Source of the DNA: Minisyncoccota bacterium
GTDB taxonomy: Bacteria > Patescibacteriota > Minisyncoccia > Phycocordibacterales > CAIZLB01
Length of the DNA: 64,000 bases
Assembly (NCBI GenBank): GCA_021734945.1
Contig: JAIPIA010000002.1
Coordinates: forward strand, 194,829-258,828
Direction of reading: 5' to 3'
In this document: positions 1-64,000 of the stretch, piece by piece
How positions within the stretch are numbered: position 1 is the stretch's first letter
Layout of the letters: each line of letters begins with the position of its first letter
Position numbers and translations under genes: made by a program
The notes under the pieces: model-generated
The model's database searches: none
Told to the model about the DNA's origin: nothing
Seen by the model: the letters and a program-made list of their open reading frames with translations, nothing else

Positions 1-439
1 GCTACCTGTAGTTGATGCATGTATTGTTTCATTAGATCTAGACTGGCCAAAGATTCTTCCAAACCAACTAAACCATGGACGATTACTATTATTACCTCTC
101 TCTACGTTACCATTACTTTTAGTCTCAAATTCTCCTTTCGAATTGTAATTTGAGTTAGACTTTGTCTCCTCTCTTCTTTCTTCATTATCACGGTGCATAG
201 AAGATGAGGCTTCAAAATCTGATTTTGAATTAATATGAGCGTCTGAATCACCTAAATTAGATCTACCATGTATTTCTAATTCAGTATTATTTTTAAGTTC
301 AATATTACTCAGAACTGTTGTAGGGCCTAATAATGCAAATTTATGTGAATTGGAATCTGCATTTGCAGAAGCTGTTTGAAAACTCGAGAAGGCTACGACA
401 AGAAGGAATGCGGGGATGATGATTGTTTTGGTATTTTTC
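1..439 (-). CDS. Secreted protein, partial; N-terminus inside the window, rest runs off the window start
   Basis: Reverse-strand ATG at 437-439 followed by MKNTKTIIIPAFLLVVAFSSFQTASA, a signal-peptide-like N-terminus. The reading frame stays open to position 1. Confidence 0.4.
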
Positions 440-589
440 ATATAATTTATTTATTAAGGTTAATGCATGTAAATCTACTATGTAGCCTTATTACCCTATG
501 AGACGCCACAAGTTAATACCTCTTACCAAATACTGAATTGAATCAACTACCATTTTCATACTACTCAGTTATAAACCCCAACAAAAAAG

Positions 590-628
590 TGAGCGCTTTT
601 AAAAGTCAGCTCACTTTTTTGTTTTATC
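590..628. terminator. Bidirectional rho-independent terminator
   Basis: aaaaaAGTGAGCgcttttaaaagtcaGCTCACTttttt: 8-bp stem flanked by an A-run and a T-run, just downstream of the - strand gene 682..1341. Confidence 0.5.
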
Positions 629-681
629 AGTCAATTTTTCTTCATCGAACCTGTTTCTCAATACTCATCTCTCAGCACATG

Positions 682-1341
682 TTAGATAGCAGCAAAACTA
701 CCTTGAGTAGAAACAGAGACATTACCGGAAGCATCTGTTGACTGTGCAATGTAGTAATACATTACCCCTGGTGTTAAATCTGAAAGAGTTACAGTTTGAG
801 AGTTAGAGAAGTTCACACTCGCAGACGCATATGTTGAAGAAATTATAGGCGCAGCAAAACTGTGATTTGCTTCGTACGTCGCTAATGGTCGTGTGTCATA
901 GAACACTTTTGCAGAAGCTGCTTCATTTGTATTCCAACTTACAGTTGCTGAACGTGTCGCGAGTCTATTAACAACTGTTCCTGACATTTGTGGGGCGGAA
1001 ATATCAATACCCCTACCCGCTGCCATCACCTGATTCAATGTAGCCATTGTGAGAGGACCTACTCTACCAACATTTGGAAGATCATATGCAACCTGAAAAT
1101 TTTCTACAGCACGTTTAGTTAATTGACCAAAATATCCTGTCACCAATCCCTCTGGATAAATAGCTGGATTAGATGCAAGAAAGTTTTGTAAATTAGTTAC
1201 GTTCATACCGGATGAGCCAACTCCCATTTGAGATGAAATTGGTGCAGCTGCGAAAGCAACGCTGGTAGTTACAAACGAACATACTAGTATTAGTGAGAGC
1301 AAAAACAAACTTATTTTAGAATTCCATAATTTATTTTTCAT
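682..1341 (-). CDS. Secreted protein with a peptidoglycan-binding-like domain plus an Fn3/PAP-N-like beta domain
   Basis: Signal peptide MKNKLWNSKISLFLLSLILVCSFVTTSVAFA. The segment LQNFLASNPAIYPEGLVTGYFGQLTKRAVENFQ resembles the PG_binding_1 helix bundle. The C-terminal part is Ser/Thr-rich beta-like. Confidence 0.45.
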   Translation of the reverse strand: MKNKLWNSKISLFLLSLILVCSFVTTSVAFAAAPISSQMGVGSSGMNVTNLQNFLASNPAIYPEGLVTGYFGQLTKRAVENFQVAYDLPNVGRVGPLTMATLNQVMAAGRGIDISAPQMSGTVVNRLATRSATVSWNTNEAASAKVFYDTRPLATYEANHSFAAPIISSTYASASVNFSNSQTVTLSDLTPGVMYYYIAQSTDASGNVSVSTQGSFAAI

Positions 1342-1580
1342 AAGATATATTAGATTAGGGTTTAATAATCAATATTTGTTGTCATCATATTAATGACGAC
1401 CGACCTTTGCGACTATTAAGACGACACTTTAAATAGTTGCTTACCGGGAAATATAGAGTTACAGTTATAAGTAAGAAAGTTACTATCGAACTAGATACTA
1501 GGCCTAAATTACCTCGTTTTACTAGGTATATCTAGATATACTCACCCAGAAATAAGACTGAACTTTCTTCGTCTAATACT

Positions 1581-2096
1581 ATGGAAGACCTGCAAAACAA
1601 ATTTCTAGAAGCATACAATAGTTATTCAGAAGCAATATTTCGGTTCTGCTTTTTCAAACTGAATGACCGTGAACTTGCCAAGGATTTAATGCAGGATACT
1701 TTCGCAAAAGTATGGCTCACCTCTTCAAAGCAAGATATCCAAATACACAACATCAAGGCTCTCATTTATAAGATTGCAGGGAATTTAATTATTGATGAAT
1801 ATCGAAAGCGCGGGAGGAGAGATGTTGTGGCTTCCCTTGATGTGTTACATGAGGACGGTTTTGATCCATCATTTGACGACACAGACTCTGTCCGAAATAT
1901 AATAGACGGTAAGGAGGCTATAAACCTTATCTCGAAAATACGTGACCCTTACGGGGAATCTGTACTGATGAGATACGTTCAAGACTTGAGTATTTCTGAG
2001 ATAGCCGAAATTACCGGAGAGACAGAAAACACGATATCAGTAAGAATACATCGAGGAATATCTATACTTAAGAAACTCTACAATCATGAAAAATAA
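1581..2096 (+). CDS. ECF-type sigma-70 family RNA polymerase sigma factor
   Basis: Region-2-like DLMQDTFAKVWL and region-4 HTH LSISEIAEITGETENTISVRIHRGISILKKL. Length 171 aa. Confidence 0.7.
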   Translation: MEDLQNKFLEAYNSYSEAIFRFCFFKLNDRELAKDLMQDTFAKVWLTSSKQDIQIHNIKALIYKIAGNLIIDEYRKRGRRDVVASLDVLHEDGFDPSFDDTDSVRNIIDGKEAINLISKIRDPYGESVLMRYVQDLSISEIAEITGETENTISVRIHRGISILKKLYNHEK

Positions 2097-3282
2097 AGAA
2101 CAACATAACGAGATTGAAAATATTGAAATAAAAAATCCGCCAATTTTAACGGAAGAGATTAGCCACGTATTCGAAATAGCTTCTAAATTCAGTCTTACTG
2201 CCGAAGAGAAGTTAAAAGGCGAAAATGAATTTAGAACTCTTCTGGAGAAGGGCCTCCCTGTTGTTTCTGTCCCTAGTCCATATTCTCAATATATAATCTC
2301 AGCACAAAAGTTTTTTGAGGGGTTTAGTAAGCAATTTAATTCTCATAAAATATATGATTTTGCTTTAATAAACAAAAAGAAATTGTTTCAAATTGTGTTA
2401 ACTGCATGTTTTATTTTTGTGTGCGCAACAGGCACCACATACGCAGCAAATATGTCACTCCCAGGGGACCTTTTATACCCAATAAAAATAGGACTAAATG
2501 AACCTCTTGAAAGCATTTTTTCAATTAGCTCGGAAGCCAAAGCACAAGTTGCAGTTAGACACGCTGTCGAAAGAGTTAAAGAAGTAAGCAAATTGAGCAT
2601 GATGGACAAAATTAATCAAAATAATGAAATTAAACTTAGTGAGGCAATAGCTAAAAAGTCAGGAGAAGCAAGAGAAAGCATTATTAAGCTTGAAAGTACT
2701 GGCCACTTGAGCGCCGCAAATAATATCAGTGCCAATTTTGAGAATTCTGTAAATATATATAAAAAAGATATTGAAACTGTCTCAAGATTTAATTCTGAAT
2801 CAGGACATGGCGACACATTACAAAATGTACTTAATACTCTTAATGGAGAAATCCAAAAAATTTCGAAACCTCAGAATAAACAGAATGAAACTATAGATAC
2901 AAATACAGAAAGGAGTGAATATAATAAGAAGAACCCAAGATATAGAAATGACAAGAAATATAAACAAGACCGCACGTCAGATTATGAACACGCAAATATT
3001 AACAATCAGAATGGTGTTAATTTATTAATTCCAAGAAAAGAAGCTACTACTTCAGCACAGCCTGTTTACACAGGAGCACTACCCGCCACTTCCACAGAAG
3101 AAAAGTCTTCAGCAACAGAGATTCAGGTTTTAACTCCTGAGCACGTACAAATCCCTTCAACTTCAGCGGCATCTCAAATATCTGTTCCATCAACTCCAGT
3201 CCCCGACGTGTCTATACAAGTACAGGTACCTGTGTCTATCCCCTCAGTAGTCACACCAACAGTGCAAATCAATATTAAATAG
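2086..3282 (+). CDS. Putative anti-sigma factor: one TM helix, DUF5667-like domain, Pro/Ser/Thr/Val-rich tail
   Basis: Start overlaps the sigma-factor stop, suggesting translational coupling. TM segment LFQIVLTACFIFVCATG is followed by LPGDLLYPIKIGLNEPLE...VAVRHAVERVKE. The tail is low-complexity. Confidence 0.45.
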   Translation: MKNKEQHNEIENIEIKNPPILTEEISHVFEIASKFSLTAEEKLKGENEFRTLLEKGLPVVSVPSPYSQYIISAQKFFEGFSKQFNSHKIYDFALINKKKLFQIVLTACFIFVCATGTTYAANMSLPGDLLYPIKIGLNEPLESIFSISSEAKAQVAVRHAVERVKEVSKLSMMDKINQNNEIKLSEAIAKKSGEARESIIKLESTGHLSAANNISANFENSVNIYKKDIETVSRFNSESGHGDTLQNVLNTLNGEIQKISKPQNKQNETIDTNTERSEYNKKNPRYRNDKKYKQDRTSDYEHANINNQNGVNLLIPRKEATTSAQPVYTGALPATSTEEKSSATEIQVLTPEHVQIPSTSAASQISVPSTPVPDVSIQVQVPVSIPSVVTPTVQINIK

Positions 3283-3317
3283 ATATAAGAAGAAGAGAAT
3301 ACATTTCTAAAATGTTT

Positions 3318-4073
3318 TTAAATGGAAGCACTCCATACACTGTCAAACACAAACCTCTGTGTTTTTGCCATCTCAGCACTCTCGATAATAAGGGTAAATA
3401 TCTCCGTATCACTCATTGAAAAAATATAAATGCGATCTTTAATTATAAATTGGTCAGTCAGACCTGCCTTATTTTTATCATCAAGATACTTCACTTGGTG
3501 ATAGGGTCTCTTATTTTTACTAACACTGTCAACCCACTCTTTACTCTTAATTCCTCCAAAAATAATTTCTCTAATTTTATATTCCTTAAGATTTTTGAGC
3601 ACTCTGTTATATTCCTGCACTACCTCTGGAAATTTTTTTGATAAGAAGCCTATATTGCCCATCCAAAGGCCCTCTACTTCCTCTTGAAAAAGAACGTCAA
3701 ATGCTTCTTTATATGCTTGGCGTATTCCCTCTATACCCTCAAGCATTTGCACTTTTGGTTTACCTGATACAGATCCATATTTTGCAGTCAATTCAGGAAG
3801 AACATCATTAAACTGATTTTTTCTAAAATCCAAAATCTCACCTATTCGTTTTGGGTGGACAGCTGAATATACCTTTTTCTTTCCCTTTTTGATTTCTGAA
3901 ACAAGACCTAGTAATTGCAATTCATCGATAATGAGATACACCGTTGGACGCTTTAAAGATGCACGCTTTGCAACTTGAGTCATTTGTCCACTACCTAGTT
4001 CTAAAAGGGCGTTATAGACAACTGATTGCTTTTCAGTTAGCCCCAGCTTTTGAAGTATTAATTGATGTTCCAT
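3318..4073 (-). CDS. TrmB-family wHTH transcriptional regulator (paralog 1 of 8)
   Basis: N-terminus LGLTEKQSVVYNALLELGSGQMTQVAKRASLKRPTVYLIIDELQLLGLVSE matches the TrmB HTH signature. Divergent from the ABC operon at 4276..7626. Confidence 0.65.
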   Translation of the reverse strand: MEHQLILQKLGLTEKQSVVYNALLELGSGQMTQVAKRASLKRPTVYLIIDELQLLGLVSEIKKGKKKVYSAVHPKRIGEILDFRKNQFNDVLPELTAKYGSVSGKPKVQMLEGIEGIRQAYKEAFDVLFQEEVEGLWMGNIGFLSKKFPEVVQEYNRVLKNLKEYKIREIIFGGIKSKEWVDSVSKNKRPYHQVKYLDDKNKAGLTDQFIIKDRIYIFSMSDTEIFTLIIESAEMAKTQRFVFDSVWSASI

Positions 4074-4275
4074 GATTATATAGTAACAGAAGCAGGTATA
4101 TTATGTCAATATAACTGACGATATTTGTATATTATCTATATTTCCCCTTATATTTATATATATTGTTGATTTTATTATGAAATATATATTGACATATTTA
4201 ATATATCGTATTACAGTACTATAGATCGCTAAGTGAAATCTACAGAGGATTAAAATAATAACTTAATAAAAAAAT

Positions 4276-5289
4276 ATGAAAAAAATAATTATTACAACAA
4301 TTTGCATACTTATTCTAGGCTCTATTATCTATAGTTCATCAAACAGTCACAAGAATCCAACCGGAAACAAAGATGAATCTACTAAGAAACAAGAAGTTAC
4401 CATTGCAATGGTTACCTTCCCTGGTTATGGTCCGCTTTTTCTTGCAAAGGATAAGGGATTCTTTACTGATGTTGATGTAAATCTTGAAACTATTGAATCA
4501 CTGGGAGACATACGTGCTGCAGTAAATTCAGGAAATGCAGATGCATACATAGCAACATATGACATGTATCAATCAATAAAGGGACAAAAACCCTCAGGTA
4601 TAGGTTTTCTTGTTGTGGATGAATCACACGGAGGAGACGGTATAGTCGTATCAAAGAATATTAATTCGATAAAAGATTTTAAGGGTAAAAAAGTTGGTGC
4701 TGAACCTGGGTTTCCTCCTTACCTCATACTCCAGTATATGCTAAATAAAGAAGGTATGACCCTTAAAGATATTGATTTCAAAGATCTACCCACTACTGAT
4801 GCAGGCATTGCGTTTGTGGCAAACAAGCTTGATGCTGCGGCAATATTTGAACCTAGTCTCTCTGCAAGTTCTAAAGCAAGGTCCGACTCAAAAATACTTG
4901 TAACGAGTTCAGATCCTGAAATAAAAGGCCTTGTTCAAGATATCCTCTTTGCTAATGAGACATTTATTAAAGAACACCCAGAAGCGTTGACCAAAGTTGT
5001 TGAAGGGTATTTCAAAGCCCTCGAATACATAAAAACAAATCCGGAAGATGCATACACAATTATGGCTAAACACTTTAATGTGTCCCCTGCTGAAATGAAA
5101 GATTTTACTAGTGGTATTAGTTGGATTTCAAAAGAAGAGAATACTTCAATCTTCAATAAAAATTCAAATGTGAATGTATACAAAACATTTACATTGGTCG
5201 GAGATTTACTTGAAAAAAATGAAGAGACTGATGTACGCGTAAACTCATATGAAAAACTTACAGACTCTATTCTTAAAAATACAAAGTAA
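4276..5289 (+). CDS. ABC transporter substrate-binding protein, NMT1/SsuA/TauA (NitT/TauT) family
   Basis: N-terminal membrane anchor/signal MKKIIITTICILILGSIIYSS. NMT1-like fold (FPGYGPLFLAKDKGFF...GNADAYIATYDMY). Confidence 0.6.
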   Translation: MKKIIITTICILILGSIIYSSSNSHKNPTGNKDESTKKQEVTIAMVTFPGYGPLFLAKDKGFFTDVDVNLETIESLGDIRAAVNSGNADAYIATYDMYQSIKGQKPSGIGFLVVDESHGGDGIVVSKNINSIKDFKGKKVGAEPGFPPYLILQYMLNKEGMTLKDIDFKDLPTTDAGIAFVANKLDAAAIFEPSLSASSKARSDSKILVTSSDPEIKGLVQDILFANETFIKEHPEALTKVVEGYFKALEYIKTNPEDAYTIMAKHFNVSPAEMKDFTSGISWISKEENTSIFNKNSNVNVYKTFTLVGDLLEKNEETDVRVNSYEKLTDSILKNTK

Positions 5290-6067
5290 TATATCTTCGT
5301 CAAGAAAATGGCAAATTGATACCCACCGAAGTTCGACTTCTCTCTACCTGTCGATCCTTGTCTTGCTAGCAATATGGACTTTATTAACCTCCTCTCTCCA
5401 TCTCATTGATGCATTGTTCCTGCCATCCCCACTAGAGGTAATTAATTCATTCATAAAACTATTTACAGTAAATGATTTTGCTAAGGACATATTTGCCACC
5501 ACACTCCGTGTATTAGTTGCCTTCGTACTATCAATAGCATTTGCAATGCCATTCTCGATACTAGTTAATGAGTCTAAGACGACAAAAAAGATAGCATTAC
5601 CTTATATAGATTTCCTCCGGTATATACCTGTACCTATACTTATTCCACTCATGATTCTATTTTTTGGACTCGGTGAGAGCTCAAAAATAGCCCTCCTTTT
5701 CCTTGGGACCGTATTTCAACTTGTTCTCCTATTTATTCAGGATCTAGAAAATATTCCACAAGAATACGCTGATATGTCATTCACATTACATTTCACAAAA
5801 TTAAAAATTCTGACAACCAAGATACTCTCTGCATTGCCTAATATGTATGACAATACTCGAGTTTCTCTAAGTTTATGTTGGTCATATGTTATTTTTGCAG
5901 AACTTGTATCTGCACAGACTGGCATTGGACACATGATTAAGGACGCCCAGCGCTTCTCTAACACGGGAAATATTTATGCTGGAATTATAGTAATGGCTCT
6001 AATTGGCTTTGGGTCTGACTTTATTATGAGAAGACTATACACAGTTCTTTTCCCTTACAAATCATAA
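5249..6067 (+). CDS. ABC transporter permease (NitT/TauT family; BPD_transp_1)
   Basis: Multi-TM protein with the conserved EAA-like loop region. Its 5' end overlaps the SBP gene, so the true start may lie downstream of 5289. Confidence 0.55.
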   Translation: MKNLQTLFLKIQSNISSSRKWQIDTHRSSTSLYLSILVLLAIWTLLTSSLHLIDALFLPSPLEVINSFIKLFTVNDFAKDIFATTLRVLVAFVLSIAFAMPFSILVNESKTTKKIALPYIDFLRYIPVPILIPLMILFFGLGESSKIALLFLGTVFQLVLLFIQDLENIPQEYADMSFTLHFTKLKILTTKILSALPNMYDNTRVSLSLCWSYVIFAELVSAQTGIGHMIKDAQRFSNTGNIYAGIIVMALIGFGSDFIMRRLYTVLFPYKS

Positions 6068-7626
6068 TGAGCTATATAGAAATAAAAAAACTTAATAAAT
6101 CTTTTGCTTTAGATAATATATCAAGTATTCATTCACCTAAAAATGTTTTAAAGGATATTTCATTATCTATTGAAAAAGGAGAAATTGTATCACTTCTAGG
6201 CTCATCGGGTTGTGGTAAAACAACCCTGGCAAAATGTATCCTTGGTTTGGAAAAATATAATGGAGAGATTCTAATTGGTGGGGAAAATATCAATCAATAT
6301 CTCAAACACAATAGAATCGGATATGTACCTCAAAAATATGCAAATTTTGAGCACCTCACGGTATATCAAAACGCTCTTATTGCATTCGACAAACCATCTG
6401 AATCTGATAGAGAAAAAATTGACCACGCTTTGAAAGTCCTTGGAATATACAAATCTAAGGACATGTATCCCAAAGCTCTTTCAGGTGGAATGAAACAACG
6501 ACTAGCTATCGCCCGGGCATTATTAACTAACAGTGACATAATCGTATTTGACGAACCCCTTTCTGCGCTTGATATAGAAACAAAGCATCAAACGCAAGAA
6601 CTACTGCTTCAAATTTGGCAAGAGTATAATAAGACTTTTATTTTTATTACTCACGATATAGAGGAAGCATTATTTCTCTCTCATAAGGTAGTGATTCTCG
6701 AAACTAATCCAGGTAAAATACGTGAAGTAATTAGTAGTCCATTTGATTTTCCGAGAGTTTCCACTATTAGATATGAAAAAACATTCCAAGATATTAGAAA
6801 ATCTCTCTCATACATTATACGCTCTGAATCATTGAAAGGATTACTTTTTAGAGACTCACATGTTGAATCAACTACCAGTACAATAAGCAATTCAATTACA
6901 TTTGGTCTTTATGTATGGCCCGGGAATGCACCCTTCTACTATGCTGATGATAATGGGTGGCTTGGAGGAATGAATAAATCAATCAATCTGATATCTTTTT
7001 CTGACAACGCTCAAAAGAATGACTATTTCGAACAAGGAAAAATTGATGTACTTCATGTTACTCTAAACCAACTTGAAGATATACAGAAAAGACACAAAAA
7101 TATTTACGTGCTAGCAGAACTTGATAAGTCTTTTGGTGCGGATGGTATTGTCACTACCCTACCAATTAGAAATGTCTGTGAGTTAAAAGGTCAAAAAATT
7201 GCTGTCGAGAAAAATGAAGTCGGGCACTTCTTCTTAAAATATGTTTTGGCAAAAAATAATATGAATGAAGATGATATACAGATTGTAGACATGAAAACAG
7301 AAGAAATAGGAAGTGCCATTATTTCAAATAAAATTCAAACAGGTGTTCTTTGGGAACCATGGCTTTCTAAGGCTGTTGAACTTTCTGGCGCGACCATTCT
7401 TGCGGATACAATAATGTATGACGCTCCAATCGATAACATTTTAATCTGCAAAAAATCATTCTATCAGAATAATAAAATTGATTTAGATAAGGTAATTGAG
7501 CTTTTTAAGAGGGGTGCAAATGAATACAAATGTAACAAGGGAGCCTTTGCACACAAAACTGCACATATGGTTGGTATGACTGAAAATGAACTACTCAAAA
7601 CGCTTGCGAAGATATCTTTTAATTAG
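6067..7626 (+). CDS. ABC transporter ATP-binding protein fused to a C-terminal NMT1/SsuA-like periplasmic-binding-fold domain
   Basis: Walker A GSSGCGKTT, signature LSGGMKQRLAIARAL, Walker B IIVFDEPLSALD. Residues ~270-519 (FGLYVWPGNAPFYYADDNGW...) resemble an SBP fold and have no signal peptide. Confidence 0.6.
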   Translation: MSYIEIKKLNKSFALDNISSIHSPKNVLKDISLSIEKGEIVSLLGSSGCGKTTLAKCILGLEKYNGEILIGGENINQYLKHNRIGYVPQKYANFEHLTVYQNALIAFDKPSESDREKIDHALKVLGIYKSKDMYPKALSGGMKQRLAIARALLTNSDIIVFDEPLSALDIETKHQTQELLLQIWQEYNKTFIFITHDIEEALFLSHKVVILETNPGKIREVISSPFDFPRVSTIRYEKTFQDIRKSLSYIIRSESLKGLLFRDSHVESTTSTISNSITFGLYVWPGNAPFYYADDNGWLGGMNKSINLISFSDNAQKNDYFEQGKIDVLHVTLNQLEDIQKRHKNIYVLAELDKSFGADGIVTTLPIRNVCELKGQKIAVEKNEVGHFFLKYVLAKNNMNEDDIQIVDMKTEEIGSAIISNKIQTGVLWEPWLSKAVELSGATILADTIMYDAPIDNILICKKSFYQNNKIDLDKVIELFKRGANEYKCNKGAFAHKTAHMVGMTENELLKTLAKISFN

Positions 7627-7656
7627 TTCTTACATTTACGCCTTAATAATCTGCTA

Positions 7657-8145
7657 TTACTTTACCTCAGCGCTGTCTTTATGGTCATGCCCATTTTCAT
7701 GTCCGTGTACGTGTGGCTCATGAGCATCTTTATGATCCTTACCCACTGATGACTCCGCAGGCTTTGATTCTACTGATCCTGCTTCCGTCTTCTTTTCTCC
7801 ACGTCCAAAAACTTTTGCAAAGAAAAATAGATATATTAGCTCTAGTATCCCGAATGTATTTATAACCAAAAGTGCGACAAACCACCATTTTTCATTTCTC
7901 TTTGCAGCATGCCAAAGTGCATATCCTTTTATAGCGATAGTCCAAAGTAATGCCAAGAAAAACAATATAGACAGAACTGAAATAGTAAAAAGTGACACTG
8001 GTCCAAACCCGTCAAAACCTCCTCCAAAGTGATTTCCGAACATACTGCCGTGGTATCCTCTACCGTAACCCTCTGCCATCCATGTTCCTGATTGCATCAT
8101 ATGATTTTGCGAAATCACGTCGAGCGACTGAATCTGCTGATTCAT
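7657..8145 (-). CDS. Small membrane protein (DUF5652-like) with His-rich C-terminal tail
   Basis: Gly-rich N-terminus, two TM helices (WWFVALLVINTFGILELIYLFFFAK), tail HKDAHEPHVHGHENGHDHKD. Confidence 0.4.
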   Translation of the reverse strand: MNQQIQSLDVISQNHMMQSGTWMAEGYGRGYHGSMFGNHFGGGFDGFGPVSLFTISVLSILFFLALLWTIAIKGYALWHAAKRNEKWWFVALLVINTFGILELIYLFFFAKVFGRGEKKTEAGSVESKPAESSVGKDHKDAHEPHVHGHENGHDHKDSAEVK

Positions 8146-8220
8146 GTCGCGTCGAGGCTTCGTCCTATTGGACTCGACCTCTTAGCTCGACGCTTTTTCT
8201 GTTTTAATTAGTGTATTTAC
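8104..8220 (-). repeat. Leader repeat copy A: 5' UTR plus first codons of the DUF5652-like gene
   Basis: Reverse complement matches 14279..14372 at ~80% identity. A 29-nt block (aggtcgagtccaataggacgaagcctcga) is identical and contains stem GTCGAG/CTCGAC. Confidence 0.55.
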
Positions 8221-8310
8221 GAGTAATAGAGATATTATACACCTGCAAATTCAAGATTCAATAACAAACACTACGAGAATCTGTCCAGTTAAAATACAGT
8301 TCAAAAAAAC

Positions 8311-9312
8311 TTAAAAACCAAATATTTCAATTAATTCTCCCGAATAATAGAATTCATAAGCCAACCGCCCAAAAGTATATGTTTCCCCACCCACCGTTAC
8401 GATAGCTCCAGCCACCTTTGGATTATCTTTTGGTACGGATTTGCCAAACCCTAAGTTGAATATAGTAGCAACAATCTCAGGTCTATACGATAAGTCATAC
8501 CCTGCTTTTTTCCATTGTTCTATCACTTCTCGAGCAAAGAGAGCGGTATATAAATAAGAATAATAATGATCTTTTGAATCAGTAAGTCTTAAAAAGCGAA
8601 CTGAACTTGTACCATTGTTTGTTTCTTCACCCGGTGGTAAATCTAAAAGATGCTCATACTGTGGGCCTATATAATAAGAAGATGTTTTATCTTTCAGGTT
8701 CTTCTCTATTACTTCTGCAGTATCTTGTTTTACTCCGCTCACACCAAGTGAAAATTCTGACATCGTGCCGAGTATTTTGAGTGGCTCAAAGAATTTTTTG
8801 AATGATTCTCGGTCTGATGTAAAAAATCTAAGTTGCTCAGCAATCACGACGCCGACAAGCACACGCGGCGATATGCCCGCATCATATGCTGCTTTACGAA
8901 TAGTCTCACGATCTTTTGTAAGCGCAGCAGCAAGCACTTTCCACTCTTCACTATCTGCCCATGCAAAAGATGTATCTGGAAAAACTTTTTTCCGAGCACT
9001 CTTGATTCCATCCTTGAGGGAAAACTGCATTTCTGAAATAGCTTTCACTGAATCATCTTTTGTAAGACTTTCCGATGATGCATCTTTAAAAAATTGATTA
9101 CGCTGGTCTATTGAACCTCTCACTGTAAACAAATCAAGCTTCATACCAAAAAATACGACTATAAATAACACTCCCACAGCAGCTGATAAAGCTACTCCAA
9201 TTTCAAAAATGAAAGAAAAACGATTTTCCTTTAAAGTGTTGTATACACGATTTCGTATATGCGAATATGTATAAGATATTTTATAAAATATATTTTGAAT
9301 CAATTGAAACAT
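8311..9312 (-). CDS. Hypothetical membrane-anchored protein
   Basis: Long ORF with one N-terminal TM (FIFEIGVALSAAVGVLFIVVFFGM). No recognisable domain. Confidence 0.35.
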   Translation of the reverse strand: MFQLIQNIFYKISYTYSHIRNRVYNTLKENRFSFIFEIGVALSAAVGVLFIVVFFGMKLDLFTVRGSIDQRNQFFKDASSESLTKDDSVKAISEMQFSLKDGIKSARKKVFPDTSFAWADSEEWKVLAAALTKDRETIRKAAYDAGISPRVLVGVVIAEQLRFFTSDRESFKKFFEPLKILGTMSEFSLGVSGVKQDTAEVIEKNLKDKTSSYYIGPQYEHLLDLPPGEETNNGTSSVRFLRLTDSKDHYYSYLYTALFAREVIEQWKKAGYDLSYRPEIVATIFNLGFGKSVPKDNPKVAGAIVTVGGETYTFGRLAYEFYYSGELIEIFGF

Positions 9313-9418
9313 CGCTCTATATTGTGATTAAGCTATTGTATTTGGCACACACTCGTATATTGACGTCTAGTATGTATCTACATTTCCAACAAACACCAAT
9401 ATAGTATACTGAAAGCAT

Positions 9419-18544: not shown

Positions 18545-19432
18545 TTACACTCGATTCTTAAATACCATTATAAGACCATCCCAAGCAGGTACAAATGATG
18601 CCGTAAACCCGAAATTACATTCTTCAGCTGCTGTTCCTTTAAAGATCCAAGTATTAAAGTTTTTCATGTGTTCAGCACTATTATCATGTGAATTAGGATA
18701 CTGGACCAAACCTTTCCACAAAGTATTATCAATCAAAATCACACCTCCTGGCTTCAGTAACTTCATGGATTCTATAAAATAATGCTTATAGTTCTCTTTA
18801 TCTGCATCTATAAAAATAGCATCAAAAAAGTTTAAAGATGGTGTGTCAGAAGTAAGCTTTTCCAAAACTTTAGTAGCAATGCCAAATTCAAAATGAACTT
18901 TTCCTTCTATACCCATTGCTTGCCAAAATCTCCGTGCAGCAGGAATAGGTCTAGAATCTTCATCACATGAGAAGACTAGACCTCCCTCTTGGAGGCCTCT
19001 TGCAATAAATGCCGTACTGAAACCTCTAAAAGTACCTATCTCCAAAACATGCTTCGCGTTTATTGACCTCATAAAGACCTCAAGAAAACGAGCTTGTGAA
19101 AGTGGAACGCTGAGATATGAACGTTCACCTTTTTCAGTTGAACGAATAATGTAATTTGTTTCAGCAGATTCTGAAAATCTAATCAAAGAATCAACATATT
19201 CCTTGAGATTTTTATCAACATTAATATAACCCCCTCGAGAACGGGCAAGAGTATATTTTAAATCTCTTCGTATTGAAAGAGGGTGAATATTTTTGAATAA
19301 TCTAGCTAGCCTAATCTTTATAAATAGAAATATTTTTTTAATCTTTTTCTGAAGTTTCTGCATGTTGTATATTTGGTTACTGATGTCTGTATTACTTAAT
19401 TTACTGTGCCTGCGCGTATCTTTTATCTGCAA
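18545..19432 (-). CDS. Class I SAM-dependent O-methyltransferase (family 3, caffeoyl-CoA OMT-like) with N-terminal extension
   Basis: VLEIGTFRGFSTAFIA, FDAIFIDADKENYKHYFIESMKLLKPGGVILIDNTLWKG. Confidence 0.6.
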   Translation of the reverse strand: MQIKDTRRHSKLSNTDISNQIYNMQKLQKKIKKIFLFIKIRLARLFKNIHPLSIRRDLKYTLARSRGGYINVDKNLKEYVDSLIRFSESAETNYIIRSTEKGERSYLSVPLSQARFLEVFMRSINAKHVLEIGTFRGFSTAFIARGLQEGGLVFSCDEDSRPIPAARRFWQAMGIEGKVHFEFGIATKVLEKLTSDTPSLNFFDAIFIDADKENYKHYFIESMKLLKPGGVILIDNTLWKGLVQYPNSHDNSAEHMKNFNTWIFKGTAAEECNFGFTASFVPAWDGLIMVFKNRV

Positions 19433-19460
19433 GATTTCCTCTGAATATTATTTACTAAGA

Positions 19461-20951
19461 CTACTCAAGCACTACTGTCTCACCTTCTTCAGGATGGACA
19501 GCATTTACACCAAGATAGTCTCGAAGTCGCTGCGCTAAAAACAAAGATGATTTAGTCTCTCCCATTACTACGAATACTTTTTTGACTGTTGTGGCAGTGT
19601 CTTCCACAAAAGTGACTAGATGGTCCGAATCTTTGTGAGATGAATATCCATCAATTTTTTCTAGTCTTGCTCGGACATGTATCCTAGTTCCCATTATCTC
19701 TACATCTTTTGTGCCCTCTTGAATCACACGTCCTAATGTTCCCACAGCTTGGTATCCAATAAAAACTATAGTGTTGTTTGGGTCACCAAGATAATTTAAT
19801 TCATGATGTTGAATTCTACCTCCATTGGACATACCTGACCCTGCCATAATGATTTTTGCACCCGGTTCTCTAAAAATATTTTTTGATTCCTCTGCATTTT
19901 GGATCACATGCAAACCAGGGAAAGAGAATATATCATGGTGATGACCTTTGCGCGCATCAGCTTGAGCTGACTGATTGAAGTCAGCGATCATAGTTTTATA
20001 AATATCGGTTAACTTAATTGCCAAAGGCGAATCAAAATACACGTTTGTTCTAGGAAGCTTATTTTCATCAAAAAGTTTGTGGATTTCAAAAAGTATTTCT
20101 TGAGCTTTTTCAAGAGAAAAAATAGGCAGCAAAAGAACACCATTTCGAGCGTGATTGTCTTTAATAATGTTGCAGAGCTTCTCAATACGATGCTCTCTAT
20201 CTTCATGATTCTTGTCACCGTAGACACTTTCCATAAGGAGGTAATCTGCATCAGTAATAGGTTCAGTGTCTCTAAGAAGAGGTGTCGGACTGTTTCCAAG
20301 ATCGCCTGTAAACACAATCTTTCTTTTTTTGTCTTCCCCTTCAGCTGTATATGTTACTTCGAACATACATGAACCGAGCACGTGACCTGAATCTTTTAAA
20401 TACACAGAATATCCTGGTGATAATTGATGATTTTGGTGATATGGGATTGTTTGCCAAAGTCTAAAAGATTCTGACACATCCTCTTCTTCATACAAAGGAG
20501 GCACTCCATTACGCAGAGCACTCTGCGTTGTGAGCTTTAAGGCATCTGCCAACATAACTACTGCAAGCTTTTTTGTTTCTGGTGTTGAATAAATTACCCC
20601 TTTAAAACCATCACGAACAAGCTTTGGTACTCTACCTATGTGATCCATATGTGCATGGGTAATCAATAAAACATCAGCATTTATTGGATTATACAAAAAA
20701 TCTTTATGATTGTTTAAATCTGCGTCATGAGTACCTTGCTCCAATCCACAATCCACAAGTATTGAGAAAGTATCTTTATGTTGAATTTGAGCGGTAGAAT
20801 CTGCAATGCTCTGTGACACTGACTCTGCTTCATTTCTACTATTTTTTAGTAGTGGTCCTGTCAAAAGAAAGTTTGCACCAGTTACTGAGCCAACTCCCCC
20901 ACAAAAAGTAAGCTTTAATTTTTCTATTTTTGATTTGGTATTTTTTTCCAT
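19461..20951 (-). CDS. MBL-fold / beta-CASP family metallo-hydrolase (RNA-processing nuclease-like)
   Basis: HxHxDH motif (ITHAHMDHIG) and a downstream beta-CASP-like segment including GYSSHKDSDHL. Confidence 0.6.
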   Translation of the reverse strand: MEKNTKSKIEKLKLTFCGGVGSVTGANFLLTGPLLKNSRNEAESVSQSIADSTAQIQHKDTFSILVDCGLEQGTHDADLNNHKDFLYNPINADVLLITHAHMDHIGRVPKLVRDGFKGVIYSTPETKKLAVVMLADALKLTTQSALRNGVPPLYEEEDVSESFRLWQTIPYHQNHQLSPGYSVYLKDSGHVLGSCMFEVTYTAEGEDKKRKIVFTGDLGNSPTPLLRDTEPITDADYLLMESVYGDKNHEDREHRIEKLCNIIKDNHARNGVLLLPIFSLEKAQEILFEIHKLFDENKLPRTNVYFDSPLAIKLTDIYKTMIADFNQSAQADARKGHHHDIFSFPGLHVIQNAEESKNIFREPGAKIIMAGSGMSNGGRIQHHELNYLGDPNNTIVFIGYQAVGTLGRVIQEGTKDVEIMGTRIHVRARLEKIDGYSSHKDSDHLVTFVEDTATTVKKVFVVMGETKSSLFLAQRLRDYLGVNAVHPEEGETVVLE

Positions 20952-21298
20952 ATGTATATTGATATAAAACCTCCAATAGTGTCATCTAATAAGTCCTTAA
21001 CTGTGTCTATCCAATACCAAAAATTTAAAGTGTCTACTCTAAAATATACCTCTAAAATCTCCCACGATATACCGACAGCCATCACTCCTATAAAAGTATA
21101 CAGTAAAGTTTCTTTTAGACTAAGATATCTCAGAAAAACAAGAGTAAAAAGACCTGCCATTATTCCTCCCAGAATATGCATCGGTACATCTACCCATTTA
21201 TATGTCCAATATAGATATAGATTGAACGCAAGCATATGCACTGCTATCACAGATCCAGCAAACAATAGTGCAAAATAGAAACGTGCGTGATTACTCAT
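20924..21298 (-). CDS. Hypothetical small polytopic membrane protein
   Basis: Four predicted TM segments. No motif recognised. Confidence 0.3.
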   Translation of the reverse strand: MSNHARFYFALLFAGSVIAVHMLAFNLYLYWTYKWVDVPMHILGGIMAGLFTLVFLRYLSLKETLLYTFIGVMAVGISWEILEVYFRVDTLNFWYWIDTVKDLLDDTIGGFISIYIWKKIPNQK

Positions 21299-21700
21299 AT
21301 GACTAATATTATACAGGACTATAAAGTTAGGTCGAATATGCCATGTGTTCTATAAATATGGTGAAATGCTAAAGAAACGCTAGAAAATAGACTCACTTCG
21401 TATATTTTCGTCACTTACTCAGAAATGGAAATGCGGAGCACTTCCATTTCATTCACTGCGCTAGAAAATAAAAACACCCACCATTTCTGGTGAGTTTCTT
21501 TATAAGGCACCCTGCGTATCAAACCTAGACTTTAACCTAGGGTGGGTTCTCTGTGTATGAGACCAAGGTCACATACAACTCGAGATCCCTGATTTAATGT
21601 ATTGAAGTTGATACTACAAGACACCTTGAATTCATTATATACCTCTCTTTTATTTTGTGAGCTTTACATACTCACTGTGTGCGTTTCGTAATTATTTTTA

Positions 21701-22328
21701 CTATCCTAAAATATCCTTCATATCAGGCGCATAAAGAATTTCGTCAGAAATGATTGAGTAATCCACAAGTTCTTCATCTTTGAACCAATGTTTTATCTCA
21801 TCTTCTGCTTCTTTGACTGTACCAGAAGCGTGCACGAGATTTCTTATTGAACGATTGTCAATTTCAGACATCTGATATGAATCAAGTACATAGTCTCCTC
21901 GAATTGTACCTACATCAGAAGTAAGAGGTTCAGTTCCCCCAGTTATTTTTCGTACAATTTTTACAGCATGTGCACCTTGCCATACCATAGCAATAACTGG
22001 ACCTGAAGTAAGATACTTTTCAAGTCTATTTAAAATATCATTCGCAATCGCGAGAGGGTCTGTAGTAGGAGGAATCTGACCTTTGTCTACAAAACCCTTT
22101 ATACTCTTCTCCCCCACAGCTTGCATCCACCCTGCATCAAGAGTGTAATGCTGTCGAACCATGTCAGCGGTTGGGATCATGAGTTTCATTCCAACGAGCT
22201 TCAGACCAATTCGCTCATATCTACCAATTATTTCACCAATAAGAGTTCGCTGGATACCGTCTGGCTTGATAATAACAAATGTTCTTTCGTTTTTATGATG
22301 TGTTGGTGTTGATGATGTATGCGTCATG
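21701..22328 (-). CDS. ndk: Nucleoside diphosphate kinase with a ~40-aa internal insertion
   Basis: ERTFVIIKPDGIQRTLIGEIIGRYE...GPVIAMVWQGAHAVKIVRKITGGTEP...GTIRGDY. Start taken at internal Met MTHTSS because the ORF-track start overlaps the upstream gene. Confidence 0.75.
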
Positions 22329-22352
22329 CGACTACTATAACATGTTTGTTTA

Positions 22353-25300
22353 CTAAATCTGAGTTGATTGTTGAGGCTGTTGATTTGGTAGAGGTTTCGC
22401 CAATGGCGCAGCAGAAAACGCCGTAGAAGCTGCTGGTTTAGGCGCCATAGGTGGCATACCAAAAACAGATGCTGTTCCAGATGGACTTTGAGATGCAGGC
22501 GCCACAGCAGGTTCCTTCTTATATTTTTCCATAATCAAATCCTCAACGAGCGAACGATCCTGACCATACTTAAGGTATGAAAGTTCTTTTAGGTTTTCAA
22601 CCATATCTGGATTACCCTTACTTGGCCATGTAAATTCTACGTTGAATGGGCGGACGGGCTTACCTCCTGAAAGCATCTTTACATAACAATTCATATTATC
22701 AATATTCATAATATCGTTTGAGGTAAACACGGGCTCAAACTGCTTCTCTAGGAACTCCGCGTCTTCTGCACCCACTCGGAACACACTCATATTTCCTACG
22801 TTTCCAAAGACTGCATCTTTAATTTTTTCATCTAGCTGAGCAATAAACTGGTGAGCCATTGTGAGGGAAAGTTTGTATTTTCGTGCCTCAGAAAGAATAG
22901 TCGAAATAGATGGAGTTGTGATGTTTTGGAATTCATCTATATATAGATAAAATGGCGCCATATCTTTTCCAAATGAGTCCACTCTCGATAGAGCTGCCAT
23001 CAAAATTTTACCTACAAGGATAAGCCCGATAAGTGATGAGTTAATATCACCCAATCGCCCCTTTGCAAGATTTACCAACAAAATCTTTTTTGAATCCATT
23101 ATTTCTCGAAAATTGAAACTAGATTTTTCCTGCGCGATGATAGGTCGCATAATATCGTTTGCCAAGAACACATCGAACTTACTTGTGATATATGGCACCA
23201 TGTTCTGGAGTGAACCCTCCCCTCCTGCTTTCTCAGCAATATCTTTCCAGAATTGAACAACGATAGGATTTTTACATCGAGCAATCTTCATATCTCGGAA
23301 ACTCTTCACGGCCATTACTCGAGAGACATCAAGAAGCGTACATCCACTATCAGGATCCTCGATCACAAGCATTGTGGCATTTCGGAAATATTGTTCGAAC
23401 ATCGGACCCATAGATTCTGGCACACCACCGTAGAGTTTTTGGAAAATACTAAAGAGTTCGTTCACCACGAATGTTTTTTGTTCTGGATAGTCTCGATTAT
23501 ATTCGAGCATGTTCAAAGACATAGGCCGCTCAACATGACTTGGATCAAAGTAAATAACATCCTCGTATCTCTCTTTTGGAATATGAGCAAGAATATCCTG
23601 TACATCTGATCCGTGTGGGTCAATAAAACACACACCATCACCGTTGTTGATGTCCTGCATAATCATATTTCGAAGCATTGTAGATTTACCAGTTCCTGTC
23701 TGACCAATAACATAGAAGTGTCGAAGTCTATCTTCTGGCGTCACATATATAGGTGTATCTATATTTCGGTGTTTGTTTGTTCCGAGAAAAAGATTTTGTT
23801 TTGTGAGACCATCATGTCCTGTTATCATAGCGCCTGGTAAACCTAATGGAGCTGGAGCACTACCAGCTTTTGATTGTTTGAGTTGATGAGCGCCCGCGAC
23901 AGCCTCTGTCGGAAAGTGCATGATGGTTGTGAGTTCACGTGTTGAAATAGCTAAAGAATGAGACTTATCAAACAAACGATATGAATAGTTGTGAGTAAGC
24001 TCAGCAAGTGCAAAATCTTTTACTCGTTCAAATTTGAGTGCGTTTCCGAGAGAATTTTCAAATTGACCAAACGCAGATTCAATACCTGAAATAATATCTT
24101 CTGCTCGCGGACGACTTTCTGCAGATACTAGAACACGAATATTACTTTCAATAACAGGCGTCTGAATTTTTGTTGTAATTTGTTCTACAGCAATTGAATC
24201 AATGACTTTCGGCTCTTCTTTCTTCTCTTTATCACCTTTTGTGATTTCTTTATAAGTCTCTTTCGTCAATTCTTTGAATCCTTTTGTAAAATTACCCCAG
24301 AGAGTATGTCGTATATCTGTAGCCTTTTTGACAGCATCTCCTTTCTGAATAGCATCCAAAGCCTCTTTGTACTGTTTATTATAATAATCCCCCGCAGGAT
24401 TAAGCATAATCTGAATAGCTGCACCTTCACCATCTTTTTGAATTTTTGAAAGTGCGTTTAAAATAACGTTAAGTGGATCATAATCAAACTGCTCATATGT
24501 TTTTATTGGGAATATTTCGCGCCGAACTTGCTTTGCCGTTGAGCCGACTGAAATGCCTTCTTCATTAAAAATATTGTAATTATCTTTCTTCTCAGCGAGT
24601 TTTGCATTTGGAAAAATAGAGAGAAATTGTTTCTCAAAAATATCTCGCTTTTGGTCAGGTACTGCAACATAAAAAACAAACTCTTCCCCGCCGTTAGATA
24701 CAGCGAGCTCAATAGAAAACTGATTTTCAACCAAATCCGTACCATATGAAGCCTTTCCTCCTGTAGAAACAGAAAGCATACCAGCATAAAACTGTTCCAT
24801 CGATGAGATAAGTTCTTTGAGGTTTTTTCGCTTTTCATCAGCATCACCTTTTGGTTCAGGTAACGCTACTTCATACAAAGTTTGTTTGAGAGCTTTTGCA
24901 ACAGGTAATGTTTCTTTGAGTCCAGTGTACGGATATCCTTTTTTCAAATATTCAACAAGGAATCTATGAAAATCCCCATCTATATGAGGACTATTCATTC
25001 CTCGTGCAACTTGAATAGCATTAAGTACACCCTTTTCTTGCATAACCTCCATAAGACCCTCCATTCTTTTGTCATGCATTTCAGGCGCCAAGTCCAAGAT
25101 GATTTCCCATTGTTCCTGCGCAGGCATTTTGTAATGTTCGTGAAGTACCCTATCAGCATTCTGAACACTATAGTCTGCAATTTCTGAATCTATAATATTT
25201 GCCCGTTCCTGTTGACGAGCTTCAGACTCTGGATGTGATGTAAGATTTTGCTCTCGACTTTGTACTACTGTACGCAAATAGTCGAGCTCTTCTTGGAGTG

Positions 25301-25406
25301 ATGCAAATTGTTTACCTTCATATACGCCTGAGGGTTTTGCTTCTGTAGAGACACCAGATTGTGACTGTGCCTGCGATTGTACTTCTCTGAATTTTTCTTG
25401 TTCCAT
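22353..25406 (-). CDS. Large VirD4/TraG/TraD-like (FtsK-HerA superfamily) P-loop ATPase with ~550-aa non-ATPase N-terminal region
   Basis: Walker A GQTGTGKST and DPHG (residues ~565-600). C-terminal YLYIDEFQNI...LTMAHQFIAQL...FRVG block resembles the TrwB/TraG-D_C (TraM-recognition) region. No TM helices seen. Confidence 0.5.
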   Translation of the reverse strand: MEQEKFREVQSQAQSQSGVSTEAKPSGVYEGKQFASLQEELDYLRTVVQSREQNLTSHPESEARQQERANIIDSEIADYSVQNADRVLHEHYKMPAQEQWEIILDLAPEMHDKRMEGLMEVMQEKGVLNAIQVARGMNSPHIDGDFHRFLVEYLKKGYPYTGLKETLPVAKALKQTLYEVALPEPKGDADEKRKNLKELISSMEQFYAGMLSVSTGGKASYGTDLVENQFSIELAVSNGGEEFVFYVAVPDQKRDIFEKQFLSIFPNAKLAEKKDNYNIFNEEGISVGSTAKQVRREIFPIKTYEQFDYDPLNVILNALSKIQKDGEGAAIQIMLNPAGDYYNKQYKEALDAIQKGDAVKKATDIRHTLWGNFTKGFKELTKETYKEITKGDKEKKEEPKVIDSIAVEQITTKIQTPVIESNIRVLVSAESRPRAEDIISGIESAFGQFENSLGNALKFERVKDFALAELTHNYSYRLFDKSHSLAISTRELTTIMHFPTEAVAGAHQLKQSKAGSAPAPLGLPGAMITGHDGLTKQNLFLGTNKHRNIDTPIYVTPEDRLRHFYVIGQTGTGKSTMLRNMIMQDINNGDGVCFIDPHGSDVQDILAHIPKERYEDVIYFDPSHVERPMSLNMLEYNRDYPEQKTFVVNELFSIFQKLYGGVPESMGPMFEQYFRNATMLVIEDPDSGCTLLDVSRVMAVKSFRDMKIARCKNPIVVQFWKDIAEKAGGEGSLQNMVPYITSKFDVFLANDIMRPIIAQEKSSFNFREIMDSKKILLVNLAKGRLGDINSSLIGLILVGKILMAALSRVDSFGKDMAPFYLYIDEFQNITTPSISTILSEARKYKLSLTMAHQFIAQLDEKIKDAVFGNVGNMSVFRVGAEDAEFLEKQFEPVFTSNDIMNIDNMNCYVKMLSGGKPVRPFNVEFTWPSKGNPDMVENLKELSYLKYGQDRSLVEDLIMEKYKKEPAVAPASQSPSGTASVFGMPPMAPKPAASTAFSAAPLAKPLPNQQPQQSTQI

Positions 25407-25487
25407 ACTTCACATATTATACAGCGAGATACGAACAGCGTGAAGTTTTTCGAAGAATTTTATTCGTACATATACTTATTAATCTTT

Positions 25488-25928
25488 CTAATGGTCTTTT
25501 TTCTTTGCACTAATTTTCAAAGTTTTTCTCATACTCTTTTCCTCACTCTTTCGAGACGATTGAGCTGTACCCTTATGGTTCCTAGGATATGTAGGTAAAT
25601 ATTCCTCCAGAAGTGCCACTTTGTTCGCAAGAGTCATTTCTTTTTGTTCAAAAGCACCGTGTTCTCGATCGCACTTTTCCCAAGTCATATCAACCTTTTC
25701 GACTACAGTCGCTAGTCTCCATTGATATTCACCTGCAAGGACTGACATATGACGGACAACATCAGCATTGAATTCTTCTCTCTGCTTTTTGAGTAATTTC
25801 TCATAGAACTCTTCCATATCCTGGCGAAACTGATATCGCTGGATCTCTGACTCTCTTCTGAGTTCATTAATAAGAACAACCCTAGAATCTTCAAGCTCTC
25901 TATGAAGTTGTTCCGGTGTTATATGCAT
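25488..25928 (-). CDS. Hypothetical coiled-coil protein
   Basis: Charged heptad-like sequence. No motif recognised. Confidence 0.3.
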   Translation of the reverse strand: MHITPEQLHRELEDSRVVLINELRRESEIQRYQFRQDMEEFYEKLLKKQREEFNADVVRHMSVLAGEYQWRLATVVEKVDMTWEKCDREHGAFEQKEMTLANKVALLEEYLPTYPRNHKGTAQSSRKSEEKSMRKTLKISAKKKDH

Positions 25929-26137
25929 GCTCGCATAATATCACTCAGACATGAAGCGAAGTTCAAAAAGTTCTAAAGAAACTTGTGAATAAGTCATTTT
26001 TGGAGCCTTATATAAGTGTAGAAATATACAATAAAAATTAGTAGTGGGAAGTTGTCGGAGATGGAAATTTTAAATTTTACAAATAGTTTACGGATAGAAT
26101 AAAATCTTTTTCAGGCCAAAAATTATTCACCATCAAG

Positions 26138-26980
26138 CTAAACCTCCGTCAAAATTTCTGCACCCTCCTCTGTAATCACAATAGTATGTTCAAAGTGAAC
26201 ACTTCTCTTTCCATCTTTAGTCTTAATTGTATAACCATCAGTATCTAGGAAAATATTTGCTTTGCCTTCGTTTAGAATAGGCTCGATTGCAACAACACTA
26301 CCTGGAACAAGTACAGGACCCTGCCCTTTTTTACCAAAATTCGGAATGAATGGATCCTCGTGAACTGAAAAACCTACACCGTGTCCACCGAGATATTCTG
26401 CCATATGAAAACCGTATTTCTTTTTATAAAATTCATTAGCCTTTTCTATTTCAGCACCAATATCCCCTGTCTTGATTCCCTTTGGATATTCTTTTCGCCA
26501 ATTCTTACACGCTTCCATTGCAGCATCCAAACATTCACGTCCAGCTTGTAGAAGTTTTCTACCTTTCTCATCTGTCTTATCTTCACCTCCAGCACAAACC
26601 GTAATAGCACTATCAACAATTCTGCCTTTATAAGAAACACCCATATCGAGTGTAACTAGATCACCAGGCAATATCACTCGAATCTTTTCATTTGGAATAC
26701 CGTGTACAACTACGTCATTTATAGAGAGAACCAACGCTGCTGGAAATGGTCGATCAGCTCCCTCAGGGGTATATCCTAAGAATGCAGGAGTAGCCCCAGC
26801 TTCAGCTGTGAGCTTTCGAGCAAGGTTTTCGAGGTCGAGAGACGAGACCGTCTTACCCTCAGGTGCGTCGGACGAAAAAGCAGACTGCACTTCAGCATCC
26901 AAAGCAGCTAGAATATTAGCCAGGATTTTGCCTGCCTGTCGTAAGATTTCTATGTCCTGTTTTGACTTAGTTTGTAACAT
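26138..26980 (-). CDS. map: Methionine aminopeptidase type I (with insertion)
   Basis: Pita-bread fold metal ligands (DLVTLDMG, GGHGVG, VVAIEPIL, FEHTIVIT). Confidence 0.8.
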   Translation of the reverse strand: MLQTKSKQDIEILRQAGKILANILAALDAEVQSAFSSDAPEGKTVSSLDLENLARKLTAEAGATPAFLGYTPEGADRPFPAALVLSINDVVVHGIPNEKIRVILPGDLVTLDMGVSYKGRIVDSAITVCAGGEDKTDEKGRKLLQAGRECLDAAMEACKNWRKEYPKGIKTGDIGAEIEKANEFYKKKYGFHMAEYLGGHGVGFSVHEDPFIPNFGKKGQGPVLVPGSVVAIEPILNEGKANIFLDTDGYTIKTKDGKRSVHFEHTIVITEEGAEILTEV

Positions 26981-27038
26981 TACTGATACTGTACCTCTAA
27001 TTCGATTTTATTTCCACCCAACCTTCATAGTATAAGAA

Positions 27039-27647
27039 TTACCAATTCAACCCTTTTGTAATAGCTTGCGTCACTTGATCGATAGTCTGCTCACCATTTA
27101 CGTGCACGAAGTTATATCCTGGAGCTTTTTCGAAATATTTGAGAGCTGGCAATACGTCAGTATCAAACCAATTTAGGCGTCGTTCTATTTGCTCCAAACT
27201 TGAGTCGTCTTTTCGTCCTTCGATTTTACTACGAGTAAACAAATGCTTCTTTGACCATTCTCGACTTACATCAATATGTATAACGATCGGTTTGGCGCGA
27301 TTGTAAAAAGAGATAGCAGAATCAAATACGAGTGCTTCTTCGTATGAACGTGGCATACCATCCACAATGAGATGCTCCTCTCCTGTCATTTCCTCTATAA
27401 GTACATGTGCCCAATTCCACACAGCGAGAAAATCTGGTTGTCGTCCGCCTGTATCAGTAATATATGAGGCAAGCTTGTTTGTATATCCAGGAAGTTTAAT
27501 AAATTCCCGAAATCGTGGACCTGTTTCGAGGTACATGATTTTTCTTTTTTCGTTATCCATCTTTTCAATATATTCACGCAGAATTTTTGCTTGAGTTCCC
27601 TTTCCACATCCTGAACGTCCTATGAAAATAAAAGTCTTTGGTTGCAT
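27039..27647 (-). CDS. adk: Adenylate kinase
   Basis: P-loop FIFIGRSGCGKGTQA. LID-less short form. Confidence 0.75.
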   Translation of the reverse strand: MQPKTFIFIGRSGCGKGTQAKILREYIEKMDNEKRKIMYLETGPRFREFIKLPGYTNKLASYITDTGGRQPDFLAVWNWAHVLIEEMTGEEHLIVDGMPRSYEEALVFDSAISFYNRAKPIVIHIDVSREWSKKHLFTRSKIEGRKDDSSLEQIERRLNWFDTDVLPALKYFEKAPGYNFVHVNGEQTIDQVTQAITKGLNW

Positions 27648-28014
27648 TGTTATTTTTGAGTAATTTGTTTAACGAAAATATGCTAAATAAACTTATTTGT
27701 AAAATAATTATATCACACCAATGATGCCGACCTCGGTTGTGATGCGAGGTCGGTGTGGGAAATTAATTTCGAGAAACATGCACTGATAGTTTTTTCTTTC
27801 CGGCGAGAGAAAGTTTTCTATCAGAGATAAGAGATTGAAACGCAGCTCCCTTTGGCGCCCAAAACATTTCTTGTTCTAGTTTCTTGAGATAGATCCCCAT
27901 TTCGCGCCGAGACATAAATGAATCGACATACGCCATATGTGCAAGACTCATATTCAGAATGGAAGGTTCAAAACTTCCAACCTAATTATACCATTTATCT
28001 ATTAAATCAAAATT

Positions 28015-28578
28015 CTATAAAATTTCTTTTGGTAGAGACTGCAGATACAAAGCAGTACAAAAAGTGATAACCGCCATTGGAATAAACACTGATTCGTAAC
28101 CATAATATTTAATAGCAAATCCTCCTGTTACTGAAGCGAGTCCTGAGGCTATAGAAGTGAGACCTTCCCATCCTCCCCAATCAGAAATTGCCTGTTCCTC
28201 TGAAGTGTGTTTTGTAAACATCGCATCATATGAAGGATTAACTAGAGCAATAGAGATACCAATCAAAATTTGGACTATTATTAAATCAAAAAAGCTGGTA
28301 ATGAAAAGAAACAGGACAAAAGCAAAAGAACGAAGAAACAAACCGCCTATCATTATTCTTCTTTTTTGATGAATAGTTGATTCCCAAGACCTAAAAAGTA
28401 AAATCATCAAACCTGAAACAATCGAAAAAACTGCCCAGGAAGCTCCTGCTATTTCGATTCCTCCACCTAGTTTTCCGACGAACAGTGCATAAAAGGGTGC
28501 AAAAAGACCTGTAAGAAAAGTAAGGAGAGTACTCACGGTTATAAGAATTCGTATACTTTTTTTGTGAATTTGTTCCAT
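28015..28578 (-). CDS. 6-TM membrane protein resembling one half of an MFS transporter
   Basis: Six hydrophobic helices. No room upstream for a second half, because livF ends 88 nt away. Confidence 0.35.
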   Translation of the reverse strand: MEQIHKKSIRILITVSTLLTFLTGLFAPFYALFVGKLGGGIEIAGASWAVFSIVSGLMILLFRSWESTIHQKRRIMIGGLFLRSFAFVLFLFITSFFDLIIVQILIGISIALVNPSYDAMFTKHTSEEQAISDWGGWEGLTSIASGLASVTGGFAIKYYGYESVFIPMAVITFCTALYLQSLPKEIL

Positions 28579-28666
28579 ATTTTTTGATTTGATGTAACTT
28601 TTGGTCGATACTTTTATTTATTTTGCTAACAATGTCATTTTGACATTGCACCAAGTACGAACTGTA

Positions 28667-29485
28667 TTATTCTAGTGCTCCCAAAAACACTTTTTTAAAT
28701 ATTCCGCTATCTACTATATCTTGTCCTTTCCCTTCTGCCACAACCTTTCCCTTATCAAGTACATAAGCTCGATCTACAATTGGTAAAAGAGATTTTAGAT
28801 TATGTTCAACGACGACTATTGCCATACCTTTTTTCTGATTGATTTCGTGAATTTTTTCAAAAACTTCTTGTACTACTTTTGGAGCAAGCCCGAGTGATGG
28901 TTCGTCGAGAAGAAGTATTCGAGGGTCTGTTATGAGACCTCGTGCAATAGCAACCATTTGTTGTTGTCCACCAGAAAGCTCTCGTGACTTTTGCTTGAGT
29001 TTAGAACGCAATGCAGGAAAAAGACCAAGAACCTCTTCGACTCGTTCTTTTAGAACACTTTTATCTTTGAGTGTGATACCACCAATTTCCAAATTTTCTT
29101 TTACAGTCAAATTTCCAAATACACGCTTCCCTTGTGGAACAAGGGTAATACCCATAGGCACCATATGATGAGGCTGACGTAATTCCTCACTGATTTTATT
29201 TTGTCGCCAATAAACACCGCTATCAGTATTACCGTTATTTTTGCGATTAAGATTTTCTAAACTTTTTTCTAAATTTTCATGATGTTCACTCGAGACAATA
29301 GGAGCAAGACCAAAAATTGCTTTAAGGATAGTAGACTTACCAGCGCCATTTGGACCCATAAGAGCAACAACCTCACCCTCTTTGAAATGAACATTCACGG
29401 AATCTAGAGCCTTTACTCCGCCATAGGTAACACTCACATTTTTGAGCTCGATGAGAGTTTCACTTTCGTTAGAACTTTTAGTCAT
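28667..29485 (-). CDS. livF: Branched-chain amino acid ABC transporter ATP-binding protein LivF-like, with a ~30-aa insertion after Walker A
   Basis: GPNGAGKST, LSGGQQQMVAIARGL, LLLDEPSLGLAP. Extra segment SSEHHENLEKSLENLNRKNNGNTDSG. Confidence 0.65.
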   Translation of the reverse strand: MTKSSNESETLIELKNVSVTYGGVKALDSVNVHFKEGEVVALMGPNGAGKSTILKAIFGLAPIVSSEHHENLEKSLENLNRKNNGNTDSGVYWRQNKISEELRQPHHMVPMGITLVPQGKRVFGNLTVKENLEIGGITLKDKSVLKERVEEVLGLFPALRSKLKQKSRELSGGQQQMVAIARGLITDPRILLLDEPSLGLAPKVVQEVFEKIHEINQKKGMAIVVVEHNLKSLLPIVDRAYVLDKGKVVAEGKGQDIVDSGIFKKVFLGALE

Positions 29486-29582
29486 ATAGATTTAATACCC
29501 TAAGTATACAATAAAAGATACTCTATCCCATGGCACCTGTACAAAACATCACCTCAGAGTATACTTCGATTCTAGATACCCT

Positions 29583-30251
29583 ATGGTATTCCCTTGTCAG
29601 AAAATCAGCTCACATCCACCCTTCAGTCACCCCCCCCACATCAACTCAGTACCTAATAGTCCTATGACAACAATCACACTCACCCCCGAACAGGTTTCAT
29701 TAAACCTGTTCTATTTCGGCATTACGTTCCTCCTTCTCGGCTCAATCGCCCGCAGGTGGGCTGAACTCAAGAAGGTCAGATTCGGCGTCATGCAAGTACC
29801 TCCCATTGACGGAAGACACGGCAAGCTTGAAAAAGCTCTCATGTATCCACTCAAAATAATTGGCTATGTCCTCGCAGTAAGCGCGATTTGGGTCCATGTG
29901 TCGTACACCCCTATTACGTACGGACTTCTCATCTCTTACGTCCTAGTCATCTGTGTCTACGTTGGAATACCATTCTGCTTTAAACCGGACAAAGACTTTT
30001 CGGTCAAAGACAATTGGCAAATTCAAAGAGAAAGATTGATTGCTGCAAGAGGAATGTACGCAATCACAATTCTTTTTGTTCCAACTTCGATTTTTGGGAA
30101 TTGGTGTTTCGGAAGCTTTGTACTCCTCTCTGTTTTTTTGTATGAGGTATTCGTTTTCTCAAACAAAGAACAAAAAAACTGGGAGGAATACGCCGATTTC
30201 GACATCGATCACTCAGAAGAGATTCCTCGGCCAACACCATCGACAGAGTGA
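29583..30251 (+). CDS. Polytopic membrane protein on GC-rich islet 2; N-terminal region contains a poly-C (8-9 nt) tract
   Basis: ORF-track frame encodes ...SHPPH... across the C-run. An alternative start MTTITLTPEQ lies just downstream. Four or five TM helices. GC well above the flanks. Confidence 0.4.
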   Translation: MVFPCQKISSHPPFSHPPHINSVPNSPMTTITLTPEQVSLNLFYFGITFLLLGSIARRWAELKKVRFGVMQVPPIDGRHGKLEKALMYPLKIIGYVLAVSAIWVHVSYTPITYGLLISYVLVICVYVGIPFCFKPDKDFSVKDNWQIQRERLIAARGMYAITILFVPTSIFGNWCFGSFVLLSVFLYEVFVFSNKEQKNWEEYADFDIDHSEEIPRPTPSTE

Positions 30252-30265
30252 CCCCCGTCTGTCTG

Positions 30266-30302
30266 CTTCGCGCCGCCCTACTCCAAGGGCGGCGCTTTTT
30301 TT
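30266..30302 (+). terminator. GC-rich rho-independent terminator of islet 2
   Basis: GCGCCGCCCtactccaaGGGCGGCGC followed by tttttttc. Confidence 0.6.
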
Positions 30303-30319
30303 CTTAGACTGAGTACAAA

Positions 30320-30637
30320 TTAAATAACAACAGCAGTACCACTCACATTCACCATCAACATCCCTCCATGTGAGCCAACAGTTTCATAATCGAGATCAAC
30401 ACCAACGACAGCGTTTGCACCAAGAGCTGCAGCATTTTGCATAATTTCTGCAAGCGCTGCTTCACGAGCTTTTTTCAATTCACCTTCATACATTCCAGAA
30501 CGTCCACCAAAGAAGTCAGTGAATCCTGCAAATATGTCTTTTACAACATTTGCACCCATAATAACCTCTCCTGTTACAAGACCTTTATATTCTTTGATTG
30601 GCTTACCCTCAATAGTATTTGTTGTTGTGATTATCAT
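30320..30637 (-). CDS. YbjQ/UPF0145 (DUF74) family protein
   Basis: [48 protein letters not shown]...[13 protein letters not shown]. The ORF-track 5' extension was discarded. Confidence 0.6.
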
Positions 30638-30756
30638 ATTTTCATTATACCAATATATGAGCACTCTATAAATAGTAATGACATCAATCAAGAAAACGCT
30701 GACAGAGTTACCTGTCAGCGTCGAATTTATCACTTCTATATTACTTATATTTTGGT

Positions 30757-31683
30757 TTACCGATGTCGCTCGATCCATTGAACAATTTCCTTCACCCTAC
30801 TTTCGTGAGCAAGTATCTCTATGTAATCTTTCTGCACGACCTTCAAAGGAAGCTGCGGATTGAATTCATGGATTTCAAGGGTTTGAGGATTCAGCTTGAG
30901 ATGTTTGATTCCCAAAGCTTTATTCATACCGATGATTGGAGTGTTGTCCCAAGGAGTATCGAAACCATTTGGTCGTATGACCAACATACCGATTTCACCT
31001 TTCCACAGACGAGCGACCGTGATGCCAATACTACCGCTTGTAACCTCCATGTCTTTAAACACTCCTCCTTTCTTTTTACGAACCATCTTCCGTAAGACGG
31101 CTGGATAATCGTCAGGGGGATTCGTAAGAAGTACATACATCTCACCCAATGGAGTTTTGGTGTCAGGCTGAAGCAAACTCTTCACTCCAAAACGAGTACG
31201 TGTCGGAGGAAGTCCTTGTGCAAATTGGTATATCTCACCTGTGTTAACGTCCCCGATGCATACTGCGTCAACCTTACCTTTATTAACATGTGCGAGCATA
31301 GTACCCACACCAGTCGACTGTCTCCGGCCAAAAGCTCTTGTTCCATCGATTGGATCGTCAGTAAAGTAATCGCCGAGAGCAAAGCCTTTTTTAGGTTTAA
31401 GCATCAAAGCCTTTTCTTCACCAATGAGACCTACATTTGGATTCCACTTTAGAATCTCATTAACATGGTACTTCTGGACCTTGAGATCGCCACTTGTTAC
31501 CAAGTCAGCATCCACACCATTGTAGTGCAACTTAACAATCCGACTGAAATGAGCAGCTTCTTTTTGTGCAATCTTTATTGCTTTAGTGACAATTCGAAGC
31601 ATGAACTCATCAAGTTTTTCCTTCTGAACGTGAGTCCGAGGAATCCTTATATTTTTGCTTGCCTTTATATTGTGTCTTTTCAT
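30757..31683 (-). CDS. Inositol monophosphatase / FBPase-family (IMPase-like) protein
   Basis: DPIDGT metal-binding motif ([12 protein letters not shown]). LIGEEKA. Start set at internal Met MKRHNIK. Confidence 0.55.
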
Positions 31684-31896
31684 GGTATTTCTCTTTCCTT
31701 TTTGTTGTTTTGTACTGATCTGACTACAGTATGTTCGGAAAAAGTCATGTACGCTGAAAAAACACTCACTTATGTACACTTAATTTTGGAATAACCATTT
31801 AAAGCTTGTTTTATATTGTTTTTTTAGATAATATAAGTGTACAAAAATTAGTACAGTTTAATTAAAAATAAGTAAATATATACTAATAATAATTTC

Positions 31897-32625
31897 ATGA
31901 AAAAAACTAACGGTACTTCTACATTTTTAAAACAACTAGGTCTGACTGACGCAGAAATAAAAGTTTATACTTCTCTCTTAAGCATAGAAGAGTCATTAAT
32001 TGTAGATATTACGAAGACGACAGACCTGTACCGACCAGCAGTATACAAAGCAATCGAAGGTTTAAAAGAAAAAGGCTTGATAAGGATTTCATCAAAAGGA
32101 AAAAGACAAACTTACACAGCAGAGGCGCCAGATAGATTAGAAATACTTTTTAAAAACTTTGAGCAAACTTTTTTTAATAATATTGAGGACTTACATCAAA
32201 CATATGAGACAAGTAAAACAAAGCTAAATGTGTCTATGGCTGAAGGTGAAGATGCTATTACAGACGCATATAGTGATGTTATTCATTCGCTTAATAAAGG
32301 TGAGACTTACTATAGATATAGTTCTCTACATAATTTCCTAAAGAAAAAATATATTCCAAAAGATTATGAATATCTTAGAGATAAAAAAGGACTTGAGAGA
32401 TTAATAATAACTGGCAAGAAGACACCACACCAAAAACTTTTAGGGAGAAGTATTAAAATTATTCCGCCTGAATTTGATTTATTTCAAGATGAAATCAATG
32501 TAATTTTATACAAAGATAAAGTAGCGATTATTGACTACCCCTCAAAAACAACTATGACAATCAAGCATGCAAAATTTGCAGAATTTCAAAAGAAATTATT
32601 TAAACTGCTTTATTCAAAATTATAA
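31897..32625 (+). CDS. TrmB-family wHTH transcriptional regulator (paralog 2)
   Basis: LKQLGLTDAEIKVYTSLLSIEESLIVDITKTTDLYRPAVYKAIEGLKEKGLIRI. Confidence 0.6.
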   Translation: MKKTNGTSTFLKQLGLTDAEIKVYTSLLSIEESLIVDITKTTDLYRPAVYKAIEGLKEKGLIRISSKGKRQTYTAEAPDRLEILFKNFEQTFFNNIEDLHQTYETSKTKLNVSMAEGEDAITDAYSDVIHSLNKGETYYRYSSLHNFLKKKYIPKDYEYLRDKKGLERLIITGKKTPHQKLLGRSIKIIPPEFDLFQDEINVILYKDKVAIIDYPSKTTMTIKHAKFAEFQKKLFKLLYSKL

Positions 32626-32640
32626 TCTTTCCCTTAAAAT

Positions 32641-33443
32641 CTACTCCCCCAAATAAGCCTCTACCACATCATGTCGAGCTAGGACCTCATGAACAGGACC
32701 CTCTGCAAGTAATTCCCCACTATCCATCACAATAACTCTATCTGAAAGTTCTCGTATCAAATCCATATTATGTTCAATTAAAACAATAGTTGCACCCTCT
32801 CTTCGTAATTCTTTCATTATCTCAGATACGAGTTTAACCATTTCAGGGAAAAGTCCAGCATACGGTTCATCAAAAAATATTATCTGTGCTTTACCAATTT
32901 CTCGCATAGCGAGTACGCGTGCAATCTCCAAAAGCTTACGTTGACCATATGAAAGATTCACCGCTAACTTATCACGAAATTGCCAAATACCAACTCGATG
33001 CAGAACCTTCTCGGCGATAGCCAAGGATATCCTCTATGTTTCTCGAAAATCCCCTTAAACCAACCTCGACATGTTGTAACGACAAGAATATTATCGAGCA
33101 CTGTCATTTGTTCAAATAAACGCACCTCTTGAAACGTTCGTGTAATTCCATAGACAGGCATGTCACTTGCATTCACTCGCTTTAATCCAACCTTGCCAGC
33201 TACCACTATTTCGCCAGATGTTACGGGAATAAGACCTGTCAGGACATTCACCAATGTAGATTTTCCTGAACCATTTGGACCAATAACACCAGTAATTTTC
33301 CCCTCCTCAAAATGAATAGATAGATCGTGAATTGCCCTCACAGTTTCAAACTGTTTTGTTAATGTGTGCGTTTTGAGGGCTGGAGTTGTTGTTTCTGTAG
33401 TAGTCATGTAGTTTCGCTGATATAGTATATCAAATAAAGCCAT
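32641..33443 (-). pseudogene. livG: Frameshifted LivG-like ABC ATPase
   Basis: Walker A/Q-loop part (GPNGSGKST...TFQEVRLF...DNILVV) lies in ORF 32964..33443. Signature/Walker B/H-loop part (LSYGQRKLLEIARVL...FFDEPYAGL...LIEHNM) lies in ORF 32641..33024. The two overlap in different frames. Confidence 0.55.
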
Positions 33444-33725
33444 GTCAAAACCAACTCATAAAAAGATAACCCGCAGTCATACAAGCGCCATTGGAAAAGC
33501 CGAGGAGGTTGTTGCTCTTATACAAAAGATACCTGCTGTGACAAAAATATCACTGGGCATCATCAAGCATATAGGTGTCGGTAAACCAACTGTAAAATTC
33601 CATGTAATTACAGGTGGATGCAAAGCAGTCATACGTGGAAATATTTCTATTCAAGAGATATTTGTCTACACAAAAGAAGTTGAGTTTGTGCAGAATAAGA
33701 TTAAGGGTTGTTTTAAGTAATGAAA

Positions 33726-34898
33726 CTACTTAACAATCTCAAACTTTGAACCCCTTACCTCCTTCACATATATAGGTACCTCCTTACTTAGATCACCATT
33801 CTGATCAAAACCAAAGTAACCCGTAAGTGTAACTGAAGCAGTATCCCCTTTCAAAACACATTCTTTCAATCCTTCTCCTATTTTAGAAGAGCAAGTTTTA
33901 TAATTATTTGATAGTTTATTTATCAAATCATATGCATAAGCACCGTATTGTTGAGGCTCACGACCATTAAACTTAGCCTTATATTCTTTACAGTATTGTT
34001 CAGTAGCACTATTTGATTCACATGAAAATGGAACTGCGGTAACCACAACTCCCTCATTTACGCCTTTAGTAATTTTCAAAAATTCATCACTATCTATACC
34101 TGAAAAACCAGCAACTAAACCTTTAAAGCCTAGTTCTCGAATACTTTTAATAACAGGACCTGCTGTTTTATCTACCCCCAGAACATAAATACTATCTGGT
34201 TTCGAGCTCAAAACTTTTGTCACAATTGTATTATATTCAACATCTTTTTTATAACCTTCTGTGTCAACGACCACTCCTCCACGAGAGGTAAAGTCTTCTG
34301 CAAATTGTTTTGTACCTGTAGTTAAAGTATCACTGCCAGAATCATATATGACTGCGACTTTATTTAGTTTTTCACCGTACATTGATGATCTAGACGCAAG
34401 AAATTCACTCATACGAGTTACCTCCCGTGTAATAGAAGGTTGTAGTGTAAGCGCAAAATCATCCTTACCCATCAACATAGGAGTAGCTGAGATAGCAAAA
34501 AATGGCACTTTAGATCTTTCTGAGACCGCAGACATTGCTATATTCACAGTGCTTCCTGGACCTGTAATAACAGCTTGTACCTTTTTATTTTGGATTAAAT
34601 TTTGAATTGCAGATATTCCCTTTTGTGGTTCACTAGCAGAATCTTCAATCCAAATACTTACAGAGTTGCCAACTTTTTCTTGGGCAAGTGCAATAGCGTT
34701 TTGTATGTCCTCACTTATTCCAGCAAAATTTCCAGTAATAGGAAGAACTACACCGATTTTTATTTGATTTGGATTAATCTGACTGCTGATTTGGTTATTA
34801 TGTTTGAAGTCACCTACTTCATAAATTCCCCATACCAGTACAAGCAGTGCGAGCGAAACATATATTGTTTTTTTATACATAGACATATTTAGAAACAT
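33726..34898 (-). CDS. LivJ/LivK-family periplasmic substrate-binding protein (Peripla_BP_6)
   Basis: Membrane anchor followed by IKIGVVLPITGNFAGISEDIQNAIALAQEKVG, typical of branched-chain amino acid/amide SBPs. Confidence 0.65.
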   Translation of the reverse strand: MFLNMSMYKKTIYVSLALLVLVWGIYEVGDFKHNNQISSQINPNQIKIGVVLPITGNFAGISEDIQNAIALAQEKVGNSVSIWIEDSASEPQKGISAIQNLIQNKKVQAVITGPGSTVNIAMSAVSERSKVPFFAISATPMLMGKDDFALTLQPSITREVTRMSEFLASRSSMYGEKLNKVAVIYDSGSDTLTTGTKQFAEDFTSRGGVVVDTEGYKKDVEYNTIVTKVLSSKPDSIYVLGVDKTAGPVIKSIRELGFKGLVAGFSGIDSDEFLKITKGVNEGVVVTAVPFSCESNSATEQYCKEYKAKFNGREPQQYGAYAYDLINKLSNNYKTCSSKIGEGLKECVLKGDTASVTLTGYFGFDQNGDLSKEVPIYVKEVRGSKFEIVK

Positions 34899-35087
34899 TT
34901 AATTAATTTTTAATCGAATTAGCAGAATTCCAATAGTCTAGTCTTATAAGCGTCTATAAGCCATACTTTTAGTTATATATGTATAGTAATTGCAAAATAT
35001 CCTTATTTGTATTAGTATTAAGCCTGTATAAATAACGCCGTAAAAGTCGGCATATATGTAAATTAAGTCTCAAATTAACTAAATCAT

Positions 35088-35849
35088 ATGTCTACACATC
35101 AACATAATCCCCTTCAGTCTTTGATTCAGTACGGCCTAACAGAGCGACAAGCCAAGGTATATATGGTCTGTCTAGAGTTTGGTGTTGCTTCAATCCAGCA
35201 GATCAGCAAGCGGCTACAGGTCGCACGGAGTTCATGTGAGGCTACACTTGGACAGCTCCAAGCAAAAGGCTTTATATCTGTTCACAAAAATAAGACAGTT
35301 AGAAAATATTCACCAGAAGATCCAAAACACGTACTCAAAAGTGCTGAGCAGAAGGTAAAGGCACTGTCCTCCTCCCTTCCTGATCTCACTGGTATATTTT
35401 TAAAAAATCGAACAATACCATCAGTTCGAATGTATGAAGGTAAAAATGGATTATGGTCAGTACTCGAAGAAATACTATCCGAGGCTAAAATTTTGTATGG
35501 ATTTGGTTCAGCAGATGCATTATTTGATACTATCGGTGAAACATTTCCAGAGTTTCGAAGACAGCGTATCCAAAAGAAAATATTAATTAAAATTATTTTA
35601 AAGGATAGTGTAAAAGCAAGACAACGACAAGAAGCTGGACCAAGTGAACTTCGAGACGTACGTATTATTAAGGATACAGGTAATTTTGCTAGTCTTATGT
35701 TTATGTGGAATTCTAAGATTGCTTCCTTTTCACTTGGAGACGAAATTGTAGCTGTAATAATTGAGAGTAAGGAAATCGCAGAGGGACAAATGGCTATGTT
35801 CAACTTTACATGGAATGGTTTGCCCGCGCATAGAGCTACGAATGTGTAA
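35088..35849 (+). CDS. TrmB-family wHTH transcriptional regulator (paralog 3)
   Basis: LIQYGLTERQAKVYMVCLEFGVASIQQISKRLQVARSSCEATLGQLQAKGFISV. Confidence 0.6.
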   Translation: MSTHQHNPLQSLIQYGLTERQAKVYMVCLEFGVASIQQISKRLQVARSSCEATLGQLQAKGFISVHKNKTVRKYSPEDPKHVLKSAEQKVKALSSSLPDLTGIFLKNRTIPSVRMYEGKNGLWSVLEEILSEAKILYGFGSADALFDTIGETFPEFRRQRIQKKILIKIILKDSVKARQRQEAGPSELRDVRIIKDTGNFASLMFMWNSKIASFSLGDEIVAVIIESKEIAEGQMAMFNFTWNGLPAHRATNV

Positions 35850-35923
35850 CCACACATTTTAAACGTGCGGGGAATTTTTAATATAAATTTCCCATCAATT
35901 TTTTATAAAATTCCCAAGATTCT

Positions 35924-36790
35924 CTAAAGCTTAAACTCCCCCAACATACCCTGTGGTCTATAAAGCATAAGAGCAATTAGAAGTCCGCCATACACAACCT
36001 GTCTCATTTGCGCAGCTATATCTGTTGGAAAACCAACGAACCGAAGAATTTCTGGCAAAAGGATAAGGAATAAGGCACCTAGAACAGCACCACGAACATT
36101 TGAAAGTCCTCCAAGAATAATCATTGCAAGTATAAAGATTGATTCGTTGAGTGTGAACGTAGATGGATCAATAAAAGTAATGTATGAAGCAAAGAGTGAA
36201 CCACCAATAGCTGCCATTCCTGCAGAAATAACAAAGATGACCAACTTGTACGTTTTTGTATTGTAACCAAATACACTTATAGCTTTTTCATCTTCACGAA
36301 TAGCTTTGAGGACACGACCAAACGATGAATTCACTATAAATCGGGCGATTCCATATACAATAAGCATCATTACAATAGCTAGAACTAAAAATTGTAGAGT
36401 AGATGAGAATGTATATCCAAAGATTTCAGGCTTCCCTATTCCTGGTATACCAAGAGGACCACGAGTTAAATCCTGCCAATTTAAAAATATACTGAAGACA
36501 ATAATGTTGAATCCGAATGATACCAATGCATAATAGTCATCTTTAAATCGTGCAAGTACGAAACCAATGAGAAGGGCGCATAGCATTGATACGACTATGC
36601 CTACCAGTACCGAAGTAAAAAAATTGAAACCATATACAGTCATAAGGATAGCTGTTGCATATGCACCGAAGCCATAAAATGCTGCGTGAGTTACAGAGAG
36701 GAGTCCTGTATAACCAACTACGAGATCAAGCGAGATAGCTAGACCAGCGTAGATAGTGAAGAGTACAGCGAGGTGATAAAGGTATTCCAT
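35924..36790 (-). CDS. livM: Branched-chain amino acid ABC transporter permease LivM-like
   Basis: GYTGLLSVTHAAFYGFGAYATAIL and the C-terminal conserved loop. Confidence 0.7.
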   Translation of the reverse strand: MEYLYHLAVLFTIYAGLAISLDLVVGYTGLLSVTHAAFYGFGAYATAILMTVYGFNFFTSVLVGIVVSMLCALLIGFVLARFKDDYYALVSFGFNIIVFSIFLNWQDLTRGPLGIPGIGKPEIFGYTFSSTLQFLVLAIVMMLIVYGIARFIVNSSFGRVLKAIREDEKAISVFGYNTKTYKLVIFVISAGMAAIGGSLFASYITFIDPSTFTLNESIFILAMIILGGLSNVRGAVLGALFLILLPEILRFVGFPTDIAAQMRQVVYGGLLIALMLYRPQGMLGEFKL

Positions 36791-36955
36791 GAGATTTTAT
36801 ACTCTTATATTATGCCGTAAATATGTATTTTGTGAAAGTTTGACAGACAATCAGTTTTAGATAAAATATAGATACTTTTGGGATTTCCCACGACCCCGCT
36901 CGAGAGAGCGGGGATAATTTTTTCTAAAGGCCTAGTAGGATTTGTAATTTTCTCT

Positions 36956-37324
36956 TTAATTGTATGAATATTTTTCGTCAATTTCACCATGTTTGTTAAC
37001 TAACCTTCGATAGTCGAACATTCTTATTTGCGAAAGATTGGCGGTAATGAACTTATTTTTATATAAGAATGAATAAAACCAAGTCCCCTCTTTAAACTTA
37101 GTAGTAAAAGGTATTCCGATAAACACTGTAGCGCTAAGTTTCTTTAATACAAGTATAGGTCTTGCAAACAAATCACCCTTACCATTAATTTCTACTCCAA
37201 TATTTTTGCCAACGCTACACCACCAAATTTCGCATTCTTTTAAAAAAGGAGGTTTATTATCCCTTGAATCAATTTGTTTTTTCTTTTCACTCCACTCTAA
37301 AAACGTATTCTCCACATCTCTCAT
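36956..37324 (-). CDS. MazF/PemK-like toxin-fold protein (orphan; paralog 1)
   Basis: CEIWWCSVGKNIGVEINGKGDLFARPILVLKKLSATVFIGIPFTT parallels MazF GDLIWVDFDPTKGSEQAGHRPAVVLS...CVPCTT. Confidence 0.45.
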   Translation of the reverse strand: MRDVENTFLEWSEKKKQIDSRDNKPPFLKECEIWWCSVGKNIGVEINGKGDLFARPILVLKKLSATVFIGIPFTTKFKEGTWFYSFLYKNKFITANLSQIRMFDYRRLVNKHGEIDEKYSYN

Positions 37325-37389
37325 GTTACTGAAAGGGAATAAAATACAGATAAATTAATTCTAAAAAAAATTAAAGGGTTCTAAATATA

Positions 37390-38526
37390 CTAAATACTCA
37401 CCAATTTACCTCCTCTCACCTCTTTCATCATAATTGCCGTACTACTTGAGACTACACCACCAATAGAATCAAACTTAATTGGACCGTATGTTTGCGTATC
37501 AAATTTTGTACTTAGCATATAAGCATTCAAGTCTTCGGCAGTATGAGGAGCGGGGTTATCTTTTAAATACTTTGCCAATACGTAAACAGTATCGTACGTA
37601 TTAATAGCACTAAACATAGGTTCTACACCAAATCTAGTTTTATACTTAGCAACAAAATCTGCTTTTGGATCTGAAGGTACATAGTATTTCGCTCCCTCAA
37701 CCCATTTTGCATCTACTTTTTTAGCTTGAATACTTTGTTCCAGAAATTCATCGGCAAATAGAGCAATATCCTTTTTAGTTAATTCATTCCATCTTTTTGG
37801 AAAATCTACTGAAAGCTTTTCATCATACGCACCAAAAAATACAGCATCAGGATTTGCACTTTGAACTTTAGAAATAACTGTTCTTACATCAGAACCGCTA
37901 TTCATAAACTCAGATCCAACAATTTTTATTCCCCTATTTTCAACCTCTTTTTTCAAAAATTGCACAAGGGTCGAATAATAAGAATCATTTTGAGTAACTA
38001 TATATAGTGTTTTTACACCAGATTTAATCATTTCATCTATTGTCACATTTGCTTTTGAAGATGTTCTGTACCAAAGTGAAAATACATTCTTATGGTTCTT
38101 GGGAATATTTACTGACTCAATTGCGGCATCTTGTGATATGAGTGGAATATTCTCTGACACAACAGACTCTGAACCCTGATATGAATCAAGCCACGTAATC
38201 ATTACAGCATTTACTTTATCTACATTTACAAGCTTTGACATCGCGTTCACAGAATCTTTAGAAGTACTCTTCATGTCTTCAATTACGATTTCAAGCTTCT
38301 TTCCATCAATACCACCTTTTGCATTTATCTCATCCTGAGCAAGTAAAATAGCGTTTCGTGAAGCCTCACCCCAGGCTGATGCATCGCCCGTAAGACCAAG
38401 TGCCGCACCAATTTTAAAAGAAGACACCGTTTGATTATTAGTATTTATACGGTACTTTTCGTTATATTTTGACAGCACCAACAATAAGCACACCAAAACA
38501 ATCAATGTAATAATTACTTTTTTCAT
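37390..38526 (-). CDS. LivJ-family periplasmic substrate-binding protein
   Basis: Signal anchor followed by FKIGAALGLTGDASAWGEASRNAILLAQDEINAKGGIDGKKLEIVIED. Confidence 0.65.
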   Translation of the reverse strand: MKKVIITLIVLVCLLLVLSKYNEKYRINTNNQTVSSFKIGAALGLTGDASAWGEASRNAILLAQDEINAKGGIDGKKLEIVIEDMKSTSKDSVNAMSKLVNVDKVNAVMITWLDSYQGSESVVSENIPLISQDAAIESVNIPKNHKNVFSLWYRTSSKANVTIDEMIKSGVKTLYIVTQNDSYYSTLVQFLKKEVENRGIKIVGSEFMNSGSDVRTVISKVQSANPDAVFFGAYDEKLSVDFPKRWNELTKKDIALFADEFLEQSIQAKKVDAKWVEGAKYYVPSDPKADFVAKYKTRFGVEPMFSAINTYDTVYVLAKYLKDNPAPHTAEDLNAYMLSTKFDTQTYGPIKFDSIGGVVSSSTAIMMKEVRGGKLVSI

Positions 38527-38676
38527 ATTGTATATTCTATACTTTTGAGGATTTTAGTAAACAGCTTGTCGGACCACCATAGGTCTCTCTGCCCTCACTA
38601 TCACAATTTTAATCAAATATAAAAGGCATATCCTACAAGGATATGCCTTTTATACCTTTTCACATGCAACTTTATA

Positions 38677-39759
38677 TTATTGTATTTCGCTCAGAACTCC
38701 TCCTTTGATTATTTTCATACCAAACTCAGGCTGGCGTAATCCTTCTTTGTTGAATGATATATTACCAGTAACGCCCTTAAGAGATAAAGATTTCATATTA
38801 TTACTCATAACCTTTGAGTCAGCGTCATATCCGGCCACAAACGTATTGAATGCGTCATATCCGTATCCGGCAAATATAGATGGTTCTGCACCGTATCTGG
38901 CTTTGTATTTTTCAACAAAGACAGGATCCATTTTTGATTTAAGTGACATTACATATGAACCATCAAGCACCGATAGGTCTGGAAACGCACCTGTATATTC
39001 GACACTGTCATAGATAAGATCAAATACGATTGTGGGCTTGTTTGGATATTTTTGAATTTCTTTTAACACTCTCGCTCCATTTGATGAATATGCACTAAGA
39101 ACAACAATCTTTGGGTTATGAGCCATTGCCTTTGCAACTATAGTGGCATATTCTTTTTGATTTTGATCGAGTTTAAATTCTTCAACAAAAGGATTACTGT
39201 ATCCTTTCTTTATGTTGCTCACAAACTTCATCACCGTTGAATCATTTGTATAAAACAACACAGTATCATTTCCATTACTCATTTTCTTTACAAATTCCCC
39301 CGTTGCAACTTCAGGCGCATCTTGCGTTGGGTAGACCTGGTACACAGTGTCGTCAGCAGGATCTCTATCTTGTTCACCAAGTTGAATCACCGGTAACTTC
39401 GAGTTTGTTACGGAATCATACACAATACTAATAGTTGGGCTACTCAAGTTAATTAATCCATCTATTTTATTGAATGACACTAATTTATTGTATGCACTAA
39501 GTCCTTTTTTACTTTCACTTCCATCATCTTCAACACTGAGAGAGATTTGAGCATCAGGATTACTCTTAGTATATTCTTCATGAGCAAACTTAATACCTTG
39601 TGAAAAAGCCTGTCCGAGTGCAGCAAAGGCACCTGTTTCACTCGATATAACTCCTACACTCAACTTCGTCGGTTCGATTTTGTTATTCTTGTTAGCAAAT
39701 GAAAATACTATTACTAGTACAATCAATACACCTAAGAAACCATATGCAATCTTTTTCAT
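38677..39759 (-). CDS. LivJ-family periplasmic substrate-binding protein (divergent paralog)
   Basis: Signal anchor followed by LSVGVISSETGAFAALGQAFSQGIKFAHEEY. Confidence 0.55.
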   Translation of the reverse strand: MKKIAYGFLGVLIVLVIVFSFANKNNKIEPTKLSVGVISSETGAFAALGQAFSQGIKFAHEEYTKSNPDAQISLSVEDDGSESKKGLSAYNKLVSFNKIDGLINLSSPTISIVYDSVTNSKLPVIQLGEQDRDPADDTVYQVYPTQDAPEVATGEFVKKMSNGNDTVLFYTNDSTVMKFVSNIKKGYSNPFVEEFKLDQNQKEYATIVAKAMAHNPKIVVLSAYSSNGARVLKEIQKYPNKPTIVFDLIYDSVEYTGAFPDLSVLDGSYVMSLKSKMDPVFVEKYKARYGAEPSIFAGYGYDAFNTFVAGYDADSKVMSNNMKSLSLKGVTGNISFNKEGLRQPEFGMKIIKGGVLSEIQ

Positions 39760-39942
39760 TTAAGTAATTTATTATGTTATTTTTAACGTACAACATTATT
39801 CAATCAATTTGTTATATGGTCAATTTTGATAGGTATCGTTGTCGTTATTAAGTATTAATATATTGTTTTAAATAAGGTTTAAATCTAAATATTGATAAAA
39901 TCGCCAGTTTTATTGACTAATTTGCCATTTAGTTTACTATAA

Positions 39943-40692
39943 GTGTATATGAATAAATTGGTAGAGTCGCTTAAAACACTAGGATATTCGGATAAAGAGG
40001 CTTTGACATACGTCTCCCTGCTCGAACTTGGTCGCGCAACAGCATATTCTGTATCCGAAAAGTCAGGTCTCAAGAAACCAACTACTCACGTCATTCTGGG
40101 TGAACTCCTCAAAAAAGGTGCAGTTATTACAATTCCAGGCGCTAAAAAGAAGATATTTACAGTAAGATCTCCTGAGGAGCTATTCGCACGAGCCGAGGAA
40201 AGTTTAATAAGAGCAAAAAAGTCCCTTCCAGATTTATTGTCTATGGCTTTAGAGAGTCGTTCTGAATTTAAGACTCTCTACTACGAAGGAATCCAAGGAC
40301 TAAAAGATTCTTTGTATTATAAAATGAAGACAGTCAAAAAGAAGGAGCTTATAGGTTTTTATGCACTCGTAACAAAGGATGTAGATCCTGTAGTACTACG
40401 CATGTTTGATGTTTGGGGTAAAGATTTAAAGGAAAATTCAATAAGAATGAGAGGTTTCACTCCAGAACATTCCTCGACTGAAAGATACAAACCTGCGTCT
40501 AATGATCCATATCGAGATTTGCGTTTTCTTCCTTTAGAAAATTATTCTTCTGAAATATCTATAGAGGCACTCGATGATTTTGTTAGAATTACAGATATTA
40601 GACATCTCCAAATAGTAATTATAGACAATCCACATATCGCTAGGACACTTAGACAAATATTTGAAATGATGTGGCAAGTACTTCCAAGATAG
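39943..40692 (+). CDS. TrmB-family wHTH transcriptional regulator (paralog 4)
   Basis: LKTLGYSDKEALTYVSLLELGRATAYSVSEKSGLKKPTTHVILGELLKKGAVI. Confidence 0.6.
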   Translation: MYMNKLVESLKTLGYSDKEALTYVSLLELGRATAYSVSEKSGLKKPTTHVILGELLKKGAVITIPGAKKKIFTVRSPEELFARAEESLIRAKKSLPDLLSMALESRSEFKTLYYEGIQGLKDSLYYKMKTVKKKELIGFYALVTKDVDPVVLRMFDVWGKDLKENSIRMRGFTPEHSSTERYKPASNDPYRDLRFLPLENYSSEISIEALDDFVRITDIRHLQIVIIDNPHIARTLRQIFEMMWQVLPR

Positions 40693-40735
40693 ACTTTGAA
40701 GTAATTTAATTTAAACTATCCGAACTTTAATCTAA

Positions 40736-41665
40736 CTAAGCAAGCTTCAACGCAGGAATAATCTGCTTCTTTCGAGATACGATTCCAGGAAGCACTTCTG
40801 TATCACCATCAACTTGAACGCCAAAAGATGCACTGATAACACCTTTCAAGAAATCATTGTATGTGAACACTGTAGCCTCTTCTCGTAGAATATCTACCAC
40901 AAAGAAAAGTACATCGTCGATATCACCATCTTGAGCAATAACTTCACCAATAGCTTTTACAATCCCCTCTTTTCGGACAAGTACTGATGCTGGATCTGTA
41001 GTTTCAACAACAGAAACTCGGATGTTTTTATCACCTACTTCGAACTTCTTACTATCGAGGTGAATAAGCCCTATGTCTGTAAAATCTGAAACATCTGACT
41101 TTGCTTTGAACATTTCATTTGCATACTCTGTGATATTTAGACCAAGTCGAGCCGCCAACTTTTCCGCAATTGCTTTATCATGTGGAGTTGTTGTAGGAGA
41201 ACGAAACTCAAGTGTGTCAGAGAGAATACATGAAAGCATTACTCCAGCGATATCTTCTGGCATAGTTTCAGCGTGAGTACCCATGAGGTCGTGCATAACT
41301 GTAGCAGTTGATGCCACTGGTCGAATAGTCATCTCAATAGGACCTTTTGTCATGAGACCTCCTATAAGCTTGTGATGATCTATGATCTGGAGAATATCTG
41401 CTTCATTCACCCCAGAGAGGAGTTCTTGGGGATTGTTTGTATCTACAATCACCACTTTGTCTTCTGCATCTACTTTTTCGAGAAGTGTAGGTTCAGTCTG
41501 TCTCCATCGTCCGAGAACAAACTTTGTCTCCTTGTTAAGTTCACCAAGTACATATGCCTCTGCTTTGTGAGTAGTGTGAGTGTTGAGGTACCAAGCCCAA
41601 ATAATAGCGCAGCTAGTAGCGTCTGTGTCAGGTGAAATGTGCCCAAAAACTTTGATTGTTGTCAT
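40736..41665 (-). CDS. ppaC: Manganese-dependent inorganic pyrophosphatase, family II (DHH-DHHA2)
   Basis: MTTIKVFGHISPDTDATSCAI, VIVDTNNPQEL, IIDHHKL, DHHA2 region. Own sigma70-like promoter (TTGTCA-16-TATGAT) at 41676-41703. Confidence 0.7.
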   Translation of the reverse strand: MTTIKVFGHISPDTDATSCAIIWAWYLNTHTTHKAEAYVLGELNKETKFVLGRWRQTEPTLLEKVDAEDKVVIVDTNNPQELLSGVNEADILQIIDHHKLIGGLMTKGPIEMTIRPVASTATVMHDLMGTHAETMPEDIAGVMLSCILSDTLEFRSPTTTPHDKAIAEKLAARLGLNITEYANEMFKAKSDVSDFTDIGLIHLDSKKFEVGDKNIRVSVVETTDPASVLVRKEGIVKAIGEVIAQDGDIDDVLFFVVDILREEATVFTYNDFLKGVISASFGVQVDGDTEVLPGIVSRKKQIIPALKLA

Positions 41666-42127
41666 AATGCGTACATCATACAAAAATTTGGTCGTTTGAC
41701 AAAGGGGTTTTGTATTCAAACCCTTAGGTACCACTCCCATAATTAACCTGATTAAAGCATCTTTGATTGACCTAAATTCTCCAGATTCAACACTCCTTAT
41801 TTTCCTAAGAAATCTTTTAGTACTTATCAGACGTATTTGTGAAAGTAGAATGGAGTATGTATCACCTTTAAAATAAATCGTATAATAGAAAATTCCTTCT
41901 TTAACTTTAGTAGTAATTGGCAGGACTAAACAAACTCTCTTATTAAACTTTTTTAAGACTAAAACTGGTCTCTCATATAATGAATTGACACCATTCTGTT
42001 CATCTCCAACATTTAGACCCAAAGAGCACCACCATATTTCTCTTTCTAAGATGGCATGTTTTAATTCACCTTCAATTACTTTATCAATTTCTATTTTTAG
42101 TCTATTCCAATCATTATAATCCTTCAT
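41666..42127 (-). CDS. MazF/PemK-like toxin-fold domain (paralog 2), in frame with ppaC with no intervening stop
   Basis: REIWWCSLGLNVGDEQNGVNSLYERPVLVLKKFNKRVCLVLPITT is homologous to 36956..37324. The ORF 40736..42127 reads through into ppaC. Confidence 0.45.
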
Positions 42128-42247
42128 AGATACATATTTATATATTTAACCTACTGAATTTTTCATCAATATTTTATAAAAATACTTATACACCTATAAT
42201 TAGCGAAATATTTGACAAGAAATTATTTTTAAAATAATATGTATCTA

Positions 42248-42347
42248 CAAATGGGTTGTGTGTGAAGAATCACAACCGCCGGAGATAGTGTTCGTAAGGA
42301 CACTAATCGTATATTAAAGAGACCAGCAAAAACTGGTTTTTTTAATT
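42248..42347 (+). ncRNA. Candidate small RNA with three hairpins and an intrinsic terminator
   Basis: Promoter-like TTGACA(42213)-17-TAATAT. Hairpins GGTTGTG...CACAACC, AGTGT...ACACT, ACCAGcaaaaaCTGGT followed by ttttttt. Confidence 0.25.
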
Positions 42348-42390
42348 GGGCAGACTAGTTGATAATATCAGCCACTATAAACATAATTCC

Positions 42391-43311
42391 CTATCTCTTC
42401 AAAATTCCCTGTGGACGTACAAGTAAAAATACGATCAATAATGTGAAGGCAATGGCATCTTTCCATTCACCTGATATCTTCCAAATACCAAAGTTCTCAA
42501 CAAAGCCGAGCAAGAATGCACCAAGTACTCCACCGTATACGTTTCCGATTCCACCAATAATAGAAGCAATAACACCCTTGAGCAGTAGTGCCATTCCCAT
42601 AGTTGGCTCAAGGCCTGTGTCATATCCGACGAACACACCAGCAAGCCCTGCAATAGCCGATCCAATTACGCAAACTATAGCAATTGTTTTTTCTGTATTG
42701 ATACCTACAATTTTAGCGACTTGTTCGTTATCACTAATAGCTTCAACAGATTTTCCAAAAAGCGAACGCTTTAAGTACACACCGAGCGCAATCATAATAA
42801 CGAATACTGAAATGATTATAGCAAGCTGGACCTGAGTAATAATTCCTCCAAAAACATTAAACGTAACAATATCCCCTGCTCCAGAACTGAGTGTTTGAAA
42901 TTGACTTGTAAAAAGGATTGCAAGAAAAGCCTGAAGACAAGTGAATGCACCAAGTGAAGCAACTAAAAAAACCATTTGTGAAGCTTTTCGTTCTCGAAGT
43001 TTTTTAAATAGGAAACGATTGAGTAACCAACCAACAGAAGCTGCAACAACAACGCCTATAATAGTAGTAACTATGATTCCTAAAGTACCAGAGTTAAAGA
43101 AATCTCCAAGAGGTTGTATCGAAGCACCCAAACCAGGAAGTTTCTTTGTAAGAAAATATACTGTGTAACCACCAATAGCGGCAACAACACCATGAGTTAA
43201 GTTAAAAAACTTTGTTGTTCCATATATAAGATTGAAACCAAGAGCAACAAGAGCATAGATAGCTCCCGCAATAAGACTATTCGCAATGAGTTGTGGGATT
43301 ATACTGTCCAT
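42391..43311 (-). CDS. livH: Branched-chain amino acid ABC transporter permease LivH-like
   Basis: AIYALVALGFNLIYGTTKFFNLTHG and the conserved C-terminal region. Confidence 0.7.
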   Translation of the reverse strand: MDSIIPQLIANSLIAGAIYALVALGFNLIYGTTKFFNLTHGVVAAIGGYTVYFLTKKLPGLGASIQPLGDFFNSGTLGIIVTTIIGVVVAASVGWLLNRFLFKKLRERKASQMVFLVASLGAFTCLQAFLAILFTSQFQTLSSGAGDIVTFNVFGGIITQVQLAIIISVFVIMIALGVYLKRSLFGKSVEAISDNEQVAKIVGINTEKTIAIVCVIGSAIAGLAGVFVGYDTGLEPTMGMALLLKGVIASIIGGIGNVYGGVLGAFLLGFVENFGIWKISGEWKDAIAFTLLIVFLLVRPQGILKR

Positions 43312-43313
43312 TT

Positions 43314-43553
43314 TTATTCCAATTCTTTTATAAATATAAATCTCGGACCTTTGTAATTGAGTTCAGGTTTATCTACACTCTCGATAAACATTTCTAATGG
43401 TCTTATATAAAGTTTAAAGTCCCCATACAGCGCCCGATATGCAACCATTTTTTCTTCAGTCTCTGTATGCATTCCAACGCCAATTACCTCATAAATCATC
43501 GACTTATCTTTGAAATGTTGATAAATTCCCCGCTTTAGAGTTTCATTATTCAT
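43314..43553 (-). CDS. DUF1653-domain protein
   Basis: YQHFKDKSMIYEVIGVGMHTETEEKMVAYRALYGDFKLYIRPLEMF. Confidence 0.5.
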   Translation of the reverse strand: MNNETLKRGIYQHFKDKSMIYEVIGVGMHTETEEKMVAYRALYGDFKLYIRPLEMFIESVDKPELNYKGPRFIFIKELE

Positions 43554-43565
43554 AGAGGTATTTTA

Positions 43566-43608
43566 CCACAAAACAAAACCGCCTATGCATTTCAGCTAGG
43601 TGGTTTTT
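43566..43608. repeat. Terminator-like repeated element, copy 1
   Basis: caaaaccGcctatgcatttcagctaggtggtttttt. Copy 2 at 44384..44430 shares ...tcagctaggtggtttt and the upstream aaaacc.cc. Confidence 0.4.
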
Positions 43609-43616
43609 TAATACAC

Positions 43617-44348
43617 CTACTTTTTAAGTAAGACAGCGAAAGGATGAACTATCTCCAACAAATGATCTCCATTTCGTTCAATGATTTCTTGTACAGCTGC
43701 AAACTCAGCATCTATACGAGCTTGATCAAGAGGTAACTCCTCCACTTCCGCAAAACCTACTTCAATAGCCATTCTTTTAACGTACTCCGCAGTAACAAAC
43801 TGATCTTCTGTAAAACCATTATTATACACAACAGTTCCATCAGGCTTTTGCATTTTATCGTAACCGAAGCTACTTATAAGAAATTGACCTGTTGGTTTTA
43901 AAACCCTATGTGCTTCCGCAAGTATTTGCTCAGCGCTTTTTTCAATAGGTGCATTTATAAGATTAATAGACAAAGCAAAAGCCACTGACTCATTTTTAAA
44001 AGGTGTATCTGTTACATCAGCAGTAACCGGCCTTACGACGGTTTCATTCTCTCTTCTTTGGTGATAAGGGTGAAGCATCCAACTTTCCAAACGTTCAACA
44101 GTGTCGTCAATAGGAATTAGAATTAATCCCCTATCTTCAAGCTGATGTGTATAAGAATGATCTTCAAGTACGTGAATATAGCCTGCACCAAGATCAAGCA
44201 CTGTATCACCCGCTTTCAAATCTGCGGCATCAAATATTTGTCCATATGTTTCTGGAGCGACAAAATCAGGGTGGTTAAGTATCTTTCCTTCAAGACCTTT
44301 AAGTATTTCTTTTTGATAGGGTTCAAATCCGTTAAGAGCTTCACTCAT
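43617..44348 (-). CDS. Class I SAM-dependent methyltransferase-like protein
   Basis: Motif I DTVLDLGAG. Remainder is atypical. Confidence 0.45.
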   Translation of the reverse strand: MSEALNGFEPYQKEILKGLEGKILNHPDFVAPETYGQIFDAADLKAGDTVLDLGAGYIHVLEDHSYTHQLEDRGLILIPIDDTVERLESWMLHPYHQRRENETVVRPVTADVTDTPFKNESVAFALSINLINAPIEKSAEQILAEAHRVLKPTGQFLISSFGYDKMQKPDGTVVYNNGFTEDQFVTAEYVKRMAIEVGFAEVEELPLDQARIDAEFAAVQEIIERNGDHLLEIVHPFAVLLKK

Positions 44349-44383
44349 ATGCTGTGATTATATCAGTTCGATTCCCTTTAGTC

Positions 44384-44430
44384 CTTAAACAACAAAACCA
44401 CCCAGACATTCTCAGCTAGGTGGTTTTGCA
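44384..44430. repeat. Terminator-like repeated element, copy 2
   Basis: caaaaccAcccagacattctcagctaggtggttttg. Stem CCACC/GGTGG flanked by A- and T-runs, so it can terminate in both directions. Confidence 0.4.
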
Positions 44431-44466
44431 TATTTTTCTCTGCGGTTTCTAGATAATTTTCTGACC

Positions 44467-45591
44467 CTAATCCTCAATCCTCACCGGTTTACCATTCTGT
44501 ATAATCTTTGTAACAGCCTTAGTCAAAACGAATCCATCTTTATCAATTTTCAAATGCCCTAGTGCTCCTTGGATATCTACATTATATAGAGCATCTTTGA
44601 TATTTGAACTTGAAACTTCTTTTCCAGGATTAGCTTTACTTGCTCGTTCAGCTGAATCAATAATCATCTTTGTGATGTCATATGCATTTGCTGTAGCAAT
44701 CACTTGTTCTTTTCCATACATATTTTTATATGCAGTTCTAAATTCATCAGATGAATCAGCAGCATTTACATACCAGTATCCTTCGAACAAATCTGGTCGA
44801 TCTGTAAGTTCAAAACCTTCAAGTGAAGTTAGTGGCTTTCCAATATTTGCATCTTTAAGTTGTTTTGAAAGAGTTTCAAGCTCTGGTGAAAATGCAATAG
44901 GTACATATATATCTGGATTTGTAGCTTTTGCTTTTGCAACAATTGTACGGAAATCAGTTGTTCCAAAGTTGAACACGTCTTTACTCACAATTTGAATATC
45001 TGTTCCCTGCACTTGTTTCTCAAGTTCATCAATCACAGCAGTAATACCTTGAATATTCGCACCAAACACAGCAACTTTCTTTATATGTCGCTTTTGCAAT
45101 TCCTCAATAAAGAGTCGCACTTCTTCAAATGGAGGTGTCCAATGTATGAAGTTGTAATCCCCTTTTGCAATATTTGGGTCTGAGGCAATACCCATGTGAA
45201 CGATTTGATTCTTTTCAGCAATAGGGTTTGCAATATTTCCAGCGGCTGACGCAAATGTCATGAGAGCGCTAACCTTATCTACTGAAATTAATTTGTTTAA
45301 TGCAGAGGCTGTTCTTTTCGGATCAAAACCATCGTCTTCCATTACAACCTTGTACGAGTTCTTTGAAGTCGGGTTTGCCTTTTCAAATTCATGAATAGCA
45401 AGTTCAGCACCATTTCTTATTCCTTCACCAGCAAAGGCCAAGCTACCTGAAAGCGGCCCAGAAATACCAATCTTAATCACCTGACCTGTAGAAGCAGTCT
45501 GACTAGTGCTATTTGATTTTGAATATGATGAGATACCCCAAACAGCTAGCAATACAGCGACTATTACAATAATAATTTTTGTTTTGTTCAT
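44467..45591 (-). CDS. LivJ-family periplasmic substrate-binding protein
   Basis: IKIGISGPLSGSLAFAGEGIRNGAELAIHEF. Confidence 0.65.
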   Translation of the reverse strand: MNKTKIIIVIVAVLLAVWGISSYSKSNSTSQTASTGQVIKIGISGPLSGSLAFAGEGIRNGAELAIHEFEKANPTSKNSYKVVMEDDGFDPKRTASALNKLISVDKVSALMTFASAAGNIANPIAEKNQIVHMGIASDPNIAKGDYNFIHWTPPFEEVRLFIEELQKRHIKKVAVFGANIQGITAVIDELEKQVQGTDIQIVSKDVFNFGTTDFRTIVAKAKATNPDIYVPIAFSPELETLSKQLKDANIGKPLTSLEGFELTDRPDLFEGYWYVNAADSSDEFRTAYKNMYGKEQVIATANAYDITKMIIDSAERASKANPGKEVSSSNIKDALYNVDIQGALGHLKIDKDGFVLTKAVTKIIQNGKPVRIED

Positions 45592-45789
45592 ATAATATAT
45601 ACGGATTACGCTCCGTGTCAGCGCTTACATTTAATAACTCCACTACTATGCAACACATCTAGTGTTCTGTGTAATATTGGAACAATATTTAACTGTATAG
45701 TACCTATTTTATAAGGATATTCTGTATATTATAAAAATATTGTCCGTTTAGAGTGACATTTTAAAGCAGATATTGTATGCTACTTATAT

Positions 45790-46644
45790 ATGAAACAAAG
45801 CCACCTAAACGAGCAACTAAAACACATAGGTTTAACTGATAAAGAAGCCTTGATCTATGGTTCCCTCTTAGAGTTGGGTGGTAGTGGCTTTCCATCATCT
45901 ATTGCTGAAAAGGCGGGTATCAAACGAAGTACTGCTTACAAGATTCTGCTTGGTCTCAGTATAAAAGGTCTTGTAAATGAGATTCAGAAAAGAAATAAGA
46001 TATTCTACCAAGTAGAAAAACCGGAGCGTCTTATACGGCACGCAAAAAGTCAGATACAAATAGCTGAAGATAATCTTGAAAAAGCAGAACGCCTATTCCC
46101 TGAACTTCAAGGTCTCTACGCTCTCACAGCTGGAAAACCTAAGGTGAGATTCTTCGAAGGGACTGAGGAAGTTAACTCCATCTACTTAGAAATGGTAACT
46201 CCGGACCAAAAACCTTATGAAATGATTGCCTTCGCGAATGCCAAAGCTTTCAAAAACAATATGACATTTGAGCAAGTGAGATATTTTGTGAAAGAAAAGG
46301 AAAAGCTTGATATCCCCGTTCGTGCAATTGTGCCAGATACAGCTGAGGACCGACAATTTAATCCAACAGTTTTCGACGGAATACATAAGAAATATTGGCC
46401 TAAACTACGATATATACCTGCAGACATGTTTCCTTTTGAAACTGAAATTACTTTATACAGTACTGACAAAGTAGCTATCGCTAAATTTGGAAACAAACAT
46501 CCAATAGCTGTTATCATCGAAGATGCTGTGATTTACGGAACTATCAAATTAATGTTTGAACTTGCATGGCTTGGAGCAGAGAGATTCGATAATAGTCACA
46601 GCGATAGTCCAACATCAATTGATCATATATACAAAAACCACTAG
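45790..46644 (+). CDS. TrmB-family wHTH transcriptional regulator (paralog 5)
   Basis: LKHIGLTDKEALIYGSLLELGGSGFPSSIAEKAGIKRSTAYKILLGLSIKGLVNE. Confidence 0.6.
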   Translation: MKQSHLNEQLKHIGLTDKEALIYGSLLELGGSGFPSSIAEKAGIKRSTAYKILLGLSIKGLVNEIQKRNKIFYQVEKPERLIRHAKSQIQIAEDNLEKAERLFPELQGLYALTAGKPKVRFFEGTEEVNSIYLEMVTPDQKPYEMIAFANAKAFKNNMTFEQVRYFVKEKEKLDIPVRAIVPDTAEDRQFNPTVFDGIHKKYWPKLRYIPADMFPFETEITLYSTDKVAIAKFGNKHPIAVIIEDAVIYGTIKLMFELAWLGAERFDNSHSDSPTSIDHIYKNH

Positions 46645-46694
46645 CCTCAGTGGGACCAGCGGTTTTGCGTGAATCTATTTAAATCAAATCCTAA

Positions 46695-47852
46695 TTACCT
46701 CAAATCCACCAACGTATTATTCTCAACTTTTTTAAAGCTGAAACCTACACCTTTTACGTCACCAGTATTGTCGAATGAAAAATCTCCAATAACACCACTG
46801 TACGAATCGAGACCATTTAGATATTTTTTATTTGCCTCTACGCCAGTACCAGTCTTTTCAATAGTCTGCTTGAGTAAGTATGCATAGTCGTACATCTCCC
46901 CTGCCACGAATGGGTAATTTATTGTTCCACCAAATTGAGCCTTATAATTAGTCACAAAACGCGCAGACTGTGGTCGATTAGAATTTAGAGAAGGTACATC
47001 AAGAATAACGGCACCGTTTACAGCAGAATTTGCTTTTACAAACTCATCTCCAGTCATAAAGAATTCTACAAACTGTGCCTTGATCCCCATATCACGCGCT
47101 TGTTTTGCAATAAGCGCACCCGCAGACCCAACTTGTGGGTTTATAAATAGAACCTCTGGATTTGTTAATTTAATCTTAGTTAGAATTGTCTTAAAATCTT
47201 TCATATCACCATTGAATGTTTCTAAGGCAATAACCTCTCCTCCAAGATCACGGACACTTTGAATAAAAGTTTTTTCAAGGGCTACAGCATAATCCGTTTT
47301 TTCTGTAATAGTCGCAACCTTCTTATATTTTGGAACAAGATATTCTGCGAGAGCTCTTCCTGAAAGTGCATCACTTGGAAATGTTCTAAAGAAATATTTA
47401 CCTTTACCTGTTATATCAGGACTTGTACCCTGACCAAGAAATATCACCGGCTTCTGTTCTGTAAGTGGCAAGATAGCAAGTACCTCACTACTACACATTG
47501 CTCCAACAATATATTGGACCCCATCTGTATTAATGAGTTTTTGTGCAGCATTCAATGCATCTTTACCACTACACTTTGAATCTTCATACACAGCCTCAAT
47601 CTGCCGACCATTTATTCCTCCAATTTTATTTATTTCATCAACGGCTATTGCGAAACCATTTTTACCAGCTTCACCATATGGGGCAGCACCACCTGTTAAA
47701 GGTTCAACTACTCCTATTTTTATTGGACCCTTAGACGTTGTGCTATCAGAGACAGAAGTTACAGATGGAGATTTTGACCAAAAAGATGTACAAACAAGCC
47801 CGAGTATCACTACTATACCTATAGTGTATATGCCTTTTTTCGTTGGATTCAT
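46695..47852 (-). CDS. LivJ-family periplasmic substrate-binding protein
   Basis: IKIGVVEPLTGGAAPYGEAGKNGFAIAVDEINKIGGINGRQIEAVYED. Confidence 0.65.
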   Translation of the reverse strand: MNPTKKGIYTIGIVVILGLVCTSFWSKSPSVTSVSDSTTSKGPIKIGVVEPLTGGAAPYGEAGKNGFAIAVDEINKIGGINGRQIEAVYEDSKCSGKDALNAAQKLINTDGVQYIVGAMCSSEVLAILPLTEQKPVIFLGQGTSPDITGKGKYFFRTFPSDALSGRALAEYLVPKYKKVATITEKTDYAVALEKTFIQSVRDLGGEVIALETFNGDMKDFKTILTKIKLTNPEVLFINPQVGSAGALIAKQARDMGIKAQFVEFFMTGDEFVKANSAVNGAVILDVPSLNSNRPQSARFVTNYKAQFGGTINYPFVAGEMYDYAYLLKQTIEKTGTGVEANKKYLNGLDSYSGVIGDFSFDNTGDVKGVGFSFKKVENNTLVDLR

Positions 47853-47979
47853 AAAATTGTGTTTAATTTATTAATTTAGCAACAGTATCTTACACATCTA
47901 TATTTATGTAAAACTGTTGACACGCTTTGACAACTAACACAGGTTTGAGCTACCATATTGATATAGATAGGTTGGTAAT

Positions 47980-48747
47980 GTGAATCGTAATAATAATTTT
48001 ATGGAACTTATAAACGACAAGGAGCGGCGGGTAATGGAAGCTCTTTTTAAACTTGGGAATTGTACGGTCAATCAAATATCTAAGGAAACCCTCATAAATC
48101 GTACCGCCCTCTATCACACACTGGGGCTTTTGATTAAAAAAGGGTTAGTGACACAAGTCGAGAAAGATAAGATCTCATACTATGAAGCAATATCCATTGA
48201 ACAATACGAGAAATGGGTGGAATCAAAAATCGAGACACTTAAACAAACCTCAAAGAAAGATGTGGCTATTTTTTCAACCGTTAAAAAAGACAAGAAGCTT
48301 TCACTCTACGCGGACGTAAAATACTTTGAAGGACCTGAAGGTATCAGAAACTTTTTTGCTGATAGCATTTATAATAATAAAGAAAAGCAGATTCTAACTA
48401 TTACTGACTATGAAAGTGGTTATGCAAAACTTGGTGACTGGTTTACTGAAGTATATTTACCTGAACGAGTACGAAAAGGTGTGCGAGTAAGGAGTGTATT
48501 GCCAGACTCCCCTATTGGGCGAAGTTATGTAAAATCTGCAAAGGAGCTTTTACGTGACATGTGCTTTGTAGATATTTTTAAAGATTTAGGGATAGAAATG
48601 GCAGTATATGATTCAAAAGTAACTATTACAGTATTCGATAAAAAGCATCCAATTGGCGTAATTATCAAAAACGATATTATTGCGAATGCATTTCGAGAGA
48701 TATTTACGTATATTTGGAAGACTGGGGAGAAAGTTAATATAAAGTAG
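47980..48747 (+). CDS. TrmB-like wHTH transcriptional regulator (paralog 6, more divergent)
   Basis: MEALFKLGNCTVNQISKETLINRTALYHTLGLLIKKGLVTQVE. Confidence 0.5.
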   Translation: MNRNNNFMELINDKERRVMEALFKLGNCTVNQISKETLINRTALYHTLGLLIKKGLVTQVEKDKISYYEAISIEQYEKWVESKIETLKQTSKKDVAIFSTVKKDKKLSLYADVKYFEGPEGIRNFFADSIYNNKEKQILTITDYESGYAKLGDWFTEVYLPERVRKGVRVRSVLPDSPIGRSYVKSAKELLRDMCFVDIFKDLGIEMAVYDSKVTITVFDKKHPIGVIIKNDIIANAFREIFTYIWKTGEKVNIK

Positions 48748-48845
48748 TTTCAATCGATTGAGGACGGTCATTAAAAAAAACCAATAAAAAAAACACCCAC
48801 ACATTTAAGCGAGGTGTTTTATATTAGTCCTATCTTGTTGTTAAA

Positions 48846-50000
48846 TTACTTTAAATCCTGAACCTTACCATCCTTGAAAACTCTTGCCTTATGACCTCCA
48901 ACAAGATCCCCATTAGCACCTATAGTTACAGAACCTGAAGCACCATTCCAATTTGCAATACGATGGCCGAAATCAGCAATCTTTGTACCGTCATATCCAA
49001 CCTTAGTAATTGCATCTTTTACGATATATATAGCATCGTATACTGTCTGTCCATAACTCTGGTACGGCATATCTTTTCCGTACTTAGTTTTATACACTTC
49101 AAGCAAGTGTGCAAAAGTCTTGTTTGATGAATCAGTGCTAAATTCAGCTCCCACCATACCATTTAATGCGTCCTTATATTTTGAGAGTACATCAGTAGCA
49201 CCAAGAGTAATATCATTTGTAAACAATGATACGTTCCACTTGAGAGCAATCATTTGAGCAGTTATAGCATCTGCTGAAGCAGGAATATTTGAATCAATAA
49301 ACAAAGCATCTGCTTTCTGTGACTGAAGTTTAGAGAGTTGTGTTCTAAAATCTTTAGTTGCAGGAGCATACTCCTCTTTGATAACCTGACCACCTAAACT
49401 TGTAAATTTATCTGCAAATGCTTTATAAATACCAGCAGTATAATCTGTCTGTTCTTGTATAAAGGCAACCTTTCTCTTTCCCATGTCATGCGCCATTTGA
49501 GCTAATACAGAACCCTGACTACTATCACTTGGAAAGTTTCTAAAGAAATATGAGCTTTTACCTGTAAGACTAGGATTGCTTGATGCAGCTGAGATCAAGG
49601 CAACTTTTGCAGTCTCTGCTACTGGAAGTGCAGCCAGTGTTTCAGCACTACAAAAACCTCCAATAATTACTTGCACCTTATCAACATTCACGAGCTTCTG
49701 AGCAGCATTAACAGCACCTTCTCCATTGCATTTTCCATCTTCAATAATTACTTCAACTCTTTTTCCACTTATTCCCCCTGAAGAGTTTATTTCATCTGCA
49801 GCAATTTGAAGTGTATTTCGAACAAGCTCACCATATGTAGCAGCATCACCAGTAAGTGGTGCAATAGCTCCCACTTTGTAAGTAGATAGTGTATCCACAG
49901 TCTTTTGTACTTCATCAACTTTACTACTTTTACCGGACAGAGAAGACAGTCCCCAGACAACCAACACAATAATCACAATCCAACCAATAGCTTTATTCAT
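48846..50000 (-). CDS. LivJ-family periplasmic substrate-binding protein
   Basis: YKVGAIAPLTGDAATYGELVRNTLQIAADEINSSGGISGKRVEVIIED. Confidence 0.65.
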   Translation of the reverse strand: MNKAIGWIVIIVLVVWGLSSLSGKSSKVDEVQKTVDTLSTYKVGAIAPLTGDAATYGELVRNTLQIAADEINSSGGISGKRVEVIIEDGKCNGEGAVNAAQKLVNVDKVQVIIGGFCSAETLAALPVAETAKVALISAASSNPSLTGKSSYFFRNFPSDSSQGSVLAQMAHDMGKRKVAFIQEQTDYTAGIYKAFADKFTSLGGQVIKEEYAPATKDFRTQLSKLQSQKADALFIDSNIPASADAITAQMIALKWNVSLFTNDITLGATDVLSKYKDALNGMVGAEFSTDSSNKTFAHLLEVYKTKYGKDMPYQSYGQTVYDAIYIVKDAITKVGYDGTKIADFGHRIANWNGASGSVTIGANGDLVGGHKARVFKDGKVQDLK

Positions 50001-50153
50001 AATTGTTGTAAATATTTATAATATCTACAATCGTAGCATCAACTTTACTTATGTCAACTATATTCGTCAATACATATATAAAATTAGCCATATTTATAGG
50101 CGTATTATTGTACATTAATTAAAATTGTGGATGTTATTTGACACAAATATACA

Positions 50154-50957
50154 TTGCAATATATACTTAAAATAATGAAATCAAATAATTCTCAAATAAA
50201 AATAAATCTGCAATCTTTCGGCTTTAGTGAGAAGGAGGTGGATGTATATATTGCGTTATTAGAGTTAGGAAAAGGGACTGTTTCTGAAATTTCACGAAAA
50301 GCTGGAATAAACAGAACAACTGGATATGACATTCTTGGATCACTAGCTACAAAAGGTGTTGTGAATGTATCAGGAAAAGAACCTAAACAAGAATATGCAG
50401 CAGAGTCCCCAGCTTCAATAACACAGTATTTAAAAAGAATAGCTGCTGAGACTGCAGAGCATATTAAAAAATCTGAGGAAATTATCCCCGAACTAGAAGT
50501 TCTTCATGCACTCAAAAATAGACCTAAAATTAGATTTTATGAAGGTAAAGAAGGCTTGCAACATGTATACGAAGATACACTTACATCTTCTGAACCTATT
50601 CGTGCATACGCGACAATCGACGACATGTATAAAGCACTTCCCAACTACTTTCCTGAATACTATAAAAGAAGAGCTAAGAAAGGTATTACAATAAGAGGTA
50701 TTGTTCCAAAGACAGCTGCTGGAATAGATAGAAAAAAATATGACAAGGAAGAGAAGAGAGAAATTGCTTTTGTACCTGCAGATAAATATTATTTTTCACC
50801 TGAAATAAACATATATGACAACAAAGTAATGATTGCTTCTTGGCGAGAAAATCTAGGCATTATCATCGAAAGTGCTGAGATTGCTGATGTTATGAAGAAA
50901 ATGTATGAATTGGCTTGGACTGAGGCTAAGAGGTTGGATAAGGAAGGTGATAAATAA
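50154..50957 (+). CDS. TrmB-family wHTH transcriptional regulator (paralog 7)
   Basis: LQSFGFSEKEVDVYIALLELGKGTVSEISRKAGINRTTGYDILGSLATKGVVN. Confidence 0.6.
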   Translation: MQYILKIMKSNNSQIKINLQSFGFSEKEVDVYIALLELGKGTVSEISRKAGINRTTGYDILGSLATKGVVNVSGKEPKQEYAAESPASITQYLKRIAAETAEHIKKSEEIIPELEVLHALKNRPKIRFYEGKEGLQHVYEDTLTSSEPIRAYATIDDMYKALPNYFPEYYKRRAKKGITIRGIVPKTAAGIDRKKYDKEEKREIAFVPADKYYFSPEINIYDNKVMIASWRENLGIIIESAEIADVMKKMYELAWTEAKRLDKEGDK

Positions 50958-51080
50958 AAAAATTTAAAATTCATACAAAATAAAACCAGCGACCCCTCTG
51001 TAGGAATCGCCGGCGATTTGCGTCTATATGTACGCACTGAATATTTTAAACACCTCAAATACAAGCTACCACAGCATGTA

Positions 51081-51989
51081 TTAAAGCATCGCACTGAACT
51101 TCGTGCCAGTGAGAGCAAGACCCCAGAAACCTTTTGTTCTGACCAATTTCTGAGTATCTTCCCCATCGAAGCTGTTTGGGAGATGTGTCAGAAACATCTT
51201 ACTTTTTGCATCGACAGGCAGAGTGACAAGTGAATCAAATGGCGCATGTACTGGATCATTAGGAAACGGTGATGCATCATGAATCATCACTTTACAACGT
51301 GGAGCATACGACTTGATCAGACCCGCGTCGAAGCGAGTGTCACCTGAAATCCAGATCAAATCATTAATCAGAACTCCAGTGCTCCAAGCTGATTCTTGCC
51401 ATGATGAAGCGACAGCCGGTGTGTGCATGGTTCGGAAAGCCTCGATCTTGAAACTTCCTTTTTTGAACTGATAGATATCTCTGTCTGCGAAGGAACTGTC
51501 CTCCGTAGGCAAAAGAATGTCGTACCAGCGGTTTGAGGGCAAAGTTTTGAGGTCGTCTCCACCTTCATCCTTCGAGGACCTCAACGAATCGTGTGAGGAC
51601 AATCCGCCTGATAGACTATTGTTCCACAGATCTTGTGCCCAAGTGCGAGGAGCCCACAATGTGGCTTTGGCACCAGGGACATTACCGCGGAAATAGCGGT
51701 TATCGATGAGCATCCGATCGAGACCACCTATGTGATCTCCATGAGCATGAGTGATAAAGAAGTTTGAAATCGAAGCAGGATTGATTCCAAACCGAGTGAA
51801 CGACGCAGGAACGTTGTAGCCGCAGTCGATAAGTAAAGATTCCTTACCGAGAACAGCAATGAAACTCGTGTGCGTGTTTGCCTGCGCGGCCCCGTGACCA
51901 ATAGCATAGACTTCGAGCTGACTGCCGTCGTTTTGAAGCGAGACAGCACTAAACTGCGTAACTTTAACATGGGCTGGTTTGATTTTCAT
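51081..51989 (-). CDS. MBL-fold metallo-hydrolase
   Basis: FITHAHGDHIGGL (HxHxDH) and additional His/Asp ligands. Confidence 0.55.
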   Translation of the reverse strand: MKIKPAHVKVTQFSAVSLQNDGSQLEVYAIGHGAAQANTHTSFIAVLGKESLLIDCGYNVPASFTRFGINPASISNFFITHAHGDHIGGLDRMLIDNRYFRGNVPGAKATLWAPRTWAQDLWNNSLSGGLSSHDSLRSSKDEGGDDLKTLPSNRWYDILLPTEDSSFADRDIYQFKKGSFKIEAFRTMHTPAVASSWQESAWSTGVLINDLIWISGDTRFDAGLIKSYAPRCKVMIHDASPFPNDPVHAPFDSLVTLPVDAKSKMFLTHLPNSFDGEDTQKLVRTKGFWGLALTGTKFSAML

Positions 51990-52278
51990 AGAACTATGAG
52001 CTTTCGCTCGGGTTGGTTGGTTTGGATTTTCTGAATAGAATGGAGTCTAGTTGCACCAGACTTTTCTAAATTGTGTTGTCTGAGGTTCTTCTAGACGTCA
52101 CCCTGACGTCACCTCTATATCTGTATTTCTAACTATAATTCTAGTACCTGCGTAGTTTGGCGCAATAATTTATGTCGAACTTTTCGTCTAAAATTATTGA
52201 TTTAACAATAGTGAGGCGTATAATAAAGTAAGTACTGAAAGGTGGCGAATTCAATAAAAAATTAAATACAATAAAAAT

Positions 52279-53028
52279 ATGACTGAACTTATTGAACTAA
52301 TTAAAAACAGTGGGTTAACAGAGAAAGAATCAAAAATATATCTTGCGGCTTTAGAACTGGGAGAAGGAACAGTACAAGATATATCTAAAAAATCTGGAGT
52401 TGTTCGTACTTCCCTATACTATATTATCGAACGACTTGTGAGAGAAGGCTTTCTTATTGAAACAAAAAGAAACCGTAAAAACTTTTACATGGCTTGCCCA
52501 CCAATGGATGTAGCAACAAAACTTCGTCAGAGAATTCGTGAATTTGAGACGCACATAAATATTCTCGAAGCGCGACGTGGTGCTCTATATAAGAGACCAC
52601 GTATGTATTTCTTGCATGGTCCGAGTGGTTTCAAAGAAGCTTGGAATATTATTTTTAAATCTGATCCACGCGAATATTCTATAATCACGGAGGGACTCAA
52701 CTTTCTCGATTATGTGAAGGCAAAGTATATTGTGACTGAAATAATTTCTCAGAAGAAAAAACTCGGAGTACGCAGTAAACAAATGATCATCGATTCACCT
52801 TATGCACGTGAACATATTTTACCTAAAGATAAATTGGAAAATAGAAAAAGCCGACTACTCCCCCGAGGTATGAGACTTGGTTTTACAGAAGTAATATGTC
52901 CGAAGCTTGTTGCTTTTATTTCACCAAAATACAATGATAGTATTTTTATAATCGAAGATGCAGTGTTCGCTGAAACACGTAAGGTACTGTTTGATCAGTT
53001 GTGGTATACGTTGCCGGAGGTGAAGTAA
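52279..53028 (+). CDS. TrmB-family wHTH transcriptional regulator (paralog 8)
   Basis: IKNSGLTEKESKIYLAALELGEGTVQDISKKSGVVRTSLYYIIERLVREGFLIE. Confidence 0.6.
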   Translation: MTELIELIKNSGLTEKESKIYLAALELGEGTVQDISKKSGVVRTSLYYIIERLVREGFLIETKRNRKNFYMACPPMDVATKLRQRIREFETHINILEARRGALYKRPRMYFLHGPSGFKEAWNIIFKSDPREYSIITEGLNFLDYVKAKYIVTEIISQKKKLGVRSKQMIIDSPYAREHILPKDKLENRKSRLLPRGMRLGFTEVICPKLVAFISPKYNDSIFIIEDAVFAETRKVLFDQLWYTLPEVK

Positions 53029-53069
53029 GAAACAGCAGGTGGAAAAGGAGAGAATATTGATAAAATAAA

Positions 53070-53102
53070 AACCGCCAACCTTTGAGATTGGCGGTTTTTT
53101 AA
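53070..53102. terminator. Bidirectional terminator between convergent TrmB-8 and the oxygenase-like gene
   Basis: aaaaCCGCCAAcctttgagaTTGGCGGtttttt. Confidence 0.5.
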
Positions 53103-53126
53103 TGCAAATTGAAAAGATATGAGAAA

Positions 53127-53969
53127 TTATTTAAACTGCTTCACAACCTCTTCAAAAGGCATACCATAGTTGAAACCAGGATCCTGATCTTGAAGTCTCC
53201 CTCGGCTACTTTTATCGTATTTCGGGTGATTCTTGAGTGAGAAAAAAACCACCATTGAGTAGCGACCTGCATTCGCCGTTTCTTGATTTGCTACAACACG
53301 GTGACAGAGAGCATTGATTTTACCTTCAGAAACATACTGAAGTTGGTAACCTGGAAAGATTACCGTCTCAGTCTCAGACACCGGTGTGTCAAACCACTCT
53401 TTATCACCATAACTTAGACCTTGGAGCCCTGGGGCACTTTCGAACAAGTGAAATGTAAAAGCACTCTTATCAATATGAGACACAGCAGTACTCTCACCTA
53501 CCTTACGCTCACCTGGATAGTACAGAAACCGTACAAACCAAGTACCCATACTTGCCGAAACTTCATTCATAAAATTGTCGATACCGAAGTGAGTTTCAAC
53601 ATCATGTGCAAATGACAAGACTGAAGGAGAAAGACGGCCGATCAACTCTCCTGCCGCATCGACAAGAGTACGCGACACCCCTTGCAGCTCAGTATTTTCA
53701 AGTCCACAAATTGCATCATTCAAAACATCGGCACCATCAAACGTAAAATGAAAATCTTTCTTTCGGTCATCTGTTGGTCCAGTTCCTTGTTGATGTTCAT
53801 AGCCAACTCCATTTTTGTATGGAAATTGATCAGTGACTGAATCAGAAAGACTAACAAATTTCTTCCAAGATTCCAGAGCTTTTTTTACAGCAGTACGCAA
53901 ATCTGTAGGATAAGCCAATCTGTACAGCCCATTAGTTCTGAATCCTTCAATTGATTGTTTTGTTTCCAT
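53127..53969 (-). CDS. 2-oxoglutarate/Fe(II)-dependent oxygenase-like protein
   Basis: HxD (VSHIDKS) ... H (LCHRVV) ... RxS (RYSMVVF), spaced as in the 2OG-FeII_Oxy fold. Confidence 0.4.
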   Translation of the reverse strand: METKQSIEGFRTNGLYRLAYPTDLRTAVKKALESWKKFVSLSDSVTDQFPYKNGVGYEHQQGTGPTDDRKKDFHFTFDGADVLNDAICGLENTELQGVSRTLVDAAGELIGRLSPSVLSFAHDVETHFGIDNFMNEVSASMGTWFVRFLYYPGERKVGESTAVSHIDKSAFTFHLFESAPGLQGLSYGDKEWFDTPVSETETVIFPGYQLQYVSEGKINALCHRVVANQETANAGRYSMVVFFSLKNHPKYDKSSRGRLQDQDPGFNYGMPFEEVVKQFK

Positions 53970-54083
53970 ATTAAAGTTTGTTTTAAGTTTGTTTGTTTAA
54001 ATATTGAGGCAACGATAAGAGTCACTTATTAGGGTCACTAACAAGAACTAATTGTTCCGCGGGAATAGTAACTTGTAAACAAA

Positions 54084-54110
54084 AGCAAAAAAAGCGAGGA
54101 CTTCCTCGGT
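54084..54110 (-). terminator. Rho-independent terminator after the secY-Nudix transcription unit
   Basis: On - strand: GCGAGGAagtCCTCGC followed by tttttttgctttt. Confidence 0.5.
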
Positions 54111-54173
54111 AAAAATAGTCATATTTTAGAACACTAAATAGAATAAATAAGGTGTCTATTTTCAATCTAACAC

Positions 54174-54923
54174 CTAGGGCTGCTTTTCGCCTTTTTTCTC
54201 AACTTCACTGTATAAGAAAGGTAAATCGTATATAGTTCCATCTTTTACTGCTTGTATTACCATAGCAATCATTTCGATACAATCGAAAGTATCATATGCT
54301 TCATTTTCTAAAGCTTTTTCAATAGGTACCCACATATTTTCCCCAAACTCTGTTGAGATAAGCTCACCACCTGTTATACAGTCTGAATATGCAATTGGGA
54401 AAAATAAATCTGAAAATAATTCATCTTTCACATACATTATTCTTCGTTCAATCCCGATAAGTTTAAACTCTGCCTCAAGTCCTGTTTCTTGCTTTAGTTT
54501 TCGGGAAGCTGCAGTTAAGGTATTCTCACCTTTCCAAATAACACCTCCCATTACGCCAATCTTTCCATACGATGGGTTTGATTTTCGAAGTTGATTGAGA
54601 ATTTCAATTTTTCCATCTACAACTCGCGATACTATTGTAATTACATTTGCCTTGAATAAACTTGTAATAACCTTACTGTCTGAAAGAATAGGATCTGCCA
54701 TATGCTTAACACCCAACTCCGAAAGAGCATAACCTTCTGACTCGCCTGTCTTTCCGAGCTTTTCTATAAAACCTTTTTTTACCAAAAACTGGAGATGATA
54801 ATTAAAGAGGTCATTTTGAATACGATACTCCGGCATAAGTTCACTGTATCTTAAAGATTTTGCATTCTTTAGCTTTGAAAGAATATGATTTTGAATTGGA
54901 GAAAATCCGCTATTAATAGACAT
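54174..54923 (-). CDS. wHTH-Nudix hydrolase fusion protein
   Basis: N-terminal winged helix (YHLQFLVKKGFIEKLGK). Nudix box GGVIWKGENTLTAASRKLKQETGLEAEF. Start set at internal Met MSINSG. Confidence 0.5.
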   Translation of the reverse strand: MSINSGFSPIQNHILSKLKNAKSLRYSELMPEYRIQNDLFNYHLQFLVKKGFIEKLGKTGESEGYALSELGVKHMADPILSDSKVITSLFKANVITIVSRVVDGKIEILNQLRKSNPSYGKIGVMGGVIWKGENTLTAASRKLKQETGLEAEFKLIGIERRIMYVKDELFSDLFFPIAYSDCITGGELISTEFGENMWVPIEKALENEAYDTFDCIEMIAMVIQAVKDGTIYDLPFLYSEVEKKGEKQP

Positions 54924-55069
54924 AAGTGTCCTAAAATTAACATAATATAGACTTATAACAAAGCTGTTTCCTTCACAAAAAAAACACCCATTTCTGGGTA
55001 TTTTTTCATCTATCAAAATCAAGATCTGATTGGAGTAGGTTGAGCCTGAGCTTCGGCTTTGTATAGAGA

Positions 55070-56341
55070 CTAGTACTCTCTCATAGACAACTGAGCGTCT
55101 ACTTTCTTTACGATATCGAGAACTACTGATACTACGATAAGAAGTCCTGTACCACCAACAGTAAGGTATGAAATACCTGTAATAGCCTTGAGAACCGGTG
55201 GAAGCACCGCCACAAGTGCTAGGAAGAGCGCACCAACGAGAGTGATACGAGTTACCACCTTACCAAGATACGCCTCTGTAGACTCACCAGGACGCACGCC
55301 AGGGATAAATGCTCCACCCTTCTGAAGATTCTCAGATATAGACTTTGGGTCGAACGTAACTGCTGTATAGAAGAATGTGAAGAAGAATACAAGTACAAAG
55401 TAAGCGCCAGCGTAGAACCATGGGTTAGCCATCAAATCAGTAACAATAAGAGCTAACTTATCTATTGCAGGATAATGCAAATATGTAAGGAAGTTCAATA
55501 CCATCTGTGGAAGCAAGAGAAGTGAGAGAGCAAAGATGATAGGGATAACTCCAGCTTGGTTAAGTCGAAGTGGAAGGTATGTAGAAGTACCACCATGAGT
55601 CTGACCACCTCGTATCTGCTTTGCATATGTTACTGGAATAGGTCGTTCTGCTTCTGTAATATATACAACCAAAAGCACCATAAGGAGCGCTAGTGCACCA
55701 AGTGCGATATATGTAAACAAATCTTCAATCTGGAATGCATAGAAAATCTGAGATGCAACTTGTGGGACAACAGCAACGATACCAGCAAAGATAATCATTG
55801 AGAGACCGTTACCGATACCGAACTCTGTCATAACCTCACCAAGCCACATGAGGAATACTGAACCAGCTACGATAACTAGTACGTTTGTAAGAAGAGAAAA
55901 TGAATCAAGTGAGGCTACGATACCTTGTCGCTGTAAGAGTACGATGAATCCGAAAGCCTGTGCAAATGCAAGAGGAACAGAAAGGAGTCGTGAATACTGT
56001 GAAAACTTTTTTCGCCCAATAGCACCCTCTTCCTGGTACATAGACTTAAGCTTTGGAGACATCATAGTCAAAAGCTGCATAATAATAGAAGCAGTAATGT
56101 ATGGGCCTACACCGAGCATTACGATAGAGAGAGTAGAAAGTCCTCCTCCTGAGAAAATATTTAAAAGACCGAAAAATTGGTTACTATCTAAAAACTGTGA
56201 AAGAGCAGTTTGGTCTACTCCAGGGATTGGGATAACTGAAAGAACACGGAATGCTGCAAGAATACCCAAAACAAAAAGAACCTGTTTTCGTAAGGCTGAA
56301 TCCTGAAAAATGTGCTTTATTTTCTGTATGAAATTTGACAT
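55070..56341 (-). CDS. secY: Preprotein translocase subunit SecY
   Basis: 10-TM protein. LSVIPIPGVD, GVGPYITASIIMQLL motifs. Confidence 0.85.
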   Translation of the reverse strand: MSNFIQKIKHIFQDSALRKQVLFVLGILAAFRVLSVIPIPGVDQTALSQFLDSNQFFGLLNIFSGGGLSTLSIVMLGVGPYITASIIMQLLTMMSPKLKSMYQEEGAIGRKKFSQYSRLLSVPLAFAQAFGFIVLLQRQGIVASLDSFSLLTNVLVIVAGSVFLMWLGEVMTEFGIGNGLSMIIFAGIVAVVPQVASQIFYAFQIEDLFTYIALGALALLMVLLVVYITEAERPIPVTYAKQIRGGQTHGGTSTYLPLRLNQAGVIPIIFALSLLLLPQMVLNFLTYLHYPAIDKLALIVTDLMANPWFYAGAYFVLVFFFTFFYTAVTFDPKSISENLQKGGAFIPGVRPGESTEAYLGKVVTRITLVGALFLALVAVLPPVLKAITGISYLTVGGTGLLIVVSVVLDIVKKVDAQLSMREY

Positions 56342-56424
56342 AGTAGGTTAATTAACTGAACCGTTGTAAGAAGCTTATAGAAAAATATCTGCTAACTTTA
56401 CATAGTTTAACCACTATGCGAAGA

Positions 56425-56865
56425 CTACGCCTCTATCTTTCCACCAGCCTTTTCAATCTTTGCTTTTGCAGGAGCTGAGACTTCACAATCTCGGAACCGA
56501 AGCGCAACTGATACTTCACCGAGTGATAGAATTTTAACACGAGGATACCGTCCGTGAACAGTAGACAAAATACCCTTATCTACAATAGTTTTTGGAGATA
56601 CAATATCGTTTGCTTTGAAATCTGCAAACATAGAAAGATTTAGAGGTACAGCATCTTTCTGAATAGACTTGTTTGAGTTGACACCACGACCTCGAAGCTT
56701 TGGAAGTCGTTTGATCATATCTCGAATCTCAGGTCGAATCTTGTGACCAGCTCGAGCTTTCTGACCTTTTGTTCCTCGTCCAGAAGTTTTACCACGCTTG
56801 CCACCTCGGCCAACTTGGATCTTCTTCATATTTTCAGTTTTTCGTTTTAGGTTGTGGTTTTGCAT
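56425..56865 (-). CDS. rplO: 50S ribosomal protein L15
   Basis: Gly/Arg-rich N-terminus. KRLPKLRGRGVN. Confidence 0.8.
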   Translation of the reverse strand: MQNHNLKRKTENMKKIQVGRGGKRGKTSGRGTKGQKARAGHKIRPEIRDMIKRLPKLRGRGVNSNKSIQKDAVPLNLSMFADFKANDIVSPKTIVDKGILSTVHGRYPRVKILSLGEVSVALRFRDCEVSAPAKAKIEKAGGKIEA

Positions 56866-56900
56866 GGCAATTTTTAAAAAATCTTTTAATAGATACTGGA

Positions 56901-57617
56901 TTATTTACTATAAGTTCGAGGTTTCTTGAGCATCTTCAATGCCTCAATAGCTACTCGCGCGTTATTGAGTTTGTTTTTTGTACCTGATCGGAGTTTTGCA
57001 GTAATGTTTTTGATACCTGCAAGTTCGATAACATCTCGTACAGAACTTCCTGCTACTACACCCTTACCAGGAGCTGGCATCATGTGTACAACTGAAGCAC
57101 CAAACTTCTTTACAACTTCGTGAGGAATACTATGAGTCTTTGTAAGTGAAAGAGTGATCATGTTCTTCTTTGCACTTCGGAGAGCTTTGTCTACAGCAAG
57201 AGATGTATCACCTCCCTTTCCTGTTCCTACTCCTACTTTACCTTTTCGGTCTCCAGCAACAAGAGATACAGCAAAACTAAATCGTCGTCCTCCTGATGCC
57301 ACTCGAGTTACTCGTCGAATGTCGATAATCTTCTGATCAAATTCTGGCTTAGCTCGTGGTTCTCGTCGTGGGCCACCTCGTCGGTCTCCACCTGCTCCAG
57401 GTGCTCCTCGTCCAGGACCTCGTGAATCATTAGAGCCTCGTCCTCCAGGTGCATTTCGTCGTGGGCCGTTTGAAAAAGTTCTAGGAGCAAAACCAGCAGA
57501 TGCAGGCTTAGCAACAGGTGCTGTTGATGCAACAACAGGCGCAGCTGTAGCCTCAGTAGCTTCTACTACTGCTTCTTTTATAATTTCTTCGTTTGTATCT
57601 TTAATTTGATCAGACAT
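56901..57617 (-). CDS. rpsE: 30S ribosomal protein S5 with ~90-aa Ala/Pro/Gly/Arg-rich N-terminal extension
   Basis: IDIRRVTRVASGGRRFSFAVSLVAGDRKGKVGVGTGKGGD...VVKKFGASVVHMMPAPGKGVVAGSSVRDVIELAGI. No L30 gene between S5 and L15. Confidence 0.8.
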   Translation of the reverse strand: MSDQIKDTNEEIIKEAVVEATEATAAPVVASTAPVAKPASAGFAPRTFSNGPRRNAPGGRGSNDSRGPGRGAPGAGGDRRGGPRREPRAKPEFDQKIIDIRRVTRVASGGRRFSFAVSLVAGDRKGKVGVGTGKGGDTSLAVDKALRSAKKNMITLSLTKTHSIPHEVVKKFGASVVHMMPAPGKGVVAGSSVRDVIELAGIKNITAKLRSGTKNKLNNARVAIEALKMLKKPRTYSK

Positions 57618-57626
57618 ATATGTGTA

Positions 57627-57971
57627 TTAAAATTGTAGTCCACCTTCTCGAGCACCATCTGCTAGAGCCTTAATTCGACCTGTGTAAATAAATCCTCCTC
57701 GGTCAAACACTACTTTAGCAATATTTTTAGCCTGAGCCAATTTTGCTATTTCGATACCTACAGCATGAGCTGAGGTTGTTTTGTTACCCTTTATTTCAGC
57801 CGATGAAGCAGCAGCCAAAGTAACAGCATGTTCATCATCGATGAGCTGAGCATAAGTTGCTGTATTTGACTTGTACACTGAAAGACGTGGGCAAAGTGCT
57901 GTACCCGAAATCTTTGATCGGATTCGCTTTCGTCGTCTGTCTCTTGGTGTTGAAATTATTGACTGCTTCAT
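57627..57971 (-). CDS. rplR: 50S ribosomal protein L18
   Basis: PRLSVYKSNTATYAQLIDDEHAVTLAAASS...DRGGFIYTGRIKALADGAREGGLQF. Confidence 0.8.
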   Translation of the reverse strand: MKQSIISTPRDRRRKRIRSKISGTALCPRLSVYKSNTATYAQLIDDEHAVTLAAASSAEIKGNKTTSAHAVGIEIAKLAQAKNIAKVVFDRGGFIYTGRIKALADGAREGGLQF

Positions 57972-58002
57972 GATGATAAATTTATCTAATTATAGCTATT
58001 GA

Positions 58003-58539
58003 TTATGCTGCTTTCTTACCCTGCTTTCGCTTGATAACTTCCTTCTCATATCGGAAACCTTTACCCTTGTATGGTTCTGGCTTCTTCAATGCTCGAATCT
58101 GTGATGCGAACTGAGTTACTTTTTCTTTGTCAGCTCCTGTTATAGTTACGATACCCTTTTCAGATGTAGCGGCTACTCCAGCAGGAATCTCTACCTTTAC
58201 AGGATGAGAGAAACCAAGAGCAAGATTTATAGTTGAACCAACTACATCTGCCTTGTATCCAATACCTTCGAGAATTAGTTTTTCAGTGTATCCCTCAGTA
58301 ACACCCTTGATCATGTTTGAGATGTGAGAAGAGTAAGTTCCCCAAAGAGCTGAAGTAGCGATGTCTTTTTTCTGTGGAACAAGAGTAATCTCGTTACCAT
58401 TGATATTGATAGCAATAACAGTTTTGAAAGCTCGCTTAAGTTCTGCTTTAGGTCCTTTTACAGTCAAAACACCATCAGAAGCAAGTGTGACTTCTGTTTT
58501 TGCTGGTATTTCGATTGTTCGTTTTCCTACTCGTGACAT
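58003..58539 (-). CDS. rplF: 50S ribosomal protein L6
   Basis: MSRVGKRTIEIPAKTEVT...VKGPKAELK...GYKADV. Confidence 0.8.
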   Translation of the reverse strand: MSRVGKRTIEIPAKTEVTLASDGVLTVKGPKAELKRAFKTVIAININGNEITLVPQKKDIATSALWGTYSSHISNMIKGVTEGYTEKLILEGIGYKADVVGSTINLALGFSHPVKVEIPAGVAATSEKGIVTITGADKEKVTQFASQIRALKKPEPYKGKGFRYEKEVIKRKQGKKAA

Positions 58540-58586
58540 GATGGTTGAATGAATTTATTAAATATTACTGATTGCTTCTGATTCTG

Positions 58587-58979
58587 TTACCAGATTTTGA
58601 AGAGTGCTTCTCCTCCGATTTTTGCCTTTCGAGCGTCTCGGTCTGTCATAACTCCACTTGGAGTAGTGAGGATGAGAAGTCCGTAGCCATTTCGTACAGA
58701 GTGAACATCGTCAGCTTTGAAATAAAGCTTTCGAGAACCTTTAGAAACAAGCTGGACGCCTTCAATTTTAGGCTTACCATCTGCTTCATAAGCAAGTTCT
58801 ACTTCTATAGTCTTGATTACTTTTTTTCCTTTCTTTGCAAAAGACTTGATGAAACCTTCCTTTTGTAAAACTGTGAAGATAGCTTCACGGAATTTTGAAT
58901 GAGGAAAAGTTACAATCTCCTTCTTTGCAAGATTTGAAACTTTTAAATTATTTGCGAGTGATGCGATTACGTCTACCAT
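58587..58979 (-). CDS. rpsH: 30S ribosomal protein S8
   Basis: DVIASLANNLKVSNLAKKEIVTFPHSKFREAIFTVLQKEGFIKSF. Confidence 0.8.
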   Translation of the reverse strand: MVDVIASLANNLKVSNLAKKEIVTFPHSKFREAIFTVLQKEGFIKSFAKKGKKVIKTIEVELAYEADGKPKIEGVQLVSKGSRKLYFKADDVHSVRNGYGLLILTTPSGVMTDRDARKAKIGGEALFKIW

Positions 58980-59158
58980 GATGCTTTTTTAATACCTGGA
59001 ATTAAACCTTCGTTTGCTGCCTCTCTGAAACAGATACGGCACATGTCGAAGTCTCTCATGTAGCCACGACCACGACCACATCTAAAACATCGTCGAGTTA
59101 CTCGACTCTTGAATTTAGGTGTTTTTTTAGATCTTGCTACTGTTGATGTTTTGGCCAT
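58973..59158 (-). CDS. rpsN: 30S ribosomal protein S14, Zn-ribbon (type Z) form
   Basis: 61 aa. CFRCGRGRGYMRDFDMCRICFRE. Confidence 0.8.
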   Translation of the reverse strand: MAKTSTVARSKKTPKFKSRVTRRCFRCGRGRGYMRDFDMCRICFREAANEGLIPGIKKASW

Positions 59159-59185
59159 ATAAGTTGTTCGTTGATGCTAACAATT

Positions 59186-59740
59186 CTACTTCACTGTGTC
59201 AATCTTTTTGAATAAAAATCCGAGTTGTTTCATCACTTCTTCTGTTTCTGCTTTTGTTTTTGAAGTAGTAACGATAGTCACTGCGAAACCGAATACGTCT
59301 TTGATATCTTCATCTGAAGTCTCTGGGAACACTGTGTGTTCTTTGATACCAAGAGTATAGTTACCCATAGCGTCAATTGACTTAAGTTCAATACCTCGGA
59401 AGTCTCGAGTTCGAGGGAGTGCAATGTTTACAAGCTTCTCAAGGAAACTCCACATTCGCTCACCTCGAAGTGTAACCTGCCAACCCACAGGATCACCCTG
59501 TCGAACTTTGAAACTCGCCACGGACTTCTTTGCAGCTTTGACAGTTGCCTTCTGGCCTGCGATCTTGTTAATTCGGTCACCGATGAGAGCTTTTCGCTTT
59601 GGATCCTTGATAGAGCCTGTTGTAGATGAAAGGATAACCTTTTCAATACGAGGAGCCTGAAGCATGTTCTTGTAACCGAACTTGCCCTTCATAGCTTCAA
59701 ATAGACCATTTTGTTTTTGTTTTGCTGTATCGTGTTTCAT
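59186..59740 (-). CDS. rplE: 50S ribosomal protein L5
   Basis: NMLQAPRIEKVILSSTTGS...DFRGI...GNYTLGIKEHTVFPE. Confidence 0.8.
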   Translation of the reverse strand: MKHDTAKQKQNGLFEAMKGKFGYKNMLQAPRIEKVILSSTTGSIKDPKRKALIGDRINKIAGQKATVKAAKKSVASFKVRQGDPVGWQVTLRGERMWSFLEKLVNIALPRTRDFRGIELKSIDAMGNYTLGIKEHTVFPETSDEDIKDVFGFAVTIVTTSKTKAETEEVMKQLGFLFKKIDTVK

Positions 59741-59766
59741 GACAATTTGATTAATTATTTGATAGC

Positions 59767-59982
59767 TTAGATGGCTTTAACATTAGAAGCGTTCATAGGA
59801 GCTGAAATCTCAATAAGTTGACCTTTCTTATCTTTTGAAACAGCCTTTTTGTGCTTCTTTCGAAGATTCAAACCTTCAACAACAACAAGATTCTCCTTTG
59901 GCATAGCCTTAAGAATTTTTCCTGTCTTGCCTTTGTCCTTTCCGGCAATTACTTTTACGTTGTCTCCTTTTTTGATCTTCAT
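59767..59982 (-). CDS. rplX: 50S ribosomal protein L24 (short, KOW-only form)
   Basis: MKIKKGDNVKVIAGKDKGKTGKILKAMPKENLVVVEGLN. Confidence 0.75.
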   Translation of the reverse strand: MKIKKGDNVKVIAGKDKGKTGKILKAMPKENLVVVEGLNLRKKHKKAVSKDKKGQLIEISAPMNASNVKAI

Positions 59983-60027
59983 GTTATTTTTGTTAATTAT
60001 TGATTGGTTTAAATATCCTAAAATCGA

Positions 60028-60408
60028 CTATACGATTTCTGGTGCAAGTGAAGCAATCTTCTGATAACCTCGTTCTGCGAGTTCTCGTGGGATTGGACCG
60101 AAGATACGACCAGCCAATGGTTCTGTCTTATCCTTTCCACCTTTTGTAAGTACAACAACTGCATTTTCATCAAATCGAACATATGATCCGTCCTTTCGTC
60201 GATATGCTTTTCGCTGTCGAACTACTACACCAGTGAGGACGTCCTTTTTCTTTACAGCTTTTCGTGGCTGAGCCTTCTGTACTGAAAAAATTACCATATC
60301 ACCAATTTCAGCATATCGCTTCTTTGAACTTCCAAGCACTTTGAAAACTCGGCCAATTGTTGCCCCTGAGTTGTCTGCTATTGATACTAATGTTCGGTCT
60401 TGAATCAT
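60028..60408 (-). CDS. rplN: 50S ribosomal protein L14
   Basis: MIQDRTLVSIADNSGATIGRVFKVLGSSKKRYAEIGDMVIFSVQKA. Confidence 0.85.
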   Translation of the reverse strand: MIQDRTLVSIADNSGATIGRVFKVLGSSKKRYAEIGDMVIFSVQKAQPRKAVKKKDVLTGVVVRQRKAYRRKDGSYVRFDENAVVVLTKGGKDKTEPLAGRIFGPIPRELAERGYQKIASLAPEIV

Positions 60409-60453
60409 GTTGGTTTTGTTAATTTACGAAAGTATTACTAACGTAGTTTGTAT

Positions 60454-60723
60454 TTATTCAATTACTATAAAATGTTTATCCTTAGAAATTGGAGCACACT
60501 CTTGAATTGTTGCTTTGTCTCCAATTTTCTTCGTGTTTCCAGGATTGTGAGCTTTATATTTCTTTGCTCGTTTTACGTACTTATTGTACTTTGGAGCCTT
60601 AATAAATCGTTCAACCAATACTGTAGCTGTATCCTTCATTTTATCAGATACTACAACACCTGTTAGAACTTGTTTCTTTGAAGGCATTGTTGAAGTTTTA
60701 GGAGTTGTTTGTGTTTTTGTCAT
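60454..60723 (-). CDS. rpsQ: 30S ribosomal protein S17
   Basis: VLTGVVVSDKMKDTATVLVERFIKAPKYNKYVKRAKKYKAHN. Confidence 0.8.
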   Translation of the reverse strand: MTKTQTTPKTSTMPSKKQVLTGVVVSDKMKDTATVLVERFIKAPKYNKYVKRAKKYKAHNPGNTKKIGDKATIQECAPISKDKHFIVIE

Positions 60724-60743
60724 ATACGTAGCTTATTTATACT

Positions 60744-60941
60744 TTATTTCTTCGCAGAGTCAATGATAGACATAATCTGAGCGATTTCCTTTCGAGTTGT
60801 TCGACCCTCTTTCACGTTCTTTGTTTTAGACCGTGTATTTCCAAGTCGGAAACTTTGAAGTGAGTCCTTCTTCTCAGCAAGAAGCTTAATTAATTCTTTC
60901 TGTGACTTTGCAGCTAATTTTGTGAATGATGATTCTTTCAT
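60744..60941 (-). CDS. rpmC: 50S ribosomal protein L29
   Basis: 65 aa. ELIKLLAEKKDSLQSFRLGNTRSKTKNVKEGRTTRKEIAQI. Confidence 0.7.
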   Translation of the reverse strand: MKESSFTKLAAKSQKELIKLLAEKKDSLQSFRLGNTRSKTKNVKEGRTTRKEIAQIMSIIDSAKK

Positions 60942-60967
60942 GTTGGTATATAAAATTAGTGTAAGAA

Positions 60968-61390
60968 TTAATGAGCTCGACTTACAACCTTTCCTTTAAG
61001 AGGAAGTTTTGTACCTGCCTTTCGGAGAGCTTCTCGAGCGTCAGCCTCAGGAATACCATCCACTTCGAAGATAACTCGACCTGGTCGTATCTCCACACAG
61101 AAACCCTGTGGATCACCTTTACCCTTACCCATCGGTACTTCGGCAGCTTTCTGTGTCCAAGGTCGGTCAGGGAAAACTCGAATCCAAACTCGGCCAGTTT
61201 TACCCACAGAACGAGCGATCACTTTTCGAGCAGCTTCAATTTGATTTGAAGTGATGTGGTTATAAGTAACAGCTTTAAATCCGAAAGATCCAAAACTAAG
61301 ATCTGTACCTCGTGTTTCAGGTGCCAAGAACTTTGGGTTCTGTCGGTTCTTTTGCCATTTTCGGTATTTTACTTTTTTTGGATATAACAT
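60968..61390 (-). CDS. rplP: 50S ribosomal protein L16
   Basis: MLYPKKVKYRKWQKNRQ...GRVWIRVFPDRPWTQKAAEVPMGKGKGDPQGF. Confidence 0.85.
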   Translation of the reverse strand: MLYPKKVKYRKWQKNRQNPKFLAPETRGTDLSFGSFGFKAVTYNHITSNQIEAARKVIARSVGKTGRVWIRVFPDRPWTQKAAEVPMGKGKGDPQGFCVEIRPGRVIFEVDGIPEADAREALRKAGTKLPLKGKVVSRAH

Positions 61391-61420
61391 GGTAGTAGGG
61401 TTAGATAAAAATTAGAATAC

Positions 61421-62077
61421 TTACTTATTAAATACCTCACCTGTATAAATCCATACTTTGATACCGATGTTACCGTATGGCAAATGAGCTTCGTATCGTT
61501 TGAAGTCGATATTAGCACGGAATGTTTGTAGTGGAATTCGACCCCTTTTTAGATCCTCTTGTCGAGCCATTTCTGCTCCTCCGAGACGTCCTGACAAGAA
61601 AATTCGAACTCCTTGTACATCACGACACGCCATAACTTTTTCGATCATAGACTTCATAACTCGTCGGAAAGGCATTCGCTTTTCGAGGCCTTCCGCAATC
61701 ATTTGAGCTACGATAGCTGCACTAGCTTCTGGAGTTTTGACTTCCTCAATTTCAATCTTAATATCAGTCTTTGTGTCAGCTTTGATATTCTTCATGAAAT
61801 CAATAACATCTGCCTTTAGCTTTGTTACACCTTCACCGTTTCGTCCAATAATAAGACCTGGTCGTGAAGTTTTGATAATAACTCGAAAATGCTTATCATT
61901 TCGTTCAATATCAACATCAGCAACATACATACCTCGCATTCGTTTAGCGAGCCATTCTCGTAGAAGAATATCGCACTTCAAGTTCTTTCGATATTCTGCA
62001 TTAGTAGAAAACCATCGAGATCTCCATCCCTTGATGATTCCTAGTCTATGAGCGTATGGGTGTACTGTATGTGTCAT
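61421..62077 (-). CDS. rpsC: 30S ribosomal protein S3
   Basis: MTHTVHPYAHRLGIIKGWRSRWF...KH domain...GRLGGAEMARQE. Confidence 0.85.
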   Translation of the reverse strand: MTHTVHPYAHRLGIIKGWRSRWFSTNAEYRKNLKCDILLREWLAKRMRGMYVADVDIERNDKHFRVIIKTSRPGLIIGRNGEGVTKLKADVIDFMKNIKADTKTDIKIEIEEVKTPEASAAIVAQMIAEGLEKRMPFRRVMKSMIEKVMACRDVQGVRIFLSGRLGGAEMARQEDLKRGRIPLQTFRANIDFKRYEAHLPYGNIGIKVWIYTGEVFNK

Positions 62078-62100
62078 TGTAGTTTTATATTAGTAAATTA

Positions 62101-62544
62101 TTATTTTGCAGCTTTTTTAGCTTTTGTAACTTTAGGTGCTTTTGCAACTTTTGCATCTGTAGAAGCAACTTCTTTTGAAGCATCTTTCTTAGCTTTCTTT
62201 GCAGCATTCTTACTAAGCTTACCTTCGCCAAGTGTTAGAATAACGTGACTTGATCGCTTCAAGATACGTGCACCTGAACCTCGTGCTCGTGGCATCATTC
62301 GCTTGAGAGTAACACCTTGGTCAACTCGAAACTCTTGGATAGTAAGACCCTCTGGATTAGCAACACCTTGACTTCGTGCGTTTGAAAGAGCACTTTCGAT
62401 AAGTTTGATCAATGGGAGAGAAGCTCGCTTTGTAGCAAACTTAAGTTGAGTAATAGCAACTCCTGCTGTCTTACCACGTACTAGTGCTGCAGCAAGTGCA
62501 ACTTTTCGTGGTGACTGTCGATAATTTCTTAGTATAGCTTTCAT
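62101..62544 (-). CDS. rplV: 50S ribosomal protein L22 with Lys/Ala-rich C-terminal tail
   Basis: MKAILRNYRQSPRKVALAAALVRGKTAGVAITQLKFATKRAS. Confidence 0.8.
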   Translation of the reverse strand: MKAILRNYRQSPRKVALAAALVRGKTAGVAITQLKFATKRASLPLIKLIESALSNARSQGVANPEGLTIQEFRVDQGVTLKRMMPRARGSGARILKRSSHVILTLGEGKLSKNAAKKAKKDASKEVASTDAKVAKAPKVTKAKKAAK

Positions 62545-62570
62545 GGTAAGACGTTAATTATATGAGTGAA

Positions 62571-62918
62571 TTATTTTTTCTTTGGATCTGCAACAGTAGC
62601 TTTAGCAGATTTTGCTGAATCGATCTCAGCCTGCTTCTTAGCCTGGTCAAGCTCCTTCTGCATCTTTCCTCCGTGTCGGATGAATTTTCGAGTTGGTGAG
62701 AACTCACCGAGTCTGTGACCTACCATTTCTTCTGAGACAAGAACTTCAACAAAAATCTTTCCGTTGTATACACCAAAAGTGAAACCTACCATTTCAGGAG
62801 AGATCTGACTTCGTCGGTACCAAGTCTTAATAACCCCAGTTTCCTGTGGTTTTTTGCCTTCAATCTTTTTCAAGAGTCTAGCTTCTACGTATGGGCCTTT
62901 TTTGAGTGATCGTGTCAT
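62571..62918 (-). CDS. rpsS: 30S ribosomal protein S19 (with C-terminal extension)
   Basis: [20 protein letters not shown]...[38 protein letters not shown]. Confidence 0.85.
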
Positions 62919-63273
62919 TTGATTTGGTTGCAGAGTCTCGTCTAACTCTATGCGAAAAATAATAGCCCTAACAGAGCTTGTGGTGACATAGTATCAAAAA
63001 ATAAAATAGTGTCAAATGGTTTTGTGTGGTGTTTTGATGAAATGAGCTTGTTTGAGGCAATACCATTGACGTACTACTTATATGGTGGTACTTTTTGCGC
63101 AGATTATGCACCTGGTATTGCCTTAGAGATTTGTTTATTAGTTGAGTTTTAGTTGCTTTTTATTGGATAAATTTGGTTTAAGCATCTGATTAAGCGTTTA
63201 AATTTTATACAATCAAAACTAATGAATAATTCTCTACGGCAATACCCTACAACAAATAGGAATTGACCGTGGT

Positions 63274-63600
63274 TTGACAGATCAATCCTTCACCACTACC
63301 CTCATGCCTACCAACATCCCCTTAACCACTGTCGCTGCAAAACGTCGTGTCGTCACAACGATCGCAAAACTCAGCAAGCTCTGTATCACAGGATACACTA
63401 TTACGATGGCATACCACGGAGAAGAACTCCACGTTATTGCCTTGGTCAATTCCAGGGTCAATTTGCTCAAGACCAAGACGGATAAGCCTTCAGCTTGTCG
63501 TTGCCGCTGTGCGTATCTCGTCACCCCAGGAGGCGACATAGGAGAAAAGATCAAGTCCAAAAAAATTGACCTCAACAATGATGGTCGCTGGACTTGGTAA
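63274..63600 (+). CDS. Hypothetical small ORF inside the GC-richer insertion between rpsS and rplB
   Basis: 108-aa ORF, with an antisense 98-aa ORF at 63282..63578. No motif recognised. Coding status uncertain. Confidence 0.2.
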   Translation: MTDQSFTTTLMPTNIPLTTVAAKRRVVTTIAKLSKLCITGYTITMAYHGEELHVIALVNSRVNLLKTKTDKPSACRCRCAYLVTPGGDIGEKIKSKKIDLNNDGRWTW

Positions 63601-63743
63601 AATCGACAGCGCCTGGAACTTTCTCATTATTTACAGCCGCCTATCGCATCTCAAAGCGACGGGTGGCTGTTCATTTTCAATAAAATTGCATTAAGCTAGA
63701 ACTTCTCAGTTTTTCTATTAAAGGAGCGAGTAAACAAAAACAC

Positions 63744-63786
63744 GCATGTATGGATGAAATCCCGGATACATGCGTGTTTTTGCTTT
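63744..63786. terminator. Strong bidirectional rho-independent terminator immediately downstream of rplB
   Basis: aaaaACACGCATGTAtggatgaaatcccggaTACATGCGTGTtttt: 11-bp stem with U-tracts in both orientations. Confidence 0.55.
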
Positions 63787-63803
63787 ACGAGCGACTGTCT
63801 TAT

Positions 63804-64000
63804 TTATTCTTCCCTACTTTTCGTCGTGAAACGATGAGTCGGTTTGAATATTTCTTTGGTCGTCGTGATTTCTGTCCCTTACCTGTTGGTTTACCGTAGA
63901 TAGAGATAGCTCGTCGTCGTCCTCGTCCTTGTCGGCCTTCACCTCCTCCGTGTGGATGATCCACAGGGTTCATGGCTGTACCTCGAACTGTAGGGCGAAT
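63804..64000 (-). CDS. rplB: 50S ribosomal protein L2, C-terminal part (gene continues beyond window end)
   Basis: Reverse translation gives ...[39 protein letters not shown]...; the HPHGGGEG motif is L2-specific. Confidence 0.8.

Follow-up and report, generated by a model that had tools for sequence, protein, structure and literature searches.

A tiny genome of the Candidatus Pacebacteria (Patescibacteria/CPR) encodes eight full-length TrmB-family regulators of an archaeal type in 50 kb, seven of them in 21 kb (T1 to T8; Table 1), and chance is excluded as the cause of this clustering. We consider it somewhat probable (about 0.58) that these lineage-expanded paralogs autoregulate through boxes of their own and, where promoters share intergenic DNA, control the divergent partner genes. 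This reading draws on family and fold, gene order, conserved pairs and promoter elements, and covariation between box and recognition helix. Proteins of the 64-kb stretch that we analysed (the window) are 100% identical to database entries, which are hypothetical proteins from a Ca. Pacebacteria MAG. The claim that eight copies are unusual for any bacterium is fair for bacteria in general, because about 0.5% of bacterial transcription factors belong to the TrmB family (PMC9426492); within the lineage the cluster is not unique, as a related locus (L067) packs 6 TrmB genes into 20.8 kb.

Table 1. Genes and candidate control elements in the window
Feature	Coordinates	Strand	Details
T1	3318-4073	-	251 aa; PF01978 53 bits
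T1 operator candidate	4104-4122		CGTCA-N7-TGACA on T1 strand; overlaps T1 promoter -35
NitT/TauT-type ABC operon	4276-7626	+	Divergent partner of T1; Pfam NMT1, BPD_transp_1, ABC_tran+NMT1
NMT1 SBP	4276-5289		NitT/TauT operon
Permease	5249-6067		NitT/TauT operon
ATPase fused to NMT1 domain	6067-7626		NitT/TauT operon
map	26138-26980		Beside adk; Pfam Peptidase_M24
adk	27039-27647	-	Pfam ADK; left boundary of island
LivF-like ABC ATPase	28667-29485	-	ABC_tran
IMPase-family gene (Inositol_P)	30757-31779	-	PF00459, 33.9 bits; divergent partner of T2
T2 upstream dyad	31838-31855		TGTAC-N8-GTACA; seen by eye; single occurrence in window
T2	31897-32625	+	242 aa; PF01978 49 bits
LivG-like ABC ATPase	32641-33443	-	Two overlapping ORFs: 32964-33443 (ABC_tran N-terminal part) and 32641-33024 (ABC_tran C-terminal part + BCA_ABC_TP_C)
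S3, LivJ-type SBP	33726-34898	-	Peripla_BP_6, 111.6 bits; N-terminal membrane anchor
T3 upstream inverted repeat	35036-35052		CGCCG-N7-CGGCA; terminator scan also calls hairpin
T3	35088-35849	+	253 aa; PF01978 42 bits
LivH permease	35924-36790	-	BPD_transp_2, 163 bits
S4b, LivJ-type SBP	37390-38526	-	Peripla_BP_6, 154 bits
S4a, LivJ-type SBP	38677-39759	-	Peripla_BP_6, 101 bits; divergent from T4
T4 box	39901-39918		TCGCCAG-N5-TTGACT
T4	39943-40692	+	249 aa; PF01978 46.5 bits; alternative start ATG 39949
LivM permease	42391-43311	-	BPD_transp_2, 142.5 bits
S5, LivJ-type SBP	44467-45591	-	Peripla_BP_6, 138 bits
T5 box	45740-45758		TTGTCCG...GTGACA
T5	45790-46644	+	284 aa; PF01978 46.4 bits
S6, LivJ-type SBP	46695-47852	-	Peripla_BP_6, 188.7 bits
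T6/S6 control block	47907-47934		TGTAAAACTGTTGACACGCTTTGACAAC; conserved in five T6/S6 loci
T6	47980-48747	+	PF01978 33.3 bits; database model 248 aa from 48001
S7, LivJ-type SBP	48846-50000	-	Peripla_BP_6, 183 bits
T7 bidirectional control region	50052-50148		Conserved across ~64 genomes
S7-side box plus -35	50052-50070		Reverse complement TTGACGA-N6-TTGACA
T7 box plus -35	50125-50148		TTGTGGA-N6-TTGACA
T7 -10	50162-50167		TATACT, seven nt ahead of ATG
T7	50175-50957	+	260 aa (database model); PF01978 66 bits; earlier start, TTG at 50154, upstream of database start
MBL-fold hydrolase	51081-51989	-	Divergent partner of T8; PF23023 Anti-Pycsar_Apyc1 (67.6 bits, cut-off 50) + Lactamase_B
T8 upstream repeats	52094-52113 and 52173-52189
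T8	52279-53028	+	249 aa; PF01978 50.3 bits
secY	55070-56341	-	PF00344, 343 bits; right boundary of island

Each of the eight ORFs originally read as TrmB-like matches PF01978, the TrmB N-terminal winged helix-turn-helix (wHTH), at 33-66 bits against a gathering cut-off of 25.6, and profile search thus identifies the HTH family as TrmB. A profile built from the eight recovers the same eight, and no others, at E ≤ 10 among all six-frame ORFs of at least 60 aa in the window. The proteins are 242 to 284 aa long rather than uniformly near 250. The motif IIE(D/S)A, taken for the C-terminal end, is exact in 4/8 and related in the other four; it lies 17-53 residues before the C terminus. A PLD-like alpha/beta domain follows an N-terminal winged helix and a helix of about 35 residues, an architecture of the TrmBL2 type. 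The eight-protein profile gives a full-length alignment to TrmBL2 (5bpd; E 2e-10) and an N-terminal one to TrmB (3qph), ending at residue 111. An AF2 model of T7 (pLDDT 94.7) has TrmBL2 chains as its best PDB matches (E 2e-13), and its C-terminal domain also matches PLD3 and F13. Structure prediction, originally proposed as a way to look for a ligand pocket in this domain, gives the TrmBL2-type fold without the TrmB sugar-binding subdomain, and a search of the eight proteins for that subdomain (PF11495) returned no match. Scores against NCBIfam equivalogs fall far under the cut-offs for TrmBL2 (17 versus 530 bits) and for TrmB/TrmBL1-type models (18-40 versus 500-650 bits).

TrmBL2 of the Thermococcales (TK0471/PF0496; 5bpd, 5box, 5bpi, 5bqt) is similar in length (about 260 aa) and likewise joins a wHTH, a long helix and a PLD-like C-terminal domain without a sugar-binding barrel. 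It is just 16-19% identical to the window proteins, however, and is single-copy, abundant and sequence-non-specific, whereas the window, in a bacterial host with sigma70-type promoters, has eight paralogs that differ in their recognition helices and have conserved, specific boxes at their promoters. To our knowledge, no ligand is known for TrmBL2, the nearest solved relative; the C-terminal domains here may sense effectors. The PF01978 wHTH is also common to TrmB and TrmBL1/Tgr of Pyrococcus/Thermococcus and to TrmB VNG1451C of Halobacterium. These proteins are about 340 aa long with a C-terminal PF11495, unlike the window proteins, and classical TrmBs act on sugar transporters, whereas the candidate targets here are LivJ-type binding proteins (SBPs) of the amino-acid/amide class. 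In Pyrococcus, trmB lies inside the trehalose/maltose ABC-transporter cluster that TrmB represses. TrmB-family operators are dyads, the position of which decides between activation and repression; that of Halobacterium TrmB, TACT-N7-8-GAGTA, has a spacing resembling the 5-N7/8-5 sites described below.

The paralogs in the window differ in their recognition helices and are mutually 18-34% identical (closest pair, T5-T7), which marks them as ancient copies rather than recent duplicates. T7 is a core, near-universal Paceibacteria regulator with a partner gene that varies between genomes; orthologs 63-80% identical to it occur in 347 species genomes, and mean column identity is 74%. T1 has about 90 orthologs at 45-66% identity, and T6 has 74 homologs.

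T2 to T8 (7/8) lie in a 27-kb segment inserted between adk and secY, where it interrupts an otherwise conserved secY-adk-map string; beyond secY lie ribosomal protein genes, of which L15, S5, L6, L5 and S3 were identified. In one related genome (L087), the same chromosomal site reads map-adk-MFS-x-S6/T6-secY, that is, a single S6/T6 cassette. The island also contains PemK/MazF-like genes, which adjoin T6 in L088 as well, and it splits a liv operon, the translocon genes of which are dispersed among the cassettes yet still in operon order. The compact liv operons of L016 and L061 end in a gene to which the LivF-like ATPase is 48-53% identical. In this assembly, the split LivG-like gene is a frameshift or a pseudogene, and the transporter may therefore be incomplete.

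The divergent partners are those originally predicted: a Peripla_BP_6/LivJ-type SBP gene for each of T3, T4, T5, T6 and T7, and a NitT/TauT operon, an IMPase-like gene and an MBL-fold gene for the other three. Six SBPs are of the LivJ type, and the seven first counted are reached only if the NMT1-type SBP is included. Nor do all SBP partners seem to head operons, as terminator-like hairpins 3' of S6 and of S7 suggest single-gene units. All six LivJ-type SBPs have a hydrophobic N-terminal anchoring segment without a lipobox, and they are mutually 15-34% identical (closest pair, S6-S7). Those paired with T3 to T7 would feed a single LivHMGF translocon, much as several SBPs serve one translocon in LivJ/LivK-LivHMGF importers, with which the window shares Peripla_BP_6 SBPs, LivH and LivM permeases and LivG/LivF-like ATPases. 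It differs from them in its six anchored SBPs without a lipobox, an operon broken by regulator cassettes and a frameshifted LivG.

A sigma70-type promoter precedes each TrmB paralog, and T1, T4, T5 and T7 look leaderless. The operator once expected to be shared by the divergent intergenic regions gives way to a common architecture in which, judging from sequence, the boxes appear specific to a paralog or ortholog group. In each ortholog group, the conserved box either adjoins the TrmB promoter's -35 or overlaps it. Strict dyad matches number just 3 in the 64-kb window, the T1 candidate operator among them, and T1-ortholog promoters (L081-L083) carry TGTCA-N7-TGACA in the same position over the -35; the T5 box is identical at 15/19 positions to one upstream of a T5-like gene in L017. 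The boxes of T2, T3, T4 and T8 were picked by eye from single sequences each. Perfect 5-N7/8-5 repeats are not uncommon in AT-rich DNA. The dyad YGTCA-N7-8-(YGTCA or TGACR) occurs 0.76 times per kb upstream of non-T7 paralogs versus 0.011 in other intergenic DNA.

Two control regions are conserved in more detail. In 5/5 loci, the 28-nt T6/S6 block is retained between unalignable flanks; it contains the S6 -35 (TTTACA, minus strand), a central box and the T6 -35, with -10-like hexamers 16-18 nt off on both sides in all five. Because the two -35 boxes lie back to back within it, a single bound regulator would control the pair of genes. The T7 composite pattern occurs in the window only at the S7-side and T7-side sites, and the T7-type box stands at an identical offset on the divergent partner-side promoter; among 39 promoters distant from TrmB genes, none has it. 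Box and recognition helix covary: a helix with D accompanies a TTGTGG box in 46/47 cases and a non-D helix another box in 17/18, counted without phylogenetic correction and representing perhaps 4-5 independent lineages. A TrmB paralog probably binds as a dimer to its own 5 nt-N7/8-5 nt site, a variant of TGTCA...TGACA. Since the predicted site abuts or overlaps its own -35, the protein would regulate itself, and a partner promoter in the same short intergenic region would come under its control too. Repression would be favoured where the site overlaps the -35; a box just upstream of the -35 (about -48 to -42) has a position also typical of activators.

The divergent TrmB-SBP module does recur in Paceibacteria: in a survey of 80 related loci (genomes), the gene immediately upstream of a LivJ-type SBP is a divergent TrmB gene in 15/23 cases. 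A divergent upstream neighbour is present for 24/25 non-T7 paralogs (an SBP in 11 of those) and for 62/75 T7 orthologs, with an SBP in 4/75. Individual pairings are conserved in part, as T6-S6 is kept in 4/4 close orthologs (L084, L086, L087 and L088; S6 orthologs 53-62% identical), including outside the secY site (L084, L086 and L088), and T5-S5 is kept in one genome, L088 (S5 ortholog 42%), which retains the T5-S5/T6-S6 order. T1-NitT is found in 0/3 orthologs (L081-L083), and T5-like genes at 49% identity have partners other than SBPs. With partners changing from genome to genome for T1, T7 and the T5-like genes, local control of the neighbour is no general rule. Distances among TrmBs are correlated with those among their partner SBPs (Mantel r=0.63, p=0.0002, n=25). 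The T6 and S6 clades coincide exactly, and T6-S6 and T5-S5 appear to be old cognate couples, inherited together.

The original prediction saw a duplicating cassette. That tandem duplication here let TrmB and SBP co-diverge toward new ligand specificities seems very unlikely to us. SBP and TrmB genes do alternate five times in 17 kb, array length varies from one cassette (L087) through two (L088) to six to seven (L067), and the C-domain (mean identity among paralogs 20.6%) has diverged beyond the wHTH (32%). L067, with some TrmB copies 60% and some SBPs 59% identical, indicates that duplication occurs in the lineage. The much lower identities of the window paralogs speak against recent copying, however. 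TrmB and SBP relationships agree in the Mantel correlation and the T6/S6 clades and disagree elsewhere: the closest TrmB and SBP pairs mismatch, only a weak correlation holds within genomes (r=0.29), and nearest neighbours agree in 1/20 cases before orthologs were added and 4/25 after. In L074, an SBP pair is 67% identical and the nearest listed relatives of the partner TrmBs lie elsewhere, at 26% and 49%. T5, T6 and T7 branch with orthologs from other genera and not with each other, and the orthologs of T6-S6 and T5-S5 in other genomes, at 42-64% identity, make the cassettes older than this genome.

TrmBL2 is described in two reports (PMC3031468, PMC4877046) as a chromatin protein and global repressor. 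If the window proteins coated DNA in this manner, with low sequence specificity, the adjacency to SBP genes would have no regulatory meaning. We find this quite unlikely: specific conserved boxes in the paralogs' own promoters, covariation of the T7 box with its helix, differing recognition helices in eight paralogs, strong enrichment of SBP genes beside TrmB genes with the T6-S6 couple kept, and the low TrmBL2 equivalog score outweigh TrmBL2 being the top match in sequence and fold with equal length and domain order, the missing sugar-binding subdomain, and the strong conservation of T7 beside variable neighbours. It is also unlikely that adk-secY is an insertion hotspot that collects SBPs, TrmB genes, MazF-like toxins and hydrolases, with TrmBs that only autoregulate or act in trans. 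The interrupted secY-adk-map string, the occupied site in L087, the split liv operon, the PemK/MazF-like genes and the changing partners of T1, T7 and T5-like genes would all fit, but the position of both T6/S6 -35 boxes inside 28 conserved nt, T6-S6 adjacency away from secY, divergent orientation in nearly all non-T7 paralogs and the T7-type box on the partner-side promoter argue against it.

TrmB genes paired with SBP genes are a hitherto undescribed variant of the classical regulator-next-to-transporter layout. Autoregulation with control of divergent partners, the reading that we prefer, resembles that of LysR-type divergent local regulators, which also lie head-to-head with their target across a short common intergenic region and, as predicted here, have an operator over their own promoter and autoregulate. 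LysR-type regulators belong to another protein family and fold; in the window, unlike the LysR-type case, one family supplies many pairs in a very small genome and includes a universally conserved member, T7.

All eight TrmB-like open reading frames (T1–T8) predicted between positions 3318 and 53028 are present, with the TrmB-type N-terminal pattern visible in their translations. Each exceeds the gathering score of the TrmB winged helix–turn–helix (wHTH) family PF01978 (33.3–66 bits; cut-off, 25.6), and a profile of the eight retrieves exactly these and nothing else from the six-frame open reading frames of at least 60 amino acids in the AT-rich window (GC content, 35–41%). We regard the eight-paralog observation as practically certain. 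T1, T6 and T7 have 100% identity with proteins from a Candidatus Pacebacteria MAG, which places the window in Patescibacteria/CPR. The motif IIE(D/S)A, described as a shared C-terminal ending, occurs exactly in four of the eight and sits 17–53 residues ahead of the C terminus. The C-terminal ~170 residues have no Pfam family match.

Members of TrmB/TrmBL1 in the strict sense are ~340 amino acids long, carry a sugar-binding subdomain (PF11495) in their C-terminal effector-binding domain and score above the NCBIfam equivalog cut-offs. T1–T8 are excluded from this group by their lengths (242–284 amino acids), by the absence of a PF11495 match and by scores of 18–40 bits against the models for TrmB, TrmBL1 and haloarchaeal TrmB (NF040851, NF047390 and NF047392; cut-offs, 500–650). 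Assignment as TrmBL2 orthologs is also rejected, as the TrmBL2 model NF041141 is matched by T4 only (17.2 bits; cut-off, 530) and identity to the TrmBL2 structure 5bpd is 16–19%. Given scores this far below the equivalog cut-offs, none of T1–T8 is an ortholog of a characterised family member. Their predicted fold is nevertheless of the TrmBL2 type, with a wHTH, a coiled-coil helix and a truncated PLD-like C-domain; the sugar-binding subdomain of TrmB is absent. This follows from a full-length alignment of the eight-sequence profile to 5bpd (E = 2e-10), whereas alignment to Pyrococcus TrmB (3qph) is confined to residues 7–111, and from the Foldseek ranking of an AlphaFold2 model of T7 (mean pLDDT, 94.7; wHTH, residues 1–76; long helix, 80–114; alpha/beta domain, 118–257). 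The top eight PDB hits are TrmBL2 chains matched over their full length (E = 2e-13 to 4e-12), followed by PLD3 and vaccinia F13, both on the C-domain. The low TM score (~0.4) and high rmsd (12–18 Å) to the TrmBL2 chains probably reflect a different relative orientation of the domains.

The family is large: cluster representatives matched by the eight-sequence profile, among 1.84 billion, number 3,883 at E ≤ 1e-30 and 12,372 at E ≤ 1e-10. Many relatives of 510–1,080 amino acids have 3–7 profile matches apiece. Two of these, P0219 (1,061 amino acids) and P0244 (513 amino acids), have a single TrmB wHTH and, after it, several PLD-like domains in a row, all of which close with a ...LWNQ(D/E)-like motif. 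This makes the C-domain a module that is autonomous and can be repeated.

The original prediction envisaged a duplicating sensor–regulator cassette, but the paralogs are ancient rather than the outcome of recent tandem duplication, with pairwise identities of 18–34% for the TrmB proteins and 15–34% for the LivJ-type substrate-binding proteins (SBPs). The closest TrmB pair (T5–T7) does not correspond to the closest SBP pair (S6–S7, the partners of T6 and T7). Mean identity is 32% in the wHTH, 15.5% in the helix and 20.6% in the C-domain, and the recognition helices differ among all eight.

Pfam matches of the neighbours bear out the divergent partners first described. T3–T7 lie head-to-head with LivJ-type SBPs (Peripla_BP_6); opposite T1 are an NMT1-type SBP, a permease and an ATPase; and an Inositol_P-family gene lies opposite T2, with a gene of the metallo-beta-lactamase (MBL) fold opposite T8. 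The LivJ-type SBPs number six rather than seven (S3, S4a, S4b, S5, S6 and S7; PF13458, 101–189 bits; cut-off, 31.7), all with a hydrophobic N-terminal segment and none with a lipobox. S6 and S7, previously placed in SBP operons, are both followed by terminator-like hairpins in convergent gaps, suggesting single-gene units. We relied on the generic promoter/terminator scan only for such single hairpins; its yields resemble those of shuffled sequence, both at 28–46 kb (64 versus 61.5 promoters and 11 versus 10.1 terminators) and at 44–56.5 kb (41 versus 36.7 and 12 versus 7.9). The partner of T8 matches Anti-Pycsar_Apyc1 (67.6 bits; Pfam cut-off, 50) and, instead of being a generic hydrolase, may resemble cyclic-nucleotide phosphodiesterases. 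The NitT/TauT-type operon opposite T1 gains a second SBP domain from its ABC ATPase, which carries an NMT1-type domain at its C-terminal end.

The divergent TrmB–SBP module recurs in related Paceibacteria, for which neighbourhood counts rest on the best 80 of 347 genomes with a T7 ortholog. In these 80 loci, 15 of 23 LivJ-type SBPs have a divergent TrmB gene directly upstream, and of 25 paralogs other than T7, 24 have an upstream neighbour in divergent orientation (an SBP for 11 of these). Alternating SBP/TrmB arrays recur in five loci (L014, L029, L067, L074 and L078); the one in L067 packs six TrmB genes into 20.8 kb together with several SBPs. Orthologs of T6 (58–64% identity) in four loci (L084, L086, L087 and L088) are all coupled to S6 orthologs (53–62%), and L088 has the gene order of the window (S5↔T5 S6↔T6). 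Remoter T6-like genes (48–49%) have partners other than S6, the one T2-like gene among the loci covered (L054, 39%) has a different partner from that of T2, and a metagenome scan with S6 gave two loci only.

Identity matrices of TrmB proteins and their partner SBPs correlated over an initial 20 pairs (Mantel r = 0.47; within genomes, 0.29), with nearest-neighbour agreement in 1 of 20. Addition of orthologous pairs (n = 25) raised the correlation to r = 0.63 (p = 0.0002), with the T6 clade identical to the S6 clade. Nearest neighbours agreed in 4 of 25. From these results, couples are inherited together; the deep branching order speaks neither for nor against the proposed co-duplication. SBP and TrmB genes can also duplicate independently of each other: a pair of SBPs in L074 shares 67% identity, while the nearest listed relatives of their partner TrmB proteins are other proteins (only 26% and 49% identity).

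T2–T8, all six LivJ-type SBPs and the Liv genes occupy an insertion of 27.4 kb between adk and secY, which are otherwise part of a conserved spc-operon string (…L15–secY/adk–map). L087 carries a 4-kb insertion with one cassette at the same site (map-adk-MFS-x-S6↔T6-secY-L15-S5, with x an unknown gene). In two related loci (L016 and L061) the order SBP-LivM-LivH-LivG-LivF makes up one compact operon; this string is also found in L074, where the LivM match is weaker (30%). The liv genes of the window keep this order, broken by insertions that contain TrmB genes. For the split LivG-like ATPase, the choice is between a pseudogene with a frameshift and a fault of the assembly.

Features of the window, including the island between adk and secY
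Feature	Position	Strand	Remark
T1	3318-4073	-	TrmB-family regulator
ABC ATPase fusion	6067-7626	+	C-terminal NMT1-type domain
1017-aa protein	22353-25406	-	VirD4/TraG-type coupling-protein domains; just outside island, left of map
map	26138-26980		left of island
adk	27039-27647		left of island
Insertion	27648-55069		island
Short MFS gene	28015-28578		at the left
LivF-like gene	28667-29485	-	liv order
T2-T8	within 31897-53028	+	TrmB-family regulators
LivG	32641-33443	-	two ORFs overlapping by 61 nt
LivH	35924-36790	-	liv order
PemK-like ORF	36956-37324	-	second in window; downstream of S4b
PemK/MazF-DHH fusion	40736-42127	-	toxin domain fused N-terminally to DHH-DHHA2 phosphoesterase
LivM	42391-43311	-	liv order
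MBL-fold gene	51081-51989	-	partner of T8
NUDIX hydrolase	54174-55022	-	between island and secY
secY	55070-56341		right edge; ribosomal protein genes next

At its N terminus the NUDIX hydrolase weakly matches a winged helix (DUF7347), and it may be another regulator–enzyme fusion. PemK-like genes are found in the island, and one also adjoins the T6 ortholog in L088. A reading of the region as a defence island is rejected on the results of PADLOC, which gave only weak HTH-level matches to Csa3/CasR (17–24 bits) and no match for the MBL, DHH, PemK, 2OG and IMPase proteins.

T7 is a core regulator of Paceibacteria. Homologs in the protein database, labelled as Nomurabacteria, Vogelbacteria, Parcubacteria group and Paceibacterota, are 72–88% identical to it, and mean column identity is 74% in an alignment of 30 sequences. 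When each species was represented by a single genome, 347 genomes had an ortholog (63–80% identity for the best 80). The upstream DNA is strongly conserved in ~64 of the 80 fetched genomes. The upstream neighbour of T7 is divergent in 62 of 75 cases; SBPs account for just 4, and radical-SAM-like, Cys-rich, membrane and receiver-like proteins are among the other partners.

The consensus upstream of T7 (database gene-model start, 50175) is ...TTTTGTGGAAAAnnATTGACACAAAT-N~14-TATACT-N5-7-ATG. The −35 element starts 35–37 nt from the ATG in 51 of 64 orthologs, as would fit a leaderless mRNA. A conserved divergent promoter lies ~80 nt farther upstream on the opposite strand, TTGACGA-N6-TTGACA-N~15-TGCTATACT. 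Both promoters have a 7-nt box, TTGWSGA, at −13 to −7 from the −35 element, and the composite of box and −35 element occurs exactly twice in the window, before T7 and before S7. The box could in principle be a general feature of Paceibacteria promoters, but neither it nor any positional signal is present in 39 consensus promoters far from TrmB genes, which rules this out. The box also varies with the recognition helix: NRTTGYDIL is paired with TTGTGG, NRPTGYHVL with TTGTTC, and QRTTCY[NT] with TTGT[TC][GT]A. Helices with D have the GG box in 46 of 47 cases, and 17 of the 18 without D have a different one (Fisher p = 1.7e-13, uncorrected for phylogeny), a covariation that we estimate to span 4–5 independent lineages.

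Five aligned T6 upstream regions share one conserved 28-nt block, TGTAAAACTGTTGACACnnTTTGACAAC (47907–47934), with unalignable flanks. The block contains the T6 −35 element (TTGACA), with a −10-like hexamer 17–18 nt downstream; the ATG lies within 5–7 nt of the −10 element in the four other genomes, and the window has a leader of ~45 nt (database gene-model start of T6, 48001). On the opposite strand, the TGTAAA of the block reads TTTACA and acts as the −35 element of S6, and a −10 element of the TAnnnT type follows 16–17 nt on in four of five genomes (GATACT in the window). The two promoters therefore lie back to back, with the conserved box between and over their −35 elements. A single regulator bound there could govern T6 and S6 together, and this putative shared control is the strongest mechanistic lead of our analysis.

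T1 has about 90 orthologs (45–66% identity). In three long contigs (L081–L083) the ortholog is not beside any NMT1/ABC gene and faces a different small unknown gene every time, with other TrmB paralogs nearby. T1-group promoters have a palindrome over the −35 element, TGTCA-N7-TGACA (CGTCA-N7-TGACA in the window). The predicted boxes for T6, T7 and T1 are TGTTGACAC, TTGTGGA/TTGACGA and CGTCA-N7-TGACA. At the same offset from the −35 element we find TCGCCAG (T4), TTGTCCG (T5), TCGTCAG (T1), TTGTGGA (T7) and CTGTTGA (T6). The T5 box is identical at 15 of 19 positions to that of a T5-like gene in L017. A perfect TGTGG-N8-CCACA belongs to another T5-like gene, in L088; its intergenic region does not align with that of T5 in the window (proteins 45% identical). 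Dyads of T2 (TGTAC-N8-GTACA) and T3 (CGCCG-N7-CGGCA) and repeats of T8 (TGTCG-N7-CGTCT and CGTCA-N6-CGTCA) were seen only by eye, in single sequences.

These motifs do not amount to a single operator shared by all eight intergenic regions (IG1–IG8), for which the original prediction suggested a search. The strict dyad YGTCA-N7-8-(YGTCA or TGACR) occurs in IG1 and IG7 only and, with one mismatch, also in IG5; the other regions hold diverged repeats, seen by eye only. In the 80 loci its density is 2.2 per kb upstream of T7 orthologs and 0.76 per kb upstream of other paralogs, compared with 0.011 per kb in other intergenic DNA and 0.019 per kb in coding DNA. From these densities and the paralog-specific boxes, the promoters share a grammar and not an operator. 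T1, T4, T5 and T7 are apparently leaderless, as the −10 element ends 1–8 nt ahead of the ATG (for T4, T5 and T7, 7–8 nt) with no evident Shine–Dalgarno sequence at 4074–4110, 39919–39948, 45759–45789 and 50149–50174.

We favour specific, mostly auto- or local regulation through the identified boxes (probability, roughly 0.58). TrmBL2, which T1–T8 resemble in fold, is an abundant chromatin protein that coats DNA without sequence specificity, but the group-specific boxes and the helix/box covariation argue, at the level of sequence, for specific binding. T1–T8 would work most like classical divergently transcribed, autoregulated local regulators, and their placement with transporter genes resembles that of Pyrococcus TrmB, whose gene lies inside the ABC-transporter cluster that its product represses. 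Ligand sensing by the C-domain is a possibility that we rather doubt. The domain is well folded and PLD-like in the T7 model and is more diverged than the wHTH (20.6% versus 32%), but we know of no ligand site that maps to it. Should it sense ligands, the cassettes would reveal which substances are scavenged by these episymbionts; otherwise the family would remain a case of the TrmBL2-type fold put to sequence-specific control in bacteria. A broader scenario, in which Paceibacteria made an archaeal-type TrmBL2-like protein their main specific transcription factor family, the PLD-like domain of each paralog senses a small molecule matching the ligand of its cognate, co-inherited SBP, self-contained ‘sense-and-import’ cassettes come, go and shuffle in a secY–adk hotspot and T7 is a universal master regulator with a portable bidirectional promoter driving any adjacent gene, is improbable as a whole.

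To our knowledge, transcription regulation in Patescibacteria/CPR is almost unstudied and regulators are very few. The TrmB family is reported to account for ~12% of the transcription factors of archaea but only 0.5% of those of bacteria (PMC9426492). Full-text literature searches gave no paper that treats TrmB together with Patescibacteria, ‘candidate phyla radiation’ or Parcubacteria. The lineage-wide TrmB expansion is real and comes with testable predicted operators and cognate SBP couples. Its mechanism is not unprecedented. The predicted operators of T1, T6 and T7 are directly testable, T6–S6 is a conserved regulator–binding-protein couple suited to ligand screening, and T7 is a core regulator whose promoter module is kept across most of the fetched genomes.

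L007 appears to have a second complete T7-type bidirectional module (TTGTGGAAAAGTATTGACACA and TTGACGATAGCTATTGACA, at ~7741–7850), ~2 kb upstream of the listed T7-match position, which may be a coordinate offset or a duplicated module. No Rfam family reaches the gathering threshold in the window, and the same holds for a leader found in seven loci (L004, L008, L010, L011, L022, L026 and L031) and absent from the window. On the minus strand, the transcript from the promoter divergent to the T7 ortholog opens with this conserved leader, ‘CAGAAG..TTGATAACCTGCTTGCGAAT’, and continues into a ~50-nt hairpin; together they lie 10–100 nt beyond that promoter. RNAalifold on six sequences gave 21 pairs, 7 with compensatory changes, and the hairpin may be an undescribed cis-regulatory RNA of Paceibacteria.

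Follow-up and report, generated by a model that had tools for sequence, protein, structure and literature searches.

The window analysed in this study is a stretch of 64,000 nt from contig JAIPIA010000002.1 (positions 194,829-258,828) of a member of the Minisyncoccota/Paceibacteria (CPR), which has a small genome. Within the window, rplO and secY form the end of the S10/spc ribosomal cluster, whose collinearity is kept in 80 of 80 SecY loci, and adk and map have orthologues in at least 65 related loci. An initial annotation had placed secY and adk-map about 27 kb apart in the same orientation, with no ribosomal gene between them. This arrangement is borne out by Pfam-confirmed flanks and a distance of 27,422 bp from the secY stop to the adk start (27648-55069), with both genes on the minus strand. 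A Pfam scan of every ORF of 80 aa or longer found no ribosomal gene among the ~29 genes of the interval, and the cargo that had been named (LivJ-type SBPs, TrmB-like regulators, MazF-like genes, ppaC and DUF1653) was recovered in full by domain or structure matches. The genes concerned are as follows.

56425-56865, minus strand: rplO, left anchor (Pfam Ribosomal_L27A)
55070-56341, minus: secY, left anchor (Pfam SecY, 343 bits)
54174-55022, minus: NUDIX hydrolase with an HTH-like region at its N-terminus, beginning 47 bp past secY (Pfam)
53127-53969, minus: 2OG-Fe(II) oxygenase (Pfam)
52279-53028, plus: TrmBL2-like regulator TrmB249b, head-to-head with the MBL gene, backbone (Pfam TrmB)
51081-51989, minus: MBL-fold hydrolase, backbone (Pfam Lactamase_B and Apyc1 family)
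44467-50957, both strands: three head-to-head pairs, TrmB267/SBP384, TrmB255/SBP385 and TrmB284/SBP374 (Pfam TrmB, Peripla_BP_6)
43617-44348, minus: methyltransferase (Pfam)
43314-43553, minus: DUF1653 (Pfam)
42391-43311, minus: LivH-like ABC permease (Pfam BPD_transp_2, 142 bits; best NCBIfam match LivH, under the equivalog cut-off)
40736-42127, minus: MazF-like domain fused to a complete family II inorganic pyrophosphatase, PpaC (Pfam PemK, DHH, DHHA2)
39943-40692, plus: TrmB249a, head-to-head with the SBP360-SBP378-MazF122-LivM-like run (Pfam)
within 35924-40692, opposite to TrmB249a: co-directional run of SBP360, SBP378, orphan MazF122 and the LivM-like permease (Pfam)
35924-36790, co-directional with SBP360/SBP378: LivM-like permease (Pfam; best NCBIfam match LivM)
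35088-35849, plus: TrmB253, head-to-head with SBP390 (Pfam)
33726-34898, minus: SBP390 (Pfam)
33442-33720, plus: DUF2103, backbone gene (Pfam)
within 32641-33720: LivG-like ABC ATPase, split into 159-aa and 127-aa ORFs (Pfam ABC_tran halves, BCA_ABC_TP_C; NCBIfam LivG/UrtD)
31897-32625, plus: TrmB242, head-to-head with the IMPase-family gene (Pfam)
30757-31779, minus: IMPase-family gene (Pfam)
30320-30778, minus: YbjQ (Pfam)
29583-30251, plus: 222-aa ORF of no family (GC3 0.49)
28667-29485, minus: LivF/UrtE-like ABC ATPase (Pfam, NCBIfam)
28015-28578, minus: half-size MFS protein MFS187, directly upstream of adk (Pfam)
27039-27647, minus: adk, right anchor (Pfam ADK, 50.9 bits)
26138-26980, minus: map, right anchor (Pfam Peptidase_M24, 119.5 bits)
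within 21701-25928, minus: 146-aa ORF of no family (Pfam scan)
22353-25406, minus: VirD4/TraG-like ATPase, 1017 aa (Pfam)
21701-22462, minus: ndk (Pfam)

Across 69 related Paceibacteria loci (designated by L numbers), secY and adk are separated by a median of 227 bp. The gap is at most 150 bp in 32 of these loci and 150-2200 bp in 35, where it mostly contains gmk or cmk-like kinases, and gaps above 7 kb occur in L001 and L003 alone. The two genes are near-adjacent in L004 (75 bp) and in L009, L010 and L020 (6-28 bp), which represent outgroups and more distant members of the window's subclade. The gap steps up toward the window, from 2.3 kb in L082 through 6.5 kb in L104, 7.25 kb in L003 and 7.9 kb in L001 to 27.4 kb, and the flank tree reads ((((window,L001)100,L104)86,L082)91,L003)91, with L004 and the outgroups having adjacent genes. 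The gap of the window is far larger than chance would explain. Since the median is 227 bp and no locus outside the subclade has more than 2.2 kb between the two genes, the separation of secY from adk is derived.

In the nearest relatives the interval contains a backbone of 6.5-8 kb (a TrmBL2-like regulator with an MBL hydrolase, ppaC, DUF2103 and a half-size MFS gene) that is common to the window, L001, L104/L105 and partly L003, and that appears to be ancestral to the subclade. The TrmB249b-MBL pair also occurs in L001, L003, L104 and L105, DUF2103 occurs in L001, L003 and L104, the MFS gene likewise adjoins adk in L001, L005 and L104, and ppaC anchors the island in most relatives. Every relative examined differs in cargo, as judged within the interval or contig only. 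For example, L003 carries genes for an ECF sigma factor, a DUF5667 protein and a radical SAM protein, L104 two 280-aa genes of no family, L082 two small ORFs, L084 a NUDIX-2OG-ppaC series, and L002 the order secY-DUF1653-LivH-MazF::PpaC. Relatives whose SecY is 76-91% identical show at least seven distinct configurations. The initial annotation had regarded the gene set as variable and had suggested alignment with the closest genomes; the same interleaved order was not seen in the relatives, and the alignments revealed stepwise gaps, indels and differing cargo.

Differences of this kind can be followed gene by gene. The LivH site spans 139 nt in L001 versus 966 nt, including LivH, in the window and L002, so that LivH is precisely deleted in L001 and retained in its sister L002; the gene is also present in L085 and L103. 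The methyltransferase and DUF1653 genes form a 1.08-kb block that is missing from L103 (an indel mapped by alignment), and this relative carries the same three TrmB/SBP pairs in identical order. L101 and L102 carry orthologous TrmB/SBP pairs elsewhere, in surroundings that include neither secY nor adk. In L085, the TrmB249a-to-LivM segment is absent between PpaC and the TrmB253 orthologue (61%), which adjoins PpaC. TrmB242 and the IMPase gene are 78% and 71% identical to their L001 counterparts. A NUDIX/2OG pair lies upstream of ppaC-adk-map in L084, with 66% and 63% identity to that of the window. The secY-NUDIX junction is seen on the window's contig alone, and a candidate terminator-like hairpin, a consensus match only, is located at 54108-54095. 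The MBL hydrolase of the window is 59% identical to that of L001 and 89% to that of L104, and the corresponding values for MFS187 are 47% and 85%. Because these identities favour L104 although the flanks pair the window with L001, both genes appear to have undergone allele replacement in L001; recombination is read from this discordance of identities, and fast L001 evolution could mimic it.

The extra ~20 kb of the window comprises a Liv/HAAT-type ABC importer, six LivJ-type SBPs and seven TrmBL2-like regulators. There is one translocator set, consisting of LivH-, LivM- and LivF-like proteins plus a frameshifted LivG-like protein (Pfam, NCBIfam), and the six SBPs (Peripla_BP_6) bear membrane anchors at their N-termini and share 23-36% mutual identity. 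Each of the seven regulator genes is divergent from one gene or short operon, which it presumably controls, and the intergenic regions between the divergent genes showed no common operator motif. One further TrmB-HTH gene lies outside the interval (3318-4073). The N-terminal TrmB winged helices score 33-66 bits in Pfam, all above the 25.6 cut-off, and the predicted regulator fold (AF2 pLDDT 87) has TrmBL2 (5bpd) as its best structural match (E 5e-14). The likely function is uptake, under separate regulation, of several amino-acid-like solutes (putative substrates) by way of one shared translocator. Three-frame translation places the LivG frameshift near 33020-33040; it may be real or an assembly error, and because of it the importer may be inactive. 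The TrmB and SBP genes tested have dN/dS values of 0.005-0.12 at dS 0.4-1.5, indicating that these pairs are conserved lineage genes under strong purifying selection. Two MazF/PemK domains reside in the interval, including the one fused to ppaC, and the PpaC part of that fusion (residues 155-460) matches PDB 1wpp (E 5e-53).

The composition of the interval is native to the genome. A comparison of codon usage with the flank, which the initial annotation had proposed, gave no foreign signal (RSCU r = 0.977), and tetranucleotide usage yielded r = 0.92-0.96. GC3 is raised in three genes, among which the MBL gene is an outlier at 0.47. The Pfam scan of ORFs of 80 aa or longer detected no integrase, transposase or relaxase, and neither tRNAs, long repeats, flanking direct or inverted repeats, nor Rfam matches were found. 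Megablast gave no match to 50,697 phage or 72,556 plasmid records, and PHROG matches were generic only.

The VirD4-like ATPase and ndk had been reported downstream of map, where Pfam confirms them, together with a lack of the usual infA-rpmJ-rpsM-rpsK-rpsD-rpoA-rplQ block. That block is indeed absent, but its absence is not part of the split event. The VirD4-like gene and/or ndk follows map in 44 of 49 loci, and the order past map is collinear in L082 and L104 up to an RNase J-like gene (19461-20951). Searches with E. coli queries gave no match to infA, rpmJ, rpsM or rpsK in the window or 103 related loci, whereas the S8 and L14 positive controls did match, and alpha-operon genes were found within 10 kb in 0 of 103 loci. 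These findings show that the absence of infA-rpmJ-rpsM-rpsK reflects a class-wide gene order and not local damage. The VirD4-like and ndk neighbours of map lie outside the variable region.

We hypothesize that the secY/adk joint of the spc cluster has become a lineage-specific region of genome plasticity, and consider it probable that gain, loss and replacement, not a mobile island, account for it; fluidity was judged at this joint alone. A hotspot is preferred over a mobile island because composition is native, signs of integrase, tRNA, repeat, phage and plasmid are lacking, and purifying selection is evident. In the subclade ancestor, a few native genes, corresponding to the present backbone, would have opened the joint. 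Following this loss of contiguity, the gap would have turned into a tolerated sink flanked by the two collinear core blocks, in which genes could be gained, deleted, moved in from other parts of the genome or swapped allele by allele. The most likely mechanism would be homologous recombination that uses the conserved flanks and shared backbone genes as anchors, with no mobile element involved. Individual gains and losses can be assigned a direction only tentatively, and most of the extra 20 kb fits either polarity. The original proposal of a hotspot of insertion thus holds in that the interval is derived and its content varies, but simple insertion does not fit the native composition, ancestral backbone, deletion and replacement.

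A large ancestral island might instead have been kept in the window while reductive deletions produced the shorter versions in L001, L104, L082 and L084, which would make this a case of retention and not insertion. Repeated losses are conceivable because L085, which is more distant, already links LivH (79%), an unfused PpaC (83%) and the TrmB253 homologue. The clean LivH deletion in L001 relative to L002 and the window agrees with such losses, as does the presence of NUDIX-2OG-ppaC in the deeper L084 and its absence from L001, L082 and L002, and CPR genomes evolve reductively. However, many independent deletions would be needed, each excising Liv parts interleaved with kept backbone in L104, L082, L003 and L001. 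The adjacency of secY and adk in outgroups and the unrelated contexts of the L101/L102 orthologues also argue against this possibility, and a search of 5.8 billion proteins returned no SBP385 orthologue above 70% identity from the L001/L104 NCBI/ENA sources. We consider this explanation unlikely.

The same comparisons contradict a fixed ancestral core gene order with no hotspot, which is very improbable: the shared backbone would be expected of such an order, but the configurations differ, L004 and outgroups have adjacent genes, and indels exist even relative to L103, whose regulators are 99% identical. An integrated mobile element (genomic island, ICE/IME or prophage remnant) targeting the end of the spc operon is largely refuted by the missing integrase, transposase, relaxase, tRNA, repeats and phage or plasmid matches and by native codon and tetranucleotide usage. 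Although the large size, the three genes with raised GC3, the Apyc1 family assignment of the MBL gene and two MazF-like genes (toxin-antitoxin genes often ride islands) could point to such an element, the cargo is lineage-typical, with orthologues throughout Paceibacteria, and the nearby VirD4-like ATPase is a class-wide neighbour of map; we give this reading hardly any credence. It is equally hard to credit that the 327-kb contig is chimeric and that secY and adk are truly adjacent. The source is a metagenome-assembled genome and the first junction past secY has no second contig, but most internal junctions are reproduced on independent contigs from other samples: MFS187-adk in L001, L005 and L104, DUF1653-LivH-MazF::PpaC in L002, three TrmB/SBP pairs then LivH in L103, TrmB249b-MBL in L001, L003 and L104, and NUDIX-2OG in L084. 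Composition is also even throughout the window.

The transport genes resemble the LIV-I/HAAT system of E. coli in their LivH/M/G/F-like parts and multiple Peripla_BP_6 binding proteins. In E. coli, LivJ and LivK share one translocator, LivHMGF. In contrast, the six SBPs of the window are diverged, the genes are spread over 21 kb and not confined to a single operon, a separate divergent regulator accompanies each SBP gene or small operon, and LivG is frameshifted; all matches fall below NCBIfam equivalog cut-offs, so substrates are putative. The regulators share the TrmB winged helix and full-length predicted fold with archaeal TrmB/TrmBL2 of Thermococcales, and TrmB of the trehalose/maltose ABC cluster likewise sits near ABC binding-protein genes. 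However, they are bacterial (CPR), lack the TrmB-type C-terminal sugar-binding subdomain, and number seven paralogues within 27 kb, each paired head-to-head with a single target. TrmBL2 itself acts as a chromatin protein independently of any ligand, and ligand sensing by the regulators of the window is putative.

A genome-plasticity hotspot is a phenomenon already known in kind, but its location at the normally tight secY-adk junction is unusual. In E. coli, Touchon and colleagues reportedly described in 2009 core-flanked integration hotspots, or regions of genome plasticity. As in those regions, the same core-bracketed site holds differing gene sets in related genomes and is where gains, losses and allele replacements cluster. 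The comparison here, however, is among species- to genus-level MAGs rather than strains within a single species, the site has no prophage, integrase or tRNA linked to it, and the cargo matches its genome in composition and evolves under strong purifying selection. Selection for synteny has been found to be relaxed by insertions that separate operons of the ribosomal cluster (PMC8046335). The present locus resembles these cases in that a few native, non-mobile genes lie where two operons or gene blocks of the ribosomal supercluster meet, nothing points to transfer from distant taxa, and contiguity was lost after insertion. It differs in that the host is a CPR bacterium and not a Gammaproteobacterium or Bacillus relative, the secY/adk joint lies inside the extended spc block and not between named operons, and the two halves are co-oriented, 27 kb apart, with a gap that is still turning over.

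The secY and adk genes, which are typically no more than 150 bp apart in the canonical arrangement, are separated by 27,422 bp in the window, with their common orientation kept. The genes that define the two flanks of this interval are as follows.

rplO, 56425-56865, minus strand: with secY, the end of the S19-to-L15 series of ribosomal genes
secY, 55070-56341, minus strand: upstream flank of the interval
adk, 27039-27647, minus strand: same orientation as secY
map, 26138-26980, minus strand: follows adk, co-oriented

To define the gene content of the interval, every ORF of 80 aa or more was scanned against Pfam, and selected ORFs were also compared with NCBIfam. The initial annotation had proposed that some 27 kb lacking any ribosomal gene separates secY from the co-oriented adk-map pair, and that this DNA carries LivJ-type substrate-binding protein (SBP) genes, TrmB-like regulators, MazF-like genes, ppaC and DUF1653. 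The measured distance and the family scans bear out each of these points. Proceeding from secY to adk, the interval is organized as listed below, where numbers attached to TrmB, SBP, MazF and MFS names are protein lengths in amino acids.

NUDIX hydrolase, starting 47 bp past secY, then a 2OG-Fe(II) oxygenase (2OG)
TrmB249b, head-to-head with an MBL-fold hydrolase (MBL)
Three pairs of TrmB and LivJ-type SBP genes, each head-to-head
Methyltransferase and DUF1653 (43314-43553)
42391-43311: LivH-like permease
40736-42127, minus strand: MazF-domain::PpaC fusion
TrmB249a, head-to-head with the run SBP360-SBP378-MazF122-LivM-like permease
TrmB253, head-to-head with SBP390
DUF2103
32641-33443, minus strand: LivG-like ATPase, split by a frameshift
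TrmB242, head-to-head with an IMPase-family gene
YbjQ, then a 222-aa ORF without a family
28667-29485: LivF-like ATPase, then a half-size MFS protein (MFS187)

The window has a G+C content of ~37%, encodes DUF5652 and DUF5667 proteins, and lacks an L30 gene in the S5-L15 spacing; its genome is of the Paceibacteria type within the CPR (Patescibacteria). The binding protein SBP385 has 100% identity to a protein from a 'Candidatus Pacebacteria' MAG at NCBI, and an exact search with the SecY of the window gave no match. Ahead of its Pfam S5 domain, ribosomal protein S5 (56901-57617, minus strand; 238 aa) carries an N-terminal extension of ~90 residues, which is variable and rich in indels among close relatives (73-76% identity, versus 85-96% for neighbouring ribosomal proteins). 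GC3 is 0.47 in the MBL gene (51081-51989, minus strand), where the window averages 0.28, and the protein passes the Pfam threshold of the Anti-Pycsar Apyc1 family (67.6 bits, cut-off 50). At the two junctions of the interval, neither promoter-like sites (7 versus 6.7 expected, and 11 versus 9.1) nor terminator-like sites (4 versus 1.5, and 4 versus 2.0) exceed shuffled controls; a hairpin that follows the NUDIX gene and, ahead of adk, a -35/-10-like site count as leads only.

How unusual the gap is was assessed by a SecY scan with one genome per GTDB species, which yielded 80 loci at 54-91% identity. Window proteins were placed by tblastn on these loci, which extend 10 kb to either side of a match, and the secY-adk gap could be measured in 69 of them, giving a median of 227 bp.

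Distribution of secY-adk gaps among 69 related loci
Gap of 150 bp or less: 32 of 69 loci, adjacent
Gap of 150-2200 bp: 35 of 69 loci, one to three genes
Gap above 7 kb: 2 of 69 loci, L001 and L003 only

This distribution indicates that secY-adk adjacency is ancestral. The fillers of the small gaps are mainly additional nucleoside-monophosphate kinases (22 guanylate kinase ORFs and four cytidylate-kinase-like ORFs). One or two guanylate kinase genes or a cytidylate-kinase-like gene lie between secY and adk in loci L007, L012, L015, L036, L044, L064, L072 and others, and these genes together with adk form a nucleoside-monophosphate kinase cluster that ends the spc block in many Paceibacteria. 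The linkage is wholly lost in three other lineages, represented by L039 (3560-8007), L066 (1593-6063) and L078 (4149-5732). By sequence motifs only, secY is followed in two of these regions by genes for pilin-like membrane proteins and then by tpiA-like and pgk-like genes, and in the third by rpsB-like and tsf-like genes. The secY-adk joint thus accepts small additions throughout the class, and large gaps are limited to the subclade of the window.

The far side of map is conserved. The initial annotation had described the usual infA-rpmJ-rpsM-rpsK-rpsD-rpoA-rplQ block as missing after map. The block is indeed absent, but this is not a local change, as none of 103 loci carries it within 10 kb. 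E. coli InfA, RpmJ, RpsM and RpsK sequences, used as queries, gave no match in the window or within 10 kb in any of these loci, and positive controls were matched. In 44 of the 49 loci with enough sequence, map is followed by a VirD4/TraG-like ATPase gene, ndk or both. Such an order is ancestral for the class, and the absence of the alpha block is class-wide; the VirD4-like gene and ndk are conserved neighbours of the spc cluster across the class. In the window, the VirD4-like gene (22353-25406, minus strand) encodes ~1000 aa, with an N-terminal DUF8128-type region joined to a VirD4/TraG/HerA-like ATPase, and ndk (21701-22462, minus strand) lies next to it. The start of the 253-aa ndk ORF is probably downstream of the TTG, because relatives have 208-213 aa.

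A neighbour-joining tree was built from S8, L6, L18, S5, L15 and SecY (1281 columns, 100 bootstraps). The resulting topology is ((((window,L001)100,L104)86,L082)91,L003)91, with (L004,L005) and then the outgroups outside. The contents of the joint in these related Paceibacteria loci, and in four partial contigs, are as follows.

The secY-adk joint in the window and its relatives
Outgroups L009, L010 and L020: 6-28 bp, empty
L004: 75 bp, empty
L005: 2.2 kb, half-size MFS among its content
L003: 7.25 kb, ECF sigma and DUF5667, TrmB249b-MBL, DUF2103, another TrmB, radical SAM
L082: 2.3 kb, unfused PpaC and two small ORFs
L104/L105: 6.5 kb, NUDIX, TrmB249b-MBL, 280-aa ORF, PpaC, DUF2103, MFS187, 281-aa ORF
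L001: 7.9 kb, TrmB249b-MBL, DUF1653, MazF::PpaC, DUF2103, TrmB242-IMPase, MFS187
Window: 27.4 kb, full series from NUDIX to MFS
L002 (partial contig; sister of L001, 95% SecY identity): secY-DUF1653-LivH-MazF::PpaC
L084 (partial contig): NUDIX-2OG-PpaC-adk-map
L085 (partial contig): LivH, two ORFs, PpaC, TrmB253 homologue
L103 (partial contig): three TrmB/SBP pairs, LivH, free-standing MazF

At least seven configurations of the joint are therefore represented (window, L001, L002, L003, L082, L084 and L104), and the gene set is variable among relatives rather than one shared order. The flanking blocks, S19 to secY on one side and adk-map-VirD4-like-ndk-RNase J-like on the other, are collinear in L082 and L104, where the right flank keeps the order adk, map, VirD4-like, ndk, 124-aa ORF, RNase J-like. 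The S8-to-secY part and adk-map are likewise confirmed in L001 and L003.

A variable, derived interval between conserved blocks could reflect the arrival of a mobile island, an integrative conjugative element or a prophage, and the initial annotation had read the region as an insertion hotspot. The variability stands, but an inserted-element origin does not, given that the composition is native and that marks of a mobile element are missing. Pfam detected no integrase, recombinase or transposase in any ORF of 80 aa or longer, the window contains no tRNA that could serve as a target, and it has no match to Rfam families or to phage or plasmid DNA. Searches against PHROGs returned generic matches only, with no phage structural families. 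No att-like repeat pair brackets the interval, whose longest exact repeat is an internal 20-mer. On these grounds, a mobile element was rejected. Foreign composition was likewise rejected for the island as a whole. Composition was compared with a flank comprising the 25 kb beyond adk, and the interval matches its host in codon usage (RSCU r = 0.977), GC3 (0.284 versus 0.291) and tetranucleotides (r = 0.92-0.96, as high as elsewhere in the window); GC3 is raised in three single genes only, namely MBL, the IMPase gene and the 222-aa ORF. The repeated SBP and TrmB genes might instead suggest recent tandem duplication. The paralogues are only 21-37% identical (SBPs 23-36%, TrmBs 21-37%) and so are old, and recent amplification was rejected as the origin of the array. 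The 20-mer itself, AGAAATTATTTAAACTGCTT, occurs exactly at 32591-32610 and 53122-53141 (plus strand; 0.02 occurrences expected by chance), with one copy falling within the 3' end of TrmB242 and the second overlapping the stop of the 2OG oxygenase gene. Considered as a possible recombination scar, the two copies proved to have unrelated flanks.

The combined results fit a region of plasticity flanked by conserved core blocks, and individual changes can be mapped within it. The LivH site spans 139 nt in L001 versus 966 nt carrying LivH in the window and L002 (a deletion), and a 1.08-kb methyltransferase-DUF1653 block is missing from L103 (an indel). For MBL, the window and L001 proteins are 59% identical and those of L001 and L104 61%, versus 89% for the window and L104, which suggests allele replacement; the corresponding values for MFS187 are 47%, 46% and 85%. 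All pairwise identities of TrmB249b, the neighbour of MBL, are 92-96%, and the flanks nonetheless pair the window with L001. MBL and MFS187 thus appear to be two allele replacements that occurred gene by gene. Genes have also moved into or out of the gap, as exemplified by the ECF sigma/DUF5667 pair, which is inside the gap in L003 (11567-13541) and at 1581-3282 in the window. These window homologues (54% and 31% identity to L003) lie ~24 kb past adk. Orthologous TrmB/SBP pairs occur in unrelated neighbourhoods in the related loci L101 and L102, as does PpaC in L086 and L087. The plasticity region would be maintained by homologous recombination, a step that we infer, together with small deletions or relocations. 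We conclude that the plasticity region at the secY-adk joint is real, derived, unusually large and made of native genes.

Much of the cargo concerns a single type of transporter. Components of the Liv family all match NCBIfam below the equivalog cut-offs: the LivH-type permease (NCBIfam best match LivH; BPD_transp_2 Pfam, 142 bits), the LivM-type permease at 35924-36790 (best match LivM; BPD_transp_2, 163 bits), an intact LivF/UrtE-like ATPase and a LivG/UrtD-like ATPase. The last is split into ORFs of 159 aa and 127 aa by a single frameshift near 33020-33040 that is not in a homopolymer run; it reflects either an assembly error or a genuine mutation that inactivates the gene. The window therefore appears to carry one HAAT-type translocator set, with LivH-, LivM- and LivF-like components and a frameshifted LivG-like component. 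Six binding proteins match Peripla_BP_6 (101-189 bits), all with N-terminal hydrophobic membrane anchors. From this gene arrangement, the most likely organization is one shared importer fed by several SBPs, each with its own local repressor or activator. Elsewhere in the window, a 519-aa protein (6067-7626, plus strand) joins an ABC ATPase domain with a substrate-binding domain of the NMT1/THI5 type; the ABC cluster to which it belongs (4276-7626) also has a TrmB-like gene as its head-to-head neighbour.

MazF122 and the PpaC fusion each carry a PemK domain. In the fusion, a MazF/PemK-like domain (residues 30-128) is in frame with a complete family II pyrophosphatase (residues 155-460; PDB 1wpp, E 5e-53). 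L001 and L002 share this architecture (proteins of 478 and 480 aa, respectively). In L082, L084-L087 and L104, PpaC stands alone (309-315 aa), and in L103 a free-standing 131-aa MazF occupies the site of the fusion. MazF122 (36956-37324, minus strand) lies within the SBP360-SBP378-LivM run with only 65 nt upstream, and no cognate antitoxin was recognizable adjoining it; the sole candidate is a 61-aa ORF (36805-36990) downstream that overlaps its end. In L015, L046, L080, L102 and L103, MazF-like genes again lie close to secY or to TrmB/SBP arrays.

Eight TrmB-HTH genes occur in these 64 kb of a small genome, one at 3318-4073 and seven between 31897 and 53028. All eight proteins carry the TrmB winged helix at the N-terminus above the Pfam cut-off of 25.6 bits (PDB 3qph, E 1e-5), and the C-terminal sugar-binding effector domain of TrmB proper was not detected, as Pfam gave no match at all beyond residue ~90. 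An AlphaFold (AF2) model of TrmB267, built from the eight paralogues (pLDDT 87.4), best matches archaeal TrmBL2 structures over its full length (E 5e-14), and its modelled C-terminal domain is PLD-like, consistent with the shorter TrmBL2-type architecture. Each of the eight genes has a head-to-head partner: a LivJ-type SBP in five cases, and in one case each an NMT1-type SBP (outside the interval), MBL and the IMPase-family gene. Inspection by eye of the eight divergent intergenic regions revealed no shared operator motif.

Comparison with L103 (dS 0.4-1.5) gave dN/dS values of 0.005, 0.011 and 0.04 for regulators and 0.05-0.12 for SBPs and LivH, and these genes are therefore functional. Two regulators are 99% identical in protein to their L103 counterparts although dS is 0.45-0.64 (dN/dS 0.005-0.011). 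One tentative reading, to which we give a rather low likelihood, is that the head-to-head pair of a TrmBL2-like regulator and a LivJ-type SBP is a modular sensing and uptake unit specific to Paceibacteria, with cassettes collected at the secY-adk joint. The regulator of such a unit would be near-invariant and its SBP faster-evolving, as the dN/dS ranges suggest. Around the single shared Liv translocator, such units would be gained, lost and rearranged as cassettes, and the opened joint would be the collecting site in the clade of the window. If true, a host-dependent, regulator-poor CPR bacterium would gain an exchangeable repertoire of receptors for nutrients or host metabolites, located beside its most highly transcribed operon. 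These paired modules are the most promising lead from the analysis. Our literature search found no paper linking TrmB with CPR, and the pairing may represent an important and undescribed regulatory theme in these bacteria.

Integration hotspots between core genes are a general concept that applies here as well. The secY-adk-map joint illustrates that one of the most conserved bacterial linkages can turn into a local sink of gene turnover without a mobile element, even in the streamlined CPR. The 27-kb sink would amount to ~3-4% of the genome, for an assumed genome size, and intermediate states are preserved in a dated series with gaps of 0, 2, 6.5, 8 and 27 kb. As a practical consequence, secY-adk-map adjacency is unsafe as an assembly or completeness check in Paceibacteria. 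As the nearest precedent, a study of the ribosomal supercluster in Gammaproteobacteria and Bacilli reports that contiguity is lost after small insertions of native genes between operons (PMC8046335). Our series supports, in a distant phylum, the view that selection on synteny of the ribosomal cluster is relaxed once a first small insertion has occurred.

Follow-up and report, generated by a model that had tools for sequence, protein, structure and literature searches.

The 64-kb window, as we call the whole stretch of DNA analysed, comes from a Paceibacteria (CPR) MAG and carries the four core genes of an ABC importer, H-M-G-F, in ancestral order on one strand and spread over about 15 kb. We consider it likely, with a probability of roughly two in three, that this is a HAAT translocator in which regulator-binding protein (SBP) cassettes have been built in between the core genes and several SBPs share the translocator. 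The entire 27-kb block is flanked by secY and adk. The locus originally predicted is real and was drawn too small: two more TrmB/SBP pairs and two TrmB-like genes carry it on to about 53 kb in the window. Elsewhere in the window there is a second SBP-dependent ABC importer, accompanied by a TrmB-like gene of its own.

The core importer genes

All five minus-strand core reading frames named by the original prediction (the four core genes and the SBP gene in the "LivJ" position, listed further below) are present, with the expected Pfam domains. The core genes and the boundaries of the block are as follows.

55070..56341, - strand: secY, upstream boundary, preceded by ribosomal protein genes L22 through L15
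42391..43311, - strand: LivH-like permease (306 aa); BPD_transp_2 2e-41; best NCBIfam match LivH, below cut-off
35924..36790, - strand: LivM-like permease (288 aa, MCF7865482.1); BPD_transp_2 8e-48
32964..33443, - strand: LivG-like ATPase, N-terminal fragment; ABC_tran, with Walker A and Q-loop; ends in a 20-codon out-of-frame tail
33025..33026, - strand: 1-nt deletion in livG
32641..33024, - strand: LivG-like ATPase, C-terminal fragment (127 aa, MCF7865477.1); ABC_tran, signature LSYGQ, Walker B, H-loop, BCA_ABC_TP_C
28667..29485, - strand: LivF-like ATPase (272 aa, MCF7865472.1); ABC_tran 3e-28; best NCBIfam matches UrtE/LivF
29222..29278, - strand: insertion of 19 in-frame codons in LivF, ENLEKSLENLNRKNNGNTD, in the Walker A/Q-loop interval
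27039-27647, - strand: adk, downstream boundary
26138-26980, - strand: map, downstream boundary with adk

The best NCBIfam matches of the core are LivH, LivM, UrtD/LivG and UrtE/LivF, and every score falls below the equivalog cut-off, so the genes belong to the HAAT family and are not literally "canonical liv"; the families and the order implied by that label do hold. These matches identify the locus as an ABC importer of the HAAT family, similar to LivHMGF. Against their closest relatives, LivH, LivM, LivG and LivF have a pN of 0.06–0.15 and a saturated pS of 0.65–0.8, a constraint equal to that on SecY, Adk and Map. The LivH-like permease is 78% identical to that of locus L001 (pN 0.14, pS 0.65), and the LivM-like permease is 89% identical to L001 and 90% to L002 (pN 0.06, pS 0.67). 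On these estimates, strong purifying selection acts on the core genes. LivH, LivM and LivF retain their full length and their motifs, and all catalytic motifs are present in LivF and in LivG once its frame is restored.

An insertion of ~30 aa after Walker A of LivF had been predicted. The insertion is real but smaller: 19 residues, inserted in frame, occur in this genome alone, and the alignment shows about 6–9 further residues common to the closest relatives. It lies in a region already length-variable among the aligned relatives.

The break in livG

As predicted, livG is split over two frames, and DNA alignment with L001, L002 and L003 shows exactly one base missing, between 33025 and 33026, with loss of a His codon. 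Where the window has "tat c-c ttg gct atc", the sequence in the three relatives is "tat cat ctt gcg ata" or an equivalent (Y-H-L-A-I). The GenBank record annotates the halves as two separate CDS, and the true start of the N-terminal fragment is likely the ATG at 33407 (147 aa, MCF7865478.1). Since an independent Logan assembly (contig SRR12088351_7463) carries the same deletion and is identical over 6.4 kb, the deletion is probably real. It is probably also very recent: the two halves have pN values of 0.094 and 0.074 (pN/pS about 0.1), and the alignment with relatives reveals no second lesion in either. Among the core genes only livG appears to be damaged, by this one event.

A sequencing or consensus artefact, with the gene intact in the cell, would explain a single missing base between flanks that are perfectly conserved on both sides, in a window with no other detectable frame-broken gene; moreover, the source is a MAG, and the same reads may underlie both assemblies. 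Those assemblies were nevertheless produced by different pipelines, their contigs differ in length (327,113 bp in GenBank, 103,665 bp in Logan), and the missing base lies outside any homopolymer run of that base (tatc^cttg), so it is not a typical indel error. An assembly error concealing an intact livG, which the original prediction had allowed for, therefore seems unlikely to us.

LivG could also still work, either as a pair of polypeptides, if translation restarts at TTG 33024 to give the C-terminal half, or via ribosomal frameshifting. This TTG is the Leu codon that followed the lost His; the two reading frames taken together thus lack a single residue, and 5 nt before the TTG there is an AGAGGA motif. 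However, Shine-Dalgarno sequences are essentially unused in this genome (2/38 genes), the C-terminal livG frame is alone in starting with TTG among 38 listed starts, and there are no X XXY YYZ slippery heptamers from the -1-frame stop to the 0-frame stop. Split genes are not seen among the 120 best LivG homologs, each of which is one full-length protein, and we know of no split nucleotide-binding domain in the LivG-like ATPase family. A working two-part LivG is thus highly improbable. Taken at face value, the deletion inactivates the importer in this population, and the broken livG may leave this organism's importer entirely non-functional.

Binding-protein and regulator genes at the junctions

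The genes between and beyond the core genes are listed below; the G-F contents span 29583..31779.

29583-30251, + strand: 222-aa membrane ORF, G-F junction, followed by a GC-rich terminator-like hairpin
30320-30778, - strand: YbjQ, G-F junction
30757-31779, - strand: IMPase-like gene, G-F junction
31897..32625, + strand: TrmB1, PF01978 6e-13; divergent from the IMPase-like/YbjQ genes
33442..33720, + strand: DUF2103, antisense, immediately upstream of livG; position kept in L002, L081, L082, L083 and L088
33726..34898, - strand: SBP1, within the M-G junction, Peripla_BP_6 9e-32
35088..35849, + strand: TrmB2, PF01978 8e-11; divergent from SBP1
37390..38526, - strand: SBP2, within the H-M junction, Peripla_BP_6 8e-45; closest solved structure 4gnr
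38677..39759, - strand: SBP3, within the H-M junction, Peripla_BP_6 1e-28
39943..40692, + strand: TrmB3, PF01978 3e-12; divergent from SBP3
40736..42127, - strand: PemK(MazF)-DHH-DHHA2 fusion gene, H-M junction; 81% identical ortholog at the same junction in L001
43314-43553, - strand: DUF1653, between SBP4 and LivH; stop 2 nt from the LivH start
43617-44348, - strand: methyltransferase (domain match), between SBP4 and LivH
44467..45591, - strand: SBP4, "LivJ" position, membrane-anchored (N-terminal TM), Peripla_BP_6 7e-40
45790..46644, + strand: TrmB4, PF01978; divergent from SBP4; predicted fold TrmBL2-like
46695..47852, - strand: SBP5, the most LivJ/LivK-like SBP, Peripla_BP_6 3e-55; E. coli LivK 1usg 5e-30
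47980..48747, + strand: TrmB5, PF01978 4e-8; divergent from SBP5
48846..50000, - strand: SBP6, Peripla_BP_6 2e-53; adjoins TrmB6, divergent
50154..50957, + strand: TrmB6, highly conserved TrmB-like; 72–88% identity in >120 clusters
52279..53028, + strand: TrmB7; divergent from an MBL-fold gene (51081-51989)

The intervening genes that had been predicted are real: the methyltransferase, DUF1653, the PemK-DHH-DHHA2 fusion, a separate PemK gene, three TrmB-like genes, three further SBPs, DUF2103, the IMPase-like gene, YbjQ and a GC-richer stretch (0.45 vs about 0.36) that contains the 222-aa membrane ORF. The methyltransferase, DUF1653, PemK-DHH, IMPase-like and YbjQ genes have no evident link to transport. 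Neither the methyltransferase nor DUF1653 turned up in the relatives' loci examined; YbjQ and/or the membrane ORF also occupy the G-F junction in L081 and L002.

The six SBPs share 23–36% pairwise identity, each has an N-terminal TM anchor, and the structural matches of SBP5 are E. coli LivK/LivJ. At this divergence they are old paralogs. The SBP genes have multiplied, as had been proposed, but not independently, the regulator-paired ones being mostly cassette-borne.

We compared the window with 45 fetched Paceibacteria loci and 35 non-CPR (mostly actinomycete) outgroup loci. The H-M-G-F order and strand are kept in 45/45 Paceibacteria loci. All 35 outgroup loci likewise keep the order and are compact and free of insertions, and compact versions also occur within Paceibacteria (L038, L043, L022, L015, L009 and L006), in agreement with the predicted ancestral SBP-H-M-G-F operon. 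With the order shared so widely, coincidence, which the original prediction had considered, does not account for it.

Among the Paceibacteria loci, roughly 40–60% of junctions are occupied (H-M 15/40, M-G 20/41, G-F 21/35), mainly by SBP (62) and TrmB-like (24) genes. Of the SBP genes, 134 of 142 (94%) run in the same direction as the core, and 48 of 58 TrmB-like genes form a divergent pair with an SBP gene. An SBP gene stands ahead of a core gene in 47 cases, and in 15 of them the two overlap or lie ≤20 nt apart. The TrmB4/SBP4 pair recurs in six relatives (L003, L004, L014, L018, L034, L041), TrmB3/SBP3 in three (L009, L014, L039), and TrmB2/SBP1 and TrmB6/SBP6 in one each, and pairs occupy different junctions in different genomes. 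Regulator and SBP are thus inherited together. Near relatives show turnover at the M-G junction, which is empty in L001, holds only DUF2103 in L002 and TrmB-SBP-DUF2103 in the window and in L082 (LivM-TrmB-SBP-DUF2103-LivG). Across these genomes, interleaving is a lineage-wide architecture.

The decay or repurposing originally proposed would make this a liv operon with invaded junctions, a livG pseudogene, an insertion-damaged LivF and other core genes surviving as relics or repurposed. The livG frameshift on which two assemblies agree, the LivF insertion unique to this genome and the junction genes unrelated to transport fit such a reading, and CPR genomes are reduced. However, constraint on the core genes, the livG halves included, matches that on SecY, Adk and Map; LivH, LivM and LivF are intact; and the LivF insertion keeps the frame and falls within an already length-variable region. 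Dozens of relatives share the interleaved layout and have an intact LivG, which argues against decay. We regard this explanation as very unlikely.

The data are instead consistent with a model in which several SBPs that differ in specificity, six of them in the window, would share one LivH/LivM/LivG/LivF translocator. The inserts are mainly membrane-anchored LivJ-superfamily SBP genes, many joined to a divergent TrmB-like (TrmBL2-fold) regulator as a two-gene cassette, and each cassette would bring a regulated promoter of its own. Since the regulators are transcribed in the opposite direction, the former operon would be split into several transcription units, and each core gene would be transcribed either from its own promoter or from that of the preceding SBP. 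Cassettes would be gained, lost and moved among junctions over short evolutionary times, with the core strongly constrained. In a promoter/terminator scan, sites were no more frequent than in shuffled sequence, so the transcription units remain putative.

The extra SBPs might not feed this transporter at all, serving as sensors, as surface receptors (e.g., in host/episymbiont contact) or as partners of other translocators. Receptors also use the Peripla_BP_6/ANF_receptor fold, to go by the Pfam names, and the second SBP-dependent importer offers another potential partner. The strong co-directionality of SBP genes with the core, many of them abutting or overlapping the next core gene, speaks against this, and so does the fact that they and the operon's first gene all belong to a single SBP family. 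Moreover, Pfam domain matches reveal no second BPD_transp_2 permease pair within the 64-kb window, and several SBPs per ABC translocator are well established elsewhere (Thomas 2010, as cited in PMC3223731). We consider it quite unlikely that these SBPs serve other functions, and infer that they share the translocator under regulation by TrmB-like proteins.

The AF2 model of TrmB4 (pLDDT 87.8) comprises a wHTH, a long helix and an α/β domain, and matches TrmBL2 (5bqt/5bpd) over about 270 residues (Foldseek E 1e-13); the regulator fold is thus predicted to be TrmBL2-like. TrmBL2 is a non-specific, chromatin-like DNA binder without the sugar-binding subdomain, and with this as the closest structural match, effector sensing by the regulators is uncertain. 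A search for a shared operator motif yielded only weak AT-rich palindromes. TrmB6 orthologs lie away from SBPs in L084 and L086; TrmB6 is a conserved housekeeping-type regulator, and its adjacency to SBP6 is probably incidental. As TrmB1 and TrmB7 are also paired with non-SBP genes, not every TrmB-like gene is an SBP regulator.

Comparison with known systems

E. coli LivJ/LivK-LivHMGF (HAAT, TC 3.A.1.4) has the same component families and gene order as the window: a Peripla_BP_6 SBP, two BPD_transp_2 permeases and two ABC ATPases, the first with a BCA_ABC_TP_C tail. In E. coli more than one SBP serves one translocator, as would be the case here. In contrast, the window has six TM-anchored SBPs, core genes 2.5–5.6 kb apart and separated by other and antisense regulator genes, a LivM of 288 aa against a 418-position model, and scores below the NCBIfam equivalog cut-offs.

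The window regulators share the PF01978 winged helix with archaeal TrmB, the regulator of a trehalose/maltose ABC operon, and with TrmBL2 (5bpd, 5bqt, 3qph); the modelled regulator has the full-length wHTH, coiled-coil helix and α/β domain of TrmBL2. The archaeal TrmB gene likewise adjoins genes of an SBP-dependent ABC importer. Unlike these archaeal proteins, the window regulators are bacterial (CPR), about 250 aa long and 16–17% identical to TrmBL2, and there are eight paralogs in 64 kb. The window TrmB-like proteins match no Pfam families beyond winged-helix DNA-binding domains, so the sugar-binding C-terminal subdomain of TrmB is not detected in them.

Rhodopseudomonas palustris, like the window, has a large set of divergent LivK-family SBPs. 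Most of its COG0683 (LivK-type) SBPs bind ligands other than Leu/Ile/Val, namely other amino acids, aromatic acids, fatty acids and dicarboxylates (PMC3223731), so "branched-chain amino acid" should not be assumed for the window. The interleaved operon layout and TrmB-type regulators seen here are not what that study describes. R. palustris, unlike the source of the window, is a large-genome proteobacterium with periplasmic SBPs.

Multi-SBP importers follow the logic proposed for the window, one translocator with SBPs of different specificity; HisJ/ArgT-HisQMP is a further example. In the known cases the genes for additional SBPs precede the operon or are found at other sites of the genome, whereas in the window they are inserted between the translocator genes, many with a dedicated divergent regulator. 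The use of multiple or "orphan" SBPs by one ABC translocator is the subject of Thomas 2010, "Homes for the orphans" (as cited in PMC3223731).

Core genes and family assignment

The original prediction described a livJHMGF-like gene order on the minus strand with other genes lodged at its junctions, and every element that it named is present, as confirmed by ORF listing and Pfam scans.

Core importer genes and the genes lying between them (window positions)
44467-45591, minus strand: Peripla_BP_6 substrate-binding protein, SBP4 (Pfam)
42391-43311, minus strand: LivH-like BPD_transp_2 permease, 306 aa (PF02653, 2e-41)
35924-36790, minus strand: LivM-like BPD_transp_2 permease, 288 aa, MCF7865482.1 (PF02653, 8e-48)
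32964-33443, minus strand: LivG-like ABC ATPase, frame with Walker A (Pfam)
32641-33024, minus strand: LivG-like ABC ATPase, frame with signature, Walker B and BCA_ABC_TP_C tail (Pfam)
28667-29485, minus strand: LivF-like ABC ATPase, MCF7865472.1 (Pfam)
Intervening: methyltransferase and DUF1653 genes (Pfam)
Intervening: PemK-DHH-DHHA2 fusion and stand-alone PemK (Pfam)
Intervening, strand opposite to the core: three TrmB-like regulators (Pfam)
Intervening: three substrate-binding proteins (SBPs) besides SBP4 (Pfam)
Intervening: DUF2103 (antisense), IMPase-like gene and YbjQ (Pfam)
Intervening: membrane ORF of 222 aa within DNA of elevated GC

The two permeases are 25% identical to each other. 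The ATPases comprise one of LivG type, with the BCA_ABC_TP_C tail, and one of LivF type; motifs are whole in LivF and in the conceptually restored LivG, livG as sequenced being split by a 1-nt deletion. The top NCBIfam matches of the four core genes are LivH, LivM, UrtD/LivG and UrtE/LivF, with the UrtD and UrtE models slightly outscoring LivG and LivF on the two ATPases. All scores lie far under the equivalog cut-offs (LivH, 141 versus 379 bits; LivM, 169 versus 366; LivG, 176 versus 362; LivF, 188 versus 441), so the system is an importer of the HAAT family (LivHMGF/Urt/Bra type, TC 3.A.1.4) rather than literally the E. coli liv operon. The genes carry GenBank locus tags beginning K9M11_.

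Six Peripla_BP_6 SBP genes (SBP1-SBP6) lie in the window, and their structure matches are LivK/LivJ and other HAAT SBPs. They are 23-36% identical pairwise, each with a single hydrophobic anchor helix at its start; SBP5 is nearest to E. coli LivK/LivJ (5e-30), and SBP2 to other HAAT SBPs. In R. palustris, most COG0683 SBPs did not bind Leu/Ile/Val but rather other amino acids, aromatic or fatty acids, or dicarboxylates (PMC3223731).

Among the intervening genes, the fusion (40736-42127, 463 aa) joins a MazF/PemK toxin-like domain to a DHH-DHHA2 phosphoesterase, and the stand-alone PemK paralog (36956-37324) is 46% identical over 82 aa. No antitoxin gene is evident for either. The association of PemK with DHH is repeated in close relatives (loci L001, 8484-9921, and L081, 5713-6642), where the ORFs are separate or overlap, or where DHH stands by itself. 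Directly after livF lies a half-size MFS ORF of 187 aa with ∼6 TM helices (28015-28654). Because locus L002 of a relative has a 188-aa counterpart at 50% identity, this ORF is perhaps a conserved half-transporter and not a fragment.

The livG break and the LivF insertion

As predicted, livG is split between two frames: a single base is missing from a His codon, between 33026 and 33025. In a DNA alignment with three relatives, the window reads 'tat c-c ttg gct atc' versus 'tat cat ctt gcg ata' (Y-H-L-A-I), and the lost base does not lie within a homopolymer of that base. The gene is otherwise pristine, such that adding one base yields a complete LivG, in which Walker A, Q-loop, LSYGQ signature, Walker B and H-loop are all present. 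Relative to L002, pN is 0.094 in the 5' half and 0.074 in the 3' half, with pS ∼0.7. The Logan assembly of SRR12088351 contains the identical two ORFs on a 103,665-bp contig (versus 327,113 bp for the GenBank contig), with 0 mismatches to the window across the 6.4 kb compared, deletion included. The 120 best LivG homologs are all single full-length proteins, the best being 91% identical; the protein collection searched held no conspecific LivG (>91% identical), and neither form of the indel site, lacking the base or carrying it, was matched in JGI metagenome contigs by DNA search (0 hits). We detected no further frame-broken genes within the window. The 1-nt deletion is probably real and very recent. 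In GenBank the halves are annotated as two ordinary-looking proteins (MCF7865478.1, 147 aa; MCF7865477.1, 127 aa), an example of how annotation pipelines can pass a broken ATPase.

Two routes by which the split gene might still yield LivG were considered. Programmed -1 frameshifting is unlikely, since the permitted interval contains no slippery heptamer, and the homologs are all single-frame. SD-driven re-initiation of the C-terminal half is likewise unlikely, because SD-like motifs precede only 2/38 genes in the window and the C-terminal ORF is the sole case of a TTG start among those 38. At the other end of the gene, the start codons of the longest livG ORF (ATG 33443) and of the antisense DUF2103 ORF (ATG 33442) overlap. 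Judging by relatives and by the GenBank call, the true livG start is the ATG at 33407, which would leave ∼34 bp between the two divergent genes.

LivF does carry an insertion after Walker A, as had been proposed, but the part unique to the window is 19 residues, not ∼30. This in-frame segment, ENLEKSLENLNRKNNGNTD (29222-29278), lies between Walker A and the Q-loop, leaves all motifs intact and is missing even in the closest relatives. Another 6-9 extra residues, relative to more distant LivF proteins, are common to the window and its closest relatives.

The suggestion that the locus is decaying finds no support beyond the one very recent livG lesion. Compared with L001 and L002, pN across the four core genes is 0.06-0.15 and pS is 0.65-0.8 (saturated), and the values for SecY, Adk and Map are comparable. 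Judged from these substitution patterns, the HAAT locus is not decaying.

Core order and cassettes in relatives

Using back-translated LivM patterns, we retrieved 45 loci from Patescibacteria/Paceibacteria MAGs (LivM 57-90% identical) and 35 distant loci, mostly actinomycete (LivM ∼30% identical). The shared order proposed for the core genes is borne out by these orthologous loci: in 45/45 Paceibacteria loci, whichever core genes occur follow the order H, M, G, F and share a strand. Compact SBP-H-M-G-F versions, with gaps of -4 to 15 nt, occur in L038, L043, L022, L015, L009 and L006, and many other loci are interleaved; in the outgroup, 35/35 are compact. The proposal of a stretched operon is supported by this conserved order and the compact versions in both relatives and outgroup.

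Junction occupancy was counted in the fetched Paceibacteria loci together with three close relatives, L081-L083. The junction between livH and livM is occupied in 15/40 cases, that between livM and livG in 20/41 and that between livG and livF in 21/35. Most of what is inserted codes for SBPs (62 genes) or TrmB-like proteins (24); the predicted multiplication of SBPs is supported. In Paceibacteria loci, SBP genes are co-oriented with the core in 134/142 cases, and TrmB-like genes are divergently paired with an SBP in 48/58. Of the 47 cases with an SBP ahead of a core gene, 15 show overlap or a gap of ≤20 nt. The window's junctions, at 5600 bp (H to M), 2480 bp (M to G) and 3478 bp (G to F), are at the high end and not unique, with 8.3 kb at H to M in L039 and 5.7 kb at M to G in L010.

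Pairs resembling TrmB4/SBP4 lie upstream of livH in L003, L004, L014 and L018, while L034 has one after livM and L041 an inverted one. Those resembling TrmB3/SBP3 are found upstream of livH in L009 and L014 and between livH and livM in L039. Regulator and SBP tend to be passed on as a pair, though at differing positions. The livM-livG junction is empty in L001 (LivM 89% identical), holds DUF2103 alone in L002 (90%) and TrmB-SBP-DUF2103 in the window and L082; by this comparison, cassettes turn over quickly compared with core divergence. Some non-transport insertions are common to the window and close relatives: PemK-DHH between livH and livM in L001, DUF2103 before livG in L002, L081 and L082, and YbjQ between livG and livF in L002 and L081. 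HAAT importers with multiple SBPs, whose regulator/SBP cassettes lie between the core genes, are widespread in Paceibacteria.

In region 26138-62544, the window's 27.4-kb block (27648-55069) lies between secY (55070-56341) and adk-map (26138-27647) of the ribosomal protein cluster. Directly upstream of secY are L22, S3, L16, L14, L5, S8, L6, L18, S5 and L15, with no L30 between S5 and L15. The same embedding, spanning only ∼8 kb, is found in L001, L004 and L036; in L006, the liv genes are placed after map. Just downstream of map in the window is a gene for a VirD4/TraG-like type IV coupling protein of 1017 aa (22353-25406), the 3' end of which overlaps the next ORF, with an NDK domain (21701-22462), by ∼110 nt.

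We found no flanking repeats or mobile-element signatures around the cassettes; repeats there trace to paralogy (Walker A, SBP5/SBP6). One 20-nt direct repeat, AGAAATTATTTAAACTGCTT, is exact and occurs at 32591-32610 and 53122-53141, 20.5 kb apart, at the 3' ends of TrmB1 and of a 2OG-Fe(II) oxygenase gene; it may be the trace of a recombination event or have arisen by chance in AT-rich DNA. The tRNA and Rfam scans of the window gave no matches. A sigma-70 scan of 27600-46800 returned 67 promoter-like and 12 terminator-like sites, versus 64 and 10 in shuffles, and leaderless-type -10 boxes at a fixed start-codon distance were found for 14 genes versus 10.4 in shuffles, without a positional peak; such boxes might have accounted for a tolerance of insertions. 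These consensus scans confirmed no promoters. Nearly all window genes (38 start codons examined) begin with ATG after an AT-rich leader, and the near-absence of SD-like motifs extends to all ribosomal protein genes. A perfect 17-bp terminator-like hairpin with a T-rich tail (38618-38654) directly follows the SBP3 stop. Between PemK and livM, a GC-rich 8-bp hairpin, CCCCGCTC...GAGCGGGG (36894-36913), adjoins the best-scoring plus-strand promoter-like site (36840-36867), and a short antisense transcript could arise there.

Regulators and a model of the locus

The PF01978 winged helix-turn-helix is found in seven genes of the locus and in an eighth at 3318-4073 (E 3e-18 to 4e-8), with no Pfam match beyond the HTH region in the window's TrmB-like proteins. 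The seven are 21-35% identical over full length. In an AlphaFold (AF2) model of TrmB4 (pLDDT 87.8), a winged helix is followed by a helix of 36 residues (79-114) and an alpha/beta domain (118-270), matching the coiled-coil dimerization helix and C-terminal effector-type domain of the TrmB family. Full-length TrmBL2 structures are the top PDB matches of the model (E 1e-13), and its C-terminal domain is similar to PLD-like folds; on these modeled fold matches, effector binding by the TrmB-like proteins is plausible. TrmBL2 is not known to carry the sugar-binding subdomain of TrmB proper.

SBP regulation is not the role of every TrmB-like gene: TrmB1 faces the IMPase-like gene and TrmB7 an MBL-fold gene. 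TrmB6 is 72-88% identical to proteins in >120 clusters with varying gene neighborhoods, and in neither of two neighborhoods inspected does the ortholog lie beside SBP genes. A dedicated SBP6 regulator was considered and rejected, as orthologs occur in unrelated contexts. Conservation unusual for a CPR regulator, together with the varied neighborhoods, suggests that TrmB6 acts globally in Paceibacteria, perhaps in a TrmBL2-like chromatin role or a housekeeping one. We looked for operators common to the seven TrmB-divergent intergenic regions and found only imperfect AT-rich palindromes that differ from one another. The eighth gene (minus strand) diverges from another SBP-dependent ABC importer (region 3318-7626), made up of an NMT1/THI5-type SBP (4276-5289), a BPD_transp_1 permease (5249-6067) and, at 6067-7626, an ABC ATPase that carries a second NMT1 domain as a fusion; TrmB-like genes beside SBPs are therefore not confined to the HAAT locus.

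In our working model, a single LivH/LivM/LivG/LivF translocator would be common to several anchored SBPs of differing specificity. Antisense regulator genes would split the former operon into at least four minus-strand units: SBP4-methyltransferase-DUF1653-LivH-PemK/DHH; SBP3, the terminator-like hairpin, SBP2-PemK and LivM in sequence; SBP1, then LivG; and the IMPase-like gene with YbjQ, with LivF apart from them, alongside its downstream genes. Tentatively, with a probability of roughly three in ten, the Paceibacteria HAAT operon may be a landing platform for mobile two-gene "sensor plus receptor" cassettes of TrmBL2-like regulator and SBP, shuffled between junctions. Cassettes would be gained, lost and moved along a fixed H-M-G-F backbone, the cassette promoter also driving the next core gene, and in the window's subclade the exchange would take place inside the secY-adk gap of the ribosomal protein cluster. 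If true, a minimal-genome symbiont could retune its scavenging by cassette swaps around one translocator; no uptake array of such modular, fast-changing design is known among ABC importers.

In CPR/Patescibacteria, genomes are very small, regulators few and biosynthesis nearly lacking, so imports define the lifestyle. Here, ∼20 kb of a genome of probably <1 Mb is spent on one translocator, six divergent SBPs and seven TrmB-like regulators, and the design recurs across Paceibacteria. This investment and recurrence suggest that a major adaptive trait of the group is scavenging through one importer shared by interchangeable receptors, each under its own regulation. The SBP ligands are concrete targets for cultivation work, and the conservation of gene order despite lost contiguity matters for operon-based function prediction. 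Full-text literature searches returned nothing on TrmB with Parcubacteria or Patescibacteria, and no description of an interleaved HAAT operon architecture was found.

Several SBPs per translocator are established for other ABC importers (Thomas 2010, as cited in PMC3223731). The window's genes fall short of the equivalog level expected of E. coli-type LivH, LivM, LivG and LivF. An E. coli-type LivJHMGF locus would be a single contiguous operon; in the window, kilobase-scale junctions with antisense genes inside separate the four core genes.

Follow-up and report, generated by a model that had tools for sequence, protein, structure and literature searches.

The gene and its flanking elements

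The DNA analysed is a stretch of 64,000 nucleotides from one contig of a Minisyncoccota bacterium (hereafter the window). It contains a 195-aa ORF that is accompanied by elements of its own: a promoter-like element, a leader with a hairpin and a C8 homopolymer, a second hairpin inside the ORF and an intrinsic terminator (Table 1). The neighbours in the window are a livF-like gene, ybjQ and an IMPase-like gene. The first of these, a livF-like ABC ATPase gene (28667–29485, minus strand), is the divergent neighbour, and the segment thus lies upstream of livF, as the initial annotation had placed it.

Table 1. Features of the target gene and its flanks, with positions in the window.
Feature	Position	Strand	Basis or remark
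Promoter-like element TGTACA-16 nt-TATACT	29538..29565	+	consensus scan
Putative 5' UTR, ~92 nt	29572..29663	+	A/C-rich, G-poor, unstructured
5'-proximal hairpin GAUACC-CUAU-GGUAUU	29575..29590	+	sole element in leader centroid fold
Upstream in-frame ATG giving a 222-aa reading	29583..29585	+	non-conserved, probably unused
C8 homopolymer	29630-29637	+	exact count
ORF, 195 aa (stop codon within coordinates)	29664..30251	+	M1 invariant in 13-member alignment
Perfect 10-bp hairpin GAACAGGUUU-CAUU-AAACCUGUUC	29688..29711	+	inverted repeat I4
Intrinsic terminator GCGCCGCCCT-loop-AGGGCGGCGC + T7	30270..30302	+	terminator scan

The gene had been taken for a membrane-protein gene, and the AF2 model of its product, which has five long helices (pLDDT 77.8, pTM 0.74), agrees with this. 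The product, predicted to be a five-helix membrane protein, belongs to a family that is very small and uncharacterised. Homologs number six among 5.8 billion clusters and nine among 1.84 billion representatives in an exhaustive profile search; only seven remote members were added, and the family alignment comprises 13 members. The protein has no match in Pfam, PHROGs or PADLOC or in a PDB sequence search, a fold search (Foldseek) of the AF2 model against PDB and BFVD gave no match, and NCBIfam returned noise only (PgpA, 17.9 bits versus a cutoff of 226). Protein-pattern scans of genome contigs and metagenome contigs yielded no further family members, a scan of viral contigs yielded no relatives and a promoter-pattern scan of metagenome contigs yielded nothing. 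A 194-aa gene beside adk (L092) was considered and is not homologous to the target protein.

The promoter-like element is part of a block, CTGTACAAAA-N10-GAGTATACTTC, shared without change by five orthologous loci (the window, L001, L004, L005 and L006; hereafter the main clade), and around it both the flanks and the synonymous sites have diverged. The distant members L007 and L094 have TTGCAG-17-TATACT in its place. The element may act as a promoter or an operator, and transcription would start at about 29572, a position placed from the conserved -10/-35-like block. As a regulon motif, TGTACA-N16-TATACT was rejected: the window holds no other exact copy, and matches with up to two mismatches occur at chance level.

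The 5'-proximal hairpin begins ~3 nt past the putative transcription start. Its counterpart in the orthologs is GAUACC-AGAC/AAAC-GGUGUC, and the pairing is kept through G-C/G-U and U-G/U-A changes; the palindrome could equally act in DNA as an operator. At its 3' end the leader has a conserved AATAGTCCT immediately before the ATG; like the hairpin, it is conserved across the main clade. The fold of the leader is no better than that of shuffled sequences (z = +1.48; equal or better folds in 188 of 200 shuffles). Against Rfam covariance models the leader stayed without a match at a cutoff as loose as E = 10, with terminator-like noise downstream only, and nothing in the window reached the gathering score.

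The hairpin inside the ORF covers codons 9–16, that is, +25 to +48 relative to the A of the start codon. It is found at the same intragenic place in all seven orthologs, with a different sequence in L094, and comes out as more stable in comparison with synonymous recodings (fractions of 0.002, 0.063, 0.069, 0.090, 0.046, 0.146 and 0.001). Judged from these comparisons, it appears to be under selection. The terminator starts 18 nt past the stop codon and consists of a 10-bp stem with nine G-C pairs and a 6-nt loop (30270–30295), followed by T7 (30296–30302); a GC-rich stem-loop with a U-run just 3' of a stop codon is what defines an intrinsic terminator. Its G-C pair count is the highest among terminator-like sites in positions 1–60000, which bears out the earlier remark that it is unusually GC-rich. 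The core CGCCGCC...GGCGGCG is kept downstream of the main-clade orthologs, and L007 has a different GC-rich hairpin instead, CACCACCGTCA...TGACGGTGG.

Start codon and position of the poly-C tract

The initial annotation described an intragenic run of 8–9 C, read as SHPPH in the ORF-track frame, in which a slip of one base would switch the frame, and it listed a downstream start (MTTITLTPEQ) 25 nt after the run as an alternative. The run has exactly eight C, and S-H-P-P-H is indeed its translation in the frame opened by ATG 29583. However, the MTTITLTPEQ start (ATG 29664–29666) is the real one, because protein conservation begins at its Met in all 13 family members. The tract therefore lies 26 nt 5' of the start codon, and 64 nt 3' of the -10 box.

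Four observations place the tract in the 5' UTR: (i) M1 is shared throughout the family; (ii) an in-frame upstream start codon is missing in three of the six orthologous loci (L001, L005 and L007); (iii) the spacing between the -10 box and the ATG in the main-clade loci is 98, 88, 86, 90 and 89 nt, and the differences in leader length among loci are not all multiples of three; and (iv) ATG 29583 is unique to this genome, and the window has no other in-frame start upstream. This ATG also lies within the loop and 3' arm of the conserved hairpin, 10–13 nt from the putative transcription start. Of the family, 11 members are called from the conserved Met and lack the 27-aa extension that it would add; the other two, P0002 and P0003, have calls that begin further upstream at GTG codons, with extensions that agree with the one here in neither frame nor sequence. 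Both existing gene calls appear to have the wrong start: the NCBI call of 153 aa loses the first helix, which is conserved, and the Logan call of 222 aa adds 27 non-conserved residues.

The length of the tract determines how the frame from ATG 29583 ends. With C8 it is fused to the ORF, with C7 or C10 it ends in an ATGA overlap with the main start, and with C6 or C9 it ends 8 nt upstream. By computation, the 195-aa ORF stays intact with C6, C7, C9 or C10, so that the proposed switching by a slip of one base does not hold for the conserved protein. The C8 tract is untranslated, and one C more or less alters only the length of the leader and leaves the protein frame unchanged. Since it lies in the untranslated leader, outside the protein, it is not a frameshift switch. 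That the upstream ATG stands in frame with the ORF in this genome would be a coincidence, a point that counts against the explanation we prefer below.

C runs in the window have lengths of 1–5, followed only by the one C8 and one C10 (13190–13199), and no other C/G run in the 64 kb exceeds 5. A first-order Markov model predicts 0.21 C/G runs of at least 8 per window, and the expected count corresponding to C10 is 0.009; C8 appears in just 2.3% of shuffles of the leader itself. At the position of C8 the orthologs have ACAAACC or ACAACC (ACACAACC-like) with longest C runs of 2–4; the tract is absent from every orthologous locus and specific to this genome. A second assembly (Logan, SRR12088351) is identical, including C8, and the NCBI MAG and Logan are the only two assemblies. 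When tract-length variants were sought in other assemblies, the 195-aa product was not on record, the 222-aa product was present in one Logan contig, identical to the window, and the product of the other tract-bearing gene (islet 1, below) was not on record.

Translation initiation, composition and inheritance

An SD-like motif at -20 to -4 is present in three of 64 genes, compared with 2.6 expected by chance; this genome uses no Shine-Dalgarno motifs. G makes up 11.6% of positions -30 to -1 across genes, and G-poor upstream regions are therefore the rule here. The anti-SD motif has been reported in only 48% of Parcubacteria (PMC9297842). The leader of the target gene probably serves SD-independent initiation. 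Its last 70 nt are 40% C; in the last 70 nt of the orthologous leaders, A+C is 0.68–0.73 and G is 0.11–0.14, and L001 and L094 are among the leaders that are more A-rich than C-rich.

The segment 29560–30302 has a GC content of 45.8% versus 37.6% for the window, and only 0.9% of 743-bp windows are equally GC-rich, so it was rightly singled out as compositionally distinct (top 1% of same-size segments). Codon usage of the target gene is likewise atypical, with GC3 of 0.49 versus 0.29 (z = +4.0) and C3 of 0.33 versus 0.13 (z = +5.1); GC1 and GC2 are within the normal range. The elevation is restricted to third codon positions and non-coding sequence, and most of it is sense-strand C. GC3 of the main-clade orthologs is 0.42–0.49 versus 0.24–0.35 in their neighbours; L094, the most distant member, has 0.37, near background. 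Third-base identity at conserved residues of the main-clade orthologs is only 0.45–0.52, that is, synonymous sites are near saturation. GC3 and C3 are still raised despite this, which indicates that the unusual composition is being maintained rather than marking a recent transfer.

The gene, with its own promoter and terminator, was found in six other sequence-distinct loci. It is adjoined by ybjQ in L001, L004 and L005, the three downstream flanks with a Pfam call; the downstream ORFs of L006 and L007 are truncated and without a Pfam call. The upstream neighbour differs between loci.

The window contains two further units of similar build. In islet 1, to which a parallel had been drawn, C10 stands 6 nt before ATG 13206; the protein encoded from there has 86 aa, including a signal peptide and a TM segment, and the gene has a terminator behind it at 13490–13517. 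The parallel is thus real in its architecture. A third such unit is a TrmB-linked MBL-fold hydrolase gene (51081–51989, minus strand), the second GC3-rich unit, with 47% identity within Pacebacteria and at most 36% in other matches (a few of them named Spirochaetes). The proposal that the islets form one family has to be given up: the two islet proteins are unrelated, and islet 1 is without any homologs. The short motifs CAGAAAWTC and AGYYCT-ATG are exact and common to the target leader and the MBL gene leader, but an nhmmer profile of the target leaders detects the MBL leaders only at E = 7.7, so the likeness is limited to short motifs and does not amount to whole-leader homology. The explanation that we prefer below does not account for the maintenance of GC3 and C3 in the target gene, the MBL gene and islet 1, and the near-background GC3 of L094 also counts against it. 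A further point against it is that C8 and C10, clear outliers in run length, occur in the leaders of the two units richest in C; this hints at a common cause or function beyond 'neutral expansion'.

We consider it probable, though well short of certain, that the segment is a self-contained single-gene transcription unit, inherited vertically in a small Pacebacteria (CPR/Parcubacteria) clade, and that C8 is a species-specific, untranslated homopolymer that arose in the C/A-rich part of the leader where the orthologs have ACACAACC-type sequence. The unit would consist, in order, of the conserved promoter block, the 5'-proximal hairpin, the ~90-nt A/C-rich leader, ATG 29664, the 195-aa five-helix membrane protein and the strong GC-rich intrinsic terminator. 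Within it, (i) the leader may keep the start region single-stranded for SD-independent initiation; (ii) the 5' hairpin may stabilise the mRNA or work as an operator; and (iii) the conserved hairpin at +25 to +48 may help to delimit or position initiation. The raised GC would be a feature maintained in the main-clade orthologs and not the fading trace of a recent transfer.

Alternatively, the unit could be a horizontally acquired cassette, gained by the clade ancestor or passed repeatedly between clade members; GC-biased gene conversion would then keep GC3 high. The initial annotation called the segment acquired; the atypical composition, which is the sole argument for that claim, stands (GC3 and C3 as above, together with the GC/C-rich non-coding parts). 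A cassette would also fit a unit with its own promoter, leader and terminator, the tiny family, the finding of no relative in 185,579 species-representative genomes, the varying upstream neighbour and the fall in identity of the MBL gene outside Pacebacteria. In addition, the gene is absent beside livF in the three nearest representatives found, which are more distant genomes. However, the searches, which extended to viral contigs and JGI metagenomes, turned up no homolog in a donor, and the mobility signatures of a genomic islet are lacking: no integrase or transposase gene was found near the unit, there is no tRNA in the window and no tandem repeats were found. The only repeat flanking the unit, a 14-nt direct repeat (29427/30336), was discarded as a candidate target-site duplication, since each copy falls within a conserved coding sequence (livF and ybjQ). 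Raised GC3 at near-saturated synonymous sites is not what recent transfer predicts, and the G-poor, SD-less leader matches the host's own style of initiation. The annotation had itself named core homologs of similar GC in the lineage as evidence against acquisition, and the GC3 of the main-clade orthologs goes part of the way towards this. We therefore regard acquisition as unlikely: the 'GC islet' is not demonstrably foreign DNA, and nothing here shows recent acquisition or phase variation.

Alternatives for the tract and comparison with known systems

The tract itself could be a hypermutable 5' UTR repeat, parallel to C10, that tunes expression in a phase- or rheostat-variable manner through the length of the leader or the fate of ribosomes coming from ATG 29583. 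Contingency loci are known from poly-G/C tracts in surface genes of Neisseria, Haemophilus, Campylobacter and Helicobacter and from poly-C in Bordetella fim promoters, and they typically carry G/C tracts at least 8 bases long. C8 resembles these in being an outlier G/C homopolymer of at least 8, long enough to slip (~7–8 or more for G/C), beside an envelope/membrane-protein gene. The window holds a second tract, the two are its sole C/G runs longer than 5 against the low expected counts given above, both lie in sense-strand leaders of membrane or secreted proteins, and the length of C8 decides the fate of the 29583 frame. The placement of C8 is nevertheless not one in which its length would be expected to alter expression, because it lies outside the conserved ORF, well past the -10 box, in an unstructured SD-less leader and upstream of an ORF that is intact from C6 to C10. 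It is thus neither in the conserved coding sequence nor in the -35/-10 spacer, and the leader offers no structure or SD motif whose spacing could be upset. No orthologous locus has the tract or the upstream ATG, both assemblies have C8, the 195-aa ORF is translatable at every tract length and length polymorphism is undocumented for C8. No paper on homopolymeric phase variation in CPR was found in the literature searched. Hypermutability of the tract is, on this balance, clearly unlikely.

It is just as improbable that a few self-contained genes of this SD-less Pacebacteria clade share a new expression module in which poly-C sets the expression level. Its genes would be that of the 5-TM protein, the MBL-fold hydrolase gene and perhaps the orphan at 13206. 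It would combine a 5'-proximal hairpin and a long, unstructured C/A-rich leader bearing CAGAAAWTC and AGYYCU-AUG with a coding sequence enriched in sense-strand C at its synonymous positions and with a strong GC-rich terminator; C8 and C10 would be hypermutable or Rho- or protein-binding elements. If true, the module would be a previously undescribed, CPR-specific system of post-transcriptional control.

The C-rich leader with its poly-C core could also be a Rho loading (rut-like) site, which would cause attenuation unless ribosomes initiate promptly. Rut sites are C-rich, G-poor and unstructured over ~70–80 nt, no stronger activator of Rho is known than poly(C), and the Salmonella mgtA and corA leaders are examples of Rho-dependent leader attenuators. 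The 70-nt stretch 29618–29687 is of this kind: it is unstructured and, with 32 C and 4 G, has the largest excess of C over G in the window on either strand. The leader is also about four times longer than that of livF (~20 nt). With the known attenuators it shares a long 5' leader, a strong bias of C over G, the lack of structure and a poly-C core, but this likeness is compositional only. Moreover, several orthologous leaders (such as L001 and L094) are more A-rich than C-rich, G-poor upstream regions are general in this genome, and SD-independent initiation alone explains them. The Pfam scan of ORFs in the window, which covers the smaller part of the genome, showed no rho gene, and no paper with both 'termination factor Rho' and 'Candidate Phyla Radiation' was found in the literature searched. 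We hold Rho loading to be very unlikely.

Scarcely credible is the literal reading, in which translation from ATG 29583 makes the poly-C coding and a slip of one C turns an envelope protein of 222 aa ON or OFF: with C8 this longer ORF is indeed open and in frame, and the gene caller of the Logan assemblies called it so, but the ortholog comparison largely refutes the reading, with the extension unconserved, no in-frame upstream start in three loci, leader differences that are not all multiples of three, the ATG buried in the conserved hairpin about 10 nt from the putative 5' end, and the downstream ATG and the whole conserved protein intact even in the 'OFF' frames.

The main value of the analysis is thus a correction, namely that the poly-C tract is no intragenic frameshift switch and that the 'GC islet' is not demonstrably foreign. 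The analysis also offers several leads for CPR biology: an SD-less genome, a few long C/A-rich leaders, a maintained C-rich synonymous composition and a conserved hairpin ~25 nt inside the ORF. These leads come from comparisons of a handful of sequences; should a genuine mechanism of initiation or regulation lie behind them, they would be relevant to start-codon choice in Parcubacteria without anti-SD.

Two further known systems resemble parts of the unit. Its terminator is like canonical Rho-independent terminators in having a GC-rich 10-bp stem, a 6-nt loop and T7 and in being conserved in the main-clade orthologs, and differs only in being the most GC-rich example of an AT-rich window. The start region is like systems of SD-independent initiation (Bacteroidota, cyanobacteria and the Parcubacteria subgroup without anti-SD; PMC9297842) in that the genome has no SD signal, the G-poor leader is no more stably folded than shuffled sequence, and the start codon is single-stranded between two hairpins. 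By contrast, typical upstream regions of this genome are A/T-rich (C 16%), whereas this leader has ~90 nt, is C-rich in its last 70 nt and carries CAGAAAWTC and AGYYCT-ATG in common with one unrelated gene.

Start codon of the target gene

Our results suggest that the target gene, annotated as NCBI protein MCF7865473.1 (locus tag K9M11_03135) in a 'Candidatus Pacebacteria bacterium' MAG, is probably an ordinary conserved monocistronic gene for an uncharacterised membrane protein with wrong public starts, and that its C8 run is a lineage-specific homopolymer in a C/A-rich untranslated leader. The public start calls disagree. Two were rejected: (i) the NCBI 153-aa start would remove the first and most conserved helix, PE(Q/L)VSLNLFYFG..FLLLGSIARR; and (ii) the 222-aa start in Logan, an independent assembly of run SRR12088351, adds 27 residues without conservation, and its ATG occurs in this genome only, within a conserved hairpin (loop and 3' arm).

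Homologs are few (six among 5.8 billion protein clusters; nine among 1.84 billion representatives in an exhaustive profile search), and 13 of 13 aligned family members begin at the Met equivalent to ATG 29664, with M1 invariant. The orthologous loci L001, L005 and L007 contain no upstream in-frame start codon. The conserved -10 box lies 98 nt from the ATG in the window and 88, 86, 90 and 89 nt from it in L001, L004, L005 and L006, respectively; since not every difference is a multiple of three, this stretch is not evolving as a coding sequence. Conservation supports the 195-aa protein from ATG 29664. Because homologs set the start at 29664, the C8 tract falls in the 5' UTR, 26 nt upstream of the start codon. 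The initial annotation had treated the tract as intragenic, which the family-wide start contradicts; the alternative start that it proposed downstream of the tract proves to be the conserved one.

Anatomy, composition and ancestry of the unit

The gene was found in seven sequence-distinct loci: the window and L001, L004, L005 and L006, which form the main clade, together with L007 and L094. Among flanks that were readable and annotated, the window and L001 share the order divergent livF-like ATPase gene, target gene and convergent ybjQ; L004 has an additional gene before ybjQ, and L005 keeps ybjQ with a different upstream neighbour. Pairing of the 5' hairpin is preserved via G-C/G-U and U-G/U-A changes, and a terminator core (CGCCGCC...GGCGGCG) is conserved 3' of the ORF in main-clade orthologs.

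Features of the target gene and of the two other units in the window
Feature	Coordinates	Strand	Remarks
Promoter block, putative	holds TGTACA-16-TATACT at 29538-29565	+	CTGTACAAAA-N10-GAGTATACTTC, identical in five main-clade loci
5' hairpin	29575-29590	+	GAUACC-NNNN-GGURUY
CAGAAAWTC motif	between 5' hairpin and C/A-rich stretch	+	conserved element
C/A-rich leader stretch	after CAGAAAWTC	+	sequence variable
Start ATG, Logan	29583	+	222 aa; gene call
AATAGTCCT-ATG	at start codon	+	invariant across main clade
Start ATG, conserved	29664	+	195 aa; supported by conservation
Perfect 10-bp hairpin	29688-29711	+	codons 9-16 of target ORF
Start Met, NCBI	near 29790	+	153 aa; NCBI call
Intrinsic terminator	30270-30295 + T7	+	10 pairs, 9 G-C
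Islet 1	13107-13523	+	promoter-like element, leader, ORF, terminator
Islet 1 terminator	13490-13517	+	GC-rich
MBL-fold hydrolase gene	51081-51989 (unit 50985-52140)	-	third unit with the target's signature
MBL gene terminator	51014-50985	-	GC-rich

The AF2 model of the protein (pLDDT 77.8, pTM 0.74) contains five long helices (residues 8-39, 54-81, 86-105, 114-138 and 149-176). Searches gave no match in Pfam, PHROGs or PADLOC, noise only in NCBIfam, no PDB sequence match and no Foldseek match in PDB or BFVD. The family to which this membrane protein belongs is very small and lineage-restricted.

The segment 29560-30302 is compositionally distinct, as initially described: its GC content is 45.8% (top 0.9% among 743-bp windows), and that of the window is 37.6%. 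Its terminator, also said to be unusually GC-rich, indeed has the highest G-C pair count among terminator-like sites in 1-60000. Within the ORF, GC1 and GC2 are average and G3 is unchanged, while GC3 is 0.49 versus a mean of 0.29 in 65 window ORFs (z = +4.0) and C3 is 0.33 versus 0.13 (z = +5.1). Main-clade orthologs and L007 are also raised relative to their neighbours (GC3 0.42-0.49 versus 0.24-0.35; C3 0.20-0.29 versus 0.09-0.17), and the most distant member, L094, has a GC3 of 0.37. Third-base identity between the window and its orthologs at conserved residues is near saturation (0.45-0.52); a bias that is raised in orthologs despite this is unlike a recent import, and it is maintained.

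The suggestion that the segment is an acquired islet stands only for its atypical GC3 and C3: the bias is kept in orthologs, the unit has no tRNA, mobility gene or genuine flanking repeat, and GTDB species representatives, JGI metagenomes and viral contigs yielded no donor homolog. A 14-nt direct repeat (29427-29440 / 30336-30349, 13/14 identical) was considered as a target-site duplication and judged a chance match, because both copies are part of neighbouring coding sequences, those of the livF-like gene and ybjQ. Among species representatives, L008-L010 are the nearest livF relatives, and all three lack the target gene beside livF; the gene is therefore restricted to its clade and not core to Pacebacteria in general. 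An ancient or repeatedly exchanged cassette is unlikely on these data; it would be compatible with an ordinary conserved gene.

The C8 tract and units of similar style

Direct counting gives exactly eight bases at 29630-29637, in agreement with the C-run first placed at about 29630-29638. C runs in the window measure 1-5, followed by a gap and then C8 and C10 (13190-13199); under a first-order Markov model, 0.21 C/G runs of at least 8 and 0.009 of at least 10 are expected, and shuffling the bases of the leader itself yields a C8 in just 2.3% of cases. A slippage rheostat in the 5' UTR could draw on such a rare run but is improbable: the Logan assembly matches the window identically across 3669 bp, C8 included, and orthologs carry ATACAAACC or ACACAACC(C/T) at this position, with longest C runs of 2-4 over the final 70 leader nucleotides. 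Phase variation may occur but is not favoured by these comparisons.

The two poly-C outliers coincide with the two most C-rich leaders, and the C-over-G excess of 29618-29687 (C32, G4) is the greatest on either strand of the 64-kb window. Shuffled sequence folds at least as well as the leader RNA (z = +1.48), whose centroid fold contains the 5' hairpin only; no Rfam family matches the leader. A Rho-loading leader would suit this C-rich RNA but is quite improbable. The frameshift switch originally proposed, in which a +/-1 slip changes the protein's frame, is very hard to credit, as the 195-aa ORF is computed to be unbroken at every length from C6 to C10, and a hypothetical reading from 29583 would be fused to it at C8; at C7 and C10 it would end in an ATGA that overlaps the main start, and at C6 and C9 it would end 8 nt upstream of that start.

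Islet 1 had been joined with the target in a two-islet family. The parallel architecture (C-tract, small membrane protein and GC-rich terminator) holds; the proteins are unrelated. Islet 1 has a promoter-like TTGACA-17-TAATAT, a G-poor leader with its C10 6 nt upstream of ATG 13206, and a GC3 of 0.67 (z = +7.5). Its 86-aa product carries a signal peptide and, near the C-terminus, a TM segment; a search of 5.8 billion clusters found no homolog, and no other assembly has the protein on record.

The MBL-fold hydrolase gene has a GC3 of 0.47, a C3 of 0.26 and a long C/A-rich leader that holds the only other exact window copies of TCAGAAAATC and ATAGTYCT-ATG. Its divergent neighbour is a TrmB regulator gene (52279-53028, +), and between the two lies a perfect palindrome, GACGTCA-GGG-TGACGTC (52094-52110). 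Pacebacteria relatives keep this pair, and their MBL orthologs retain the C/A-rich leader, AGTTCT-ATG, a CGCCGG terminator and raised GC3; next-best matches beyond Pacebacteria reach at most 36% identity, a few being named Spirochaetes. A target-leader profile detects MBL leaders only at E = 7.7, and the likeness is limited to short motifs. The target, islet 1 and the MBL gene share a common style of expression signals and composition, and no protein family.

In the relatives L088, L089 and L092, the TrmB/MBL pair directly follows secY, and L092 has adk-map just two genes past MBL. In the window, secY (55070-56341) and adk (27039-27647) are separated by about 27 kb. Besides the target gene, this interval (~27000-56400) contains six LivK-like binding-protein paralogs, a PemK-DHH fusion and at least two TrmB regulators; it resembles a zone of lineage-specific expansion where the spc ribosomal operon ends. 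A site at 36840-36913 (+), intergenic between two genes on the minus strand, carries the window's best promoter match (TTGACA-16-TAAAAT, 11/12; tied with 50138-50167) and, about 27 nt past it, a GC-rich hairpin, CCCCGCTC-GAGA-GAGCGGGG. The site has no Rfam match and could be a very short transcript or sRNA. Elsewhere, a 1017-aa ORF (22353-25406, -) has weak VirD4/TraG-type coupling protein and HerA-like ATPase domain matches.

Translation context

GGAG, GAGG or AGGA occurs at -20 to -4 in 3 of 64 genes versus 2.6 expected by chance, and window genes have no Shine-Dalgarno (SD) signal. Their upstream regions are 40% A, 33% T, 16% C and 12% G; the target leader is G-poor like its host, yet unusually long and C-rich (40% C). 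The hairpin in codons 9-16 occupies the same position in each of the seven orthologs, although its sequence in L094 is unrelated, and in each it exceeds synonymous recodings in stability (fractions 0.002, 0.063, 0.069, 0.090, 0.046, 0.146 and 0.001). It may be an initiation-related mRNA structure. Together with the 5' hairpin, it would bound a single-stranded window presenting the start codon, an arrangement expected for SD-independent initiation. An anti-SD motif was detected in only 48% of Parcubacteria (PMC9297842), and the SD-less window is consistent with the Parcubacteria subgroup reported without this motif (PMC9297842).
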